64,000 bases of DNA from an uncultured Gemmatimonadaceae bacterium. GTDB lineage: Bacteria; Gemmatimonadota; Gemmatimonadetes; Gemmatimonadales; Gemmatimonadaceae. Positions 1 to 64,000 of the stretch are shown here, piece by piece. Below the pieces are notes generated by a model. It was not told the origin of the DNA, ran no database searches, and saw nothing but the letters and a program-made list of their open reading frames with translations. Where the stretch lies: contig CAWHHI010000020.1 in assembly GCA_963829055.1 (NCBI GenBank), forward strand, positions 320,001 to 384,000, written 5' to 3'. Positions within the stretch are counted from its first letter, which is position 1; the number at the start of each line of letters is the position of its first letter. The position numbers and the translations under genes were made by a program.

Positions 1-267
1 TCGCCGAACCAGTCGCGCATCGCATCGCCGCTTCCCGTTAGGCGCGTAGGCGATGGTCTTGCGACACCAGTCCACGTGCGACGCCGCGGCCACCGCATGC
101 TCCGCGAGCGTGCGATACGCCGTGAGCGCGACGTCGGGCCCGAGGTCCGCCGCAATGCGCGACTTGACGCGCCCCTTCTCGGGGGCGTTGGCGAAGATGA
201 CGAGCGAACGAGACGAAGCGATCACGACGACGGCAGCCGAGTTCGGAGAAGAACGTGCGGTGACCAT
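1..267 (-). CDS. TIGR04282/DUF2064-family glycosyltransferase-like protein, runs off window edge
   Basis: Manual translation from ATG 267: MVTARS...SLVIFANAPEKGRVKSRIAADLGPDVALTAYRTLAE, matching the family N-terminal IFAKAPxxGRVKTRL pattern. Confidence 0.7.
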   Translation of the reverse strand, partial: MVTARSSPNSAAVVVIASSRSLVIFANAPEKGRVKSRIAADLGPDVALTAYRTLAEHAVAAASHVDWCRKTIAYAPNGKRRCDARLVRR

Positions 268-418
268 CCTAACGGCAGGACGACCGAACGCGCACGAGCG
301 TTGCGTCACACGGCGCTATGCCCACTGTTTGTGTGACGCACACGGCATAGCGGCCGCAACCAGCGTCACCCAGCAACAAGCACGACCACCCAGCCACCAG
401 CCGCAGTCCCCGTTCCCG

Positions 419-1703
419 CTACTGTGCGACCTTCCCGTCCAGTTGCTGGATGGTCTTCGTCGACGGCGGCCGCTCCTTCTTGAGTCGCGCCGATACGACC
501 TCCGCCTGCTTCAGCACGCGCAGCACGTTGTCGCCCGCGAGCTTCTTCAGGTCGGCGTCCGTCCAGCCCCGACGCGACAGCTCGGCGAACAGATCCGGGA
601 ACTTCGAGACGTCCTCGAGGCCGACCACCAGATCCGTGATGCCGTCGAAGTCGCTGCCGATGCCCACGTGATCCACGCCGGCGACCTTCCGAATGTGCTC
701 GATGTGATCGGCCACCTGGCCTAGCGTCGCCTTGGGCTGCGGGTGCGCCTGCGTCCACGTCGTCCAGCTCACGCGTCGCACCGCGGCGCGTGTCGTTGCC
801 AAGCCGGCGTCGCGCATCCGCGACCGCCGCGGCCTGTGCATCGTCCCACTGCCTTCACCTCCTTCGACACGAACGACGTCACGAACGGCACCATCACCAC
901 GCCGCCGTTCTTCGGCAGCCGCGCGAGAATCGAGTCCGGCACGTTTCGCGCGATGATCGACCAGCTCGCGCGATCCCGAGTGCGAGAAGATCACCGGCGC
1001 CTCCGTCGCGTCGAGCGCGTCGCTCATCGTCCCCGGCGACACGTGCGAGAGATCCACCAGCATGCCGAGCCGGTTCATCTCGTGCACGACTTCCTTGCCG
1101 AAGGTCGTGAGCCCGCCGTGCTTCGGCCGAGTCGAGCGCGGCGTCGGCCCAGTCGAGCGTGACGTTGTGCGTGAGCGTCATGTAGCGTGCGCCGAGATCG
1201 TAGTAGACGCGCAGCGCACCTAACGAGTTCTCGATCGCGTGCCCGCCCTCGAGCCCGAGCAGCGAGCCGATCTTGCCGGCCTTGAACGACGACCGCACCG
1301 CCGTCCGCCGTGAGCGCCCACTGCAAGCCGCTCCGGATACTTCGCGATCACGCGGCGCGCGATGTCGAACTGCTCGAGCTGCACGCGCGCGTACCCCGAA
1401 TCCTTGATCTCGCCGGGGATGTAGATCGACCAGAACTGCGCGCCGACCATCCCCTTCTTCAGCCGCGCGAGATCGGTATGCCCCGGCGCCGTTCTTGCGA
1501 AGGTCGTACGCCTCGACGTCGTGCGGCGCCGTCGTCGCCTCGCGGATCGCCCACGGCAGATCGTTGTGCCCGTCGACGAGCGGCGTCGTGCTCAGCACGC
1601 GCCGGGCGCGCGCGATGTCCGCGGCGGATGGCGCGGGTGTGGGTGTCTGCGCGTCGGCGGCGAAAGCGGCGGTCACGAGAAGGGCGGCGGCGAGGAGTCG
1701 CAT
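419..1703 (-). CDS. Membrane dipeptidase (peptidase M19) with signal peptide; frameshifted
   Basis: Motifs [39 protein letters not shown] spread over ORFs 894..1787, 1220..1450 and 419..1087. Confidence 0.9.
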
Positions 1704-1809
1704 GGTCCAGAAGAAGCGAGAATGTGTCGAGGAGCTACTGCAGTCGCAGGCTGTGCAGCTCGCCAGCCTAACGGTAGCACCCAGCAACGTGAAGCGTCGA
1801 CCTCCGCCG

Positions 1810-1902
1810 TTCGGTTCCCCGTTCCCGGCTCCCAGTTCCCGTTCGCGCTGGTCCGATTCCCGATTCCCGCATCATTCCCGCATTCCCGATCCCCCATTCC
1901 CT
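1810..1902. repeat. Degenerate (TTCCCG/ATTCCCG)n short tandem repeat in intergenic region
   Basis: Repeated ttcccg/tcccga/attcccgc units upstream of the dipeptidase. Confidence 0.6.
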
Positions 1903-1975
1903 TGCGCCTCCTTCGACCGCTCATTTAGAACTCGTGTCGATGCCCCTGCCAGCAACGATCCGCACACTCGCCATC

Positions 1976-2490
1976 GTGACGTCGCTCTGCGCCGCGAGCC
2001 TGCCGTGAGTCCGAGGGTACGCTACCAGGGCTACGCCGATCGCACAGCCGGCGGTCGGCGACAGCGCACTCGTCGCCGTCTCCTCCTACCTCACGCTCGA
2101 CTCCACCGGCCCCGTTCGCTACGACAGCGCCGCCGCACAGTACGGTCGAGCGACTCTCGACGCAGTTCGGCGGCATCATGCGACCCGACACGGTCGCGGT
2201 CTTCCACCGACAGATGCTCGAGGGCCTCGATTCGCTCGTGCTCGCCATGCGCGTACTACGCGAGCGTGAAACGAGCTGCTCCGCCGAACGCACCATCGAC
2301 TGCGTCGACGCACGCGACTTCGGCTACATCCTCGGCTCCATGCGCAACGGGGCCCGCATCTACCTCGACGCGCGACGCCGCATGCGCGAGACCATGCGAT
2401 CGCTCGGCGCGAGCTTCCCGGATCCGCCAGCGGTGTCTCGCGTCCGCACTCGACCCGCGCCCAGCCGCCACGAGCGCCCCGCATCCGTGA
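1976..2490 (+). CDS. Hypothetical protein, probably frameshifted; boundaries uncertain
   Basis: Protein-like segment MRPDTVAVFHRQMLEGLDSLVLAMRVLRERE... in ORF 2178..3011 ahead of the oxidase. Confidence 0.4.
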
Positions 2491-3879
2491 CCGATCCCGC
2501 AGACGACGTCGACGTCGTCATCATCGGCGCGGGCGTGTCCGGCCTCGCCGCCGCGAAACGACTCACCGAAGCAGGCGTGACGCACCACGGTTCTCGAGGC
2601 GCGCAATCGCATCGGCGGGCGGATCTACACCACGCGCGACGAGCGCACGCCACTCCCGATCGAGATGGGCGCCGAGTTCGTGCACGGGTCGGCACCCGAG
2701 CTCGTCGAGATCGTGCGGGCGTCGAAGCTGGTGGTCGCCGACACCTCGGCGAGCGCTGGCGCTCCGAGCGCGGGAAGCTCACGAACCTCGACGACGAGAA
2801 TTACTGGCAGCAGCTCGCGCACGTCATGGAGCGGCTCGACCCGAAGCGAACACCCGACCGCTCGTTTCAGGAGTTCCTCGATACGAAGCCCGGTGGGCAG
2901 TCGCTCGCGAAGCAGCGCACGCTCGCGCGCGAGTACGTGTCGGGGTTTCACGCCGGCGATCCGGAACGCGATGAGCGAACGCTGGCTCGCAGACGGCGGC
3001 ATGCCCGCTGACGAGGATGAAGAAGCGTCAGGGACGCGATCCTCGACGGCTACGACCACGTGCCCGCCGGCGCTCGCCACGGCGGGCTTCCGCGTTAGGC
3101 TCGCGCACGTCGTGCATGCAGATCGTCTGGGAGCCGGGGAGCCGTCGAGGTCCGCTATCCGTCCCGGCCGGCCGATGGGCTCGCGCACCAACGGTGCGAT
3201 TCGCGCGCGTTCGGCGATCATCACCGTGCCGCTCGGCGTGCTCCAGCACACGACGGGCGACGACGGTCGTCACGTTCACCCCCGACGTCGCTGACATTCG
3301 ACGAGCCGCCAGTCAGCTCGCCATGGGGTCGGTCGCCCGCATCACGCTGCTGTTTCGGGAGCCGTTCTGGGAGGCACGAGCAATGCAGCGAAAGACCGGC
3401 GGTCGCTCGCTGACCGATCTGTCGTTTCTCCACTCGTCCGACGATGAGGTCCCGGTGTGGTGGACGTCAGCTCCAGTCCGAACGCAGCAACGCTCGTAGG
3501 GTGGACCGGCGGGCCGAAGGCCGCGCGGCTCGTCGCGCGCGGACCGGCAGAGGTCGAGGCCCGCGCGATCGCGGCGCTCGCTCGCGTGCTCGGGATGCAA
3601 CGTCGTCGCGTCGAGTCGCTCGTCGAGGCGTGTTGGTATCACGACTGGCAGCCGATCCGTTCACCCGTGGCGCGTACAGCTATGGCCTGGTCGGCGGAAG
3701 CGACTGCGCGAAACACCTCGCCCGGCCGGTCGGACGAAGACGCTGTTCTTCGCCGGCGAGGCCGCCGACGGCGAAGGTCGCACCGGGACCGTGCACGGCG
3801 CGATCGGCACCGGCTACCGCGCCGCGGCGGCCGTGCTGCGCCTAACGACGCGCGCGCGTCTCGCGCCCGCGGACGATGA
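2487..3879 (+). CDS. Flavin monoamine oxidase family protein; frameshifted
   Basis: [32 protein letters not shown] and [10 protein letters not shown] motifs in successive frames. Confidence 0.85.
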
Positions 3880-3888
3880 TCGGCGAGC

Positions 3889-4572
3889 ATGGAGCCGCCA
3901 GTCACACCCGTGTTCCGCGACCGCACCGACGCCGGTCGCATTCTCGCCGGCCGAGCTCGCGGGCTACGCGGGACGCAGCGACGTCATCGTGCTCGCGCTT
4001 CCCCGCGGCGGCGTGCCCGTCGCCTACGAGGTCGCCCGCGCGCTCGGCGCGCCGCTCGACGTGTTCCTCGTCCGCAAGCTCGGGCTGCCGGGCCACGAGG
4101 AGCTCGCGATGGGCGCCATCGCGAGCGGCGGCATCCGGCTGATCAACGACGACGTCGTCGAGCGCCTACCACGTGACCGACGCGGAGATCGAGACGGTCG
4201 CGGTCGCGGAACAGGCGGAGCTGGAGCGCCGCGAGCGCATGTATCACGACAGGCCGATCACTTCCACCACTTCGAGGATCACACGGTCGATTCTCGTGGA
4301 TGACGGCCTCGCGACCGGCGCCACGATGCGCGTCGCGGTGCTGGCGCTCCGCGAGAAATCACCGACGCGCATCGTGGTCGCCGTGCCCGTTGCCGCACCC
4401 GAGACGTGCGACGAATTTCGCAGCGTCGTCGACGACGTCATCTGCGCCGAGACGCCGTACACCGTTCTACGCCGTCGGGATATGGTACGAGGACTTCGCG
4501 CAGACGACCGACGAAGAGGTCCACGAGCTGTTGACCGCCGCGCGCGACCACCCGTACGCTGAGCCGTCATAA
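3889..4572 (+). CDS. Phosphoribosyltransferase (Rv0571c-like); frameshifted
   Basis: [49 protein letters not shown]. Confidence 0.9.
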
Positions 4573-4576
4573 CGAG

Positions 4577-5494
4577 ATGCGTTTCCTCATCATCGGAGCC
4601 GGCGGTATCGGGGCGTATTCGGCGGCGAGCTCGCTCGCGCCGGCCACGAGGTCACGATGTTCGCCCGCGGCGCACACCTCGACGCCATGCGAGCGCAACG
4701 GCCTCACGGTCCGCGAGCCCGAGGGCGAGTTCGTCGCGCGCGTCGGCGCGACGGACAGTGTCGACGAGCTCCCAGCGCCGACGTCGCCGTCGTCGCGGTG
4801 AAGAGCTACTCGCTGCGCCGACGTCACTTCCCGTCGTGCGCACTCGCCGCCGAGCGAGGCGCCGACGTGGTCCCGCTGCTGAACGGAGTCACCGCGGCCG
4901 ACGAGCTCATCGCCGGTGGCGTGCCACGATCCACACGTGCTCGGCGGACTCGCTCGCGTGAGTGTGGTGCGAACGGAGCCGGGCGTCGTCGAGCGACGGA
5001 GCGGTTTCAACAGCATGGTCGTCGGCGAATTGGGCGGCGGGACTGAGCGAGCGCGCGACGGCGATCGCCGACGCCTTGCCAGCGCGCGGGCGTCGACGCC
5101 CGCGCGTCGGCCACGATGGACGTGGAGCTCTGGCAGAAGTACGTGTTCATCACCGCCATGGCCGCCGTGTGCGGGCTCGGCTCGCACGTCGATTGGCCCG
5201 GTGCGCGAGGCACCCGGCGGCCGTCGCCTCATCCAGCGGGCGGTCACGGAGGTCGTCGATGTCGCGCGCGCTCGTGGAGTCCCGCTTCCCGACGACGAAG
5301 CGCCGCGAACCTCCGCGTACATCATCGACACGCTGCCCGCGGCCATGAAGCCGAGCTTTCTGCTCGACCTCGAGAGCGGCGGACCAACGGAGCTCGACAC
5401 GCTGAGCGGGGCGGTCTCGCGGTTCGCGGCCGAAGCGGGCATCGAGACCCCGGTCCACGAGACGGCGACGGCCGCGCTCGGCGTTAGGCGTTAG
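4577..5494 (+). CDS. panE: Ketopantoate reductase family protein; frameshifted
   Basis: MRFLIIGAGGIG, VAVKSY, PLLNGV, LWQKYVF, MKPSFLLDLESGGPTELDTLSG. Confidence 0.8.
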
Positions 5495-5699
5495 CCGACC
5501 ACGAGTGTGACGGCCGGCGGCCGGCAGTGGCAGTCGAACTGCGTGTACAATGTGATGTTCCTCGCTGTTTCCGGCCAGGACCAGTTACATTCGCGCGGTT
5601 CGCTGTGCCGTCTCGCCGACCGGCCGTCCGATCGTGGTCCGTCGCGACTCGTCATCCTCCGGCGCCGCCGCCAGCTCGACTTCCACGGCCCCTAACGCG

Positions 5700-8392
5700 A
5701 GCCGTCACGGCCGACCCACGTCACCTCGCGCTCGTATTCGCGACCGTGCAGGACGCCGCCGTCGTCACGCGATGCCGACGGCCGCATCGTCGACTGCAAT
5801 CCCGCCGCGGAACGCCTGTTCGGCAGCGCGCGCAGGCACGACGGCCTCACGCGCGTCGACCGAGCTCGCCGGAACGATCGATCGCCGCTGACGACGACGC
5901 CGCCGACGCCGCTGCGCTGCGGCGATGGCCGGTGGGAGGGTGAGATCGCCTTCGTGAGTCACGACGGCCGACTCGGGCACTCCACGCGACGCTCGTCGCG
6001 CAGCGCCAATGACGCCGGGTACGACGACGCTTCGTCGCATCTATCGGGACATCACCGGCAGAAGGCGGTCGAGGAAACGCTCCGCGAGAGCGAGAAGCGA
6101 CTGCGCTTTGCACTCGAGGGCGCGAACGAAGGGCTCTGGGACTGGAGCATCGACACCGGCGACGTCTACTTCAGCGCGGCCGCCGAGTTGATGCTCGGCT
6201 ACGAGCCCGGCGAGATGGAGCGTCGAGCCGGGCGGCACGTGGGACCAGAGCCTGCACCCCGACGACATGCCCGCGGTCCAGCGGGCGATCGACGAACACG
6301 TCGCCGGCAACACGCCGGCGTACGAGGCCGAGTATCGCTGCCGCACGAAGCAGGGCGGCTGGAAGTGGCTCCTCGGCCGCGGCAAGGTCGTCGAGCGGAA
6401 CGCCGACGGCTCGCCGCGCCGGATGACCGGCATTCACATCGACATCACCGAGCGCAAGCAGGCCGAGGAAACGCGAGCGCGGCTGACGGCGATTCTCGAC
6501 GCGACGCCGGACCTCGTCGCGACTTCCGACCGCCGACTTCACGACGCTGTACATGAACCCCGCGGGCCGGCGCATGCTCGGCCTCGACGAACACGAGGAT
6601 CTGACGGGTCGATGGATCGGCGACGACGTATCCGGCGCATGTCCGCCAGCGAGATGTTCGACGAGGCGATTCCGACGGCGGTACGTGATGGATTCTGGCG
6701 TGGAGAGAGCGCGTTCATTGGCGCCGACGGGCGAGAGCACCCCGCGACGCAGATCGTGCTCGCGCATCGGAATCGTCTCGGAAAAATCGAGTACTTCTCG
6801 ACGGTGCATGCGCGACGACACGGAGCGACTGCGCGCCGAGGCGGTGGTTCGCGAGAGCGAGGAGCGACATCGGCTGCTGTTCGAGGAGAATCCGATCCCG
6901 CTCCTCGTCATCGACGCCGAGACGCTGATGTTCCTCGTCGGTGAACGCGTCGGCGGTGCGGCAGTACGGCTACTCGCGCGACGAGTTCGCGCGGATGTCG
7001 ATCACCGACATCAGGCCGCCGAGGACGCGGCGATCGCACTCTCGCGCGCGGCGGCGCCATCCGAGGTGCGCTCGCAGCGATCGGGCCCCTACCGGCACAG
7101 GCGGAAGGATGGCTCGATCGTCATCGTCGACATCGTGTCGCGGGACTTCGTGTTCGCGGGACGCCACGCTCGTCTCGTTCTCGCCATCGACGTCACGGAG
7201 CAGCGGCACCTCGAGGATCAGCTCCGCCAGTCACAGAAGATCGAGGCGGTCGGCCAGCTCGCGGGCGGCATCGCGCACGACTTCAACAACCTGCTGACCG
7301 TCATCAAGGGCAACGTGGAGCTCGCGCTCCACCAGTTGCCCACGGGCGTGCCGCTGCGCGAATGATCTCGAGCAGGTGGCGCACGCAGCGTCGCGCGCGG
7401 CGCTGCTCACGCGGCAGCTGCTCGCGTTCAGCCGCAAGCAGGTGCTCACGCCGGCGGTGCTCGATCTCAACGAGGTCGTCGCCGAGGCGGAGCGGATGCT
7501 GCGCCGCGTGATCGGCGAGGACATCACGTTCGTCACGCAGCTCGCGCCGACGGTCTCGCGCGTGACCGCGGACCGTGGGCAGATCGAGCAGGTGCTCGTG
7601 AATCTCGTCGTGAACGCGCGCGACGCGATGCCCGACGGGTGGCGTGCTCACGGTCGCGACGGCGCGACGTGACCGTGTCGTGCCGCGGACGCGCGGCACG
7701 CGGTATCGTCCCCGGTCCGTACGTGACGCTTCGCGTCGAGCGACACGGGCGTCGGCATGGACGACACGACGCGGTCGCGCATCTTCGAGCCGTTCTTCAC
7801 GACGAAGCCGGTCGGGCACGGCACCGGACTCGGCCTCGCGACCGTGTATGGCGTCGTGCATCAGTCCGGCGGCTTCGTCACCGTGGACAGCACGCCGCGG
7901 TGTCGGGTCGACGTTCACCGTCTTCTCTGCCGCGCACGTGCGCATGTCGAGAACCCGACCGGCGGCACCGGTCCGGATGCGGTATCGAGCGCGGGCTCGG
8001 AGACGATTCTGCTCGTCGAGGATGAGGACGAAGTGCGCACGGTCGCGCGACGCGTGCTCGTGGAGGCGGGATACACGGTGCTCGAGGCGGCGAACGCCGC
8101 GGAGGCGATCGAGGTGTTCGATCGCTCGCCGGGCGCGATGGCGATGCTCGTGTCGGATGTCGTGATGCCCGGACTCAATGGGCACGAGCTCAGTCAAATG
8201 CTGCGGCTCCGCGCGCCGCGGCTGCCGACGCTGTTCGTGTCGGGATACAGCTTCGATGCGCGCGGTGAGTCGTCGGGATTCGACGACGAGAGCTTCCTCG
8301 CGAAGCCGTACGATCCGGCGGAGCTCGCGCGCCGGGTGCGCTCGATCTCGATGCGACCGCGTGCGGCGAGCGAGCCGCTGACGAGCGTGTAA
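5700..8392 (+). CDS. Multi-PAS hybrid sensor histidine kinase with C-terminal receiver; frameshifted, start uncertain
   Basis: PAS/PAC segments, H-box [35 protein letters not shown], receiver ILLVEDE...SDVVMPG. Confidence 0.85.
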
Positions 8393-8487
8393 CGGCCGAT
8401 GACCGTAAAGTGTTAGACGCAACAAATATTTGCAGTCGGCGGACTGGGCCGTATAGCTTCGCCGCACTCTCAGCACAGGAGCACGGA

Positions 8488-8733
8488 ATGGCCGACTCCG
8501 GCTTCCCGACACGCGACCTCGGCGCCTAACGCCAGCATCGACGGCGACATCGCGGTGCTCCTCGATCGCGTGTGCGCCAGTCTGCCGCACGACTACACGA
8601 AGCAACTCGTCCGCGACGTCGTTCGACTGAAGCTCGGGCTGGGATTCGAGGGCGACGTGCGCGACTACCTCAAGCGACGCAGCGGCGAGTATCGCCGCGG
8701 TGCGGCGGTCGTCGAGGAACAGCGACGAAGTAG
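8488..8733 (+). CDS. Small hypothetical protein, similar to 24040..24289; probably frameshifted
   Basis: AGGAG upstream of ATG 8488; segment IAVLLDRVCASLPHDYTKQLVRDVVRLKLGL. Confidence 0.5.
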
Positions 8734-8749
8734 CGCTCCGCCAGCGCGA

Positions 8750-11421
8750 TTACTCCGTCCGAGTGCCGTCGCCGGATCGGCTCGGCTCGCGTACGTCGCC
8801 GGCACCCACGTCGCGACGAGCGCCGTCAGCGACCAGCACCGCGGACACGGCGATGAACGTCAGCGGATCCTTCGACGCGACGCCGAAGAGCAGCGTCTGC
8901 ATGAGCCGCGTCGCGAGCGAGCGCACCGACCGTGCCGATCACGAGCCCGAACGACTACCAGCCGCAGGCCATTCCGAACGACGAGCCACCGCACGTCGTT
9001 CGCCTGCGCACCGAGCGCGAGCCGGATCCCCATCTCCCGCACTCGGCGACGCGCCATCTGCGCCATCACGCCGTAGACGCCGACGACGGCCAGCGCCAGT
9101 CCGACGCTCGCGAATAGCAGCAGCAGCGTCGTGAGGAAGCGCTCGCGCGCGAGCGACTGCGCGCGCACTTCGTTCATGGTCACGGATGGACTCGAGCGCG
9201 AGCGACCGGTCCAGCTCCGCGACCGTGCGGCGGATCGCCGGACCTAACGACGCGGGATCGCCGGCGGTTCGCAGCACCATGAACATACCGTTCGTCGGCG
9301 ACTGCGCGAGCGGCTCGAACACCTCGATCTGCGGCTCGAGGCTGAGCTTCGTCTGATGCTGGCTCTTCACGACACCGACGATCGTGTTCCACGTCGACGT
9401 GGAGTCCGGGTCCTTGTCGAACGTGATCCGCTTGCCGATCGGATCCTGTCCCTTGAAGTGCTTCTTCGCGAATGCCTCGTTGATGACCACGACCTGCGGG
9501 CCGTTCGCGCGGTCGTCGGCCGTGAACGCTCGCCCGGCGAGCACCGGCGTCTTCATCGACCTTGAAGATAGTCCGGCGTCACGCGGCGATGCAGCGACCT
9601 CGCTCCCGTACGTGCCCGCCGGCCAGCCCTGCGACGGTGAAGTCGCTCGTAGTAGCCCGAGTTGTCGAGCGAGAGCTGCGAGACGCCGCCGACCCCCTGT
9701 ACGCCCGGAATGCCGCGCAGCCGCTCCTCCAGCCGCGTGAAGAACGAGAGGACCTTCTCGCCGGTGTCGTACCGCGCGCCCGGGAAGCACGAGCTTGGCG
9801 GCGAGAACGCCATTCGGGTCGAAGCCCGGATCGACGTGCTCCAGGCGGAGCAGGCTTCGCACGAGCAGACCGGCGCCGACGCTCAGCATGAGCGCGAGCG
9901 CGACCTCACCGATGACGAGACGCTCGCCCCACCGCCGGATCCGGCGACTCTCGCTGCCGCCTCGGCCACCTTCCTTGAGGGCGTCGAGCGGAAGGCGTCG
10001 GCTCGACCACAGCGCCGGCGCTATCCCGAACAGCAGGCCGCTCACCGTCGTGATGGCGAGCACGTAGGCGAGCACGACCCAGTCGAACTCGAACCGGGAG
10101 ACGCGCAGCATGCCGGCGGGCTGCATGGCCTGGAGCGCCCGCGTGCCCCACCAGCCTAACGCCACGCCGGCTGCGCCACCGACCACGGACGTGACGAGGC
10201 TCTCGGTCAGGGCCTGCCTGACGAGCCGTCGCCGGCCCGCACCAAGGGCGAGTCGCAGCGCGGCCTCGCGCTCCCGTCCCGCCGCCTTCACCAGCATCAG
10301 GTTGCCGACGTTCGCGCAGGCGATGAGCAGCAGCAGCCCGACGGCGCCGAGCAGGACGAGCAGCGGCAGCCGCGTGTCGCCGATGAGGAACTCGTGCAGT
10401 GGCGTCATCCCCGCGCCCATGGCTTTGTTGGTCTGCGGATAGTCGCGCTGCAATCGCTTCACGACGGCCTGCAGCTGTGCGTCGGCCGTCTCCTGCGTCA
10501 CGCCCGGCTTCAGGCGTGCAACCACGCTCACCCAGTGGGCGCGACGGAAGAACACCTGCTGTCGATTGTTCGGATTCCACCGCCACGGCTGCCAGAGATC
10601 GACCTCCGTCGTTCGGGTACGCGAAGCGAGGCGGGCATGACGCCGACCACCTGCACGGGGCTCCCATCGAGCTGGATCGTTCGGCCGATCACGCGCGGGT
10701 CGCTGCCGAACCGGTCGCGCCAGAGCCGATGGGACAGCACGGCGACGCTCTGGTCGGTGCGCCACGTCTCGGCGTCCGGTGAATGTCCTGCCTAACGCCG
10801 CGCGGGCGCCGAGCACCGAGAAGAAGTTGCCCGTGCCGAAGGCCGGCTTGACGATCGTCGGCTCACCACCGTCCGAGAGCGTCGACGCGCCGAACGCGTC
10901 GGCGTAGCCCATGACGTCCGCGAAGGACGCAACCTGCTCCTTCCAGTCGAACATGTTGGCCGGGGCGGCCACCTCCTTGTACCACCCCTTCTCCGGGTTT
11001 TCCTCCCACAGCATGTAGAGCTGCTCGGGGTTCGGGAACGGGAGCGGCCGCAGGATGACGGCATTCACCGCCGAGAAGATGGCGGTGTTCGCACCGACGC
11101 CGAGTGCGAGCGTGAGTATCGCGGCCGCCGCGAGCGCCGGCGTGCGACGCATGGTTCGCAGTGTGTATCGCGTGTCGGCGACGAGCTCCTCGACGGGGCG
11201 CGCCGCGTAGACGTCGTGGTGCGCCTCGCGCGTCTGCGTCAGCCCACCGAACTGCACCAGCGCGTGTCGCCGCGCCTCTGCTCGGCTCATGCCGAGGCGA
11301 ACGTTCTTTTCCGTTTCCTGCTCGATGATGAAACTCGATCTCGTCGTTCAACGCCTTCTCGGCCGCGCGGGGAAACAGCAGTGCGCGTAGCCGAGCGGTG
11401 AATGCCCTTGATGGCGGCCAT
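8750..11421 (-). CDS. ADOP-family duplicated ABC permease (MacB_PCD/FtsX); frameshifted
   Basis: N-terminal EIEFH...EARRHALVQFGG, LALGVGANTAIFS, LLLLIACANVGNL, REMGIRLALGA, C-terminal ADPATAL. Confidence 0.9.
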
Positions 11422-11484
11422 GGTGGCTCCGGGAGGCGAGCCCGCGGTCCACCGCTGGCGCGACCTCGTAAAATGTCGTGCTCG

Positions 11485-11820
11485 TTAGGTGGTCTGGAGG
11501 ATGAACTCGACGGCTTCCACGTAGCGGCGCCAGTTCGCGGCTTCGGTGCCGACCGCGCGTCGTCCGGCGGCGGTCAGGCGATAGTACTTCGCGCGCCGGT
11601 TGTTCTCCGTCGTCCGCCATTCGCTGTCTATCCAGCCCTTCTGCTCCAGCCGCTGGAATGCCGGATAGAGCGATCCCTGGTTCGCGTCGAGCACGCCGCG
11701 CGACATCTGCTGGATACGCTGCCCGATCCCCCACCCGTGCATGGGCTCGAGGGTGAGCGTCTTGAGGATCAGCAGGTCGAGCGTACCACGAAGGACATCA
11801 CTGGAGGGAGGCTGCTGCAT
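11485..11820 (-). CDS. PadR-family transcriptional regulator (acidobacterial type)
   Basis: LRGTLDLLILKTL..MHGWGI..NQGSLYPA..ENNRRAKYYRLT; directly upstream of an ADOP gene. Confidence 0.95.
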   Translation of the reverse strand: MQQPPSSDVLRGTLDLLILKTLTLEPMHGWGIGQRIQQMSRGVLDANQGSLYPAFQRLEQKGWIDSEWRTTENNRRAKYYRLTAAGRRAVGTEAANWRRYVEAVEFILQTT

Positions 11821-11846
11821 GCGCCGGACGGGTAGAGGACGCGCTA

Positions 11847-11899
11847 CTCTTGTCGGATTCCAAGAGAAGAGTGCGAAGTCTTCTGTCGGAAGTCAAGAG
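11847..11899. promoter_or_regulatory. Tandem putative PadR operator
   Basis: CTCTTG-tcggattc-CAAGAG (11847-11866) and a degenerate copy CTTCTGTCGGAAGTCAAGAG (11880-11899) just upstream of padR. Confidence 0.65.
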
Positions 11900-11950
11900 G
11901 AGCATGTCCGTGCCAGGGGAGCACGACGTCCGATCACAAAAAACAAAGAG

Positions 11951-12146
11951 CAGACAGGATTGCACGATTGACAGGATTGGACGGCGTTGCATTCGGGCTG
12001 GCTTACGCAACGAGCCGGGAATGAGGGGAACAGCCGCTCGGACGCCACTCTCTCCGAGATGTGTCCACATTCGTTAGGCCGGCCGAGTCGCCGCTCGATA
12101 TGTAGGCGGTCTGTTAATCCTGTCCATCCTGTCAATCCTGTCTCTG
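11951..12146. repeat. Palindromic repeat element family A, copy 1
   Basis: Arms of GACAGGATT-type 9-mers and AATCCTGTC-type 9-mers; interior similar to 43023-43231. Confidence 0.85.
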
Positions 12147-12169
12147 TTGCTGTCTGCTTTTTTCTTTTG

Positions 12170-12262
12170 GCTCAGCGGGTGTATCAGGGGCCTTCGGTGA
12201 TACCATCCTAGCCGTCGGCAACGATCACGTTCGAGAAGATCCTCGCGATGCTCGGGATGACA
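12170..12262. repeat. REP-like element family B, degenerate copy
   Basis: Ends in gagaagatcctcgcgatgctcgggatgaca, as in copies at 13.3 and 40.2 kb. Confidence 0.65.
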
Positions 12263-12276
12263 CCGCTGATGGCTCG

Positions 12277-12855
12277 TTAGCCACCCACACGCGATAGCGA
12301 ACGCAGCTGACCGATCTCGGGGTGGCTCGCCTCCGAGCCATCGGCGTCGGAGCTCATGACACGACGCACCGACGACAGGTGCTCGATGAACCAGCGTCCA
12401 CGTGGCGAGCCGAGGTCGTCGTAGCGAATGCGGCGGCTGCCGGAGCTCGCGTGGATGATCCGGCCATTGCCCGCATACATGGCCACGTGGCCCGCGCGCC
12501 CACGCTTCGTGTGGAAGAACAGCAGGTCACCGACGCGCAGCGAATCCGCGCCGATGGCTACGGCACGCCCCGCCGTCGCCTGCTCTCGCGCTGTTCGCGG
12601 CAGCGCGATGCCGTGGCGCGAGAAGACATATCGCACGAACCCCGAGCAGTCGAACGCACCTGGCTTCACTCCGCCGAGGCGGTACCGTGTTCCGAGGTAT
12701 CGCGCCGCGGTTGCGGCGATCCCTTTCGAGGACCCTGGCACGGTGACGCTCGCGGTCGCGTCCGTGGTCGCGACGGTGGATGCGCGAGCGCTGTCGGGCG
12801 TCGCGCTCACGAACATGATCAAATTGACCGAAACGGCGGACACAATGGACACCAT
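12277..12855 (-). CDS. NlpC/P60 (C40) cell-wall peptidase; true start may be further upstream
   Basis: YLGTRYRLGG..FDCSGFVRYVF..LPRTAREQ..GDLLFF..GHVAMY..IIHAS. Confidence 0.9.
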   Translation of the reverse strand: MVSIVSAVSVNLIMFVSATPDSARASTVATTDATASVTVPGSSKGIAATAARYLGTRYRLGGVKPGAFDCSGFVRYVFSRHGIALPRTAREQATAGRAVAIGADSLRVGDLLFFHTKRGRAGHVAMYAGNGRIIHASSGSRRIRYDDLGSPRGRWFIEHLSSVRRVMSSDADGSEASHPEIGQLRSLSRVGG

Positions 12856-13064
12856 GGACTGCCTCCGGTTGTCTGGCGCCCGCTACTAAGGCACTCGGCG
12901 CACCGGAAGAATTCGCCCTTTGGCACAGCGATGCGTGCAGGAACGTGTGGCATGTCGGTCGATCGCAGCGCGGCCGCAACACGCCGCGATGGACGCGCGC
13001 GGCGTACATCACACACGCAAGTGGCTATGCACTACTGACCACTTTCGCGACAGCATCGATAGCG

Positions 13065-13200
13065 CTACGGCGGATACCGCTGCAGGTACTGGAGATCATC
13101 CGCGTCCTTGCGCACGACGTAGATCGAGCGCGTTCCGAAGCCGACGATCCGCCAGTCGTTAGGCACGTCGACAGAGAACGCAGGCGCGCCTCGCGCGCGA
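13065..13200 (-). pseudogene. Orphan C-terminal fragment of a beta-propeller-type protein
   Basis: VDVPNDWRIVGFGTRSIYVVRKDADDLQYLQRYPP-stop; upstream sequence runs into a REP element. Confidence 0.5.
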
Positions 13201-13227
13201 CGCAGACGGACCCGGAAACCGGAATAC

Positions 13228-13380
13228 TGTCTCCCGAGGAGCGCCAGAGCCTGCCCTGAGGAGCGCAGCGACAAAGGGACCTTCTGTGATGCTCTTGTGG
13301 CCCGACTGGCTACGATAATGTCACGGAAGATCCCTCTGCCGCTGCGCTCGGGATGACAAACGCTGCCGCTCGGCATGACA
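13228..13380. repeat. REP-like element family B
   Basis: agggaccttctgtga ... gaagatccctc ... gctcgggatgaca, similar to 40117-40242. Confidence 0.75.
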
Positions 13381-13413
13381 CTTGTCGCGAGAGCGCCTAG
13401 AGATGAGGCATCA

Positions 13414-16095
13414 TCAATCCGAACGCATCGATGTAAGCGGATCGATGCGCGTCGCGCGGCGTGCCGGGATGTAACTCGCCAGCAGGGCGACGACCGTCAG
13501 GAGCAATGCGACCGCACCGTACGTCAGCGGGTCGGTGACACGAACCCCGTACACCACGTTCGTCATGAGCCGCGTCACCAGCAATGCGCCGATCAACCCC
13601 GCGACGACACCGGCCATCACCACGCGCATCCCCTGCCCGATGATGAGCCTAACGACGTTCCGCGGCGTGGCGCCGAGCGCCATCCGCACACCGATCTCGT
13701 GCGTGCGGCGTGATACGGCGTAGCTGATCACGCCGTAGATCCCCACCGCCGCGAGCACCAGCGCGACCGCCGCGAACGTCGCGAGCAGCACGAGCGTGAA
13801 CCGCGGCCGCGCATTCGCGCCCGACACCACATCGTCCATGGTCTGCACCGCCGTCACCGGGACCGCCCGGTCCAGCGATCCGATCACATCACGAACCGCC
13901 GGCGCGAGCGCGGCCGGGTTGCACCGGCTGCTCGTTGGGCACGACGCGCGCGCGACGAGCGTCATGTAGGCCACGTGCCCGCCGTCGCTCTCGAGATACT
14001 GTCGATCCTGCAGGTACGGCAGAAACACTTCCTCGCTGGCCGGAGACGCCCAGTCAGCCTGCACTCCATTCTTCACGACGCCCACGACTGTCATCCACTG
14101 CGGCTGGCCGGTGCCGGGATCGAGCGCGATCCGCTTCCCGATCGCGTCCTCGTTAGGCCAGTAGCGACGCGCGAGGAAGTCGTTGACCACCACCACCGCT
14201 GGCGCACCAAGCCGATCCGCCTCGGTGACGTCGCGCCCGCGCAGGATCGGCAGCCGCATGGTCTGGAAGTAGCCTGGAAACACGGCACGATAGGCGGCCC
14301 TCGGAACGTCCCCGGGCTGCGGCCGCGGACGTCCGTCCACGATGAACTGAAGCCCCCAGATGTCCCCAGCGATCGGCACGTGATTGATCAGGCTTGCGGA
14401 CTCCACGCCCGGCAACTGACGCACGCGCTCCAGCGCCGTCGTGTAGAACGTCAGCCGACTTCCCGGCGCCGCCTCCGCGGTTCCCTTGAGCGATATCTCC
14501 GCCGACAGCACGCCGTGTGGGTCGAACCCGGGATCGATCGCCCGCAGCGCGACGAAACTGCGAATCGCCAGGCCGGCGCCGGTGAGCAGCATGAGCGCAA
14601 GCGCGATCTCCGATCCCACGAGCACGCTACGCACTCGACCGCGCTTCCCGCTCTCGGTCGATCCTCGCGCGCCGTCCCGCAACGCCTCGGACATCTCGCT
14701 TCGAGACACTCGTAAGGCAGGGAGCAAGCCGAAACCCAGCCCCGTGAGCAGCGATACCACGACCGTGAACGCGAGCACCCACGGATCGAGCGAGATGCCC
14801 GCCGCGCGCGGGACGCTGTTGCCCGCGAGCGCGACGAGCGCCTGTAGCCCGCCGCGTGCGAGCATCACGCCGATGGCCCCACCGACAAACGCCAGCACCA
14901 CGCTCTCGGTCAGTAGCTGTCGCAGGAGACGTCCGCGACTCGCCCCGAGCGCGAGACGAACGGTCATCTCGCGATGCCGCGCCGTCGCGCGCGCCAGCAG
15001 CATGTGCGCGACGTTCGCACACGCGATGAGCAGCACGAACCCCACGGCACCGAGCAGCACCAGAAGTGCCGAGCGGACGTTGCCGACGACCATGGTGTCG
15101 AGCGGCGTGACGGTCACGTCGCGGTTCGTCCCGGGAAACGCCTTCTCGAGGTTCGCCGTGATAGTCGCCATCTGCGCCCGCGCCGCGCCGAGCGATGTGC
15201 CGGGCGCCAACCGCGCGAAGATGCGCAGGCTCTGTCCCTGTCGGCTGGACGCTCGCTCGCCTAACGCGAGCGGCGCCCACATCTGCACGCCGGTCGCCCA
15301 GAACATCGGGAAGTCGAAACCGCGCGGCATCACGCCGACGACCGTATAGGACGTCCCGTCGACGAGGAGCTGTTGGCCCAGGACGTCGCGCCGCCCGGCG
15401 AACCGCCGCTGCCAGTACCCCCACGACAACACGACCGGCAACTCTCCACTCGGCGCATCGTCTTCCGGCCGCAGCAGCCGTCCGATCAGCGGGCGAACGC
15501 CGGTCATCGCGAGGACATCCGAGGTGACCTGAAGACCCTGCACGCGCTCCGGCGCATCGCCGCTGACGTTGCCGCTCCAGTACTGCGCGGCACCCATCGT
15601 CGAGAACACCGTGTTCTGTCGCTTCCAGTCGAGGTAGTTGGCCGGCGCGACCGGATCCCGCGTGTCGTGCAGGACCGCGACGAGTGCGTCGGGGTCGGTG
15701 TACGGCAGCGGTCGTAACAGGACGCCATTGACGACACTGAAGATCGCCGTGGTTGCGCCGATCCCGAGCGCCAGCGCGATCACCGCGACAACGGTAAAGG
15801 CGGGCCGCCGGATCAGCGTGCGCACCGCGTACCGCACGTCGAGCAGTGTCGTCTCGAGCAGCGCACCCGAGCGAACCTCGCGCACGTCGTCCTTCACGCG
15901 CTCGAGCCGCCCGAGCTCCACGAGCGCGGCGCGACGCGCGTCCTCCGCGCTCATGCCGGCGCGCATCTTCTCCGCCGCGAGGAGATCGGTGTATGCGCGC
16001 AGTTCCTCGTCGAGATCGTGCTCGACGCCGGACTTCGAGAACAGATTGCGTCCGAGGCTCTTCGCCCGTGACGATAGTCGGCTGAGCGGTGACAT
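13414..16095 (-). CDS. ADOP-family duplicated ABC permease, intact (about 893 aa)
   Basis: DLDEELRAY, LALGIGATTAIFS, FVLLIACANVA, RTHEIGVRMALGA, IDPLTSMRSD. Confidence 0.95.
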   Translation of the reverse strand: MSPLSRLSSRAKSLGRNLFSKSGVEHDLDEELRAYTDLLAAEKMRAGMSAEDARRAALVELGRLERVKDDVREVRSGALLETTLLDVRYAVRTLIRRPAFTVVAVIALALGIGATTAIFSVVNGVLLRPLPYTDPDALVAVLHDTRDPVAPANYLDWKRQNTVFSTMGAAQYWSGNVSGDAPERVQGLQVTSDVLAMTGVRPLIGRLLRPEDDAPSGELPVVLSWGYWQRRFAGRRDVLGQQLLVDGTSYTVVGVMPRGFDFPMFWATGVQMWAPLALGERASSRQGQSLRIFARLAPGTSLGAARAQMATITANLEKAFPGTNRDVTVTPLDTMVVGNVRSALLVLLGAVGFVLLIACANVAHMLLARATARHREMTVRLALGASRGRLLRQLLTESVVLAFVGGAIGVMLARGGLQALVALAGNSVPRAAGISLDPWVLAFTVVVSLLTGLGFGLLPALRVSRSEMSEALRDGARGSTESGKRGRVRSVLVGSEIALALMLLTGAGLAIRSFVALRAIDPGFDPHGVLSAEISLKGTAEAAPGSRLTFYTTALERVRQLPGVESASLINHVPIAGDIWGLQFIVDGRPRPQPGDVPRAAYRAVFPGYFQTMRLPILRGRDVTEADRLGAPAVVVVNDFLARRYWPNEDAIGKRIALDPGTGQPQWMTVVGVVKNGVQADWASPASEEVFLPYLQDRQYLESDGGHVAYMTLVARASCPTSSRCNPAALAPAVRDVIGSLDRAVPVTAVQTMDDVVSGANARPRFTLVLLATFAAVALVLAAVGIYGVISYAVSRRTHEIGVRMALGATPRNVVRLIIGQGMRVVMAGVVAGLIGALLVTRLMTNVVYGVRVTDPLTYGAVALLLTVVALLASYIPARRATRIDPLTSMRSD

Positions 16096-16126
16096 CGCTC
16101 CGGCTCCGCGTGTGGTTGGTGTGTCG

Positions 16127-16459
16127 TTAGGTGGCCTGGAGCGCATACGCGATCGCGACCGCGATGCGCTTCCACTCGCCCGTCTCGGCGTCGAGCTGTC
16201 GCCGCCCGGCGGCCGTGAGGCGGTAGTACTTGGCGCGCCGGTTGTTCTCCGAGGTGCCCCACGAGGCACTCAGCCAGCCCGCTTCTTCCATCCGGTGCAA
16301 TGATGGGAAGAGCGATCCCGGTTTGACCTGGAACGTGCCGCGCGTGATCTGCTCGACCCGTCGGGCGACGCCGAGCCCATGCAGCTCACCGAGGGCGAGC
16401 GACTTGAGGATCAGCAGGTCGAGCGTGCCCTGGAGGAGGTTGGTGCGCGTGTCGGTCAT
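16127..16459 (-). CDS. PadR-family transcriptional regulator
   Basis: LLQGTLDLLILKSL..LHGLGV..PGSLFPSL..ENNRRAKYYRLT. Confidence 0.95.
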   Translation of the reverse strand: MTDTRTNLLQGTLDLLILKSLALGELHGLGVARRVEQITRGTFQVKPGSLFPSLHRMEEAGWLSASWGTSENNRRAKYYRLTAAGRRQLDAETGEWKRIAVAIAYALQAT

Positions 16460-16469
16460 CCGATGTTCC

Positions 16470-16519
16470 TATAGACATTCGATATAAAGCGATCGTGACT
16501 CCCCTATCGAATGTCTATA
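16470..16519. promoter_or_regulatory. Putative PadR operator (15-bp inverted repeat)
   Basis: TATAGACATTCGATA (16470-16484) and TATCGAATGTCTATA (16505-16519) just upstream of padR. Confidence 0.7.
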
Positions 16520-16557
16520 TGACACCGCGAGTCTGGCAAGCGTTGCGTGACCTGTGA

Positions 16558-17049
16558 TCTGGTCTCATCGCGCCGGGCCGGTGGGAACTACGATTGGGCG
16601 GATGAACTGCAAACGGCCGGACGTCATTCCGAGCGGAGGCCGCAGGCCGCAGTCGAGCGCATCGCGGTATCGCGAGGATCTCGACCGCGCCGCTCGCTCG
16701 AATACGCCGCATCGGCGGCCGGGGGAACTGCGATTTCGCGGATGAAACGGAAGAATCAGGATACTGCTCGGTAGATGTCCGGCTCCGCTCGCAACGAGCC
16801 GTGAATTCTTGGGAACGGCCGCTCGGGACGCACTGCGTGTCCCGAGCGGCCGTTCCCATTATTTCAGAGTCCGGCGAGAGCCAGCGTCGATGCAAAGCCG
16901 TATCCGGCCGTTTTCCGTGTCATCCGCGAAATCGTAGTTCCCACCGGCCCCGCGCAACGATGCCGGGAATGCAAAGCCGTATCCGGCCGTTTCGCAGTGC
17001 AGATCCGCCAGATCGCTGTTCCGACGGGCCCCGGCGCGATGAGACCAGA
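16558..17049. repeat. Large nested palindromic (MITE-like) element family C, copy 1
   Basis: Perfect 20-bp terminal IR TCTGGTCTCATCGCGCCGGG, inner arms 16717-16752/16913-16949, central 20-bp hairpin 16810-16858. Confidence 0.85.
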
Positions 17050-17098
17050 CTTGGCGTATCGTTCTCCACACAATCGTCTCACAGGAAATTCGACGCCC

Positions 17099-18091
17099 AT
17101 GGCGCCATCCCCAACACCGATCGTGCGCGTCGCGATCGCTCAAGACGAAGTCGCCGCCGACCTCGAGCGCGGTCTCGACCTCACCGACGCGCGCGCCGCC
17201 GACGCCGCACGCGCGGGCGCGGCGCTCGTCGTTTTCCCCGAGACGTGGCTGCCCGGCTACCCGGCGTGGCTCGACGTCTGCCGCGATGCCGGGCTCTGGG
17301 ATCACCCGCCCGTGAAGGCCGTCTTTCGTCGGATGGCCGAGCAGAGCGTCGTCGTCGACGGCGACTCGGGACAGGCCCTGGCGGCGATTGCTCGGCGTCA
17401 CCAGATCGCGATGACTATCGGCGTCGTCGAACGCGTCGAGCGCGGACCGGGCCGCGGCACGCTGTTCAACGCGCTGCTCACGTACGGACCCGACGGATCG
17501 CTGCTCAATCACCACCGCAAGCTCGTTCCCACCTACACCGAGCGACTGGTGTGGGGACCCGGCGACGCCGACGGCATTCGTGCCGTGGATGTTCCCGTGC
17601 ACAGCGGACACGCGCGCGTCGGTGGGCTCGTGTGCTGGGAACACTGGATGCCGCTCGCGCGGCAGGCGCTGCACAACGCTGGCGAAGACATCCACGTCGC
17701 CGCCTGGCCGACGGTGAAAGACATGCTGCAGATCGCGAGTCGGCACTACGCGTTCGAGGGACGATGCTTCGTGCTCGCCGCCGGATCGCTGATGCGCGCG
17801 TCCGCCCTGCCCCGCGAGCTGGAAGCGCACCCGGAGCTCGTGAAGGACGAACATCAGTTCGTGCTGCGCGGCGGGAGCGCGATCATCGGGCCTGATGGGC
17901 ACTACGTGAGCGAGCCGGTATTCGACCGCCCCGCGCTCCTGGTCGCCGACCTCGACCTCGGCCTAACGAGAGAAGAGTCGATGGCGCTCGACGTCGCCGG
18001 ACACTATAGCCGACCGGACGTGTTCGCGTTCGAGGTCAACCGCGGGCAGCGCCGGACGGAGCTGATCGCCGAGCTGACTCGGTCGCCCTGA
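17099..18091 (+). CDS. Nitrilase (carbon-nitrogen hydrolase)
   Basis: Catalytic triad motifs FPETWLPGYP, HRKLVPTYTER, VCWEHWMP; C-terminal LDVAGHYSRPD. Confidence 0.95.
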   Translation: MAPSPTPIVRVAIAQDEVAADLERGLDLTDARAADAARAGAALVVFPETWLPGYPAWLDVCRDAGLWDHPPVKAVFRRMAEQSVVVDGDSGQALAAIARRHQIAMTIGVVERVERGPGRGTLFNALLTYGPDGSLLNHHRKLVPTYTERLVWGPGDADGIRAVDVPVHSGHARVGGLVCWEHWMPLARQALHNAGEDIHVAAWPTVKDMLQIASRHYAFEGRCFVLAAGSLMRASALPRELEAHPELVKDEHQFVLRGGSAIIGPDGHYVSEPVFDRPALLVADLDLGLTREESMALDVAGHYSRPDVFAFEVNRGQRRTELIAELTRSP

Positions 18092-18201
18092 TCCCGCGCG
18101 CGCTCGTGACGAACGCGCTCCCGACGTAGGGACGAAGCGCAAGCGGCGAACCTTCGCGCGGTGCGGCATGTCCAAGCTCATGCCCGCACCCAGAGACGAC
18201 C

Positions 18202-20639
18202 ATGGACACCCTGATCAACGACGTCCGCTTCGCCGTTCGAAGCCTCCTTCGCTCACCGAGCTTCGCGCTCACGGCCGTTCTCGCGCTCGGCCTCGGAATC
18301 GGCTCCACCGCCGGCGTGTTCAGTCTCCTCGAGGGCGTGGTGCTCCGGCCACTGCCATTCCGCGAGCCCGAAAGGCTGGTGACGATCTGGGACACGAACC
18401 GCGAGAAGTCGCTGACTCACGAGCCGATCTCGCCGGTCACGTTCCACGACTATCGCGGACTGTCCGGCGTGTTTCAGGATGCCGCGGCGTGGTGGCGTCC
18501 GCAGCTCAACCTCGCGGACGAGACCGGCGACCCGATTCGCGTCTCCGCTGTGGAAGCGTCGGACAACCTGTTCCACGTGCTCGGTGTCCAGCCCGCGATC
18601 GGTCGCGGATTCACGATCCATCCCGGACCTGTTCGGCCCCGAGCACGAGGCGATCATCAGCCACCGGCTCTGGCAGACCCGATTCAGCGGCGATGCCGCC
18701 GTCATTGGCCGCGGCGATCCGGCTGAACGGCTTCACGTATACCGTCGTCGGGATCATGCCGCCGGGCTTCGGCTTCCCGGGCGAGACGGACCTCTGGCAG
18801 CAGTTGCAGTGGAATCTCCACAACCACAGTCGCGGCGCGCACTTCATGGAGTCCGTCGCGCGCCTGCGACCCGGCGTCACTCCCGAGCGCGCCAACAGCG
18901 AGCTCGCCGCGCTCGGCACTCGACTCGGCGACGAGTTCCGCGGGACGAACGCCGGGTGGACGCCGAAGGTCATCGAGCTCGACCGCGAGACCGCGGGCGT
19001 GTTCCGTCCAGGACTGTTCGCGCTGTTCGGCGCATCGGCGCTGCTGCTGCTCATCGCCTGCATCAACGTCGCGAACCTGCTGCTCGCGCGCGCGAGCGCG
19101 CGTCGGCGCGAGGTCGCGCTGCGCGCCGCCATTGGCGCGAGCCGAGGGCGGCTCGTTAGGCTCTTTCTCACGGAGAGCGTGGTGCTCGCGGTGGCCGGCG
19201 CCGTCGTCGGAGTCGCCGTCGCGGTGCTGAGCGTGAAGACGCTGCTGGCCGCGTCTCCCGTGCGCATCCCGCGCGCCGACGCGATCGGCATCGACGCACC
19301 CGTGCTCCTCTTCGCGACGCTCATCGCTGCATTGACAGCGCTCGCGTTCGGACTCGTACCGGCGTTCATCATGTCGCGCGCCGAGCTGCAGGATGCGCTC
19401 AAGGATGGCAGCAAGGGCAGTGGCGCTCAGGGTCGCACGATGCGGAGCGCGCTCGTGATCGCGGAGGTCGCGCTCGCCGTGATCCTGCTCTCCGGCGCGG
19501 GGCTGCTCGTGCGCAGCGTGTCGCGGATGCTTCGTGTGAGCACCGGCGTCGACCCGGCGTTCGTCATCACCGCCGACATGCAGCTGCCTGACGCGGCGTA
19601 TCCGCGAGTGGCCGCGCGTCGATCAGTTCTACGCGTCGCTCGTGCGCGGGATCGCCAATCGTCCGGGGATCGTCGCGGCCGGCACCACGACGTTCCTGCC
19701 GCTCGAACCTGGGTGGCGACTCCCGTACACCGCGGTCGGCGCCGCTCCGGTCCCCACCGGTGATGAACCGACTGGCGCAGGTCCATTCCGCGGACGGGGG
19801 CTACTTCGCGGCCATTCGCGCGCCCATCGTACGCGGGCGCACGTTCGATGCGCATGACGACGCGACGGCGAACCCGGTGGTGATCGTGAACGAGACGATC
19901 GCGAAGCGACTGTGGCCCGGCGTCGATCCCGATCGGCAAGCGTGTGAGCCTGACGATCCGTCAGATCGGTCCGCTCGCGCGCCGCGTCGTTGCCGGCGAC
20001 GAGCACGAAGTCGTCGGCGTCGTGCGAGACATTCGGAACACGTCCGTGCGCGACGAGCCTGAACCGGCGATGTACTTCGCGCCGGGCCAGTTCCCTGCTC
20101 GCAAGATGTATCTCGTCGTGCGCGGACGCGGCGACGTCGCGCAGCTCACCGCCATCATCCGGAAGAGGTTCGCCGGCTCGACCCGACGCTCCCGTTAGGC
20201 GACGTCCAGCCGATGAGCCGGGTGCTCGGCGCAGTCGCCGATCCGCCGCGGTTCGTGATGATGCTGATGACGGCGTTCGCCGTTCTCGCGCTCACGCTCG
20301 CGGCCCTCGGGATTTACGGCATGCTCAGCTACGCGGTGAGCCACCGCCGGCGCGAGTTCGGAATCCGCCTCGCCCTCGGCGCTCGGCCGTCGGGCGTGGT
20401 TGGGCTCATTCTGCGCGAGGGGCTCACCCTCGTGATCGCGGGCTGTGTCATCGGCGATTGCTGGCATGCTCGCGGCCGGCCGCTCGCTCTCCGGCTTCCT
20501 GTTCGAGGTGAAGCCCTGGGACCCGACGACGGTCGCTGGCGTTCTGGCGGTGGTGCTCGTCGTCGCGACACTCGCGTGTCTCATTCCGGGACGTCGGGCA
20601 TCCGCGGAAGACCCTGCCGGAGCGTTGCGCGCGGACTGA
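18202..20639 (+). CDS. ADOP-family ABC permease; frameshifted
   Basis: MDTLINDVRFAVRSL, LLLIACINVANLLL, RRREFGIRLALGA, EDPAGALRAD. Confidence 0.9.
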
Positions 20640-20709
20640 CACTCCAGGAATAGCTGTTGTCACGGCTGACTGGCAGCGGACAGATCGATTGGGAATCCAT
20701 AATATCGTG

Positions 20710-20738
20710 AACGGCCTCCTGGACTGCGGGGGCCGTTT
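20710..20738 (+). terminator. Putative intrinsic terminator
   Basis: aacggcctcc-loop-gggggccgttt downstream of the ADOP gene. Confidence 0.5.
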
Positions 20739-21063
20739 GCGTGCGTCCGCCCTCATGCCGACCGTGTTTTCGGGTCGCGCACGAACAACGCCGATAGCGG
20801 TTCCCACGTGTTTCCCGGGTCGCCATGTGGACAAGTAGGTCGCTCGGTTGGATATTCGAGTCGAGCCGCCGTCAAGAATGAAATGAGTGGGACGAGCCGT
20901 ACACAGCCATTCCCGTTGCCCCGGGCCTGCCGAACGGCCCCCGCTGTCTACCGGTTCACCTCGGAGCTATTCTTGACGCGCGCGCCTAACGCGCATTGTT
21001 CCGCAGGGTATTTCTGAGCGAGCCGCTGCTGGTTTCGCCCGCGAAAGCATTCGAGGCAAATAG

Positions 21064-21309
21064 ATGGCGCAGGAACCTGGTACGGCCGGCGGACTCGAAC
21101 CTCAAGAAGTTCCGCCGAGTCGAGGATCGGTTGTCGGATATGTCGATGGCGCGGGTGTGCCGTGGCGCGCATACGAGCGCCGGCGACCTGGCCAGCGACC
21201 GGCGCTCGTGTTCGAGTCAGCGCAAGCCATTCGACTCGTGCGCGACTTCCCGGAAAACTGGTTCACGCTGCCACGCGCCGCCCTGGAAGCGTTGAGCTGG
21301 AGCGTCTAG
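21064..21309 (+). CDS. Small hypothetical protein
   Basis: YVDGAGVPWRAYE...ALVFESAQAIRLVRDFPENWFTLPRAALEALSW; protein-like, resembles 24460..24792. Confidence 0.6.
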   Translation: MAQEPGTAGGLEPQEVPPSRGSVVGYVDGAGVPWRAYERRRPGQRPALVFESAQAIRLVRDFPENWFTLPRAALEALSWSV

Positions 21310-21469
21310 CCGCTGCGCGGACGGTCCAGCGGTGGGTGGTACACGACGAACCATCGGTTCGTCCCACGCCTCAAACTGCTTTCGAGGAATGGATGTCCAA
21401 GGGTCGGCTGGCGCGTCTGCGCCAGCCGACCTTCGTTTTTGGACCAGCTTCCTCGAGAGGACGCGGCAC

Positions 21470-23906
21470 GTGTCAAATTCTTCGATCGTCACCGAGCTGT
21501 CGGCCGCGGTGCGCGCGCTGCGACGAGCGCCGCTGGTTTCCGGTTCCGCAATCCTGTGCGTCGCCCTCGGCATCGGGGCAACCGCCGCGATCTCGAGCGC
21601 GATCAGTCGCGCACTGCTGCAGCCGCTGCCGTTCCGAAGTCCCGAGCGACTGGTCACCGTGTACCGCACGACGCCGCACTTCGACACCGGGCCGTTCTCG
21701 CCGGCGAACTACCTCGACCTGGCGCGCGAAACGCCGTCAGCTCGAAGCGCTCGCCGCCATCACGCCGACGACGAGCCTGTTGCAGCTGACCGACGAGGCG
21801 ACACAGGTCACCGTGAACCGCGTGACGGGCAACGTGTTCCCCATGCTCGGTCTGCGTGCGCTACGCGGGCGCTTGCTCAACGCCGCTGATGATCAGGCCA
21901 ATGCGCCACTCGCTCGCCGTGATCGGCGAGGAGCTGTGGCGGGAGCGTTTCGGCGGCGATCCCGCGCTCGTCGGGAAGCCAATTCGTCTCGACGGGCAGG
22001 CGTACACCGTCGTCGGGCATCGCGCCTCGCGAGTTCGGCATTCCGCACGGCTCGCAGGTGATTCGCTCGCAGGTGTGGGTCCCCATGCAGTTCTCGCCGA
22101 ACGAGCTGGCACAGCGCGGCAGCAACTACCTGTATGCGTTAGGCAGGCTGGCTCCCGGCGCGACCCTCCAGTCGGCCCACGCGGAGCTGGTCCGGCTGTT
22201 CGACGGCATCGTCGCCGCGAACCCGGAGTTGCGAGGCGAGCAGGTGCGCGCGCTCTCGCTCGTTGGTGAAGGCGTGCGGACGGTGCGCAAACCGCTGATG
22301 CTGCTGTTCGGCGCCGTGTGCATGGTGCTGCTCATCGCCGCCACGAACGTCGCCAGCCTGCTGCTCGCGCGATCCGTGCATCGGCGGCGTGAGCTCGCCA
22401 TCCGTTCGGCGTTAGGCGGCAACCGGCACCAGCTCATGCGACCGGTGCTGAGCGAGAGTCTCGTGATGACGGCTATCGGGCTGCTCCTCGGGCTGGGGTT
22501 GGCGTGGGGCGGCGTCCGCACCATCGGCTCGCTCGCCGCCGCTCGTCTCCCTCAGCTCGCGGGGCTCTCGGTGGACTGTCCGCGTGATCGCGTTCGCCAT
22601 CGCGCTCGCGGTGCTGGTGGCGCTCGTGTGCGGCGGCCTGCCGGCGTGGCGAAGTGCGGCCGTCGATCCGCAGGACGCGCTTCGCGACGGGCGCGGCGGC
22701 GGGACGAGCCGGGCTCACCATCGCGTGCTCGGGTCGCTCGTCGTGGCCGAAGTCGCGCTGTCGCTCATGCTGCTGATCGGCGCGGGGCTCGTCCTCAAAG
22801 GGTTCTCGCAGCTGCTCTCGAAAGACCCCGGGTTCGACCCGAACCCGATCCTCACGCTGCAGGCGACCGATCTCGCCCGACCGCTATCCCGACGGCAACA
22901 CCGTAGAGCGCTTCCTCGAGCCGGCGCTGCAGAAGATTCGCGAGATCCCCGGCGTCGACGCGGCGGCATCGATCTCCCTCATCCCGTACGTCAACTGGGG
23001 CTGGAACTTCAACATCCGCTACGAGGGGCAGCCGGGCACCGACCGGACGCGTCTCCCGATGACGGAGAATCGCGTTGCGACCCCCGAGTTCTTCCAGGTC
23101 ACGAAGCAGCGCCTCATCGCCGGCCGACTCCTCGGCCCCCAGGACGACGGGCGACCGGAATCGCCGGCGGTCGTGGTCGTGAATCAGGCGCTCGTGAAGC
23201 GCGATTTCCCCGGTGGCGATCCGATCGGCAAGCGCTTCTACACGGGCGACACCACGTTCGCGACGATTGTGGGCGTCGTCAGCGATATCAGGAATTTCGG
23301 ACCGATCGAGGACCCGCACGGCGAGGTGTATCGGCCGTTCCGCCAAGCGGGCCAGGGATCTTCGAGCTTCGCCATCATGGTTCGAACGCGCCGCGGCAAC
23401 CCCGCGGACCTCACCGCGGCGGTTCGCGCCGCCGTGCGATCCGTCGATCAGCAGGTCGCGATCACCGATGTGAAGACGATGCCTGAGGTCATGGCCCTCA
23501 GCACGGGAAGCGCGCGCTTCTACCTGATCCTGCTGGCGAGCCTTCGCGTGCGTGGCGCTCGTCCTGGCGGTGTCGGGCATCTATGGAGTGCTGAGCTACG
23601 CCGTGGCCCAGCGGACGCGCGAGTTCGGAATCCGCAGCGCCCTCGGCAGCACACCGGCGACAACGCTCGCGCTCGTCACGCGGGAAGGGCTACGCCTCAT
23701 CGGCATTGGAGTGGCGCTCGGCCTCGCCGGCAGCATGGCCGCGACTCGACTGCTCAGCGCCATGCTCTACGGCGTCAGCCCACTCGACCGAGCCACATGG
23801 GCCGCGACTACGGCCGCGCTCATGGTCGTCGGGCTGATTGGCCACGCTCCTACCCGCATTTCGGGCAACGCGCGCGGACCCGTTGCTCGCGATCAGGGCG
23901 GACTGA
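21470..23906 (+). CDS. ADOP-family ABC permease; frameshifted
   Basis: VALGIGATAAISS, VLLIAATNVASLLLAR, RTREFGIRSALG, ADPLLAIRAD. Confidence 0.9.
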
Positions 23907-24039
23907 TTCTGCGGATCGAGTCGATGACCTCTGGCGCCCATGGAAGAGTCTGTTAACATAGCGACTGTTGCCTATATCACAGATCGGGACGCTGTTTGCA
24001 TTGCATTTTTGGCGGCCAGCCACGATCCCAAGGTCTTCC

Positions 24040-24289
24040 AATGAACGATCTGAAAACTGAATACGACTCAACTGAACGCCTTGCACACGAACGCATAGCA
24101 CGCGAGATCGGCGTGGATGAATCAGTCGTCTCGAGCATCGCTGCGCGTCTCCGTCTCGTGCGAGGTGACCTGTCCGACTCGGGGTTCTTCTCCCTGGTCC
24201 GCGACGTGGTGAAAACGAAGATCAGCTTCGCCGAGCGGGATGCGAAGGAAGACCTGTCCGTGGTGAGAATCCGGCCACGAGCAGACTGA
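24040..24289 (+). CDS. Small hypothetical protein
   Basis: MNDLKTEY...IAARLRLVRGDLSDSGFFSLVRDVVKTKISF. Confidence 0.6.
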
Positions 24290-24303
24290 GTACTTTTGCT
24301 ACG

Positions 24304-24382
24304 ATTGGGGTCAGACTCGAGTCTGACCCCAATTACGTAGCAACAGAACGATGAGAATCGAGTCAGGCTCGAGCCTGACTCG
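24304..24382. repeat. Two perfect palindromes (REP-like)
   Basis: ATTGGGGTCAGACTCGAGTCTGACCCCAAT (24304-24333) and CGAGTCAGGCTCGAGCCTGACTCG (24359-24382). Confidence 0.85.
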
Positions 24383-24459
24383 TCGAGTCAAGTGCGTCTG
24401 CTCCCAGGATCAAGCGGACCGGTCCTTGCTCAACAGTAGAGCAACCTCACCGTGATCCC

Positions 24460-24792
24460 ATGGACCAATCCACTCCCCGCGCATTCTCAGCTCGGTATAC
24501 GGAACCCAGCGGGCGGCGGTGGCTGGCGGAGGAAGTAGCCCGACTCGAGACCGTCACTCCGGCCGTCGACGGGCCAACGCCTCGTCTGGTCCTGCGATTC
24601 ACGAGCGAGGACTCCCTCCACGAGCAGCGGTTCACGCGCTGTGGTCCGCTCCGGTGGACGAGCCCGGAGATCATCGAGGCGTTGTTCCTCAGCGCACGTC
24701 CGGTCCGTGCCGTGCCCGAGCCGCCTCCACCCGGCGGTCCTCGGCGCCGCGCCACGCGGCGAGACTCGAAGCGAAACGGGCCCCCGGAGTAA
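24460..24792 (+). CDS. Small hypothetical protein
   Basis: YTEPSGRRWLAEE...LVLRFTSE...W..PEIIEALF. Confidence 0.55.
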   Translation: MDQSTPRAFSARYTEPSGRRWLAEEVARLETVTPAVDGPTPRLVLRFTSEDSLHEQRFTRCGPLRWTSPEIIEALFLSARPVRAVPEPPPPGGPRRRATRRDSKRNGPPE

Positions 24793-24917
24793 GGGGCCCA
24801 GGGTTTTGGCCTCATGCGTCCACGGGTTGCCGAGCGATGCAACGAGGCCCCAGGAAGGAGGCCTTAGGAAGGAGGCGGCCTTCGGAGGGCGGACGGCGGA
24901 AGGCGCGCGACATTGAA

Positions 24918-26381
24918 TCAGGGCACCAGAACAACCGTATACGGCCGCTCACCCACCGGGATCGTCGCAGTCACGCGTCGTTGTGCCGTCGAGATGACGC
25001 TCACGCTGTTGGATCGACCGTTCGCCACGTACAGCGTCGCGCCGTCCGGCGTGAGCGCCACACCCCACGGGCGCTGCCCAACGGGGATGGACGCGACGAC
25101 GGACCGACCAGTGACGTCGACGACGCTGACCTGATTCGCGCGACCGTTCGCGATGTAGGCGAAGCGACCATCCGGCGAGATGGCGATGCCCGTCGGCTTC
25201 GTCGTCCGGTCACCGATCGTGATCGTGGCCGTCACCGAGTCCCGCCGCACGTCGAAGACGTGCACGAGGCCACCGTCCTCCGTACTCACGAGCCCCCACT
25301 GCCCGTTAGGCGCGAACACGATGAATCTCGGACGCGCACCGACGTGCATGACGCCGACACGCTGGCCACTCGACGCATCGAGCGCGGTCACCGTCGAGTC
25401 GGTCTCCCCGGTGATGTAGACCTTCGTCCCACGCGGCCCAACCAGAATCCCTTCCGGCTCGCGCCCGACGGCGGCGCGGAACCGCATTCGATGTCCCGTG
25501 ACCGCGACCGCCGTGGCCGAGTCGAGCGCTTCGTTGGAGACGTAGATCGTGCGACCGTCCGGGCTGACCGAGACCTGCTCGGGATCGGCGCCGACCGGGA
25601 TCGTGTCGACGACGCGACGTGCGGCGATATCGATGACACCAACTGCGTTGTCCTTGCCTAGTGCGACGTACGCACGACGCCCATCCGGGGCGACGGCAAG
25701 TCCGCGTGGCCGGGCCCCAACGTCGAAGGTCGCGACGACGGCGTTGCCCTCGATGACGCTCACGGTGTTCCCGCCCTCGTTGCTCACGAGGCCACGCTGC
25801 GCACGAGCCGTGGAGGGCGCGGTGCCTAACGCCACCAAGCCCAGCACGCCCACCGCGACGGACGCGCGCCGCGTCGGGATCCGCCGCCTGCGCTCTCGAC
25901 GCATCACCCACCGCTCGGCCAACACTGCGTCCAGTCCCCACGTGCGTCCAGCGCCGGCGAAGAGGAACGCGAGCATCATGGCCAGCAGCATCACGTGGAA
26001 CCCTTGTTGCCCTGAGCTCATGTGCTGGACCGCGAGCCCGTATGTGATGACCTGCAGTGCCCCGAATACCGCGCCAACTTCGGTCAGGAGCCCGAACGTG
26101 AGGGACAGCCCTACGGCGACTTCACCGAGCGCCGTGAGGTGCGCGTACGCGTGGTTAGGCACGACGGTGCCGAGCAGGAACGCCTTGTATGCCGGGAACG
26201 GATTGTCGGCGGCATAGCGTGCGATCAGCTTCGGCATGGTGGCGATCCACCGCGGCGACGCCACCGGTATGGGAATGAAACCCGCGAGCAGCGCGATCGA
26301 GATCTTCGTGAGGATACTCTTGAGGAACCAGAGTCCGACGGTGATGCGCAGCAGCGCCAGCCAGCGATCCGGGTGGCGCAT
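24918..26381 (-). CDS. DoxX-family membrane domain joined in frame to a YVTN/YncE beta-propeller
   Basis: ALLRITVGLWFL..GEVAVGLSLTFG..GAGRTWGLD followed by VGxxP..PDG..YVAN..SNSVSVI repeats. Confidence 0.8.
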   Translation of the reverse strand: MRHPDRWLALLRITVGLWFLKSILTKISIALLAGFIPIPVASPRWIATMPKLIARYAADNPFPAYKAFLLGTVVPNHAYAHLTALGEVAVGLSLTFGLLTEVGAVFGALQVITYGLAVQHMSSGQQGFHVMLLAMMLAFLFAGAGRTWGLDAVLAERWVMRRERRRRIPTRRASVAVGVLGLVALGTAPSTARAQRGLVSNEGGNTVSVIEGNAVVATFDVGARPRGLAVAPDGRRAYVALGKDNAVGVIDIAARRVVDTIPVGADPEQVSVSPDGRTIYVSNEALDSATAVAVTGHRMRFRAAVGREPEGILVGPRGTKVYITGETDSTVTALDASSGQRVGVMHVGARPRFIVFAPNGQWGLVSTEDGGLVHVFDVRRDSVTATITIGDRTTKPTGIAISPDGRFAYIANGRANQVSVVDVTGRSVVASIPVGQRPWGVALTPDGATLYVANGRSNSVSVISTAQRRVTATIPVGERPYTVVLVP

Positions 26382-26590
26382 GGCGCGCTTCGCGTCCGAG
26401 GTTCCGACGTTTACGTGCGCGAGCGCCGTGGACCGCTCGGCGTCATACCAGCTGGCGTCCGCTATGGATGCTTTCATGGGTGGGGCGATAGGGTAACCGG
26501 CGGGCGCGATTCGCGGACCGGTCAATCCTTGGCATAGTTGCTGTTGCAAGCGATGTTCCGTGAGCGGCGATTCTCGCGAATACTTGGGGT

Positions 26591-26939
26591 CGCTATCATC
26601 GCGCCGGGACCGGTGGGAACACGATTGGGCGGATCTGTACTGCGAAACTGCCGGATCCGGCTTTGCATTCAGCCTCATTGCGCCGCGGTCGGTGGGAACT
26701 ACGATTTCGCGGATGAACGCGGAAGAAGCAGGATATCGCTCGGTAGGTCCGGCTCGCTCGCGCAACGGGCCGGGATGTTTCGGGAACGGCCGCTCGGGAC
26801 GCAGGCGTCTCCCGAGCGGCCGTTCCCATCTCGTATCAGCGTGCGGCGAGAGGCCAGCGTCAATGCAAAGCCGTATCCGGCCGTTTTCCGCGGTGCGATC
26901 CGCGCCATCGTAGTTCCCACCGGCCGCGGCGCGATAGTG
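26591..26939. repeat. Nested palindromic element family C, copy 2
   Basis: Same arms (atcgcgccggg..ggtgggaac) and central hairpin GGGAACGGCCGCTCGGGA/TCCCGAGCGGCCGTTCCC (26782-26827) as 16558-17049. Confidence 0.85.
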
Positions 26940-26982
26940 CCTGAACTCGATAGTGCCTGAACCCGATAGCGCCTAACGCCGA

Positions 26983-27014
26983 ATCGCCCGGAGGCCAGTC
27001 GGCCTCCGGGCGAT
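26983..27014 (-). terminator. Hairpin terminator after the outer-membrane protein gene
   Basis: ATCGCCCGGAGGCC-agtc-GGCCTCCGGGCGAT, 14-bp perfect stem. Confidence 0.7.
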
Positions 27015-27034
27015 CTCCGCGGCAATCGTCGTAC

Positions 27035-28454
27035 TTAGAAGGCGACCACGCCCTCCAGCATGAATCCGTCGAACTTGGCGCCGTGGCGGATGTCGGTGAT
27101 CGGGAAGTTGCTGTACGTCTGTTTCACCCACTCGCCCTTCATGAGCAGGATCGGGGTGATGAACCACCCGCCGGCGAGGGCCGCGCGCTCGGCGCTGGCG
27201 TCCGACGTGTACCCTTTGAACCGGCCCTCGACCGTGTTGTAGCGGGCGCCGACGTACGCCTTCTCGTTCTTGAGGAACCGGTAGATCACGTCCCCGGCGT
27301 ACTGGTCGAACGACCGCTTGCCCGTCTCCGTCGTCTGCGCGCCGCTCGCCTGCTCGGCCACGCCGAAGAACTCCAGCCCGCGGTACTTCACGAACGGGTT
27401 GATCTGGTAGCTGTGCACCGCGCTGCCGAACGCCGGGTCGAACATGCCCGACATCTTCTGCGCCGCCTCGGTCGCCGCCGTATTCTCGACCACGAGGTAG
27501 TAGCGCGAACCGGCACGATCACCGGCGAACAGCGTCTGGTTGGCCGAGCGCGTCTGGCTGAACAGCGATCCCGTTAGGCGGGTCCGCAGGTTGGGCGTCA
27601 GCTGGCGGTCGACGCCGACCTTGCCGTAGAACGCGGGCGACCGCTTCGCCGGCGCCGACACCTGGCCGCGGATCTCGCCGCCCGTGATGCCGACCATGCC
27701 CAGCAGACCCTTGCCGCGGAGGTACGCCTCGCCGCCGACTTCGGTCGTGAACGGATCGAGGATCAGGTTCCCGACGAACGCGTTGTGCATGGCGTTGCCG
27801 TTGTCGGTGCGACGGAAGTGCGAGTCGCCGTAGTTGATCTCGAAGTGCCCGAACTTGAGCGAGACGTAGTCCATCATGCGTCTCGAGCGCCTTCACCTTG
27901 ATCGGCGAGCCGTCGATGAGCAGGAAGCCGTCCTTGACCCACGTCTCGTTGTGGTGGCGCGAGGACAGGTACGAGGTCAGCGCGACGCGGATCCCCGGCG
28001 CGATCTGCGCGTTCAGGTACAGGTTGGCCGTGGCGTTGTTGAAGCCGTTGCCGATCGACATGAGCTGGTTGGCGTCGACCTTCGTGATCGGATCGATCTT
28101 CGGGGCGGCGCCCGTCTCATGCGAGAGCCCCTGGAACTGCTGCGTGAAGGCGGCGCCCCAGCTGAGCTGGAAGCCCGTGAACGGCGTCGCGTCGCTCTTC
28201 GGCGCCTCGAAGGTGTTGATCCCGCGCTGATCGATCGGGTGGATGTGCTGAATCACCGTCTTGGGCACCAGGCTCGCGACGGTCGTCGCGGCCGCGGCGG
28301 AAGAGTCGGGGGTCGCCGGCTTCGCCTCGGACTTCGTGGTGGTCGCCGGGCGGCTGATGGTGTCGGCGGACGCAGTGTTCGGGTTCGCCTGCCCCATGGC
28401 TGGAACAGCAGCGAAGAGCGTAGCGCTCAATGCGAGGACAGGGGTGAGTCTCAT
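27035..28454 (-). CDS. Putative outer-membrane beta-barrel protein; one frameshift near 27877
   Basis: Signal peptide MRLTPVLALSATLFAAVPAMG, amphipathic beta-strands, terminal Phe (LEGVVAF). Confidence 0.7.
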
Positions 28455-28525
28455 AATCGTGGTCTCCGGTGAAGTATTCGAGACAGGCAGTCTTTGATTG
28501 GTGAACCGATCTCGATCAGTCTCGA

Positions 28526-29122
28526 TCAGTCTTTGAGCAGGAGGTCGAAGCCGACCTTCACGCGCTCGTCGACTTTCATGGTGCCGAGCATCAGCGTGGG
28601 TGGCTTGAGGCCCCACTCGGTCATCCTGAGCTCGTGCGTGCCCACCACGTGCAGCATGCCGGACGCGCCCTCGCTCGCGTTCACGGTCATGGAGACCGGC
28701 TTCTCCACGCCACCCATCGCGAGCGTGCCGGCGAGCGTCACGCGGACGACGTCCGCCTGCTTCGCGAGATCGTACGACGCGAGCTTGAAGACGATCGTCG
28801 GGTTGGTCTTCGCCTTGAGCGCCTTGAGCATGTGCTCGTTCATCGTGCCGTTCTTGCAATCGAGGCGCTCGGTGTTCACGCGGATCTCCACCGCGGTCAC
28901 CGCTTTCTCGCCGGCGAGGACGGCCGTCGTCGCGCCGGGCACGGACTCGACGTTCGCGTCGAAGGCGGTCGCGCTGCACTCGAACGAGCGCACCGTGGAG
29001 CTGCCGCTGATCCAGAGGCGGCTCGCGGGCTGAAGGTCCAGGGCGACCGCGCGCGGTGTCGCCGCCATGACAGCGGGAGCGATGCAGAAGAGGGGGAGTG
29101 CTCTGGAAATGCGCCGGCGCAT
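28526..29122 (-). CDS. YceI-family lipid/polyisoprenoid-binding protein
   Basis: SRLWISGSSTVRSF..LDCKNGTMNEHM..GTLAMGGVEKPV..MTEWGLKPP. Confidence 0.9.
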   Translation of the reverse strand: MRRRISRALPLFCIAPAVMAATPRAVALDLQPASRLWISGSSTVRSFECSATAFDANVESVPGATTAVLAGEKAVTAVEIRVNTERLDCKNGTMNEHMLKALKAKTNPTIVFKLASYDLAKQADVVRVTLAGTLAMGGVEKPVSMTVNASEGASGMLHVVGTHELRMTEWGLKPPTLMLGTMKVDERVKVGFDLLLKD

Positions 29123-29282
29123 TGTTGATTCTCCGTGAGAAGGAACCCGGTCGCGCAGTGGCCGCGACTCTGGTCTCATATTCGGCTCGGCGGGTCGGCG
29201 CATCAGTCGGGAGGATCGCGCCACATGCGTCGGGTTCGTACGCTCGATGCGTCAGGCAAACCCTGAGCGGAGCAGGTGACAG

Positions 29283-29786
29283 CTACGGCGTGACCTCGCC
29301 CGTGGCGTCGCCCAGGGAATGGCGCGCGGGCATCGCCGTTCGCGCCTCGCGTCCGGTCAACTCGTCCGGCCGTACCTTGAGGACAACGGTACGCTCGGGT
29401 GTGGGATCCCCGTCACCTAACGCGCTCGGTACGAGCGTACGCAGGTACGCGACCGCCTGCCGGTACGACTCGCGTTCGACCGGAGGTCCGTCGTCACGAA
29501 GCACGTAGACGGTGCCGTGCGCGACGACACTCCGCCAGTCGAAAAGCCCGTCGACCTCGTCCACCTCCAGCGCAATCCACGGGGAGTGGGCGAGCGCCGC
29601 GAGCTTGGAACCGGGTGCAGTCCGCATGTAGATCGCCCCATCCGGATACACGTAATGGATAGGCTCGATGTCCACGCGCCCGTGGAACGTGTAGGCAATC
29701 CGCCCGACGTTATGGCGAGCGAGCAGCTGCTCGACCTCGCGCGGATCGAGCGTACGGAATGTCGGTGTGGGATTTCCCGTCGGCAT
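29283..29786 (-). CDS. Pyridoxamine 5'-phosphate oxidase-like (split-barrel flavin-binding) protein
   Basis: LLARHNVGRIAY..IEPIHY..RTAPGSKL..EVDEVDGLFDWRSVVAHG..LTGR. Confidence 0.9.
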   Translation of the reverse strand: MPTGNPTPTFRTLDPREVEQLLARHNVGRIAYTFHGRVDIEPIHYVYPDGAIYMRTAPGSKLAALAHSPWIALEVDEVDGLFDWRSVVAHGTVYVLRDDGPPVERESYRQAVAYLRTLVPSALGDGDPTPERTVVLKVRPDELTGREARTAMPARHSLGDATGEVTP

Positions 29787-29853
29787 ACGGCGGCCTCGAG
29801 ATGGCGTGTGATCAGTGCACAAGCGTGTGGCGCTGGGCGTTAGGCAGCAGCAA

Positions 29854-30621
29854 TCACGGCGTGAGCCCCGGCAGGTGCGCCAGGTGCATGGGAGAGCGCG
29901 TGTACGATTCGAGCGTCAATACCGTCGATCCGATCACCGGCATGGACGTCTCGATGCGGACCGGGATGCGGCACATGTCATCCGTCAGGTGCAGCCGGAT
30001 GACGCCATCGCCATGGAACCGACCAGCGTCTCTCACGTGCATCTCGACGATGATCGTGGAGAACGTGCCGGCCTCGGTGCGAATGGTGTCGCGGCCGACG
30101 ACGCGCACTTCGACCGGGTTGCGCTCCCGATCGTAATGGCGCGCGACGCGATAGACGGTATCAGGAACGAGCGGCAGGGTCCGTATGAAGTAGATGAACG
30201 AGAGCTCGTCCAGCGGCGCATTCGTCGGGCTCTCGCCACCGTCGCCACGCGTCGTCTGCCAGCGCTGCGATTCGGGAAACAGCTCGACCTGTTCGTCGCT
30301 GCCCGTGAACGCGCGACGCTCCCGCTTCCTGAACCGCAGCGCCGACATCCGTGCGGGATCGAGCCACGAGTCCGCGCGGTCGAGCGCCTTGATGGGCCCG
30401 ATCCGGGCGCGCACCTCGGACTTGAGCAGATAGGTCGCGACGCCGCGCACGTCTTCCGGCCCCTGGATGGACATCGATCCCTGGCCGACGTGCTTGCTTC
30501 CGACGGTCACGCCGTAGTTCAGCCGCTCGCCGATGCTGAACGGCAACTCGACGGTCGTCTGTGCTCGCATCGCGAGCGGCACCACGAGCGCGAACCCTAC
30601 GCGCAACCCCATTCTGGCCAT
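29854..30621 (-). CDS. DUF3108-domain exported protein
   Basis: LPFSIGERLNY..PLDELSFIYFIRT..AGTFSTI..LTDDMCRIPVRI. Confidence 0.8.
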   Translation of the reverse strand: MARMGLRVGFALVVPLAMRAQTTVELPFSIGERLNYGVTVGSKHVGQGSMSIQGPEDVRGVATYLLKSEVRARIGPIKALDRADSWLDPARMSALRFRKRERRAFTGSDEQVELFPESQRWQTTRGDGGESPTNAPLDELSFIYFIRTLPLVPDTVYRVARHYDRERNPVEVRVVGRDTIRTEAGTFSTIIVEMHVRDAGRFHGDGVIRLHLTDDMCRIPVRIETSMPVIGSTVLTLESYTRSPMHLAHLPGLTP

Positions 30622-30928
30622 GCATCCTCGACCGTGCAGCGATCGTTAGGCGGTAGAACGAAGCTCCCGGTGAGTCCAGGGGGTCCTCGTCTACCGAACG
30701 ATCGGCGAAGCGAAGAGGCGAGGTCGTCAGGCATCGGTGGGAACGCGTGTCCGGCGATCGGCACGCTCGTGTGAGGGAATCCCCTGCACCGGCGGACGCA
30801 CGGGTAGTCGCCCCAGAAATGCGAGAGCGACGCCCGACATTCGTTAGGGTAACGCCGGACAGAACGGCACCCGGACGCCGCGATACTCTATGCGCGTGAC
30901 GACGAACCACTGCGTTCCGGAGGCCACA

Positions 30929-31861
30929 ATGAGTTCCACCGCGGCAAGATTGGCCCTTGGCCAGACCGCGCCCGAGCGCGGGCAGGGCATGTTGACGTTG
31001 CTCCGCCCCGAGATCCTGCTCGCTACCGACGGAACGCCGGCCGCACTCGCGGCCACTCGGGTGACCGCCGCGCTGGCGGCACGCTCGGGACTGCGACCGC
31101 ACGCGTTCACGGTGCTGCCGCCGCCCGTGCCACTGGATCCCTTGCTCACGACGATGTCGGCGACCTTCGATCCCCAGCTGGGCGCGGAACAGGAAATCGC
31201 ACGCCAGCTGAGGTCGTGTTCACCGAGCGGCGACACCTGGACGCGAGAAACGGTGATCGGATCGCCGGCCGATGAGATCGCGCGCGCAGCACACGCGCGA
31301 AACGCCGACCTCATCGTCATGGGCCTCCGTGCGCACGCGTTCCTCGACCGCGTCTTCCGCGACGAGACAGCGCTCACGGTGATGCGCCGCGCGGGCGTTC
31401 CAGTGCTCGCGGTCACCCCACTGCTCCGACAGCTGCCTCGGCGCATCGTCGTCGGTATCGATTTCAGTCGCGCGAGCATCGTCGCCGCGCGGGCCGCAAT
31501 GGGGTTACTCGACGAAGGCGGCGAGCTGCTCCTGACCTACGTGGAACCGCCCATCGAGACGCGACCCGAGGAAGCAAAAGCCTACGGCGGGATCTACGCG
31601 GAAGGACTCTCCGGCGCATTCGCTCGGCTCCGACAGGAGCTCGTGTCCCGCTCTGACGTCACTATCGACACCATCGTGCTTCGGGGAGCGGCACCGTCGG
31701 CGCTGCTGTCGCTCGCGACTCGCTCCGACGCCGACCTGATCGCCGTCGGCAGCCAGCGCCACAGCATCGCACGTCGCGCCTTCGTGGGCGGAGTGACGAC
31801 CGCGCTCGCACGAGCCGCCACGCGATCGTTGTTGGTCATTCCCCCCGAACGCCACGCTTGA
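30929..31861 (+). CDS. Tandem-domain universal stress protein
   Basis: GGAGG SD; ILLATDG..GSPADEI..ADLIVMG; IVVGIDFS..ADLIAVGS..GGVT. Confidence 0.9.
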   Translation: MSSTAARLALGQTAPERGQGMLTLLRPEILLATDGTPAALAATRVTAALAARSGLRPHAFTVLPPPVPLDPLLTTMSATFDPQLGAEQEIARQLRSCSPSGDTWTRETVIGSPADEIARAAHARNADLIVMGLRAHAFLDRVFRDETALTVMRRAGVPVLAVTPLLRQLPRRIVVGIDFSRASIVAARAAMGLLDEGGELLLTYVEPPIETRPEEAKAYGGIYAEGLSGAFARLRQELVSRSDVTIDTIVLRGAAPSALLSLATRSDADLIAVGSQRHSIARRAFVGGVTTALARAATRSLLVIPPERHA

Positions 31862-31928
31862 CGACACCGTCCGGGGTTCCCTGCGGTCGCGCTTCAACGG
31901 ATTCGAGACGGCCTAACGCGACTCGAGA

Positions 31929-33778
31929 CTACCCGACGGGTGCCGGAGCGGCCTCGTAGGGGAGCGAGAACGAGAACAGACTGCCTCGGCCGGGCTGGCT
32001 CTCCACCCAGATCCGGCCGCCGTGCGCTTCCACGATGCCGCGCGCGATCGCCAGTCCGAGCCCGCTCCCTCGCCGCGGCGTCGACTGCGCCTGCCAGAAC
32101 CGGTCGAAGATCCGCGGCTGCGCCTCCGGATCGATCCCGATGCCCGTGTCCTCGACCGTCACCACGACACCGGTCGGCGTGCTCGTCGCCCGCACGACGA
32201 TGCGGCCACCGGGATCCGTGAACTTGACGGCGTTGCCCATGAGGTTCGTCAGCACCTGTACGATGCGCCGGTCATCTACGTTCACCGTCGGGAGGTCCGA
32301 CGCGATGTCGACGTCGAGATCGATCGATCGCTGGTCGATCTCTCCGCTGATCATTCCGGCAGCGGTCGACACGATCGACGCGAGCGTCGTCGGCCGACGA
32401 TCGATCGACAGCCGGCCGGCCTCGATGGCGGACACGTCGAGCAGGTCGCGGATCAACTGCTGCATCCACACCGTCGCTTCCGTGATCGCGGTCAGCATCT
32501 TCTCACGCTCGGCCGGGTCGTCAGGCGGCGCTTCGCGGAGAATGCGCGCGCACATCGCGATCGCGCTGATCGGATTCCGCAGATCGTGCGACACGAGCGC
32601 GAGCACTTCGTCGCGCGCGCTCGTCGCCCGCCGGGCCGCGCCGTAGAGACGTGCATTCTCGAGCGCGAGCGCTGCGCCGCGGGTGAACTCGTCGATGATC
32701 CGACGCGTGTCAGGCCCGAAACGTCCCGGCTGTCGTCCGAGATCGAGCAGCGTGATCGCGCCGAACGTCCGGTCACCCACGCTGAGCGGCATGATCAACA
32801 ATGACCTGACGTCGAGTGAGCGCCATTGTGTGATGGCGTCGGCATCCTCTTCCGTAGACGCGAGCCAGTCCTCGTCCACGTGCTCCACGAGCTCCGGACG
32901 CCCACGTCGCAACACGTCGACAACTGGCGCCGGCGAGTCCCACGTGGGCGCGAACTCATCCGCCAGTCGACGCATGTGACGCTGCGGTCTCGTCGCCTGG
33001 CCGAGTACGCGGTCCGTCGAATGATGCGACTCTCCTCGACGACATCCAGGAAGCACGCATCCGCAAGCGTCGGGATCACCGCGTCGCTGATCGCGGCCAG
33101 TACGTCCCGCGTCTCGAGCGACCTGACGAGCTTCGTCCCCGTGTCCGCGAGAAATCGCTCGGCATCCTCGGCGCGCTTCCGCTCCGTGATGTCGCGCAGC
33201 ACGACGGTGAAGATGCGCGTCCCACCGGGAAGCTCGAGCTTCGAGATCGACGCCTCGGCCGGAAACTCGGAGCCGTCCTTCCTGAGCCCCGCCACCTCAC
33301 GTCGATGCCCCATGCGACGCGCCGGCTCGGCGGTACGCCCGAAGGCGTTGATGTGCTCGTCGTGCGTCGCGCGGAATCGCTCGGGGAGCAGGACCGACAG
33401 CGGCTGCCCCAATGCCTCGTTCGTCGAGTAGCCGAAGGTCTCCTCGGCGCCGTGATTGAAGTGGAGGATGCGATGCGACTCGTCGATCGTGATGATCGCG
33501 TCCGCGGCGATGCTGAGGATGCCGGAGAACTTCGCCTCCGACGCGCGGAGCTCCTCGTCCATCCGACTCTGCGCCCGCAGTCGCTGCTCCAGGAAGCGCT
33601 GCCGGCCGGCCGCGACTCCCACGGCCGTGATCGCGGTACCAAGTGCGGCGAGGCGGATCCAGGGCTGCGCGCCGCCGGTCCTCACGACATCGATGACAGC
33701 CAACGCAGTCGGAAACAGCAGCGCACCGAGCGCGATGCGTAAAGCGTTGGTGACCAATCGGCTCTGAACAGCTGGCAT
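31929..33778 (-). CDS. Membrane PAS/GAF sensor histidine kinase; frameshift near 33000
   Basis: Two TM segments, FixL-like PAS (GLRKDGSEFPAE), GAF, H-box VSHDLRNP, NAVKFT, GSGLGLAI. Confidence 0.9.
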
Positions 33779-33829
33779 CGAGGTCAGTTCACCTCGGCCG
33801 ACGTGCTTCGATGCGGGCGACGTGGCGCC

Positions 33830-34510
33830 TCAGGGGCCCCGCGGCGCGTGCGCCTGGCCCAACACTCCGATCTTGAGCGCGAAATCGACGTATTCGGAAC
33901 GGTGAGAGATGCCAAGCTTTTCGTTGACCCGTTGCTTGTAGGTGTCCACGGTTTTCGGGCTGATGAACAGCTGCTCACCAATTTCCGGCGCCGAGTAACC
34001 CTGTGCAACCAGCCGCAGCACGTCACGCTCGCGTTGTGTCAACGCGTTGTACCGGTCCCGATCGACCTGGGCTGGGTCCTTCTTCGTCAGGCCCTTGATG
34101 AGAACGTGCGACGCCGACGCGCTGACGTACGGATCGCCGTGGGCCACCGCGCGAACGGCCGCCACGAGCTCGAGATCGGCCGCACTCTTGACAAGGTATC
34201 CGGAGGCCCCGGCCTCGAGCAGCGGCAGCAGGTATTCCTCTTCGGCGTGCATCGTGAGCACGAGCACACGCGTGCCGAGATTTTTCGCGTGAATCGCCTT
34301 CGTTGCCGCCGCGCCATCCATGTCCGGCATCGACAGGTCCATGATCACGACGTCGGGCGTGAACCGCTCGACCAGCGCGACAGCCTCACGACCGTTCGAG
34401 GCCTCGCCAATGACGGAGATGTCCTTGGCCTGACTCAGCACCGCGCGCAGTCCCGCGCGAACCACGGCGTGGTCATCGACCAGCATTACACGAATCACGT
34501 CACCCGGCAT
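33830..34510 (-). CDS. NarL/NreC-family response regulator
   Basis: GGAG SD then MPGDVIRVMLVDDHAVVRAG..MDLSMP..LTQRERDVL..ISPKTVDTYK. Confidence 0.9.
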   Translation of the reverse strand: MPGDVIRVMLVDDHAVVRAGLRAVLSQAKDISVIGEASNGREAVALVERFTPDVVIMDLSMPDMDGAAATKAIHAKNLGTRVLVLTMHAEEEYLLPLLEAGASGYLVKSAADLELVAAVRAVAHGDPYVSASASHVLIKGLTKKDPAQVDRDRYNALTQRERDVLRLVAQGYSAPEIGEQLFISPKTVDTYKQRVNEKLGISHRSEYVDFALKIGVLGQAHAPRGP

Positions 34511-35626
34511 GTGGGGTCTCCGATTGCTCGAGTTGGCGCGCGGCCCGGCAGACACGGCGGTGGTGGGACGAGCGAGTGGAATGCGCACGCGGACAGAGGT
34601 CCCTCGATCCGGCGTTGACGCGATCTCGAACGTGCCGTTGGCGAGGGTCGCGCGTTCACGCATTGTGAACAGTCCCATGGCTGGGCTCTCGCGCTCGACT
34701 CTGGTCGAGTCGAATCCCGTGCCGTTGTCATCAACGTGCATGATGATCCGTCCGTCTGCCAGCCCGACGCGGACGTCGATCGCGGTTGCCGCCGCGTGGC
34801 GGCTCGCGTTGGTGATCGCCTCGCGAGCGATCCAGTAGAGTGCCGCCGCTGTCTCGGGCGGAATCGAGCGCATGTCCGCTTCCGAACCGCCCGTGACCGT
34901 CACGGTTGCGGGCGCGCGGCCATTGGTGGTCCGCACCAGGTGCTTGAGCGCGGGCACCAGTCCGAGATCGTCGAGGATCTGCGGATGGACCGTGTGCGAC
35001 AGGAGCCGCACCTGTTCCAGGAGGTCGCCGGCAGAAAGGCGCACTGCCTCGATGCGGTCTGTGAGCCCAGTCTCCGCCGCTTCCCGCTCGATGGCGATCA
35101 ATTGATACCGCAACGCGGCGATCGCCTGCGCAACCGAATCATGGAGCTCGCGGCCCACACGAGCGCGTTCGCGATCACCGGTGCGCACGACTTCGGAGGC
35201 GAGCACACGAACGCGCGCGCGATCCCGTTCGAGCGAGCCGAGGAGATAGTTGACCGTTCCCGCGACGTGCTCGAGGTCTGCGTCCGCGACCGCGGAGTCA
35301 GGGACGCGCGTCCCCAGGTCGCCAGCCAGGACCCGCATGGCCGTTCGCTCCAGGTCTCGAATCGGTCGCAGCGCAACCGCGACGAGCACGAGATTCACGA
35401 CGAGTCCGGCGACCATGACAACGGTGAGCACACCGAGAAAGCGCCAGTCGGCGGATGTCCGATGCGTCGCGTAGGCGACCGCCCACATGGCGAGCACCAC
35501 CACGAGGTTCGCCCCCGCCAGTTTCGCGAGCAGCGGAACGCGCAGTACGCGGCGCACACCTTCGTGCGCCGCGTTGAAAGGCTGCTCGTGGCTCGCGGCT
35601 GAGCGCGCGCGGTAGGTCAGTTCCAC
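34511..35626 (-). CDS. Membrane HAMP/HisKA_3 sensor kinase, reading in frame into the response regulator
   Basis: ERARVGRELHDSVAQ, EAITNASRHA, DDNGTGF, GLFTMRERA; no stop before the regulator ATG. Confidence 0.85.
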
Positions 35627-35631
35627 GGGCT

Positions 35632-36720
35632 CTACTTCTGAACTACCAGCGCGGTCACCATCCCGAACATCCCGTGGTCTGATTCCGCGTGCGGGAGGAT
35701 GTGGCAATGGAACGCCCACGTACCAGGGTTGGTGCAGTGCACGATGACGTCCCAGCGTTCGCCGGGGGCCACGTTCAAGGTATCGCACTTCCAGGGCGCC
35801 GGCTGCGCCCAGCCGTCCTTGTCGATCACCGTCATGTGCATCCCGTGCAGATGCATCGGATGGATCATCATCCCTTCGTTCATGAAGCGAATGCGGATCC
35901 GTTCGCCCAGCTTCGCCGTGAGCGGCTCTGTCGCCGGGAAGCCCTTGCCGTTGAACGTGTAGCCGTGCGAGCCGTCGTTCAGGATGAACACGTAGTCGTG
36001 GTCGACCTTCTCGATCGCTCGCGGTGACTTCGGCTCCACGATGAACGCGCCGAGCAGTCCACCGCCGACCTGTTTCGTCGCGTTGTGATGGGAGTGGTAC
36101 ATGTGCGAGCCCGAGTTGCCGTTAGGCACCGTGAACTCGTACGTGAACGACTCGCCCGGCTTGATGGGCGGCTGCGTGATGAACGGCACGCCGTCCTGGT
36201 CCATCGGCAGCTCGAGACCGTGGAAGTGGATGGCGGTCGATTCCGACATCTTGTTGTGCAGAATGACACGGACCCGGTCGCCTTCACGCACGCGGATCTG
36301 CGGACCCGGCACCTGTTCATTGTACGCCATGGCGCTGACGCGCTGGCCGGGCGAGACCTCCCACTGCAGTTCAGTGGCGGTGAGCTCGTAGACCTTGACG
36401 CCATTGTCGATGCGTGGATCGAGCAGCTGGTTGCCCTTCCCTTCCGTCTTCGCGGGGAAGGCCTTGATCCCCGCCTCGTGCATCCGGTCCATCTCGTCCG
36501 ACTTGGCTCGGGGCGACAATGCGACTGGTGCTGCGGCCGCGGCTTTCGCCGGCGTCGTGGGTGTCGATGGCGCTGGTGCAGCGTTGCTCTTGCTGCACGC
36601 GGCCAGTGCGCCTGCACCGAGCGCGGCCAGAGCACCGTCGCGCAGGAAGCGGCGGCGATCGGTTGGGGCGGCTGTGGGAACCAACGCGTCCACTGTATTG
36701 GGCAATGAGGTATCGGGCAT
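35632..36720 (-). CDS. Two-domain multicopper oxidase, predicted Tat lipoprotein
   Basis: DRRRFLR and GALAAC; IHFHG, MYHSH, HPMHLHG, FHCHILPHAE...M (type 1 Cu site in domain 2). Confidence 0.9.
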   Translation of the reverse strand: MPDTSLPNTVDALVPTAAPTDRRRFLRDGALAALGAGALAACSKSNAAPAPSTPTTPAKAAAAAPVALSPRAKSDEMDRMHEAGIKAFPAKTEGKGNQLLDPRIDNGVKVYELTATELQWEVSPGQRVSAMAYNEQVPGPQIRVREGDRVRVILHNKMSESTAIHFHGLELPMDQDGVPFITQPPIKPGESFTYEFTVPNGNSGSHMYHSHHNATKQVGGGLLGAFIVEPKSPRAIEKVDHDYVFILNDGSHGYTFNGKGFPATEPLTAKLGERIRIRFMNEGMMIHPMHLHGMHMTVIDKDGWAQPAPWKCDTLNVAPGERWDVIVHCTNPGTWAFHCHILPHAESDHGMFGMVTALVVQK

Positions 36721-36838
36721 ATGTGATTTGCTCCGGTTGTCGTCGGCGGCAGTCGGGACAACCGGATAGTCGTCGCTCGGGGCACCTCAGTATGTCGGGC
36801 GGGCGTCTCGACCTGCCTCGGTGGATCCGGAGCCTTTC

Positions 36839-36909
36839 TGTAGGGGATCTCCCGACACTGCGAGTGGCCGCAGGGGATCCCGCCCGTTCGCGTGCGTGAA
36901 ATCCCTGAG
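36839..36909. promoter_or_regulatory. Candidate NarL/NreC-type boxes in divergent promoter
   Basis: TGTAGGGGATCTCCCGACA plus related GCAGGGGATCCC and GAAATCCCTGA; similar boxes at 29252, 30771, 38655 and 38698. Confidence 0.5.
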
Positions 36910-37030
36910 ATGGATTGCGGCAACCACCCGACGCTCCCGTCGCGTCGGTTGCACGACCTTCGGGTTGACACCGCCGCTCGGCTCGTGACCGCGGTGGTCC
37001 GCCCGACGGAGGTTCGCGATGACATTCCCG

Positions 37031-37701
37031 ATGAGATTCCCGGTGACGTTGGGTATCCTGGCAGCGGCGTTGTGGACCGTGGCGCCGGCGGGAGCCCGTT
37101 CGGCTGCCGCGCGCGGCGCCCAGGAAGACCCCGTGCGCGCTGAGAGTCGAGTCTGGATCACCGGCTCATCAACATCCGCCGGTTCACGTGCCGCGCGGGT
37201 GGATTGTCGGCCAGCGTCGCGTTGCGCGCGGACGCCACGCACCAGGCGTCGCTCACCGGCCACAACGTGGCCCAGGCGCCGTCACTGACGGTGCCGTTCG
37301 CGCAGCTGGATTGCGGCATCGGGATCATGAATCGGCATCTGCAGCAGACCGTGCATGCCGACGCTCACCCTGCCGTGAGCTTCCGGCTCGAACGGTACGA
37401 AGCCGTCGTCGCCGGTGCTGTGCCGACCGTGCGCCTCGTCGGACGCCTCGCCATTGCCGGGGTCGAGAAGCCTGTCGTGGTCGACGCACGATTGGCGGCC
37501 GACTCGTCGGGCGTCCTCCACGTCCAGGGCGTCTACGTCGTCCGCATGACCGATTTCGGCGTCACGCCGCCGCGGCGGTTCGGTGGCCTGCTCGCGGTAC
37601 GTGACAGCGTCACCGTGCACTTCGATGTGGTGCCGACGGATGACGACGCGCTCGATTCGAACTCCATCCCTGACGTGCTCGCCGCACCTCTGACCCTCTG
37701 A
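37031..37701 (+). CDS. YceI-family protein; frameshifted
   Basis: Signal peptide, SRVWITGSS, LDCGIGIMNRHL, GRLAIAGVEKPV, MTDFGVTPP. Confidence 0.85.
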
Positions 37702-37713
37702 CGCGACCTTCCC

Positions 37714-38640
37714 ATGTGCCCGATAGCCGACACCGCACCCACCATGACGACGCCGACCACGGACGCGCCTAACGCCCCAGTGCTCGTGGCAACCGACGGC
37801 CTGCACGATTCCGACGGATCCGTTCGCGTCGGACTCGCGCTCGCGCGGCGTGACGGCACTTGTGTCGAACTGTTCAGCGTGGTCGAGCCAATGCCCCAGT
37901 TCGATGAAATGGTCGCTGCCAGCGACATCGACCTGCTCACGAGCATCACGAGAGAGTCGCGGAACGCAGCCCTTCTCGCGCAGCGCGATCGTACACACCC
38001 CGGCATGCGCGACTGGCCGTTTACCATTCAGACCGGCGATCGCGTGGAACGCATCGTCGAGACCGCCGAATCGATTCGGGCGTCGTTCATCGTTCTCGGG
38101 CTGGGAGCGCACGGCCTCACAGCGCGCCTGCTTCAGCGGGAGACCGCGGTGCGCGTGATGCGGGCGTCTCGCACCCCTGTCCTGGCCGTGCCTAACGATG
38201 CGTGGGGCGTCCCGCACAGTGCCCTGGCGGCGATCGACTTCACCGCGTCGAGTGACCGCGCAGCGCGCGCCGCACTCCGGCTGCTCGGAACGGAAGGCAG
38301 GCTCTATCTCGCGCACGTCACACCGCGCATCCCGATGCCACTCGCCGACTCTCGGCAGTGGGACGACCTGACTGGCGCCGGCGTGTTGTCGCGACTCTCC
38401 GTGCTCGCGAAGCGCCTGGCACCTCCGCCGGGCGTGGAGATCGAGTTCGTGTCGCTGCACGGGGAACCGGCTCACGAGCTGCTGGCGTTCGCCGACCAGC
38501 GTCACATCGACCTCGTTGCCGCCGGCGCGCACGGCAAATCGGCTTTCGAGCGGCTCGTGCTCGGGAGCGTGTCGACGACGCTGGTCCGTACCGCGCGGTG
38601 CTCTGTGCTCGTCGCGCCCGCGGACGGGTCGGCGACGTAG
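37714..38640 (+). CDS. Tandem-domain universal stress protein
   Basis: VLVATDG..FIVLGLG..; AAIDFT..GEPAHELL..DLVAAGAHG..LGSVS. Confidence 0.9.
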   Translation: MCPIADTAPTMTTPTTDAPNAPVLVATDGLHDSDGSVRVGLALARRDGTCVELFSVVEPMPQFDEMVAASDIDLLTSITRESRNAALLAQRDRTHPGMRDWPFTIQTGDRVERIVETAESIRASFIVLGLGAHGLTARLLQRETAVRVMRASRTPVLAVPNDAWGVPHSALAAIDFTASSDRAARAALRLLGTEGRLYLAHVTPRIPMPLADSRQWDDLTGAGVLSRLSVLAKRLAPPPGVEIEFVSLHGEPAHELLAFADQRHIDLVAAGAHGKSAFERLVLGSVSTTLVRTARCSVLVAPADGSAT

Positions 38641-38872
38641 GCGCCTCACGAGTACTGGGGCTACCCCGAGTATTCAGCGGCCGGTCTCGCGTGCACTATA
38701 GGGGGTCTCCTACGGCGAGCGCGCGTGATCGGTCGTTGGCTCACCATGCTGAATCTGCTCTGGTCGATCGTCTGAACGGCGTGCCGCCATCAGCTATCAG
38801 CTGGCGAACGGCGCGAACAGCGCAGCCCTCCACCGCTCCGGCGTGAGGTGGCAAGCCGATGGACTGCGTGAG

Positions 38873-39895
38873 TCAGGAAAGTCCGCTACGCGACCGCGGC
38901 CAGTGTGACATTCTCGCGGATTCGCGGCTGCCTCGGATGGCCGCCACGAGAAACAGGATGCCAGCGAAGGGAATTCCGACGAATGCCCAGGGCAAGAAGC
39001 TCCGGCTCCGCAACAGGAACGCCTCGGCGGGATCCTCGGGATCGTAGAACGCCGTATAGTCGCCCCCGATCGCATAACGCGAAGTCACGCGCCGAGCCCA
39101 GTCTCCACTGCGACTTTCCCGGAGCGGCGTCACGCGACTGGCCGTGTACTCCCGGTCCGCCACACGATACCGGTACACCACCACCGGCTCGTACGTGCTT
39201 CCGTCGGAGTCGCTGTGCTCTTCCACACGCGCACTCAACACGGTCGCGGTCACCGGTTCGAACATCAACAGTCGCCGCTGTTCCTTGATCAGCATCGTCA
39301 CGCCGATGCCGAGAAAGAGGCAGCAGGCCGCACCCATGATGAACAGACCGACGCGGCCGCGACGCGCCGCGCGCTCGTCACCGACCGTCGTCGCGCCGGT
39401 GCCGAGCACGGGACTCGCGTCGAATCCGAGAAACTCGCGCACGACCTCCACCACCGCGCGCTTCGAGACGTACCCACTCGTGTAGTACGACGTCCAGGCC
39501 ACACGCCGCTGATCCATGAGCGTCACCGACACGCGATAGGTGCTTCCGCTGTCGCCGGACGTCGATTCTTCGACGGAGACATCCGCGATGTCGCGCAGCG
39601 GGATCGTCTGACGCTCGACACGGCCGAAGCGCTCTTTCGCGATCACGAACAGGCGCTCGGTCTTGCTGAACGCGAACGTCTTGCGCGACGGCAAGGCGAA
39701 CAGTGCAAGCCCGCCGAGCGCTATGAGGGATCCGAGAACGACGGGGACGGTGCCGACGCGTCCGTCCGAATCCTGAGTCATTCCGACCCAGATGGCGAAG
39801 GCCCCTAACGCCGCCAGGAATATCCCAAAGCCGCGCAGGGTCAGCGCGGAATCGCGGATGATCAACTCCGTCGGAGTACGGGCAACGATCTTCAT
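38873..39895 (-). CDS. DUF3592-domain membrane protein
   Basis: TM segments; VTATVLSARV..TYEPVVVYRY..AFYDPEDPAEAFL. Confidence 0.8.
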   Translation of the reverse strand: MKIVARTPTELIIRDSALTLRGFGIFLAALGAFAIWVGMTQDSDGRVGTVPVVLGSLIALGGLALFALPSRKTFAFSKTERLFVIAKERFGRVERQTIPLRDIADVSVEESTSGDSGSTYRVSVTLMDQRRVAWTSYYTSGYVSKRAVVEVVREFLGFDASPVLGTGATTVGDERAARRGRVGLFIMGAACCLFLGIGVTMLIKEQRRLLMFEPVTATVLSARVEEHSDSDGSTYEPVVVYRYRVADREYTASRVTPLRESRSGDWARRVTSRYAIGGDYTAFYDPEDPAEAFLLRSRSFLPWAFVGIPFAGILFLVAAIRGSRESARMSHWPRSRSGLS

Positions 39896-40116
39896 GTATC
39901 GTCGGTGCTTCGCGGGCTCGTGAGATCCACCGGCCGCTGATCCCGGTGGAGATACTGTATACAGTCTCCCTTCTGACTGCTGAGCCGGTCCGCCAATAAC
40001 GGATCGGTGCACGCGCCGGGCAACCAACTTTTTCGCAGGACGCCAGGGACTGCTTCACCACGCATCTCAGACGAAGGACACGAACGGATTCGTCTGATCT
40101 GTCGGATTGATTCCGT

Positions 40117-40242
40117 TGTCATCCCGAGGGGTGAAACGACGAGGGACCTTCTGTGAACTGGCATCGTAGCCAGACACCGGCCACGATGACCGTCGAGAAG
40201 GTCCCTCGCTGACGCTCGGGATGACAGGCGACCGGGATGACA
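40117..40242. repeat. REP-like element family B
   Basis: TGTCATCCCGAG..CGAGGGACCTTCT ... AGAAGGTCCCTCG..CTCGGGATGACA nested inverted repeats. Confidence 0.85.
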
Positions 40243-40266
40243 CACCTCCTTCCCGAGGCCTCCTTC

Positions 40267-41449
40267 CTAAGGCCTCGTTACGCGTGAGCTTCGTCCCGAC
40301 GTACGCGCCAACCATCGCGCGAGCAACGTGAAGCGCTCGTAGTACGCCCACTTCAGCCACCGCCTGAAGTACACGAAGATCCGCGAATCGGCCCAGAGGG
40401 CACGGTACAACACCAGGCTGTGCCGAGGGCCGAGCGAGAGTCCGTAGAAGAACTCGCGACGAAGCTGATGTTCGGGCCCCTCGTCATCACCCCACGGCCT
40501 GGCCATCCGTCGCGCGAGCAGCGCGCCCTGCCAGATGGCCTCGATCGCCCGCTGCATCGTGGGCCATGCGGAGCCGTCGACGACGACCTGCGCGGCATCG
40601 CCGATCGCGTAGACGCCGTCGACGTCGTGCACAGCGAGGCGACGCGTGATCGCAATGCGGCCGTCCGACGTGAGCGGAAGCCCGAACGCTTTCACAACAG
40701 GGTTCGGTCGAACACCTCCAGCCCAGACGACGACATCACTCGGCACGTGTTCACCGTCGTCGAGCACTACCGAGTCGGCGGTGACATCGCTGACCATGCG
40801 GCCCAGGATGCGGCGGACCGCCGAGGCGGTCGAGCACCACCCCCGCGTGGTGGGCGACGCCTGGCGCGAATTCGGGAAGTAACCTCGCCTCGCGCCCGAC
40901 GACGGTCACCACGGGCTGTAGACCGCCGATCGGGCTCGCCGAGAGCTCCGCTGCCCACTCGACCCCCGTGATCCCGATGCCGACGATCGTTAGGCGCGCC
41001 GGCACTCCGGTGGCCGTGTGTACTCCATGAATTCGTTCGCGGAGCTCGAGCCCGTCGGTGATCCACTTTGCGGGGACGATTCCGCGCTGGGCGAGGGCCG
41101 CCGGGATTGCCGACTCGCTACCGACCGCAACCACGAGCCGGTCGTACGGCACAGGCGAGCCGCCGTCGATGTGGAGCAGTCGGGCGCGCGTATCGACGCC
41201 GGTTGCGGCATCGCGAATGAAACCGGCCCCGATCGACGCGCAGAACGCTTCGATGTCGAAGAGGAGGGACTGGGGTGCAGTCACCCCGCCTGCTGCCTCG
41301 TGGGCGAGCGGGACATAGGGGTGGTGAGAGCGGGGCTCGACGACGGTCAGCTCACCCGGGGAGAGCCGGCCTCGGCGACGGGTGTAGCGGTACAGGAACT
41401 CGAGCCCCGCGAAGGAACACCCCACGAGCACGATCCGGGGACGCGTCAC
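40267..41449 (-). CDS. NDH-2-like NAD(P)/FAD-dependent oxidoreductase; frameshift near 40820
   Basis: IVLVGCSFAG, YDRLVVAVGS, VGIGITGVEWAAEL, VVWAGGV, VYAIGDAA. Confidence 0.85.
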
Positions 41450-41508
41450 TTCCCGTCTCCCCACCTTCGCTGCGCTCGCTTCCGAAGACAACGACCGCCG
41501 AGCGAGAG

Positions 41509-41543
41509 AGAGGGCGCCCCGGGTAGTTGACGAGGCGCCCTCT
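41509..41543 (-). terminator. Putative terminator after the cold-shock gene
   Basis: agagggcgcc...ggcgccctct inverted repeat. Confidence 0.55.
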
Positions 41544-41582
41544 GCCTAACGAAAACGTGCGGTGCTGCGACTCGACTGGATC

Positions 41583-41936
41583 TCAGTCGCGCCCGCGCCC
41601 GCCGCGGCCGCCACCACCGCCACCGTAGCCACCACCACCGCCGCCGCCGTAACCGCCGCCGCCACCACCGCCGTAACCACCACCACCACCGCCGCCGCCC
41701 TTACCGCGGCCGCCGCCGGGAGTTCCGCCGCCGAGGCGCGTCACGTTCTCCGCCGCCGGTCCCTTCTGACCCTGGACGACGTCGAACTCAACGCTCTCGC
41801 CTTCGTCCAATGACTTGAACCCGCCTCCCTGGATCGCGGAGTGGTGGACGAACAGGTCCTTACTCCCGTCCTCCGGGGTTATGAACCCGAAGCCCTTGTC
41901 GTTGTTGAACCACTTCACGGTTCCCTTGGTGCGCAT
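41583..41936 (-). CDS. Cold-shock protein with Gly/Tyr/RGG-rich C-terminal tail
   Basis: [36 protein letters not shown] followed by (G)nY repeats and RGGRG. Confidence 0.95.
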
Positions 41937-42181
41937 CGGACGGTCTCCATCTGAAGACATAGGGTGTTGGTGCCGGCATGACCGCCCAAAGTTGGGCGGC
42001 CGAGTCTGACACCGCAGTTTCCGCTCCAGAAGGAGCGGGATGCCGCGCTTCCACGCGACGGAGTGCTTCGGTCGGCAGTATCGAACGAGCATCTCTCCGG
42101 CGTTGTATAGGGCCGACCATGCCCTCAGGTCAAGAGTTGCACGCACCAATCGAGATGCGCCAGCGGTTGGACGGAGCGATC

Positions 42182-42751
42182 CTACGGTGTGCCGGCAGCC
42201 AGTTTGGCCAGCACGCCCTTCTGGATTCGCTCTTCGAGGCGGCCCGTCGTCCCGCAGGCAATGCGGTCGCTGGAGGCGCCGTCCATCTTCTGCGCCTGCG
42301 CGCTGAACGCCGTCTCGAGCTCCGACGCGCCATGGCCGTCAGGCCGTACCACGGAGATCAGCGACATGTAGATCCGGTCGTTGTCGGCGGCCGAGCCCTC
42401 GAGCGAGTTGCCGCAGTTCAGGTACACCGAGATCGGCTCGTTCCCGAGCTTGTGCGTCTTGTAGAAGTTGGTGTTCCCCACGCGCCCGGTCGCGGGGTCG
42501 TACGTGCCGGGCGGGATGCCCAGCTCCGCGTGTACCGCTCGCAGCGCCTCGACGGCTCTACCCGGCACCGCGGGGATGGGCACCTTCGCGTTCGGCGCCA
42601 CGGACGTGCGATACGTGGTGTGGTTGTCGGTGGCGACTACCCGGTCGGTCGGCGTCACTATTTCCGTACCGGGCGACGAGCCCGACGAGGCACACGACCA
42701 CGCGGTGACGGGCAGCGCGAGCAGGAACACCGGGAACATGAGGCGGCGCAT
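42182..42751 (-). CDS. Hypothetical lipoprotein
   Basis: Hydrophobic leader ending TAWSC; further Cys pair (LNCG, IACG). Confidence 0.7.
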
Positions 42752-42952
42752 CTCGGATCCTCGGCCAGGAGGGTTGCGGATACGTTACTGCCGCGACGGC
42801 TTCTCGGGTAGCAGGCACCGGTCCCTTCCCGCGTCCACCAGGGGCTCGTCGTGCGCTCACGTTAGGCTGGGCGGACGTCGAGCCCGCCGGCAACGAGTCG
42901 GCGGGCTCGACCTCAAGAGCGGGATTGCAGGATGGTGGCTGCTTGCTGCTTT

Positions 42953-43021
42953 GCAACTGCCACTGCAACTACAACTGCCACTGCAACTACAACTACAACT
43001 ACAACTACAACTACAACTACA
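42953..43021. repeat. Hexamer microsatellite (CAACTA/CAACTG/CCACTG)n
   Basis: About 11 hexamer units abutting element A copy 2. Confidence 0.9.
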
Positions 43022-43022
43022 T

Positions 43023-43231
43023 GACAGGATTGGCAGGATGGACAGGATTGAACAGAGGCTCCGTGTCGCGCCCAACGCCCCTCCCGCAACGAGCCCAGGA
43101 TGAGAGGAACAGCCGCTCGGGACGCCACTCTCCCCGAGATGTGTTCCTACATTCGTTAGGCCCCGGCGACGCGCTCCCCGACGCCGAAGCGGTCATCTTC
43201 TCAATCCTGCCAATCCTGGCCATCCTGTCCT
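43023..43231. repeat. Palindromic repeat element family A, copy 2
   Basis: GACAGGATT/GGCAGGATG/GACAGGATT ... AATCCTGCC/AATCCTGGC/CATCCTGTC arms; interior like 11951-12146. Confidence 0.85.
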
Positions 43232-43393
43232 GCAGTTGCTGTTTACGCCGCGAGAAATCCCCGCATCCCAGTGGTTGGAGTGTCCCGCCACGGTCAGAAC
43301 GACGTCCGGTGATCGAAGGCGACGTCGTCAGGCGTGGAGCGCGCCCTTGATGCTCGTGATTGCCTGCTGAATCGCTCCTCGTCGTGCAGACTT

Positions 43394-43906
43394 CTACGCG
43401 GGGCTCCCGGTCGATGCGCCTCGCAGCGCCGCTTCCAGCGCGCGAGCGTCGCGCGCACCGGTATACCTGACTCCGTTGATGAACATCGTCGGCGTTCCGT
43501 GAACGCCCAGGGCGAGTCCGCTCCGCACGTCGGCTTCCACGCGTTCGGCGTAGGCATGCGTGCGCAGCGCGTCTCGCGCCCGAGTCTCGTCGATGCCGAG
43601 CTCCGTCGCGTACCTAACGAGATCCGCGTCCTCCAGCTCATGCTGATGTTTGAACAGCTGGACGTGCATCTCCCAGAACTTTCCTTCCGCGTCCGCCAGC
43701 TCGGCGGCTTCGGCGGCGTGCTGGGCGTGCGGGTGGATCGTCCGGAGCGGGAAGTGGCGATACACGTAGCGCAGTGTATCACCGAGTCGTGGCCGCACGC
43801 GCTGGAGCGCGACGTGGGCGACTCGCGTATCCGGGCACTCGTAGTCACCGTAGACGATGAGCGTCACCGGGGCATCGTCGGGGCCGTCCACGTGCTCTGC
43901 GCTCAT
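43394..43906 (-). CDS. DsbA-like thioredoxin-fold protein with CPDT motif
   Basis: GPDDAPVTLIVYGDYECPDT..YRHFPL..HPHAQHAAEAA..GVHGTPTMFING. Confidence 0.9.
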   Translation of the reverse strand: MSAEHVDGPDDAPVTLIVYGDYECPDTRVAHVALQRVRPRLGDTLRYVYRHFPLRTIHPHAQHAAEAAELADAEGKFWEMHVQLFKHQHELEDADLVRYATELGIDETRARDALRTHAYAERVEADVRSGLALGVHGTPTMFINGVRYTGARDARALEAALRGASTGSPA

Positions 43907-43927
43907 CTCGGCTCGATCAGTGTCCGA

Positions 43928-44986
43928 TCAGTATCCGGCGACTTCGATGACAGCGTCGGCAAAGGCCTTCGGTGCCTCCTGCGGCAGATTGTGGCCGACG
44001 CCCTTGATGATCCGGTGGGTTCGCTTGCCCGTGAACTTGCTGGCGTACGATGAACCGTCTGTGGCAGGGGCGACACCATCGGAATCGCCATCGAGCGTGA
44101 TCGTGGGCACGCCAATCGCCGGGCCTAACGCCAGCTTCTTTTCGAGCTCGGCGTATTGCGGCTCGCCGTCGGCCAGGCTCAGACGCCAGCGGTAGTTGTG
44201 GATCACGATGCTGATGTAATCCGGGTTGTCGAACGACGCCGCGGCGCGATCGAACGCGGCGTCACTGAAGTTCCACTTCGGTGAGTTCGCCTTCCAGATG
44301 AGATTCGCGAATTCGCGCCGGTTCGCGTCGTACCCCGCGCGGCCGCGTTCCGTCGCGAAGTAGAACTGGTACCACCATCCGTGCTCGACCTTCGGCGGCA
44401 ACGGCAGCTTGTTGCGCTCGAGGTTGTTGATCAGGTACCCGTTCACCGACACCATGGCCTTGCACCGCTCCGGCCAGAGCGCCGCGATGATGTTGGCGGT
44501 TCGCGCTCCCCAATCATAGCCGGCCAGGATCGGCTTCTCGATCCGGAGCGCATCCATGAACGCGATGATGTCGAGTGCGACGGCGGCCTGCTGCGCATTT
44601 CTGAAGGTGGCGTCTGAAAGAAAACGCGTGGTGCCGTGCCCGCGCAGATGCGGCACGATCACGCGGAAGCCGGCTGAGGCGAGCAGAGGCGCGACATCGA
44701 CGAAGCTGTGGATGTCGTACGGCCAGCCGTGCAGCAGCATCACCACGGGACCGTTCGCCGGTCCGGATTCGGCGTATCCGACGTTCAGCACCCCGGCGTC
44801 GATCTGCTTGAGCGGCCCGAACGACGTGTTCGTTTCTGACTTCATCGGCGGAAGGCGCGCGGGCAACGTCTCACTGGCGTCGGCGTCGCCAGCGCTGAAC
44901 ATGCCGAGTCCCGCACCGGCGATGGTCATGGCCGCGGTGCCTAACAGGCGACGGCGGTCGTGATCGACGTGCTCATTGATATTCAC
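43928..44986 (-). CDS. Alpha/beta hydrolase (epoxide hydrolase-like) with twin-arginine-like leader
   Basis: DRRRLLG; LLHGWPYD; AGYDWGART; GHNLPQEAP. Confidence 0.9.
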   Translation of the reverse strand: MNINEHVDHDRRRLLGTAAMTIAGAGLGMFSAGDADASETLPARLPPMKSETNTSFGPLKQIDAGVLNVGYAESGPANGPVVMLLHGWPYDIHSFVDVAPLLASAGFRVIVPHLRGHGTTRFLSDATFRNAQQAAVALDIIAFMDALRIEKPILAGYDWGARTANIIAALWPERCKAMVSVNGYLINNLERNKLPLPPKVEHGWWYQFYFATERGRAGYDANRREFANLIWKANSPKWNFSDAAFDRAAASFDNPDYISIVIHNYRWRLSLADGEPQYAELEKKLALGPAIGVPTITLDGDSDGVAPATDGSSYASKFTGKRTHRIIKGVGHNLPQEAPKAFADAVIEVAGY

Positions 44987-45021
44987 CGTGCCTCCATGTC
45001 CCGTTCACGTTGTGCATTCTG

Positions 45022-45258
45022 TTAGGCAGCGCCGTCGGCCGGAGCGAGCACGGCACGGGCTGCGTCGAGCGCGTCTGCCGGCACGCGCACGGTCGCGCCG
45101 CGGGCGGTCGCACCCAGGAACCCAGGGCCAAAGATGCCGACCGTGTCATTGCTGTCGCGCACCGCGCGGATGCCTGCCGCTTCCAGCTGGGCTACCGCGA
45201 GATCCGCCTCGAATCCCGACGAGAACGTAACCACATCGACCCACCCGCTTGCTGTCAT
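45022..45258 (-). CDS. DUF2007-like small protein
   Basis: FEADLAVAQLEAAGI...VRVPADALDAARAVL. Confidence 0.75.
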   Translation of the reverse strand: MTASGWVDVVTFSSGFEADLAVAQLEAAGIRAVRDSNDTVGIFGPGFLGATARGATVRVPADALDAARAVLAPADGAA

Positions 45259-45417
45259 GGCCTCTCCCCCGTGGTTGCTTCGTGCCCCTTACCGTGAGAT
45301 GACACGTGAGATGACAATGCGGCATTCCAGGGCGGACGTCGATCATCCTTTGGTGTCGGTCTGCGGCCAGCATGGGCGACTGAGCGCTCCATGGATGCCT
45401 AACGCCACGAGATGGGC

Positions 45418-45470
45418 CGATACCATCGTGTAATGGAGCCGCCGCCACGATCGGGGCATCTGTGTATCGC
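45418..45470 (+). promoter_or_regulatory. Conserved 17-bp box plus downstream 13-bp element
   Basis: CGATACCATCGTGTAAT (45418-45434), 23 nt, ATCTGTGTATCGC (45458-45470); same pair and spacing at 55151-55099 on the minus strand. Confidence 0.75.
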
Positions 45471-45589
45471 ATTCCAGTGCACCAACGCGCGATGACAGAG
45501 TGAGCATCCGAGTTCTCGTCGCTCACGAGCGAAGGCTCGCGGGCGCGAGCCGGACCGGGCGCCCACGCACCGAGAGGGAGTACACCACC

Positions 45590-46423
45590 ATGACCAGCAG
45601 CCGCATCGTCCGAGTCTCGCTCGCCGCCCTGACCGCCGCTGGGCTCTCCAGTGTCCTCGGCGCCCAATCCACGTTCGCCGGGATCGCGCCGCCGAGCGTG
45701 GCGGCTGAACGCGAAAGCGCCGGCGCGAGGCATGTCGCCCGGCCAACCATCGTCCTCGTCCACGGCGCGTTCGCCGACGGAACAGGATGGCAGCACGTGA
45801 TCCCGATCCTCGAGCGCGATGGCTACACCGTCATCGCGGTCCAGAATGCGCTCGCCTCGCTCGCCGGCGACGTGGAGACGACCAAGCGGGTGATCGACGC
45901 TCAGCAGGGCCCGGTAGTCGCCGTCGGCCACTCGTACGGAGGTGCGGTGATCACCGGCGCTGCGGCCGGAAACGCGAACGTGAAGGCACTCGTGTACATC
46001 GCCGCCTTCGCGCCCGAAGCCAACGAGCCCGTCGGCGCGTACAACGAGAAGTATCCGTCCGCCCTCGGCTCGGCGCTCAAGCCGGACGCGGCCGGGTTCC
46101 TCTACATCGACCGGGCGAAGTTCCGCGATCTTTTCGCAAGGGACGTGTCGGTGACGGAAGCGAGCGTGATGGCGGCGGCGCAGAAACCGGTGATCGGTAC
46201 GGCATTCGCCGCGTCCGTCCGCCAGGCGGCATGGAAGACCATACCGTCATGGTACGTGGTCGCGCAGGAAGACCGGGCCATCAATCCCGAGCTCGAGCGA
46301 TTCTACGCCAAGCGGATGGGCGCGAAGACCACCGAGATCAAGTCGAGTCACGTACCCTTCATCTCACACCCCGCGGAGATTGCGCGGCTGATCGAACAGG
46401 CGGCGAGTGCCGCGGTGAAATAG
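45590..46423 (+). CDS. Secreted alpha/beta hydrolase (Abhydrolase_6 type)
   Basis: Signal peptide; VLVHGAFADG, VGHSYGG, QEDRAI, SSHVPF. Confidence 0.9.
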   Translation: MTSSRIVRVSLAALTAAGLSSVLGAQSTFAGIAPPSVAAERESAGARHVARPTIVLVHGAFADGTGWQHVIPILERDGYTVIAVQNALASLAGDVETTKRVIDAQQGPVVAVGHSYGGAVITGAAAGNANVKALVYIAAFAPEANEPVGAYNEKYPSALGSALKPDAAGFLYIDRAKFRDLFARDVSVTEASVMAAAQKPVIGTAFAASVRQAAWKTIPSWYVVAQEDRAINPELERFYAKRMGAKTTEIKSSHVPFISHPAEIARLIEQAASAAVK

Positions 46424-46512
46424 CGCGTCCGATCCTGGTGGGCGCACACGAGCGGAGCGGTGGGCCGGCGCAACGCGGTCCGCCGCCCGGCATGATCGAT
46501 GGGAGGAACGAT

Positions 46513-47049
46513 ATGAACGAGCAGGAAGGAAGGGCTCGCTCGGCAGTCGCCAGCGAGCGGAAGACTGAGGTGGCCGTGCTCGCTGGCGGCTGCTTCTGGG
46601 GCGTCGAGGAGATCCTGCGCGATGTGCCCGGCGTGATCGACACCGACGTCGGGTACACCGGCGGGTGGCTGGAGAATCCGACGTACCACGACACGCACGA
46701 CAGCAAGTCGGGCCACGCCGAGTCCATTCGCGTGACGTTCGACCCGTCGGTGCTCAGCTACGAAGACCTGCTCGAGCAGTGGTTCTTCAAGCTGCACGAC
46801 CCGACGACGCTCAACCGGCAGGGCAACGACATCGGGACGCAATACCGCTCAGCGATTTTCCCGCAGACGCCGGAGCAGAAAGCCACGGCAGAGCGGGTGA
46901 TTGCCCGTGTGCAGGCGTCGGGCAAATGGAAGCGGCCGATCACGACGAGCATCGAGCCCGCGTCCACGTGGTACAGCGCGGAGGGGTATCACCAGGACTA
47001 CCTGCGCAAGAATCCCGGCGGGTACACCTGCCACTTCATGCGCGACTAG
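46513..47049 (+). CDS. msrA: Peptide methionine sulfoxide reductase A
   Basis: GGAGG SD; AGGCFWGVE, HDPTTLNRQGND, QYRSAI, AEGYHQDY..GYTCH. Confidence 0.95.
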   Translation: MNEQEGRARSAVASERKTEVAVLAGGCFWGVEEILRDVPGVIDTDVGYTGGWLENPTYHDTHDSKSGHAESIRVTFDPSVLSYEDLLEQWFFKLHDPTTLNRQGNDIGTQYRSAIFPQTPEQKATAERVIARVQASGKWKRPITTSIEPASTWYSAEGYHQDYLRKNPGGYTCHFMRD

Positions 47050-47284
47050 TCTAGAACACGCACGCCGCACGGGGGCCCTACGGCGCGCGTGAATTGCAAG
47101 CGAACGGCGCCGGCCGGTACTCCGCGACGCAGGTCGCTCTCCACTCGCAGACCTCGCAGCGAAACTGCACAGCAACGGCATTTCTTTCTGCGTTTTCTGC
47201 GCATGGCCGCGCAGCGCTCTCGCGTTCTGCGTTCCGAGTCGCACACCCGCGAGTGACAGGCGACATGTACTCGCAGGTTCCACA

Positions 47285-48377
47285 CTACCCGAACGTGAAC
47301 ACGAAGGCCTCCGCGCCCGCATCGAGGAACTCGATCGTGAACTGTCGATCGGCGATCGGCTTCGGGTGGCGAATCAGCTGATACAACCGCTGTTCGACCA
47401 CCGTGCCATTGCCCTGGTCATCGACGTCGACGCCGTGCGCTGCGCCCGGAGCCTGTCCATCGACCAGCACCCGAAACCGAACCGGTACGCCCCGCACCGC
47501 AGGGCCCATGACCAGATTGAGGTCGCGAGCGTGGAAGCAGTAGGTGATCTTCCCGTTAGGCGTGTTGAGCGCCGCAGCGCCCTGGCTCACCGTCCAGTCA
47601 CCGGAGAGGGCCCACTGATTGAGTCGCAATCGCGGTGGACCGGCATACACGTGGCGCTCGTCCACCGCGGCGCCGCCAGGTGACGCGAAGTTCTCGGCTC
47701 GTCCGTAGCCGACATAGTTCTCGGCAGACTTGAGGCTGCCCCAATCGGCCGCAACTTCAGCGCCTTGGGGCACGACGGAAACGAGCTCGGAACCCGAAGC
47801 CGCGCGCCCCGGCGTCCTTCAGCAGCCGCTGAATGTTGCGCTCTGATTGATCGTACGCCTCTTCGCCGAAGTGCTGGTAGCGGATTCGCCCATCACCGTC
47901 GAGCAGATAGAGCGCGGGCCAATAGTTGTTGTCGAACGCGCGCCAGATGGAGAAGTCGTTGTCGACCGCGATCGGATAGTCGACCCGCATCTCCTTTGCC
48001 GATCGGCGAATGTTCTCGAGGTCGTGCTCGAACGGGAACTCGGGCGAGTGCACGCCGATCACGACGAGTCCATGCGCTTTGTACTTCTCGGCCCACGCGC
48101 GGACGTACGGAAGGGTGCGCAGCCAGTTGACGCAGGTGTAGGTCCAGACGTCGATGAGGACGACCTTTCCACGGAGGTCACCGGCTGTGAGCGGTGGCGA
48201 GTTGAGCCACGCGGTCGCCGTCCGAAGAGAGGCCAACTGACCTTCACCGGCCAGGTGAGGCAGCGGATGTGTCATGGTTCGCCTGAGAGGATTGTAGAGG
48301 CCCAGCCGCGCACCGGCGACGGCCATCGCTCCGGCGCCTAACAAGCGGCGGCGGTCGTGGTCGATGAAGTCTGACAT
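47285..48377 (-). CDS. DipZ-like thioredoxin with C-terminal beta-sandwich domain; frameshift near 47780
   Basis: DRRRLLG leader; WLNSPPL..KVVLIDVWTYTCVNWLRT..GVHSPEF..NNYWPA; FHARDLNLVMG..RLYQL..FTFG. Confidence 0.9.
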
Positions 48378-48409
48378 GGTATCTCCAGGGTGTCCTGAAC
48401 TTCGCCGCA

Positions 48410-49629
48410 CTACGGTCGCAGCGACCTGAACGCGGCCCGGATCTCCTGAGCGAAGAGCTGCGGCTGCTCCCACGCCGCGAAGTGACCGCCCTTATCGACC
48501 TCGTGCCAGTAGATGAGCCTGGGAAAGGTCTTCTCGCCCCAGCTTCGTGGCGCGCGGTAGATCTCGCCGGGGAACACCGTCACCGCGACCGGCACTTTCG
48601 TATTCTCGAAGGCGTTGAACGGCCCGCCTCCGCCCTGCGCAGCGTCCCAGTAGGACCGCGACGAGGACGTGCCGGTGTTCGTCAGCCAGTAGAGCGTGAC
48701 GTCGTCGAGCATCTCATCGCGCGTGAACACTTTCTCCGGCTCGCGACCACTATCCGTCCACTCCGCGAACTTGTCGTAGTAGAACGCGAGCATGCCGACC
48801 GGCGAATCCGCGAGACTGTAGCCGATGGTCTGCGGGCGCGTGTTCATCATCTCGGCGTAGCCGAACCCCTTCCGGTAGAAGTACTCGAGCCCCGCGAACG
48901 CCGTCTTCTCCGCGTCAGAGAGGTTCGCGGGTGCCGGCTTGCGGTTGCGAATGAGCTCCAGCACGCTGGGCGGCACGGTGCCAGGCATGTTGATGTGGAT
49001 GCCTAACAAGCCTTCCGGCGCCTGCACCGCCATTATCTCCGAGATGATCGCGCCCCAGTCGCCGCCCTGCGATACGTATTGCGTGTATCCAAGGCGCTGC
49101 ATCAGCTCGTGCCACGCCTGGGCGACATGGGCCGGACCCCAGTTAGCGTCTTTTGGCTTGCCCGAGAAGCCGTAGCCCGGATACGTGGGCAGCACGAGGT
49201 CGAACGCGTCTTCCGCACGCCCGCCATACGCGGTCGGATCAGTCAGCGGACCAATCACCTTGAGCAGCTCGAGCGGCGAGCCCGGCCAGCCGTGCGTCAT
49301 GAGCAGCGGCATCGCCTTCGGGTGGCGAGATTTCACGTGGATGAACTGAATGTCCAGGCCGTCGATCGTCGTCACGAACTGCGGCAGCGCATTGAGCTTC
49401 GTCTCCGCCTTCCGCCAGTCGTAGTTCGTCCCCCAGTACTTCGCGAGCGCCTCGATCTTCGCCAGTTGCGCTCCCTGCGAGTGATCGGAGACGTTCTCTC
49501 GCTCGGGCCACCGGGTGGCCGCAATGCGTCGCTTGAGGTCGACGAGCGCCGCATCGGGGACGCTGATGCGGAACGGGCGGATGGTCTTGTCACTGGCCGC
49601 GGAGCGCGGCGCGTCGCGAGTTGCGTCAA
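48410..49629 (-). CDS. Epoxide hydrolase (EHN + alpha/beta), paralog 1, no signal peptide; start uncertain
   Basis: IRPFRI..TRWP, HGWPGS, QGGDWG, DSPVG, GGHFAAWEQP; probable GGAG-TTG start at 49629 with an indel just after. Confidence 0.9.
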
Positions 49630-49729
49630 GGTCGACTCCGTGCGTGATGACGGTTTGGCCTGAGGCTCGAGGCGTGCGCCCTGGGCTAAACGCACGGAGG
49701 CAAACTTGCCGGACGCGGATGGCAGTGCC

Positions 49730-49746
49730 ATTGCACGATGGTATCG
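49730..49746 (-). promoter_or_regulatory. Conserved 17-bp box upstream of epoxide hydrolase 1
   Basis: Minus strand CGATACCATCGTGCAAT. Confidence 0.75.
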
Positions 49747-50013
49747 ACCACCGGCGAGGCGCGTTAGGCAGTATGCTACCGCCGGCGTGCGACACGCGGG
49801 AGCTGCTGGGGCGCCGCCACCCGCCCGCGAGCGGCTCGTCCTCGAGCCCGCGTGCCGTCGATGTCGGCCGGATGCCGCCGCTCGGTGGGGCGACCCACAG
49901 CCGCCCGGCCTCACGTGCGGCTCGCCTTCCCGGATCAATACCAAGGTATGATGGACGCTCAGTGCGCGACCGGGACATCATTCCGCAGCGGGCAATGTCG
50001 CCCAGGGAGCCTC

Positions 50014-52514
50014 ATGGAGAACGAAATCGCCCGCTTCGTCGATGCGCTTCCAGGATCGGTCTTCACGGCACCCCCTGACGGACGTTTCGACCTCGTCAGA
50101 TCGGTTCTCGACGACCTTCCGGTGCTCAGTGCGGTCATGGACGCATCCGGTCGGCTCGAATTCGCCAATCGCCAGCTCCTGGCGTACTTCGGGAAATCGC
50201 TCGAGGAGCTGAAGGATTGGGGAAGTGCGGGCATCATTCATCCGGATGACCTTCCGGGCGTATGCGAGGCGTGGGAGTCGAGCGCTCCAGAGCGGCACGC
50301 CGTTGGACATCGAGTATCGCAATCGCTGCGCCGATGGCGTCTACCGGTGGTTCCAGACACGCGGGTCGCCCATCCGGGACGCGGAAGGGCGCATCGTCCT
50401 CTGGCACATCGTTCCGTTGGACATCGACGACCGGAAACGGGCCGAGACCGAGCTCGCCGGCGAGAAACAACTCCTGGAGATGATCGCGTCGGGGCGTCCG
50501 CTTCCGGACGTGCTCGACGCGTTATGCAAGTTCTTCGAAACGGCGGCCACCGGCTGTTTGTGCGGCGTCTACCCTATCGACTGGAGCGGTCCGACGTTCC
50601 AGAACGCGGCGGCACCATCGCTCCCCGCCAGCTACATCGCCCCGATGGAGGGCCTGCCTGTGCGTCTGGACGTCGCCCCGTGTGGGGTAGCAGCCCAGAC
50701 GAGGACGCAGGTGATCGTCGAGGACATTCGAGTCGGACTCGCGCTGGCGCGACTCGTCGTATCGGGCCCACGTATTGGGGCATGCCCTGAGATCGGTGTG
50801 GAGCACGCCAATCTCCTCACTCGATGGCCGCGTCCTCGGCACGTTCTGCATCTACCGACGCACGCCGGCGACGCCGTCCTCGCATCAGCAGGAGCTCATC
50901 GCACAGGTCACACACATCGCGAGCATCGCCCTCGACCGCGAGCGAAAGGAGGCGGAGCTCAAGCGGAGCGAAGCGTTCCTGGCGCAGGCCCAACGGCTGA
51001 CATTCACGGGTAGCCTCTGGTGGAAGACATCGACCGGCGAGATTACCTGGTCGGAGGAGAGCTACCGGCTCCTGGAGTACCCCGTCACCGTGACGCCGAC
51101 GGTAGAGTTGATTCTGAGGCGGTGTCACCCGGAGGACCTGCCGCTGGTGCAGGAGAAAGTCGCGTCAGCCGTCCGTGATGGCGTCAACACGGACTTCGAG
51201 CATCGACTCGTCATGCCTAACGGCGCTGTCAAGCACATACACATTGTCATGCAGAACGTCGGGTTCGATTCCGGCGCCCCCGAGTTCGTGGGGGCTGTCA
51301 CCGACATCACGGAGTGGAAGCTGGCGCAGGAGAAGCTGCGCCAGAGCGAGACGTATCTGGCCGAAGCGCAGAAGTTGAGTCTCACGGGCAGCATCGGGTG
51401 GCGTGTTGCCGACGACCAACATTTCTGGTCCGACGAGACGTACCGCATCTTCGGCTACCACCCGTCCACGCTCATATCGTTTCCCCTGATTCTCCAGCGC
51501 GTGCATCCCGAGGATCTCGAGCTGGTGCAGCAAGCGCTGGCCGAGGCGCAGGATGGCAGGGACTTCGACTACGAATATCGGCTGCTCATGCCGGATGGCT
51601 CGGTCAAGCACCTCCATCTCGTCGCGCACGGGATGCGGGACCAGAACGGTCGGCTGGAATACATTGGGGCCGTTCAGGACGTCACCCAGCAGCGGCGCTC
51701 GGAAGAAGCACTCGGCGAGCTCCGGTCGGAGCTCGCGCACGTCTCCAGAGTGACGAGCCTCGGGACGCTGACCGCGTCGATCGCGCACGAAGTCAGTCAG
51801 CCGCTCTCGGGGATCATCACGAACGCGAGCACGTGCCTTCGGATGCTGGCGAGCGAGCCGCCTAACGTCGACGGCGCGCGCGAGACGGCGCGGCGGACGA
51901 TCCGCGACGGCCATCGCGCGTCGGAAGTGATCACACGATTGCGCGCGCTCTTCGCGAGAAAGACCCCCACGATGGAGCCCGTAGAGCTGAACGAGGCGAC
52001 GCGAGAGGTGATGGCGCTGTCGCGGAGCGAGCTGCAGCGAAGCCGGACGACGATCCGTATGGAACTGGCCGAAGACCTTCCGCTCGTGATGGGGGATCGC
52101 GTCCAGCTGCAGCAGGTCATCATGAACCTGCTCCGAAACGCGTCGGAGGCGATGAGCGAGGTCGACGATCGGCCACGGGAGATCGTGATCAGGACGGCGC
52201 GCGACGAGGACGATCGAGTCGTCGTGAGCGTGCAGGACGCGGGATCTGGTTTCGAGCCGCACAGCGCGGAGAAGATGTTCGACGCGTTCTATACGACGAA
52301 GCAGCATGGGATGGGCATCGGACTTTCCGTGAGCCGATCGATCATCGAGAGCCATCGTGGCCGCCTGTGGGCAGTCCCTAACGATGGCCCTGGCGTCACG
52401 TTCTCGTTTTCGATCCCTCGAAGCCTGGAGGAAGAGGGGGTCGAAGCGCATGAACATGGTGATTTCTCGACGTCGCTCGTCGCGCCTGACGTGCCCGCGC
52501 TGGGCACCGTATGA
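50014..52514 (+). CDS. Cytoplasmic multi-PAS/GAF histidine kinase (NodV/NwsA-like); frameshifts near 50280 and 50730
   Basis: PAS_3 repeats, GAF, H-box SIAHEVSQPL, QVIMNLLRNA, FYTTK..GMGIGLS. Confidence 0.9.
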
Positions 52515-52885
52515 CGACAAGTCGTTCGCTCGTGTCGGTCGTCGATGACGACGAATCAGTGCGCGAGTCCCTGCCCGACCTGTTGCGGGAATTCGGGTTC
52601 GCCGCCCGGGCGTTCGCGTCCGCGGAGGAGTTCCTCGCATCCGATTGTGTCGCTCATACCAACTGCCTGATCCTCGACATCGCGATGCCGGGCATGGGCG
52701 GGCCTGCGCTGCAGCGCGAGCTGTCACGCCGTCAGTGGGCCATTCCCATCGTCTTCATCACCGCCAACCGGGACGACAGCATTCGTCCTCGGCTGCTCGA
52801 GGCCGGCGCGGTGGACTGTCTGTTCAAGCCGTTCAGCGAAACGGCGCTACTGGAGGCGCTCAGTGTTGCTCTTCGGAGCAACTGA
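52511..52885 (+). CDS. Single-domain response regulator
   Basis: ATGA overlap with the kinase; VVDDDESVRES..LDIAMPG..FKPF. Confidence 0.9.
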   Translation: MTTSRSLVSVVDDDESVRESLPDLLREFGFAARAFASAEEFLASDCVAHTNCLILDIAMPGMGGPALQRELSRRQWAIPIVFITANRDDSIRPRLLEAGAVDCLFKPFSETALLEALSVALRSN

Positions 52886-52920
52886 GCGACGGACCCCATG
52901 GTTGACCGCGGTGCACACGC

Positions 52921-53583
52921 ATGAGCTCAGCGACCTTGCCTAACGTCTCGACGAAACCGACCGACGCTCACCCCACACCGATCGTGTTCGTCGTCGACGA
53001 CGATGTGTCGGTACGCGAGTCGTTGGAGCTGTTGATTCACTCCGCCGGCTGGTCCCCGGAGACGTTCCCGTCCGCGGCGGCATTCCTGGCGAGGCCTCGT
53101 GTCGACGTTCCGAGTTGCCTGGTGCTCGACGTCTCGCTCCCCGACCTCAACGGCCTCGAGCTTCAGACGCGCATTGCCGACGATCGGTTCGAGCTGCCCA
53201 TCATCTTCATCACGGGGTACGGCGATGTGCCGATGACCGTCCGCGCGATGAAGGCCGGCGCCGTCGAGTTCCTGACGAAGCCCTTCAACGACGACGTGCT
53301 GTTGGGCGCCATCGCGGGTGCGCTCGAGCGGAGCAGCGCCGCACTCGGTCACGAGGCGGCGGTACGCGACGTCCGGGAGCGATACGCCTCCCTCAGCCGC
53401 CGCGAGCGGGAAGTGATGGCACGTGTGGTCTCGGGGATGCTCAACAAACAGATCGCCGGTGAGCTTCAGATCAGCGAGATCACCGTGAAGGCGCACCGTG
53501 GCAAGGTGATGCGAAAGATGAAGGCCGACTCGGTTGCCGACCTGGTGACCATCGCGGCGAGGCTCAAGATCCGTCATTCGTGA
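52921..53583 (+). CDS. FixJ/NodW-family response regulator
   Basis: VVDDDVSVRESL..LDVSLP..FLTKPF..LSRREREV..LNKQIA..TVKAHRG. Confidence 0.95.
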   Translation: MSSATLPNVSTKPTDAHPTPIVFVVDDDVSVRESLELLIHSAGWSPETFPSAAAFLARPRVDVPSCLVLDVSLPDLNGLELQTRIADDRFELPIIFITGYGDVPMTVRAMKAGAVEFLTKPFNDDVLLGAIAGALERSSAALGHEAAVRDVRERYASLSRREREVMARVVSGMLNKQIAGELQISEITVKAHRGKVMRKMKADSVADLVTIAARLKIRHS

Positions 53584-53620
53584 CGGAGAAGTCGCGATCG
53601 TCATCGCCTAACGTGGGAAA

Positions 53621-53661
53621 CGCAGGAAAGCCGGAGGGCTCAGCCCTCCGGCTTTCCTGCG
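53621..53661. terminator. Long hairpin between convergent genes
   Basis: 20-bp perfect inverted repeat CGCAGGAAAGCCGGAGGGCT / AGCCCTCCGGCTTTCCTGCG. Confidence 0.8.
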
Positions 53662-53672
53662 CGCCAGTCACG

Positions 53673-55040
53673 CTAGGTCCGCAGTGATGTGCGCAATGAG
53701 CTGAAGCCCTTGCGCATCTCGCCAACGAAGAGCTCCGGCTGCTCCCACGCCGCGAAGTGCCCGCCTTTCGGGAGCTTGTTGAAGTAAATCAGCTTGGGAT
53801 ACGCGCGTTCGGCCCAACTCTTTGGAGCTGCGTAGATCTCGTCCGGAAAGACAGTCACGACAACGGGGATCTGGACGTGCCTTGGGTCGAAGAAGCCGCC
53901 CTTTGCCGTTTGTGTATCGTCCCAATATAGGCGCGCCGACGAGACCGCCGTGTTTGTCAGCCAGTACATCGTGATGTTGTCGAGAATGTCGTCTCGCGTT
54001 AGGCCCTCGGGCTTGCCGTCAAAGACGCGCGCTATCAGCGCGTAACTGCGCGCGTCGTGGTCGAGTATCCACGCCGCCAGGCCGACGGGTGAATCCGCGA
54101 TCGCGTAGAGTGTCTGCGGCCGGAGCGACATCTCCTGCGCGTACGCCAGGCCCTTCAAATAGAACACGGCGAGCTGATCCCACGCGTTGCGTTCGTCGGC
54201 CGACAGGGTGGGTGGCGGCGGGCTTCCCCCAAAGATTGCCTTGCTGATCTCGGGCGGAACCGTCGCCGGCATGTTGGTGGAGATGCCGAGCAGCTCAGGA
54301 GGTGCCAGCAGACCCATCTTCTCCGAGACGGCGTTGCCCCAATCGCCACCCTGCGCCACGAACTTCGTGTATCCGAGGCGCTTCATCAGAGTCGTCCACG
54401 CACGTGCGACGCGTGCCGGGTCCCACCCGGGAGCGGTTGGCTTGCCCGAAAATCCATGGCCCGGCAGCGACGGGATCACCACATCGAACGCATCCTCGGC
54501 TTTCCCACCATGGGCAACCGGGTCGGTCAGTGGGGCGATGACCTTCATCTGCTCGATGAACGAGCCCGGCCATCCATGCGTGATGATGATCGGCATCGCA
54601 TTCTTTTCCTTGGACTTCACGTGAATGAAGTGAATGTCCAGGCCATCGATGTTGGTGATGAAGTTCGGAACCGCATTGATCTTCGCCTCGGCCTTGCGCC
54701 AGTCGTGCTCCGTGGCCCAGTAGCTCGCGAGCTTCTGCGTCGTCGCGAACTGGACACCCTGCGATGCATCGCTGACCGTTTCTTTCTCGGGCCATTTCGT
54801 TGCCTTGATGCGTCGGCGCAGATCGACCACGTCGGCTTCAGGAATACTCACACGAAATGGGCGAATGTCGGTCGTACCAGTGCCTGTCTGTGCTGCAACA
54901 TCAGTCGGAGTCGCAGTCGTTGCTCCAGTCATAGCGTCCAACCTCCTGGGAAAAGCGAGCAGACCCAGCTGGTTCGCGGCAACGGTTGCGGCCGCAGCAC
55001 CAAGAAAGCGTCGGCGATCGAGATCGTGCATTGTGGTCAC
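53673..55040 (-). CDS. Epoxide hydrolase paralog 2 with Tat leader
   Basis: DRRRFLG; HGWPGS, QGGDWG, GGHFAAWEQP. Confidence 0.95.
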   Translation of the reverse strand: MTTMHDLDRRRFLGAAAATVAANQLGLLAFPRRLDAMTGATTATPTDVAAQTGTGTTDIRPFRVSIPEADVVDLRRRIKATKWPEKETVSDASQGVQFATTQKLASYWATEHDWRKAEAKINAVPNFITNIDGLDIHFIHVKSKEKNAMPIIITHGWPGSFIEQMKVIAPLTDPVAHGGKAEDAFDVVIPSLPGHGFSGKPTAPGWDPARVARAWTTLMKRLGYTKFVAQGGDWGNAVSEKMGLLAPPELLGISTNMPATVPPEISKAIFGGSPPPPTLSADERNAWDQLAVFYLKGLAYAQEMSLRPQTLYAIADSPVGLAAWILDHDARSYALIARVFDGKPEGLTRDDILDNITMYWLTNTAVSSARLYWDDTQTAKGGFFDPRHVQIPVVVTVFPDEIYAAPKSWAERAYPKLIYFNKLPKGGHFAAWEQPELFVGEMRKGFSSLRTSLRT

Positions 55041-55134
55041 CTCTATGCGCGGCTCCGCGTGACCGGCTATCGGTCTCGCATGTCCGATTCAAACGGACGC
55101 GATACACAGATACGCCCAGCCTGGCAGCGCTTCT

Positions 55135-55151
55135 ATTACACGATGGTATCG
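55135..55151 (-). promoter_or_regulatory. Conserved 17-bp box upstream of epoxide hydrolase 2
   Basis: Minus strand CGATACCATCGTGTAAT. Confidence 0.75.
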
Positions 55152-55198
55152 ATAACACCTGGTGGAACGAGTTGAAGATGTTGAGAGCGGGCGATTCT

Positions 55199-55282
55199 GG
55201 CCCGTAGCCAGAATTGGCAAATGCGCTCCGCCTCTCGCCTGTCACGGGAGGTCTGCCCTTTGCCAATTCTGGCTATAGGGCC
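55199..55282. repeat. Short inverted-repeat (MITE-like) element
   Basis: TAGCCAGAATTGGCAAA (55205-55221) / TTTGCCAATTCTGGCTA (55259-55275), with GGCCC/GGGCC ends. Confidence 0.65.
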
Positions 55283-55347
55283 TGCCTCGCCCGCTCTCAA
55301 CATCTAACGCGCAATCCACCAGGTATTGCCTAACGCTGGTGGTGTGA

Positions 55348-55749
55348 TCACTTCACCAGCGTAACGAGCGGCTTCCCTTTCTCGACGACATACGTGGCGA
55401 GCTCCGCCCCGTTGCCGCTGCCGACGTTCTTCGCCGCGTGGATCGCTCCGGCCGGAACGAGCAGGACGTCGCCGGCCTTGTAGGTCGCCGGTGGCCGGCC
55501 CTCGACCTGGTACTCCAGCGTGCCTTCGAGGACATAAATGATCTCTTCGCCGAAATGCGTGTGCCTGGGAGAGACATACCCCGGGTCGAAATCGACGCGT
55601 ACCTGGACCACCTCTCGTCCGGGAACGCTGAGATCGTGCCGCTGCAGGTCGGTGCGTCTGGTTCCCGCCTGCTGCAACGCCGCCCCATCTGGTGCCAAAC
55701 CGGTTCCGACGATCAGCATCGCTACTCCTATGATGACTGTCACTCTCAT
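55348..55749 (-). CDS. Exported cupin-domain protein
   Basis: Signal peptide; PRHTHFGEEIIYVLEG..VPAGAIHAA. Confidence 0.9.
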   Translation of the reverse strand: MRVTVIIGVAMLIVGTGLAPDGAALQQAGTRRTDLQRHDLSVPGREVVQVRVDFDPGYVSPRHTHFGEEIIYVLEGTLEYQVEGRPPATYKAGDVLLVPAGAIHAAKNVGSGNGAELATYVVEKGKPLVTLVK

Positions 55750-55840
55750 GTGGATCTTCTCCGTCCTGACCACTGGAGTGATGGAATGCGGGAGCAGACG
55801 ACGCGCACGTTAGGCGCATCGTCTGCTCCCTGACAACGCG

Positions 55841-57283
55841 TTACCGCAGCGACTTGAACGCCGCGCGCAGCTCCGCCGCGAACAGCTCCGGGTACTCCCA
55901 CATGGCGAAGTGACCGCCTCTGTCGACTTCGTTGAAGTAGCTCAGTGTGGGGAAGGCACGACGGGCCCAGGGCTCCTGGGCGCGAAGGATTTCGTCCGGG
56001 AACAGGGTGACGGCCACCGGCACCTTGATCTCGGCGGACTTCTGGTCGCCAGCACTGGTCAGATTCGTTCCCCGGTTCTCCCAGTAGATCCGCGCCGACG
56101 AGGCGGCGGTGTTCGTCAGCCAGTACAGCGAGAAGTTGTCCAGCACGTCGTCCCGCGTCGGTGACTGCTTGGGGTCCTTGCCGTATGACCACTTCGTGAA
56201 CCCCGAGTGCTGGAGCATGAACCCCGCGAGGCCGGCGGGGGAATCCGTGACGCCATAGCCGACCGCCTGCGGCCGCGCGCCCATCATCGTTAGGTAAGCC
56301 AGGCCCCCGCCACCCACGTACGCTCCCAGGTCCCTGACGGCCAAGCGCTCCTTCTCGGACATCGCCGCCAGCGCGGCCTTGTCGCCGCCAAGCGCGCCGC
56401 CTACTTCGGCAGTGATCACCGCCGGGAAGTTGGTGTGGATGCCGAGCAGCCCCGCCGGCGCCTGCCGGCCCATCGCTTCGACGACGCCCGCGCCCCAGTC
56501 TCCGCCCTGCGCGACATAGCGCGTGTACCCCAGCCGCTTCATGAGGACGGCCCACGCGGCGCCGATACGCTCCAACCCCCAACCCGCCTCGGTCGGATGC
56601 CCCGAGAACCCGAAGCCAGGCAGCGACGGAATCACGACGTCGAACGCATCCTCGGCGCGACCGCCGAACTTCGTCGGATCGGTGAGCGGGCCAATGAGCT
56701 TGATCTGCTCGAACACGGAGCCCGGCCATCCGTGCGTGATGATCAGCGGCATCGCGTTAGGGTGGGGCGACTTGACGTGGATGAAGTGGATGTCGACGCC
56801 GTCAATGTTCGTCATGAACTGCGGCAGAGCGTTGAGCTTTGCCTCACCCTTGCGCCAGTCGTAGCCGTTGCCCCAGTAGCGCACCAGCTCCTGGAGCTGC
56901 GCCAGCTGCGCGCCCTGCGACGCATCGGCGACGGTTTCCTTGTCGGGCCACCGCGTCATCTGGAGCCGGCGGCGGAGGTCGGCCACTGCTTCGTCCGACA
57001 CGCGTGCCCGGAACGGTCGGATCGAGGTGTCTGCCGTTCCCGCGCGAGTCGCCGGCGTTGCAAGCGGCAGGTCAACGGTGCTGAGCTCTGTCATGGTCTT
57101 GCTCCGATTGAGTGTGGCGCGAGCATCGCGGCTCGCGGTGACGGCCTGGGCCTGCGCGAGCGCTGACAGCGACACGAAAAGACCCAAGCTGAGTGCCCAG
57201 ATCGAGAGGAGATGGGTGGTGCTGTCCCGGGCTCGCCCGACGTCCCTGGTGACGCCGGCGGCCTCGATAGTCGTGGTTCCCAT
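55841..57283 (-). CDS. Epoxide hydrolase paralog 3 with Sec-type leader
   Basis: GGAG SD; hydrophobic segment ending ALAQA; HGWPGS, QGGDWG, GGHFAMWE. Confidence 0.95.
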   Translation of the reverse strand: MGTTTIEAAGVTRDVGRARDSTTHLLSIWALSLGLFVSLSALAQAQAVTASRDARATLNRSKTMTELSTVDLPLATPATRAGTADTSIRPFRARVSDEAVADLRRRLQMTRWPDKETVADASQGAQLAQLQELVRYWGNGYDWRKGEAKLNALPQFMTNIDGVDIHFIHVKSPHPNAMPLIITHGWPGSVFEQIKLIGPLTDPTKFGGRAEDAFDVVIPSLPGFGFSGHPTEAGWGLERIGAAWAVLMKRLGYTRYVAQGGDWGAGVVEAMGRQAPAGLLGIHTNFPAVITAEVGGALGGDKAALAAMSEKERLAVRDLGAYVGGGGLAYLTMMGARPQAVGYGVTDSPAGLAGFMLQHSGFTKWSYGKDPKQSPTRDDVLDNFSLYWLTNTAASSARIYWENRGTNLTSAGDQKSAEIKVPVAVTLFPDEILRAQEPWARRAFPTLSYFNEVDRGGHFAMWEYPELFAAELRAAFKSLR

Positions 57284-57385
57284 GGCGGACTCCGCGAAAG
57301 AGGTGACGGTGAAGCGCATTCGCTTCGCTTGGGACGCAATGCGCTGATCGCGGAGACAATGTCTCGAGTTCGCGAAAACCATCGT

Positions 57386-57420
57386 ATTGCACGATGGTAT
57401 CGATCGATACCTAGGTATCG
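57386..57420 (-). promoter_or_regulatory. 17-bp box plus perfect 16-bp palindrome upstream of epoxide hydrolase 3
   Basis: ATTGCACGATGGTATCG (57386-57402) and CGATACCTAGGTATCG (57405-57420). Confidence 0.8.
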
Positions 57421-57552
57421 CCTAACGATTTCTCGCCATGACCGCCCGGCCACGGCTCGTGCCGATCCGCGCGAAAGCGAGATAGCCGGGTAGCACAGCG
57501 GCGCGCCTAACGGGCGCGCCACTGACTGTACGACCGGCGAGCTGGCGGTGAG

Positions 57553-58996
57553 CTACCGGACCGATTTGAACGCCGCGCGCAGCTCCGCCGCGAAGAGCTG
57601 CGGCTGTTCCCAGGCGGCGAAGTGCCCACCTTTGTCGACCTTGTTGAAGTAGATGAGCTTGGGGTACGCCCGCTCCGTCCAGCTCCGCGGAGCCTCGTAC
57701 TGCTCGCTGGGAAAGACGCTCACGGCCACCGGAATGGAGACGCCCTTCGTATTGAAGAAACCGCCCTTGTATTCCCAGTAGAGACGCGACGCGGAGACCC
57801 CCGTGTTCGTGAGCCAGTAGAGCGTGATGTTGTCGAGGATCTCGTCCCGCGTCAGTTCGCCCGTGGCGCTCGTCTTCCGCGTTAGGGCCGAGGCGACCGC
57901 CACCGCCGGCTGGCCATCAGCGTCATTGTGGTCGAGCAGCCACGCGGCCAACCCGACCGGCGAATCGGCGATGCCGTACAGCGTCTGCGGGCGCGCCGCC
58001 ATGTACTTGGCGTAGTCGACCTGCTTGAACGTCCGTACCAGCTGCTCGTAGGCGCGTCGTTCCTCAGCTGAGAGACCCGATGGCGGCGGGGCTCCGGCCA
58101 GGAGGGCCTTGTCGACGTCCGCTGGAACGGTGGCGGGCATGTTGGTGTGGATGGCGAGCAATCCGGCAGGTGCTTGCAATCCCATCTGGTCGACGACGAA
58201 CGCGCCCCAGTCGCCGCCCTGGGCCACATAGCGGGTGTAGCCGAGGCGCTTCATCAGTTCTGCCCAGGCTCGGCCCATGCGCTCGGGGCCCCAGCCGGTG
58301 CTCGTCGGTTTGCCGGAGAAGCCGTAGCCCGGCATCGACGGGATCACGACGTCGAACGCGTCCTCTGCTCGGCCGCCGTACCTGGTCGGGTCGGTGAGCG
58401 GGCCGATGAGCTTGAGCTGCTCGATGACCGAGCCGGGCCACCCGTGGTTGATGACGAGCGGCAACGCATTCGCGTGTTTCGAACGCACGTGAATGAAATG
58501 AATGTCCAGCCCGTCGATCGTCGTGATGAACTGCGGGAGGGCATTCAGCTTCGCTTCGACCTTGCGCCAGTCGTAGTCCGTCGCCCAATAGCGCGCGAGT
58601 TGCTGCATCGTCGCCAGCGGCACGCCCTGCGATTCATCGGCAACGGTCTCCTTCTCGGGCCACTGCGTCGCGAGAATTCTTCGACGGAGGTCGGCGAGCT
58701 TCTCGTCGGACATGCTGACGCGGTACGGTCGGATCGACTTGTCCTCCGATGCGGTGCGCGGTGCCGGGTGCCGCGAGCGGCGCATCCACGGTGTTCAGCT
58801 CTGTCATGGTCGTGCTCCGGTTGAGTGATGGGCGAGCGTCGCGGCTCGGGCTGGAGACCTGAGCGTGCGCAAGCGCGGAGAGCGACGTCCACATGGCAAT
58901 GCCGAGCGCGACGATGAAGCAGAGACGGACCATGCCGTCTTTCGCCGGGCGTGCCTCGGGCCTGGTGTCCCAGCTCTCGATGCTCACGTTTCTCAT
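57553..58996 (-). CDS. Epoxide hydrolase paralog 4 with Sec-type leader; frameshift near 58780
   Basis: GGAGG SD; leader ending ALAHA; HGWPGS, QGGDWG, GGHFAAWEQP. Confidence 0.9.
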
Positions 58997-59099
58997 GGCT
59001 GCCTCCAGAAGAGAGTTGTCCGCGTTATGCATCCGTGTTGCGCGGATGACTCTTGCGCGAACGTGGACAGAATCTCTGGGAGGGCGCGGCCAGCATCGT

Positions 59100-59134
59100 A
59101 TTGCACAATGGTATCGACCGATACCTAGGTATCG
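59100..59134 (-). promoter_or_regulatory. 17-bp box plus perfect 16-bp palindrome upstream of epoxide hydrolase 4
   Basis: ATTGCACAATGGTATCG (59100-59116) and CGATACCTAGGTATCG (59119-59134). Confidence 0.8.
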
Positions 59135-59149
59135 ATTGCGACGCGCTCG

Positions 59150-62100
59150 ATGCCGCGTAAGATCAGCGTCATGGTGACCACCGGTGTACGCGCTGCAGTC
59201 GCGTGCGCGTTCATCGCTGCCGCAGCGCCCACGCTTCGAGGCCAGCGTCCCCCGCCGGCGGTGGGCGAGCTGGAACACACGGTGTGGACGATTCGCGATG
59301 GCGCGCCGCCCGGCGTAACCGCGTTCGCCCAGTCGGCAGACGGAGTGCTGTGGATCGGCGCCACCACGGGGCTGTACCGATTCGATGGCGTACGCTTCGA
59401 GCTGTTCGAGCCACCCGCTTCGCAGCCGCTACCGTTCCTCTCCATCAGCGCGCTGCTCGCGCTCCCGGACAGCACACTCTGGGTTGGCTACACATTCGGC
59501 GGTGCAAGCGTGCTGGCCCGCGGGCGGGTGGTGAGCTACAGCCAGCGCGACGGCCTGCCCGAAGGAACGATCAACGCAATCGCGCGCGATTCAGCGGGAG
59601 ATATCTGGGCGGCTACGACAACCGGCCTCGCGCGACTGTACGGCGGCCGCTGGCAACGTATCGGCGCGGAGAACGGATACCCGGGCGGCCCGGCGTCCGA
59701 CCTTCTCGTCGACCGACGTGGAACGCTGTGGGCCCCGACGGGCGCTGGCGTCTTCGTCCTTCCGCGTGGCGCAATCCGATTCATGCGGCAGGCGCCTCCG
59801 CTCGATGCGGCGGGCAATGGCAGCGCTGGTGTACCGCGTGAGGCGCCGGACGGTTCCGTCTGGGGTGCGTCCACCACGCTCGGCCTAACGCGACTCTCCG
59901 ATTCCGCTGGGCGAGCCACGCCAGCTCGGCCGGCGGCCGAGCGCCTGCGCGAAGCGTGGTCGCTCTTCGTGGACCGTCGCGCGCACGCATGGCTCGACGG
60001 GCCCGGCGGCCTCGTCCGAGTCTCGCTCACGGCGAGGAATGCCAGTGAGTCCGTGAGCAGCCTAACGCCGGCCGGGTTCCCGGTGGAGCGAGTCCCGCTG
60101 CGAACCGGCCCGCAGGGGTACTCGGCGTTCGAAGACCGCGAAGGCAACGTGTGGGTCGGAACGGCCGGCGGCATCGAGCGGTTCCGGCAGACGAAGCTCA
60201 CACCCGTCGTGCTCCCGGAACCCATGGATGGGCCTGCGCTCGCGGCTGCGGCCGACGGATCAGTGTGGCTCGCAAGCTACGTCAACACGCTGCTCGAGGT
60301 CGGCGATCGTGTGGTCGTCCACGCCGGAGTTCCCGCCAACATCACGTCTGCCTACCGCGACCTCAGTGGCGGCGTGTGGCTCGGCGGCCCAGGGGGGATG
60401 TGGAACGCGCCAGGCGGCTCGTCTTCCTCGAGCACTCGCTTCACGCGCGTCCCGCTGCCCGACGAAGCCGGACCCGGCGAAGTCCAGGCCATCGCGCGGA
60501 CGCCCGACGGCGACCTGTGGGTCTCGATCCGCGGCCAGCGAATGAAGGGCGTCTTCCGACGACGCGATGGCGTGTGGTCACGCGCTCCGTTGCCAACGGG
60601 TTTTGCGGACCAGCTCGCGCTGACGGTCGTCGCCGACAGCGGGGGTCGGATCTGGCTGGGGTACACGGGAAATCGCCTCCTGCTCGCCACCGGTGATTCG
60701 ATTCGCGTCTATTCCGACGGCGATGGGCTTCAGCTCGGCAGCGTGACCGCGCTCGTAGTGCGCGGCCCCCGCGTCTGGATCGGCGGCGAGTCGGGCCTAA
60801 CGAGCCTGGTCGACGACCGCTTCCGATCCGTGGCCGCCACGGAGACGCTCCGTGGCATCACAGGGATCATCGAGGCCCCGGACGGCGACATCTGGCTCAA
60901 CGGCGTCGGCGGCGTCACCCACATCGAGGCCACCGAGATCCGTCGTGCGCTCGAGAATCCCGCTTATCGCGCGCACGCGGAACGCTTCGATTACCACGAC
61001 GGTCTCAACGGCCAGGCCCCGCAAATCCGGCCGTTCCCCACGGCGATCCAGGGCACCGACGGACGTCTGTGGTTCACGACCGAAAGAGGCGTCGCGTGGA
61101 TCGATCCGACCAACATCACGCGAAACAGGCTTCCACCTCCGGTTCAGATTCGCGCGATGAGTGTGGCGGGCAAGCAATACGACGTCCACGATCGCGTTGC
61201 GCTACCCGCGCGCACCACCCAGATCCAGATCGCGTACACAGCACTGAGTCTCGCGATGCCGGATCGTGTCAGGTTCCGCTACCGGCTCGCGGGCGTCGAC
61301 ACGTCGTGGGCAGAAGCCGGGACGCGACGCGAGGCATTCTACACCAACCTCGAGCCAGGGTCGTATCGATTCCAGGTGATCGCGGCCAACGAGGATGATG
61401 TCTGGAACGAGACCGGGGCGAGCGTGGTCTTCGACATCCCGCCCACGTTCACCCAAACAAAGGCGTTCGTGGCATTGATGGCGACCGCCGCCCTGTCTGC
61501 CGTGCTGCTTCTCGCGCTCTGGCGGCAGCGGCAGTTGGCCCGCACGCTCCGTGCGCAGTTCGAGGGCACGCTCGCCGAACGCGCACGAGTCGCCCGGGAG
61601 CTGCACGACACGCTGCTCGGCGACATGGCCGGCGTGGCGATGCAGCTGAATGCGGGTGCGCGGCGCATCGACGCAGCCGGCGGCGCCAACGCGCCGGTCG
61701 TCGATCTGCTGTCGGCACTGAGCAAACAGGTCCAGCGCTCGCTCGTCGAGGCCAGGCGTTCGGTGACAGCCATGCGCGGGTCGCCTGAAGAGCTACCTCC
61801 GCTCCACGAGCAGCTCGCCAACGCGGCGCGCCGGACGTTCGCCGACAGCGGAATCGCCCCGCATGTCGAGCACGCGGGGTCCGCGCGGCCGTACCCACCT
61901 AACGTGGAAGCGGAGATCGTCGGCATTGTGAGCGAGGCAATGGCGAACGCGCGCAAACACGCCGGGTGCGAACGCGTAACGATCACGTGCAGCTACGCGC
62001 CACGGGAGTTGCGTGTGCGTGTGCGCGACGACGGCCGGGGATTCGATCAGTCGCAGGCGACGCCGACCGGTCATTGGGGTCTGGTCGGGATGCGTGAACG

Positions 62101-62233
62101 GGCCGCGTCGATAGGCGCCAGGCTCGCCGTCACGAGCGCCGCGACAGTCGGGACCGAGGTCGTCCTCGTCGTGCCAGGAGGACCGGGCCGATGGACCTGG
62201 TGGAACCGATCGATTTCACCCACGCAGGGCTGA
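59150..62233 (+). CDS. Periplasmic beta-propeller + Y_Y_Y sensor histidine kinase (HisKA_3)
   Basis: DxxGxLWxxT repeats, YRLAG..AFYTNLEPGSYRFQV, TM, ERARVARELHDTL, NARKHA, DDGRGF, HWGLVGMRER. Confidence 0.95.
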   Translation: MPRKISVMVTTGVRAAVACAFIAAAAPTLRGQRPPPAVGELEHTVWTIRDGAPPGVTAFAQSADGVLWIGATTGLYRFDGVRFELFEPPASQPLPFLSISALLALPDSTLWVGYTFGGASVLARGRVVSYSQRDGLPEGTINAIARDSAGDIWAATTTGLARLYGGRWQRIGAENGYPGGPASDLLVDRRGTLWAPTGAGVFVLPRGAIRFMRQAPPLDAAGNGSAGVPREAPDGSVWGASTTLGLTRLSDSAGRATPARPAAERLREAWSLFVDRRAHAWLDGPGGLVRVSLTARNASESVSSLTPAGFPVERVPLRTGPQGYSAFEDREGNVWVGTAGGIERFRQTKLTPVVLPEPMDGPALAAAADGSVWLASYVNTLLEVGDRVVVHAGVPANITSAYRDLSGGVWLGGPGGMWNAPGGSSSSSTRFTRVPLPDEAGPGEVQAIARTPDGDLWVSIRGQRMKGVFRRRDGVWSRAPLPTGFADQLALTVVADSGGRIWLGYTGNRLLLATGDSIRVYSDGDGLQLGSVTALVVRGPRVWIGGESGLTSLVDDRFRSVAATETLRGITGIIEAPDGDIWLNGVGGVTHIEATEIRRALENPAYRAHAERFDYHDGLNGQAPQIRPFPTAIQGTDGRLWFTTERGVAWIDPTNITRNRLPPPVQIRAMSVAGKQYDVHDRVALPARTTQIQIAYTALSLAMPDRVRFRYRLAGVDTSWAEAGTRREAFYTNLEPGSYRFQVIAANEDDVWNETGASVVFDIPPTFTQTKAFVALMATAALSAVLLLALWRQRQLARTLRAQFEGTLAERARVARELHDTLLGDMAGVAMQLNAGARRIDAAGGANAPVVDLLSALSKQVQRSLVEARRSVTAMRGSPEELPPLHEQLANAARRTFADSGIAPHVEHAGSARPYPPNVEAEIVGIVSEAMANARKHAGCERVTITCSYAPRELRVRVRDDGRGFDQSQATPTGHWGLVGMRERAASIGARLAVTSAATVGTEVVLVVPGGPGRWTWWNRSISPTQG

Positions 62234-62252
62234 CGGACAGCCTCGCCTCGAC

Positions 62253-62266
62253 TCCCCAAATGGGGA
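62253..62266. promoter_or_regulatory. Candidate NarL/LuxR-type palindrome
   Basis: TCCCCA-AA-TGGGGA between the kinase and the hydrolase/regulator genes. Confidence 0.5.
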
Positions 62267-62349
62267 AGCGCAAGACCGGTCATCTCGGCGATGTTCTCCT
62301 GGGTGCGGCGGGGGCATTGTTCCGCACACCACCATACGCGGAGAGACCC

Positions 62350-63166
62350 ATGGAGTCGCACGCCCTCGTCCAGGCCTTCGGAATGACCGCCCAGGGCACG
62401 CACTTCCAGGCGTCGCGCTTCCCGAATCAGAGATCCCGGTATCGCGAATCGAAGATGCCAGCGCGACCAACCATCATCCTCGTTCACGGCGCGTTCGTCG
62501 ACGGCTCGGCTTGGCAAGCGGTGCAGAGGATCCTGCGGGACGACGGCTACACCGTCCGCATTGCGCAGAACCCGACGACATCGCTGGCCGACGACGCGGC
62601 CGCAATTCGCCGCGCCGTGGACGCGCAGGACGGGCCGGTGATCCTCGTCGGCCACTCGTACGGCGGCGCCGTCATCACCGAGGCGGGCAGCCATCCGAAG
62701 GTCACGGGCCTCGTCTACATCGCGGCGTTCGCGCCCGACGAGGGCGAGTCCGTTTCCTGGCTCATGAATGATCCAACGCCGGGCGCGCCAGTGCCGCCCA
62801 TTGTCCCAGCGCAGCAGGACGGATTCCTGCTGCTCGATCGCACGAAGTTCGCGGCATCGTTCGCGGCCGACGTGGACGCGGAGACCGCGCGGCACATGGC
62901 CGAGTCGCAGGTACCCTGGGGGATCGGGGCGCTGACTGGTGCCGTCACCGAACCGGCGTGGCGGAGGAAACCCAGCTGGTATCTCGTTGCGGCCGACGAC
63001 AGAGATGATCCCTGCGCGAGCGCAATGGGCGATGGCGAAACGTGCGGGGTCACGCGTGACGGAGACCGGCGGGAGCCACGCGCTGTACGTGTCGAAGCCG
63101 GCCGTCGTGGCGTCGGCCATCGCCACCGCAGCGCGTGGCACGACCGTGGCCGCGAGATGTGCCTAA
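62350..63166 (+). CDS. Alpha/beta hydrolase (Abhydrolase_6 type); frameshift near 63000; start may be 62455
   Basis: ILVHGAFVDG, LVGHSYGG; C-terminal DxMIP..GGSHALY continues in ORF 62939..63166. Confidence 0.9.
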
Positions 63167-63183
63167 CGACTACAACAGGCGAC

Positions 63184-63825
63184 ATGATGATGTCCGAAGG
63201 CGTGCGCATCCGCGTTCTCACGGCCGACGACCATCCCGTGGTTCGCGCCGGCATCGCGGCCATGATCGGGATCGAGCCCGACATGGACATCGTGGCCGAG
63301 GCGCGAGACGGAGCGGAAGCCATTGCGCTGTTCGAGGCGCATCGCCCGGATGTCGTACTGATCGACCTCCGGATGCCGAAGTTGGACGGCGTGTCGGCGA
63401 TTCGCGCGATTCGCGCCATCGAGCCTAACGCACGCGTAATCGCCCTCACGACCTACGACGGCGACACCGACATTCATCGCGCGCTGAGCGCGGGCGCGTG
63501 CGCGTACCTGATCAAGGATGCGATGATCGAGCAGCTCGTTGCCGCCATCCGCTCGGCCGCCTCTGGGAAACGGGTCATTCCCTCGGACGTCGCGACCAGG
63601 CTCGCCGAATTCACGCCGAGGGTAGATCTGAGTGCCCGCGAGCAGGAAGTGTTGGGCCACGTCGCCAGAGGACTCGGGAACAAGGAGATCGCGCAGGCGA
63701 TCGGCCGATCGGCCGAGACGGTGAAGGCTCACCTCGAGAGTGTTTTCGAAAAGCTTGGCGCCAGGGATCGCACGCACGCGGTGACGATCGCGCTGCAGCG
63801 CGGGATCATACACCTCGATGAGTGA
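63184..63825 (+). CDS. NarL-family response regulator
   Basis: IRVLTADDHPVVRAG..IDLRMP..LSAREQEVL..NKEIA..ETVKAH. Confidence 0.95.
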   Translation: MMMSEGVRIRVLTADDHPVVRAGIAAMIGIEPDMDIVAEARDGAEAIALFEAHRPDVVLIDLRMPKLDGVSAIRAIRAIEPNARVIALTTYDGDTDIHRALSAGACAYLIKDAMIEQLVAAIRSAASGKRVIPSDVATRLAEFTPRVDLSAREQEVLGHVARGLGNKEIAQAIGRSAETVKAHLESVFEKLGARDRTHAVTIALQRGIIHLDE

Positions 63826-64000
63826 CATCCATGTCGGACGCTCCCGTATGAACGGAACGCATCGCGCACATGCGTGATGTGCGTTCGGACCATGCAGGGC
63901 GATCTCCTACGTTCGAATAGCGTCGCGGTGAAATGCCGCGAGGATATTCGAACCGGGAGATCCGATGCTCGGTGTGGCATTCCTCGCGAGGCGCAAAGCG

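Follow-up and report, generated by a model that had tools for sequence, protein, structure and literature searches.

The window, a 64,000-nucleotide stretch of DNA from an uncultured soil bacterium of the Gemmatimonadaceae, includes permease, padR, multicopper oxidase, Usp and histidine-kinase genes, and within and between its genes lie 71 CCTAAC/GTTAGG sites, 41 on the plus and 30 on the minus strand (Table 1). The extended form CCTAACG accounts for 66 of the 71, and 51 of those 66 extend to GCCTAACG. In 100 dinucleotide-preserving shuffles of the window, 5.91 CCTAAC and 2.88 CCTAACG (sd 1.71, maximum 7) were expected. The hand count made in an earlier, sequence-only reading was exact. Gene calls confirmed that both padR genes and the DUF2007 gene (Pfam match 26.5 bits) take their TAA stop from within the word, as that reading had noted. 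Genes were called with our own codon-usage caller (6,572 genes, 73% coverage in the whole genome), in which frames and stops are reliable but starts are not, and because of these limits the 'intergenic' class is over-counted.

Table 1. Word sites in the window (8-mer, GCCTAACG; 7-mer, CCTAACG; 6-mer, CCTAAC hexamer only; the 'intergenic' class is over-counted)
Site	Position	Strand	Context
8-mer	36..42	-	intergenic
7-mer, no 5' G	268..274	+	intergenic
7-mer, no 5' G	1219..1225	+	intergenic
8-mer	1767..1773	+	intergenic
8-mer	3093..3099	-	outside gene calls
8-mer	3841..3847	+	gene 3791-4303(+)
8-mer	5482..5488	-	ORF 5201-5494(+)
7-mer, no 5' G	5691..5697	+	intergenic
8-mer	8525..8531	+	intergenic
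7-mer	9243..9249	+	MacB/FtsX permease gene 8939-11257(-)
8-mer	10155..10161	+	permease gene 8939-11257(-)
8-mer	10791..10797	+	permease gene 8939-11257(-)
7-mer	11483..11489	-	TAA stop of padR 11485-11820(-)
8-mer	12072..12078	-	intergenic
8-mer	13157..13163	-	intergenic
8-mer	13648..13654	+	permease gene 13414-16095(-)
8-mer	14151..14157	-	permease gene 13414-16095(-)
8-mer	15260..15266	+	permease gene 13414-16095(-)
7-mer	16125..16131	-	TAA stop of padR 16127-16459(-)
8-mer	17962..17968	+	CN-hydrolase gene 17123-18091(+)
8-mer	19154..19160	-	gene 18705-19763(+)
8-mer	20193..20199	-	complement CGT-TAG-G, TAG stop of ORF 19944-20198(+)
8-mer	20985..20991	+	intergenic
8-mer	22137..22143	-	intergenic
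8-mer	22410..22416	-	intergenic
8-mer	25304..25310	-	beta-propeller gene 24918-26477(-)
8-mer	25825..25831	+	beta-propeller gene 24918-26477(-)
6-mer	26154..26159	-	beta-propeller gene 24918-26477(-)
8-mer	26972..26978	+	intergenic
8-mer	27572..27578	-	gene 27035-27877(-); conserved in G001 ortholog
7-mer	29416..29422	+	gene 29283-29786(-)
8-mer	29838..29844	-	intergenic
8-mer	30644..30650	-	intergenic
7-mer	30842..30848	-	intergenic
8-mer	31912..31918	+	intergenic
8-mer	36120..36126	-	multicopper oxidase gene 35632-36519(-)
8-mer	37768..37774	+	Usp gene 37744-38640(+)
8-mer	38191..38197	+	Usp gene 37744-38640(+)
7-mer	39804..39810	+	gene 38873-39895(-)
8-mer	40988..40994	-	gene 40751-41449(-)
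8-mer	41545..41551	+	intergenic
8-mer	42860..42866	-	intergenic
8-mer	43154..43160	-	dispersed ~240 bp repeat, window ~43002-43243
7-mer	43613..43619	+	gene 43394-43906(-)
8-mer	44124..44130	+	hydrolase gene 43928-44986(-)
6-mer	44940..44945	+	hydrolase gene 43928-44986(-)
6-mer	45021..45026	-	TAA stop of DUF2007 gene 45022-45234(-)
8-mer	45398..45404	+	intergenic
8-mer	47554..47560	-	gene 47285-47773(-)
6-mer	48337..48342	+	gene 47757-48377(-)
6-mer	49002..49007	+	epoxide-hydrolase gene 48410-49795(-)
8-mer	49762..49768	-	epoxide-hydrolase gene 48410-49795(-)
8-mer	51216..51222	+	histidine-kinase gene 50796-52514(+)
8-mer	51861..51867	+	histidine-kinase gene 50796-52514(+)
7-mer	52377..52383	+	histidine-kinase gene 50796-52514(+)
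8-mer	52939..52945	+	intergenic
8-mer	53607..53613	+	intergenic, just past gene 52984-53583
8-mer	53997..54003	-	gene 53673-54851(-)
8-mer	55329..55335	+	intergenic
8-mer	55808..55814	-	intergenic
7-mer	56288..56294	-	gene 55841-57319(-)
7-mer	56755..56761	-	gene 55841-57319(-)
8-mer	57421..57427	+	intergenic
8-mer	57506..57512	+	intergenic
7-mer	57880..57886	-	gene 57553-58713(-)
8-mer	59884..59890	+	gene 59261-62233(+)
8-mer	60061..60067	+	gene 59261-62233(+)
8-mer	60796..60802	+	gene 59261-62233(+)
7-mer	61898..61904	+	gene 59261-62233(+)
8-mer	63162..63168	+	gene 62191-63825(+)
8-mer	63424..63430	+	gene 62191-63825(+)

The top over-represented 8-mer of the genome analysed (20 contigs, 7.78 Mb, 66.7% GC) is GCCTAACG, the core word, with 5,004 copies. 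Its recognition as the word goes beyond the sequence-only reading, as do the family-wide bimodality, the occurrences in phages and another phylum, and the integron identity described below. CCTAACG is present in 6,391 copies, at 0.64–1.09 per kb on every contig and about equally on the two strands. The observed/expected check that had been suggested gave, with copies masked and Markov orders 1–4, expectations of 90–327 heptamers and 31–125 octamers, an enrichment of GCCTAACG of 40–160-fold. This magnitude appears to resemble that of USS/DUS rather than that of Chi. The flanks are weak: 78% of sites have G at -1, and G is disfavoured at +1. An assembly artefact was rejected, as the word was just as frequent in L008, L024 and L047, short-read MAG contigs with k141/k255 names, and a PacBio-finished isolate was also rich in it. 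A literature search found no published account of the word.

Overall, the word is a non-palindromic 8-mer used at 0.6–1.8 per kb with equal use of the strands. Replichore bias had been proposed as a check, and no replication polarity was seen in this genome; as the earlier reading had stated, the word is therefore unlike Chi or KOPS. Nor did the pair correlation, which addressed the proposed check of spacing regularity, reveal any periodicity. Instead, neighbouring sites avoid each other below about 300 bp (0.28 at 0–100 bp, 0.49 at 100–200 bp, 0.77 at 200–300 bp, levelling at about 1 past 500 bp), and the returns of the word diminish at short range.

Within the coding sequences, 3,989 copies were found compared with 308–338 after synonymous shuffling and 152–206 after codon-order shuffling (five shuffles each), so the predicted excess over a codon-aware null holds. 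The word occurs in all four stop-free frames (1155, 758, 1560 and 498 sites). CCT-AAC-G spells 1,162 of the 1,910 Pro-Asn-(G..) tripeptides, and 1,564 of 4,334 xCG-Leu-GGx contexts have TTA, a codon that encodes 1.5% of Leu, less than any other. The peptides PN[VADEG] are themselves in excess, at 1.95 times expectation compared with 1.21 times for the reversed control. Word enrichment overrides both codon choice and amino-acid sequence, and the pressure targets the DNA word rather than the protein. The cheapest positions host it: 496 of the 6,572 stop codons fall within a copy of it, its density is 2–2.5 times higher in the 60 bp downstream of stops, and convergent spacers carry 1.14 per kb compared with 0.75 in divergent ones.

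Across 301 Gemmatimonadaceae genomes the distribution was bimodal by genus, with either thousands of copies or about ten. At 73% identity, 36 of 98 sites of the genome analysed were kept (17.6% for all 7-mers), and states with one mismatch were scarce (10, compared with 23 with two). In rich–rich pairs of genus g56, 90 of 104 sites were kept compared with 58.0% of all 7-mers, while none of 71 sites was common to rich–poor pairs compared with 34.7% of all 7-mers. Codon alignments of rpoB/rpoC contained 57 occurrences in eight rich genomes and one in four poor genomes, rich genomes having CGTTAGG where poor ones have CGCTCGG (TTA in place of CTC), and 7 of 20 columns were common to at least two rich genera. 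The word is maintained in rich lineages, and its on/off state goes by lineage. The shuffles, site conservation and rpoB/rpoC alignments all support the earlier view of a DNA signal that spans the whole genome and is subject to directional pressure.

Among the roles put forward for such a signal, an uptake tag fits best. A modification site is disfavoured: for Gemmatirosa kalamazoonensis, which is motif-rich, the SMRT methylome in the literature lists RGATCY, ATGCAC and CCAGN7TCA as the only modified motifs, with no 6mA/4mC mark at the word. The search for a co-distributed methyltransferase also came out negative, with none of PF00145, PF01555, PF02384 and PF02086 specific to rich genomes in genus g56. 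The word may alternatively be a nucleoid-protein site.

We tentatively propose that GCCTAACG serves as a self tag resembling uptake sequences and has spread through molecular drive, a reading that we regard as possible rather than probable. A putative trans-acting factor would read this lineage-specific 'self' word as double-stranded DNA in either orientation, most likely as a DUS/USS-type specificity signal for DNA uptake. Cells of rich lineages would preferentially import fragments carrying the word, and homologous recombination of these fragments would convert tolerated positions to the word until permissive sites were nearly saturated. A reader, competence and biased uptake in these bacteria are inferred. 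The word occurs about once per kb and against the host's own codon habits, much as the self tags for uptake do in Neisseria and Haemophilus, and a non-palindromic 8-mer with weak flanks matches uptake sequences in size and form. In Neisseria, DUS pairs form terminators; inverted pairs of the word were not enriched, which counts against an uptake role.

The basic DNA-uptake toolkit is present: ComEC and type IV pilin motifs were each found in 5 of 5 genomes, and ComEA-like HHH_3 in 31 of 31. The competence genes tested occur in rich and poor genomes alike and so do not explain the on/off pattern. A search for the ComP_DUS receptor (PF16732) gave only sub-threshold matches (19–21 bits, cut-off 27.3), which represent a pilin family that 295 of 301 genomes have, whether rich or poor. 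A literature search returned no report of competence or of uptake bias in any Gemmatimonadota.

Two phage contigs carry the word at host-like density, with 31 copies over 17 kb in G313 and 29 over 44 kb in G314. In temperate Pasteurellaceae phages, USS accumulates up to host-like levels (PMC6776037). The load of G313 and G314 is similar and was counted in favour of uptake. No integrase match was found among 35 proteins tested in G314 (98% complete), and if this phage is virulent, its copies of the word could not have come from an uptake drive.

Some contigs of unrelated soil Chthoniobacterales/Verrucomicrobia are also enriched in this word, there followed by A at +1 (9 copies compared with 0.37 expected in L347, and 6 compared with 0.36 in L351). 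Uptake dialects usually differ even inside one family, so either the reader must have passed from one phylum to another or the two must have converged on a word that already existed, and this enrichment counts against the uptake reading. A further point against it is that GCCTAACG is identical to the inverse core site of the integron attC, the conserved end-motif of gene cassettes, which the uptake model does not predict; the presence of an integron integrase did not track word richness. Counted in favour of uptake, DNA of deviant composition in the genome analysed is without the word, for example C6:5-55 kb (70–72% GC) and C11:0-40 kb. The word is also found on megaplasmids of G. kalamazoonensis.

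The window (G000:C20:320001-384000) contains 71 CCTAAC/GTTAGG sites (41 on the plus strand and 30 on the minus strand), 66 of them extended to CCTAACG, and the hand counts of the sequence-only reading were correct throughout. Dinucleotide-preserving shuffles of the window, whose GC content in 4-kb steps is 62.5–69.6%, predict 5.9 hexamers and 2.9 heptamers. The whole genome (G000) holds 6,391 heptamers over its 20 contigs at 0.64–1.09 per kb, with plus and minus copies about equal on all 20. As 5,004 of the 6,391 are preceded by a G, the word was taken to be the octamer GCCTAACG, which is non-palindromic, differing from its own reverse complement, and by far the top over-represented 8-mer in G000 (z about 485, order-2 model). 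Masked Markov models of orders 1–4 predict 31–125 octamers, so that the enrichment is 40–160-fold. Ranking by a maximal-order Markov model was set aside for low-order and masked models, because the sub-words of the word dominate the maximal-order model and hid it. We found no description of GCCTAACG as a genome-wide signal in the literature.

Around 6,390 of the G000 sites, flank information is confined to positions −2, −1 (G in 78%) and +1 (G disfavoured). It is about zero beyond −2 to +2, and an extended core of the kind found in REP/MITE-type repeats is absent. Since flank information stops at −2 to +1, the sites are solitary 8–9-mers and not repeats. The explanation that the word is an artefact, or marks copies of a mobile element or repeat, could appeal to one window site inside a dispersed repeat and to the poor relatives, where the matches are attC repeats. 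It is refuted by the flanks, which are random beyond −2 to +2, by the family scan and by the rpoB/rpoC alignments, the word being found in many genera and at orthologous rpoB/rpoC codons. Its presence in both Illumina and PacBio assemblies also disposes of the assembly artefact considered in the sequence-only reading. The two dispersed repeats of the window (see the table) are MITE-like and are probably the 'family' elements of that reading. An apparent depletion of near-neighbour words (variants of the word include GCCTAACA, GCATAACG and GCCTAGCG) was rejected because it arose from leaving the copies unmasked; once they are masked, one-off variants are at 0.6–1.8x. The exceptions in G000 under the masked null are GCCTAACA (33x, 435 copies), GCATAACG (10.5x, 583 copies) and GCCTAACC/T (8x), and the elevated counts of GCATAACG and GCCTAACA hint at positions tolerated by a postulated reader, a trans-acting factor that would recognise the word.

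Genes were called with our own codon-usage caller (6,572 genes); as the calls cover 73% of G000, 'intergenic' sites are over-counted in the tally of 3,971 heptamers within genes, 481 at gene edges and 1,939 outside. Against codon-aware nulls, the check proposed at the outset, the result was decisive: 3,989 copies in coding sequences compared with 308–338 in synonymous shuffles and 152–206 in codon-order shuffles. All four stop-free frames are in use in G000 genes, namely CCT-AAC-G (1,155 sites), C-CTA-ACG (758 sites) and, on the complement, xCG-TTA-GGx (1,560 sites) and C-GTT-AGG (498 sites). Of the 2,746 TTA codons in the set, 1,560 lie in xCG-TTA-GGx sites. Permissive peptides are close to saturation, the word being used in 1,162 of 1,910 Pro-Asn-(G..) tripeptides (61%) and 1,564 of 4,334 xCG-Leu-GGx. 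Word-compatible peptides are themselves in excess, 1.95x compared with 1.21x for a reversed control, so the amino-acid sequence is bent too. The word also holds 271 TAA and 225 TAG stops in G000, including, as reported earlier, the stops of both padR genes and the DUF2007 gene in the window. Its density is 2–2.5x higher over the first 60 bp past stops and lowest in divergent spacers. The pairing of padR with a MacB/FtsX-type permease gene, as in the window, is common in Acidobacteria and Gemmatimonadota.

No link was found in G000 between word orientation and GC skew or gene strand. Positive-skew windows held 526 plus and 570 minus copies and negative-skew windows 839 and 814 (strand-count chi-square 167 across 145 windows), and polarity was absent from seven other rich genomes. 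An apparent polarity in G226:C1 and G065:C2, two contigs of other genomes, was rejected as mere listing order, the fetched DNA having mixed strands. The absence of strong strand polarity noted from the window therefore extends to the genome and sets the word apart from Chi (RecBCD/AddAB) and from KOPS/architecture-imparting sequences, which are likewise short, non-palindromic, over-represented and lineage-specific. Chi and KOPS words follow replication in their strand bias and are much less enriched, whereas GCCTAACG has no replication-linked skew. Neighbouring sites are nearly random in relative orientation and repel each other: the pair correlation is 0.28 at 0–100 bp, 0.49 at 100–200 bp and 0.77 at 200–300 bp, levelling off at about 1 past 500 bp. 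Of the spacing regularity raised earlier, avoidance over the first 300 bp or so was found and periodicity in the G000 pair correlation was not.

A binding site for an abundant chromosome-organising protein (nucleoid-associated, condensin or segregation loader), selected at roughly regular density on every replicon, would suit a word used in both orientations about once per kb on chromosome and megaplasmids with its individual sites conserved, and the exclusion of about 300 bp could be a footprint or spreading. We nevertheless consider this improbable. No candidate protein was found, and both the change from about 4,000 to fewer than 70 copies between sister lineages of one genus and the copying of the word by phages are hard to explain in this way. 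We know of no nucleoid protein site with enrichment this strong.

Several stretches of 20–50 kb are free of the word. They lie partly at contig ends and partly in DNA of deviant GC (70–73%), and hold ordinary housekeeping and metabolic genes, some of them split, such as chorismate synthase in two ORFs. That gene content at deviant GC led us to reject prophages as an explanation. G000 is a metagenome-assembled genome (MAG; 86% complete, 4% contamination), and the stretches are probably chimeric joins or (recent) foreign DNA, because of which the word serves as a contamination flag. On a separate contig, C19, where GC (64.9%) and word density (0.64 per kb) are both at their minimum for G000, the split rpoB suggests a frameshift or assembly indel.

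Locations of genes, repeats, word-free stretches and integron-related features
Feature	Location	Observation
Two padR genes	window 8939-11820 and 13414-16459	each paired with a MacB/FtsX-type permease gene
Dispersed repeat, ~340 bp	window ~26595-26945	dozens of G000 copies at 81–88% identity, some on both strands
Dispersed repeat, ~240 bp	window ~43002-43243	G000 copies at 88–95%
Word-free stretch	G000:C6:5441-55039
Word-free stretch	G000:C6:600000-620000
Word-free stretch	G000:C11:1-40000
Split rpoB (L167)	G000:C19:47991-52509	two overlapping frames, ORFs of 1,098 and 413 aa
intI of G000	C20:208041-208958(-)	265.7 bits, just above the cut-off of 265
attC-like sites upstream of intI	C20:173525, 183882, 192696, 205101	~10 kb apart, no tight array
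IntI match in rich G014	G014:C182:835-1781	three consecutive frame-shifted pieces; sole match in this genome
Cassette array in poor G021	G021:C95, first 20 kb	24 attC-associated matches

Counts of GCCTAACG are bimodal across 301 genomes of the Gemmatimonadaceae, some of which are rich in the word (thousands of copies) and others poor; the tallies take in the unpublished G013, G051, G052, G150, G264, G282 and G309, on which no named example depends. Copies per genome were 2,501–5,112 in g1, the genus of G000 (7 genomes), 4,115–6,360 in g9 (7 genomes, up to 1.3 per kb), 1,006–3,479 in g62 (8 genomes), 1,100–7,821 in g69 (8 genomes) and, in the eight genomes of g55, 2,424–3,412 in seven and 86 in G300 (64% complete). 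Genera g3, g11, g12, g36, g54, g59 and g81 (8–9 genomes each) had 2–54 copies per genome. Genus g56 is split, with five genomes at 3,244–4,141 copies and G124, G279 and G301 at 66, 8 and 4, respectively. By RpoB identity to G000, most rich genera are among the nearer relatives, though not cleanly. No other hyper-abundant 8-mer, or dialect, was found in the MsrA loci of at least 14 kb (46 of the 80 fetched); an 8-mer signal in one locus, L056, proved to be a tandem repeat within a gene.

Individual sites are conserved in place. DNA identity of G000 to its genus-mates is only 65–75%, and in 153 kb of alignments 36 of 98 G000 sites were conserved, compared with 17.6% of all 7-mers. One-mismatch states were scarce at the orthologous positions (10, compared with 23 with two mismatches). 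Around rpoB/rpoC in g56, pairs of rich genomes (89–95% identity) kept 90 of 104 sites, the rate for all 7-mers being 58.0%, and rich-poor pairs (81–87% identity) had 0 of 71 sites in common against 34.7% of all 7-mers. In codon alignments covering 12 genomes for rpoB and 10 for rpoC, the word occurred 57 times in the rich genomes and once in the poor ones. Leu codons at the word columns were TTA (CGTTAGG) in rich genomes and CTC or CTG (CGCTCGG) in poor ones, a double synonymous change, and 7 of 20 columns were common to at least two rich genera. The substitutions that create the word in these alignments include C>T, C>A, G>C, T>C and G>A, a range that no single chemistry explains; because the changes needed are so diverse, the pressure appears to be toward the word itself and set by a lineage-specific trans-acting factor.

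HIP1 (GCGATCGC) of cyanobacteria is also a hyper-abundant octamer, conserved beyond codon constraints and non-randomly spaced; according to the accessible part of PMC13756078, its function is debated and an uptake signal has lately been proposed. However, HIP1 is palindromic and methylated by cognate methyltransferases, whereas GCCTAACG is non-palindromic and carries no 6mA or 4mC mark in the one available methylome, that of the cultured, motif-rich Gemmatirosa kalamazoonensis KBS708, where SMRT sequencing detected only 6mA at RGATCY, ATGCAC and CCAGN7TCA, 5mC being outside the reach of the method (PMC3974934). The methyltransferase co-distributed with the word that the sequence-only reading had envisaged did not emerge from five g56 genomes: none of four families was specific to rich genomes, C5-methyltransferase occurring only in the poor G124 and G301, N4/N6 methyltransferase being absent from the rich G066 and D12 being present in all five. 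Biased repair or methylation-linked conversion (HIP1-like or very-short-patch-like), in which an enzyme repairs mismatches toward the word in any replicating DNA, would lead naturally to host-like density in phages and plasmids and would account for the scarcity of one-mismatch states between orthologs. We regard it as very improbable given the three other motifs in that methylome (5mC not assessable), methyltransferase families that do not track richness and Vsr (PF03852) in 0 of five g56 genomes. One-off variants are also not depleted genome-wide under the masked null, repulsion over about 300 bp is not predicted, and the varied base changes seen in rpoB/rpoC do not fit one repair chemistry.

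Two 50-kb samples of the KBS708 megaplasmids contained 32 and 29 copies compared with about 0.6 expected, and GCCTAACG was the top 8-mer in both. A 17-kb phage contig with major head, scaffold, portal and terminase genes (G313) contained 31 octamers, and a provirus (G315) 18. In a second phage contig (G314; 44,089 bp, 98% complete, encoding RecT), 29 octamers were found against 1.0 expected under an order-2 Markov model. Here GCCTAACG was again the top 8-mer, the reversed-word control counted 3, and 19 of 34 heptamers were in the form xCG-TTA-GGx; no integrase match was found among the 35 G314 proteins tested. This result fits both uptake drive and an intracellular reader, because temperate phages of hosts with uptake signal sequences (USS) load the word too: the accessible text of PMC6776037 has temperate Pasteurellaceae phages reaching host-like USS density and large lytic phages not doing so.

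The intracellular alternative is that a nuclease/helicase or defence system, Chi-like for RecBCD/AddAB, spares or repairs word-bearing DNA, so that chromosomes, megaplasmids and phages are selected to carry the word, the reader being a horizontally mobile accessory gene. Phage contigs at or above host density (G313 and G314) and the word on both G. kalamazoonensis megaplasmids are consistent with this, and a mobile accessory reader would fit both the switching of the word between sister lineages within a genus and its occurrence in a second phylum. Equal strand use would suit end protection from either side, and short-range repulsion diminishing returns. On the other hand, known Chi sites are skewed whereas polarity relative to GC skew is absent here, the 40–160-fold enrichment and 61% saturation of permissive sites are far above the levels we know for Chi, no candidate reader gene was found, and the phage data do not discriminate. 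We consider a self-marker of this kind rather unlikely.

The second phylum emerged from a metagenome scan queried with paired GCCTAACGA; because the query selects for two copies, only copies beyond two count. The scan yielded contigs of 55–60% GC in which copies occur on either strand and position +1 is almost always A. One, L347, had 9 octamers in 20.4 kb compared with 0.37 expected, and its AckA-Pta shared 88% and 83% identity with proteins labelled Chthoniobacterales and 80% with Candidatus Udaeobacter. Another, L351, had 6 octamers compared with 0.36 expected, and its Rho was 97% identical to one labelled Verrucomicrobia and at most 51% identical, over full-length matches, to those of 81 genomes sampling Gemmatimonadota (a set that includes the unpublished G358).

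In poor relatives, the few matches were clustered on one strand every 500–650 bp, and in these arrays the word forms the first eight bases of canonical attC sites. All 55 GCCTAACG matches on the array strand of seven large cassette arrays (L081–L087) in motif-poor Gemmatimonadales (G021, G019, G023 and G029) were tested, and 46 extended to attC-like sites of 88–136 nt ending in GTTAGGC (38), GTTAGAC (7) or GTTAAGC (1). The attC lengths in these arrays fall into two classes, 90–93 and 100–136 nt. GCCTAAC and GTTAGGC fit, respectively, the inverse core RYYYAAC and core GTTRRRY of the attC consensus as it appears in the accessible part of PMC3053210, and the excerpted text of PMC12901181 gives GCCTAAC as the R'' of the class 1 aadB cassette. 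The odds of the top 7-mer core landing in the consensus are about 32 in 16,384. The letters are thus identical, and the next G also matches in the arrays of related Gemmatimonadales. However, attC is an imperfect inverted repeat of 57–141 bp at a cassette end, whereas G000 copies are solitary 8-mers in ordinary genes with no partner arm. With no flank consensus and an attC-like geometry at only 40 of the 6,391 sites, attC arrays were rejected as the source of the G000 copies.

The integrase IntI (TIGR02249) was above cut-off in 18 of 31 relatives, including the poor G007, G008, G009, G011, G012 and G016; it was not found above cut-off in the rich G002 and G004 and was partial in G006. The integrase of G014 is probably a pseudogene. 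With no co-distribution among the 31 relatives, IntI was rejected as a driver of richness. IntI or a derived protein might still bind the copies or recombine at them, as attI/attG-like landing pads or decoys, or the reader may have evolved to recognise the cassette end-motif. The letter identity, with so small a probability of arising by chance, and the attC sites opened by the word in 46 of 55 cases would then be explained. G000 itself has IntI and a few upstream attC-like sites, both arms of which match the full word since their R' arms read CGTTAGG(C/T). Integrons are recorded from many phyla including Gemmatimonadota and Verrucomicrobiota, at least in the part of PMC8618304 available, which matches the cross-phylum recurrence of the word. 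We judge such a role quite unlikely, because IntI presence has no relation to richness, attC structure is absent at G000 sites and no integrase activity is known by which an 8-mer would multiply within rpoB. Integrase insertion in E. coli also requires only GWT, going by the available portion of a preprint (10.1101/2022.09.11.507474).

The best match, which we propose tentatively and by analogy, would be an uptake-sequence-like tag spread by molecular drive. The DUS of Neisseriaceae and the USS of Pasteurellaceae are short non-palindromic words found about once per kb on both strands, within genes and spacers, with codon choice overridden and 3' gene ends favoured; they are rarer in foreign DNA, conserved in place and lineage-specific, and accumulate in (temperate) phages. 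GCCTAACG likewise occurs about once per kb on both strands, is imposed beyond codon and protein constraints, has a lower density in DNA that was probably acquired recently (the word-free stretches of deviant GC) and accumulates in phages and a provirus. The uptake reading fits best because size, density, strand symmetry, codon override, cheap placement, repulsion, absence from foreign DNA, positional conservation and phage loading all match, and the strength of the enrichment looks like drive rather than site-by-site selection. The rival readings are possible in descending order from an intracellular self-marker through an integrase-related role and a chromosome-organising site to biased repair.

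Unlike the hosts of DUS and USS, the phylum here has no known competence or transformation. The word is also the same in two phyla, instead of forming family-level dialects, its inverted terminator pairs are not enriched in G000, and it coincides with the integron attC core. No reader was found, and the toolkit genes do not separate rich from poor: ComEC (5 of 5 genomes), ComEA-like HHH_3 (31 of 31) and type IV pilin motifs (5 of 5) occur in both alike, and none of these, nor Vsr or the four methyltransferase families, tracks richness. Matches to ComP_DUS (PF16732) stayed below the cut-off of 27.3, at 19–21 bits in G066 and G166, and were absent from G000, G301 and G279; ComP_DUS was set aside as a lead because these weak matches fall on a pilin family found in 295 of the 301 genomes. 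The occurrence in two phyla and the identity with the attC core oblige the uptake reading to make an extra assumption, either that the reader is mobile or that there was convergence on the cassette motif. In one form of it, which we think quite doubtful, the tag specificity would be the cassette end-motif itself: a reader for the attC inverse core GCCTAACG would have been tuned in soil Gemmatimonadaceae and Chthoniobacterales, or exchanged by them, cassette arrays being the most tag-dense foreign DNA met (one per 500–650 bp), and the filling of their own chromosomes, plasmids and phages by drive would be a by-product. If so, natural transformation would be coupled to integron cassette traffic across phyla, in a cross-phylum soil 'DNA-sharing guild'.

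To our knowledge, tags for sequence-specific DNA uptake have been established in no more than two families, both proteobacterial. Here a word of comparable strength pervades the genomes of soil bacteria that are abundant and mostly uncultured; it also recurs in a second phylum and is identical to the integron cassette motif. Its on/off switch between sister lineages supplies natural contrasts for finding the reader, and its presence in KBS708, which is cultured and has a finished genome, makes its function directly testable. In practice, the word may help with host prediction and binning of soil phages and contigs, flag contamination or chimeras in MAGs and guide design for the transformation of Gemmatimonadota.

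Low-GC viral contigs with same-strand matches (L191, L214, the L182 group and L235) were set aside, the matches lying in longer unrelated repeats or homologous genes. In L191 and L214 (IMGVR_UViG_3300023212_000464 and _000371; 118 and 198 kb, 42% GC), the word is contained in a conserved intergenic repeat of about 17 nt, TCCCATCGCCTAACGGC, which is always on one strand and ahead of genes. The repeat probably has a promoter or regulatory role in the phage and no relation to the genome-wide word.
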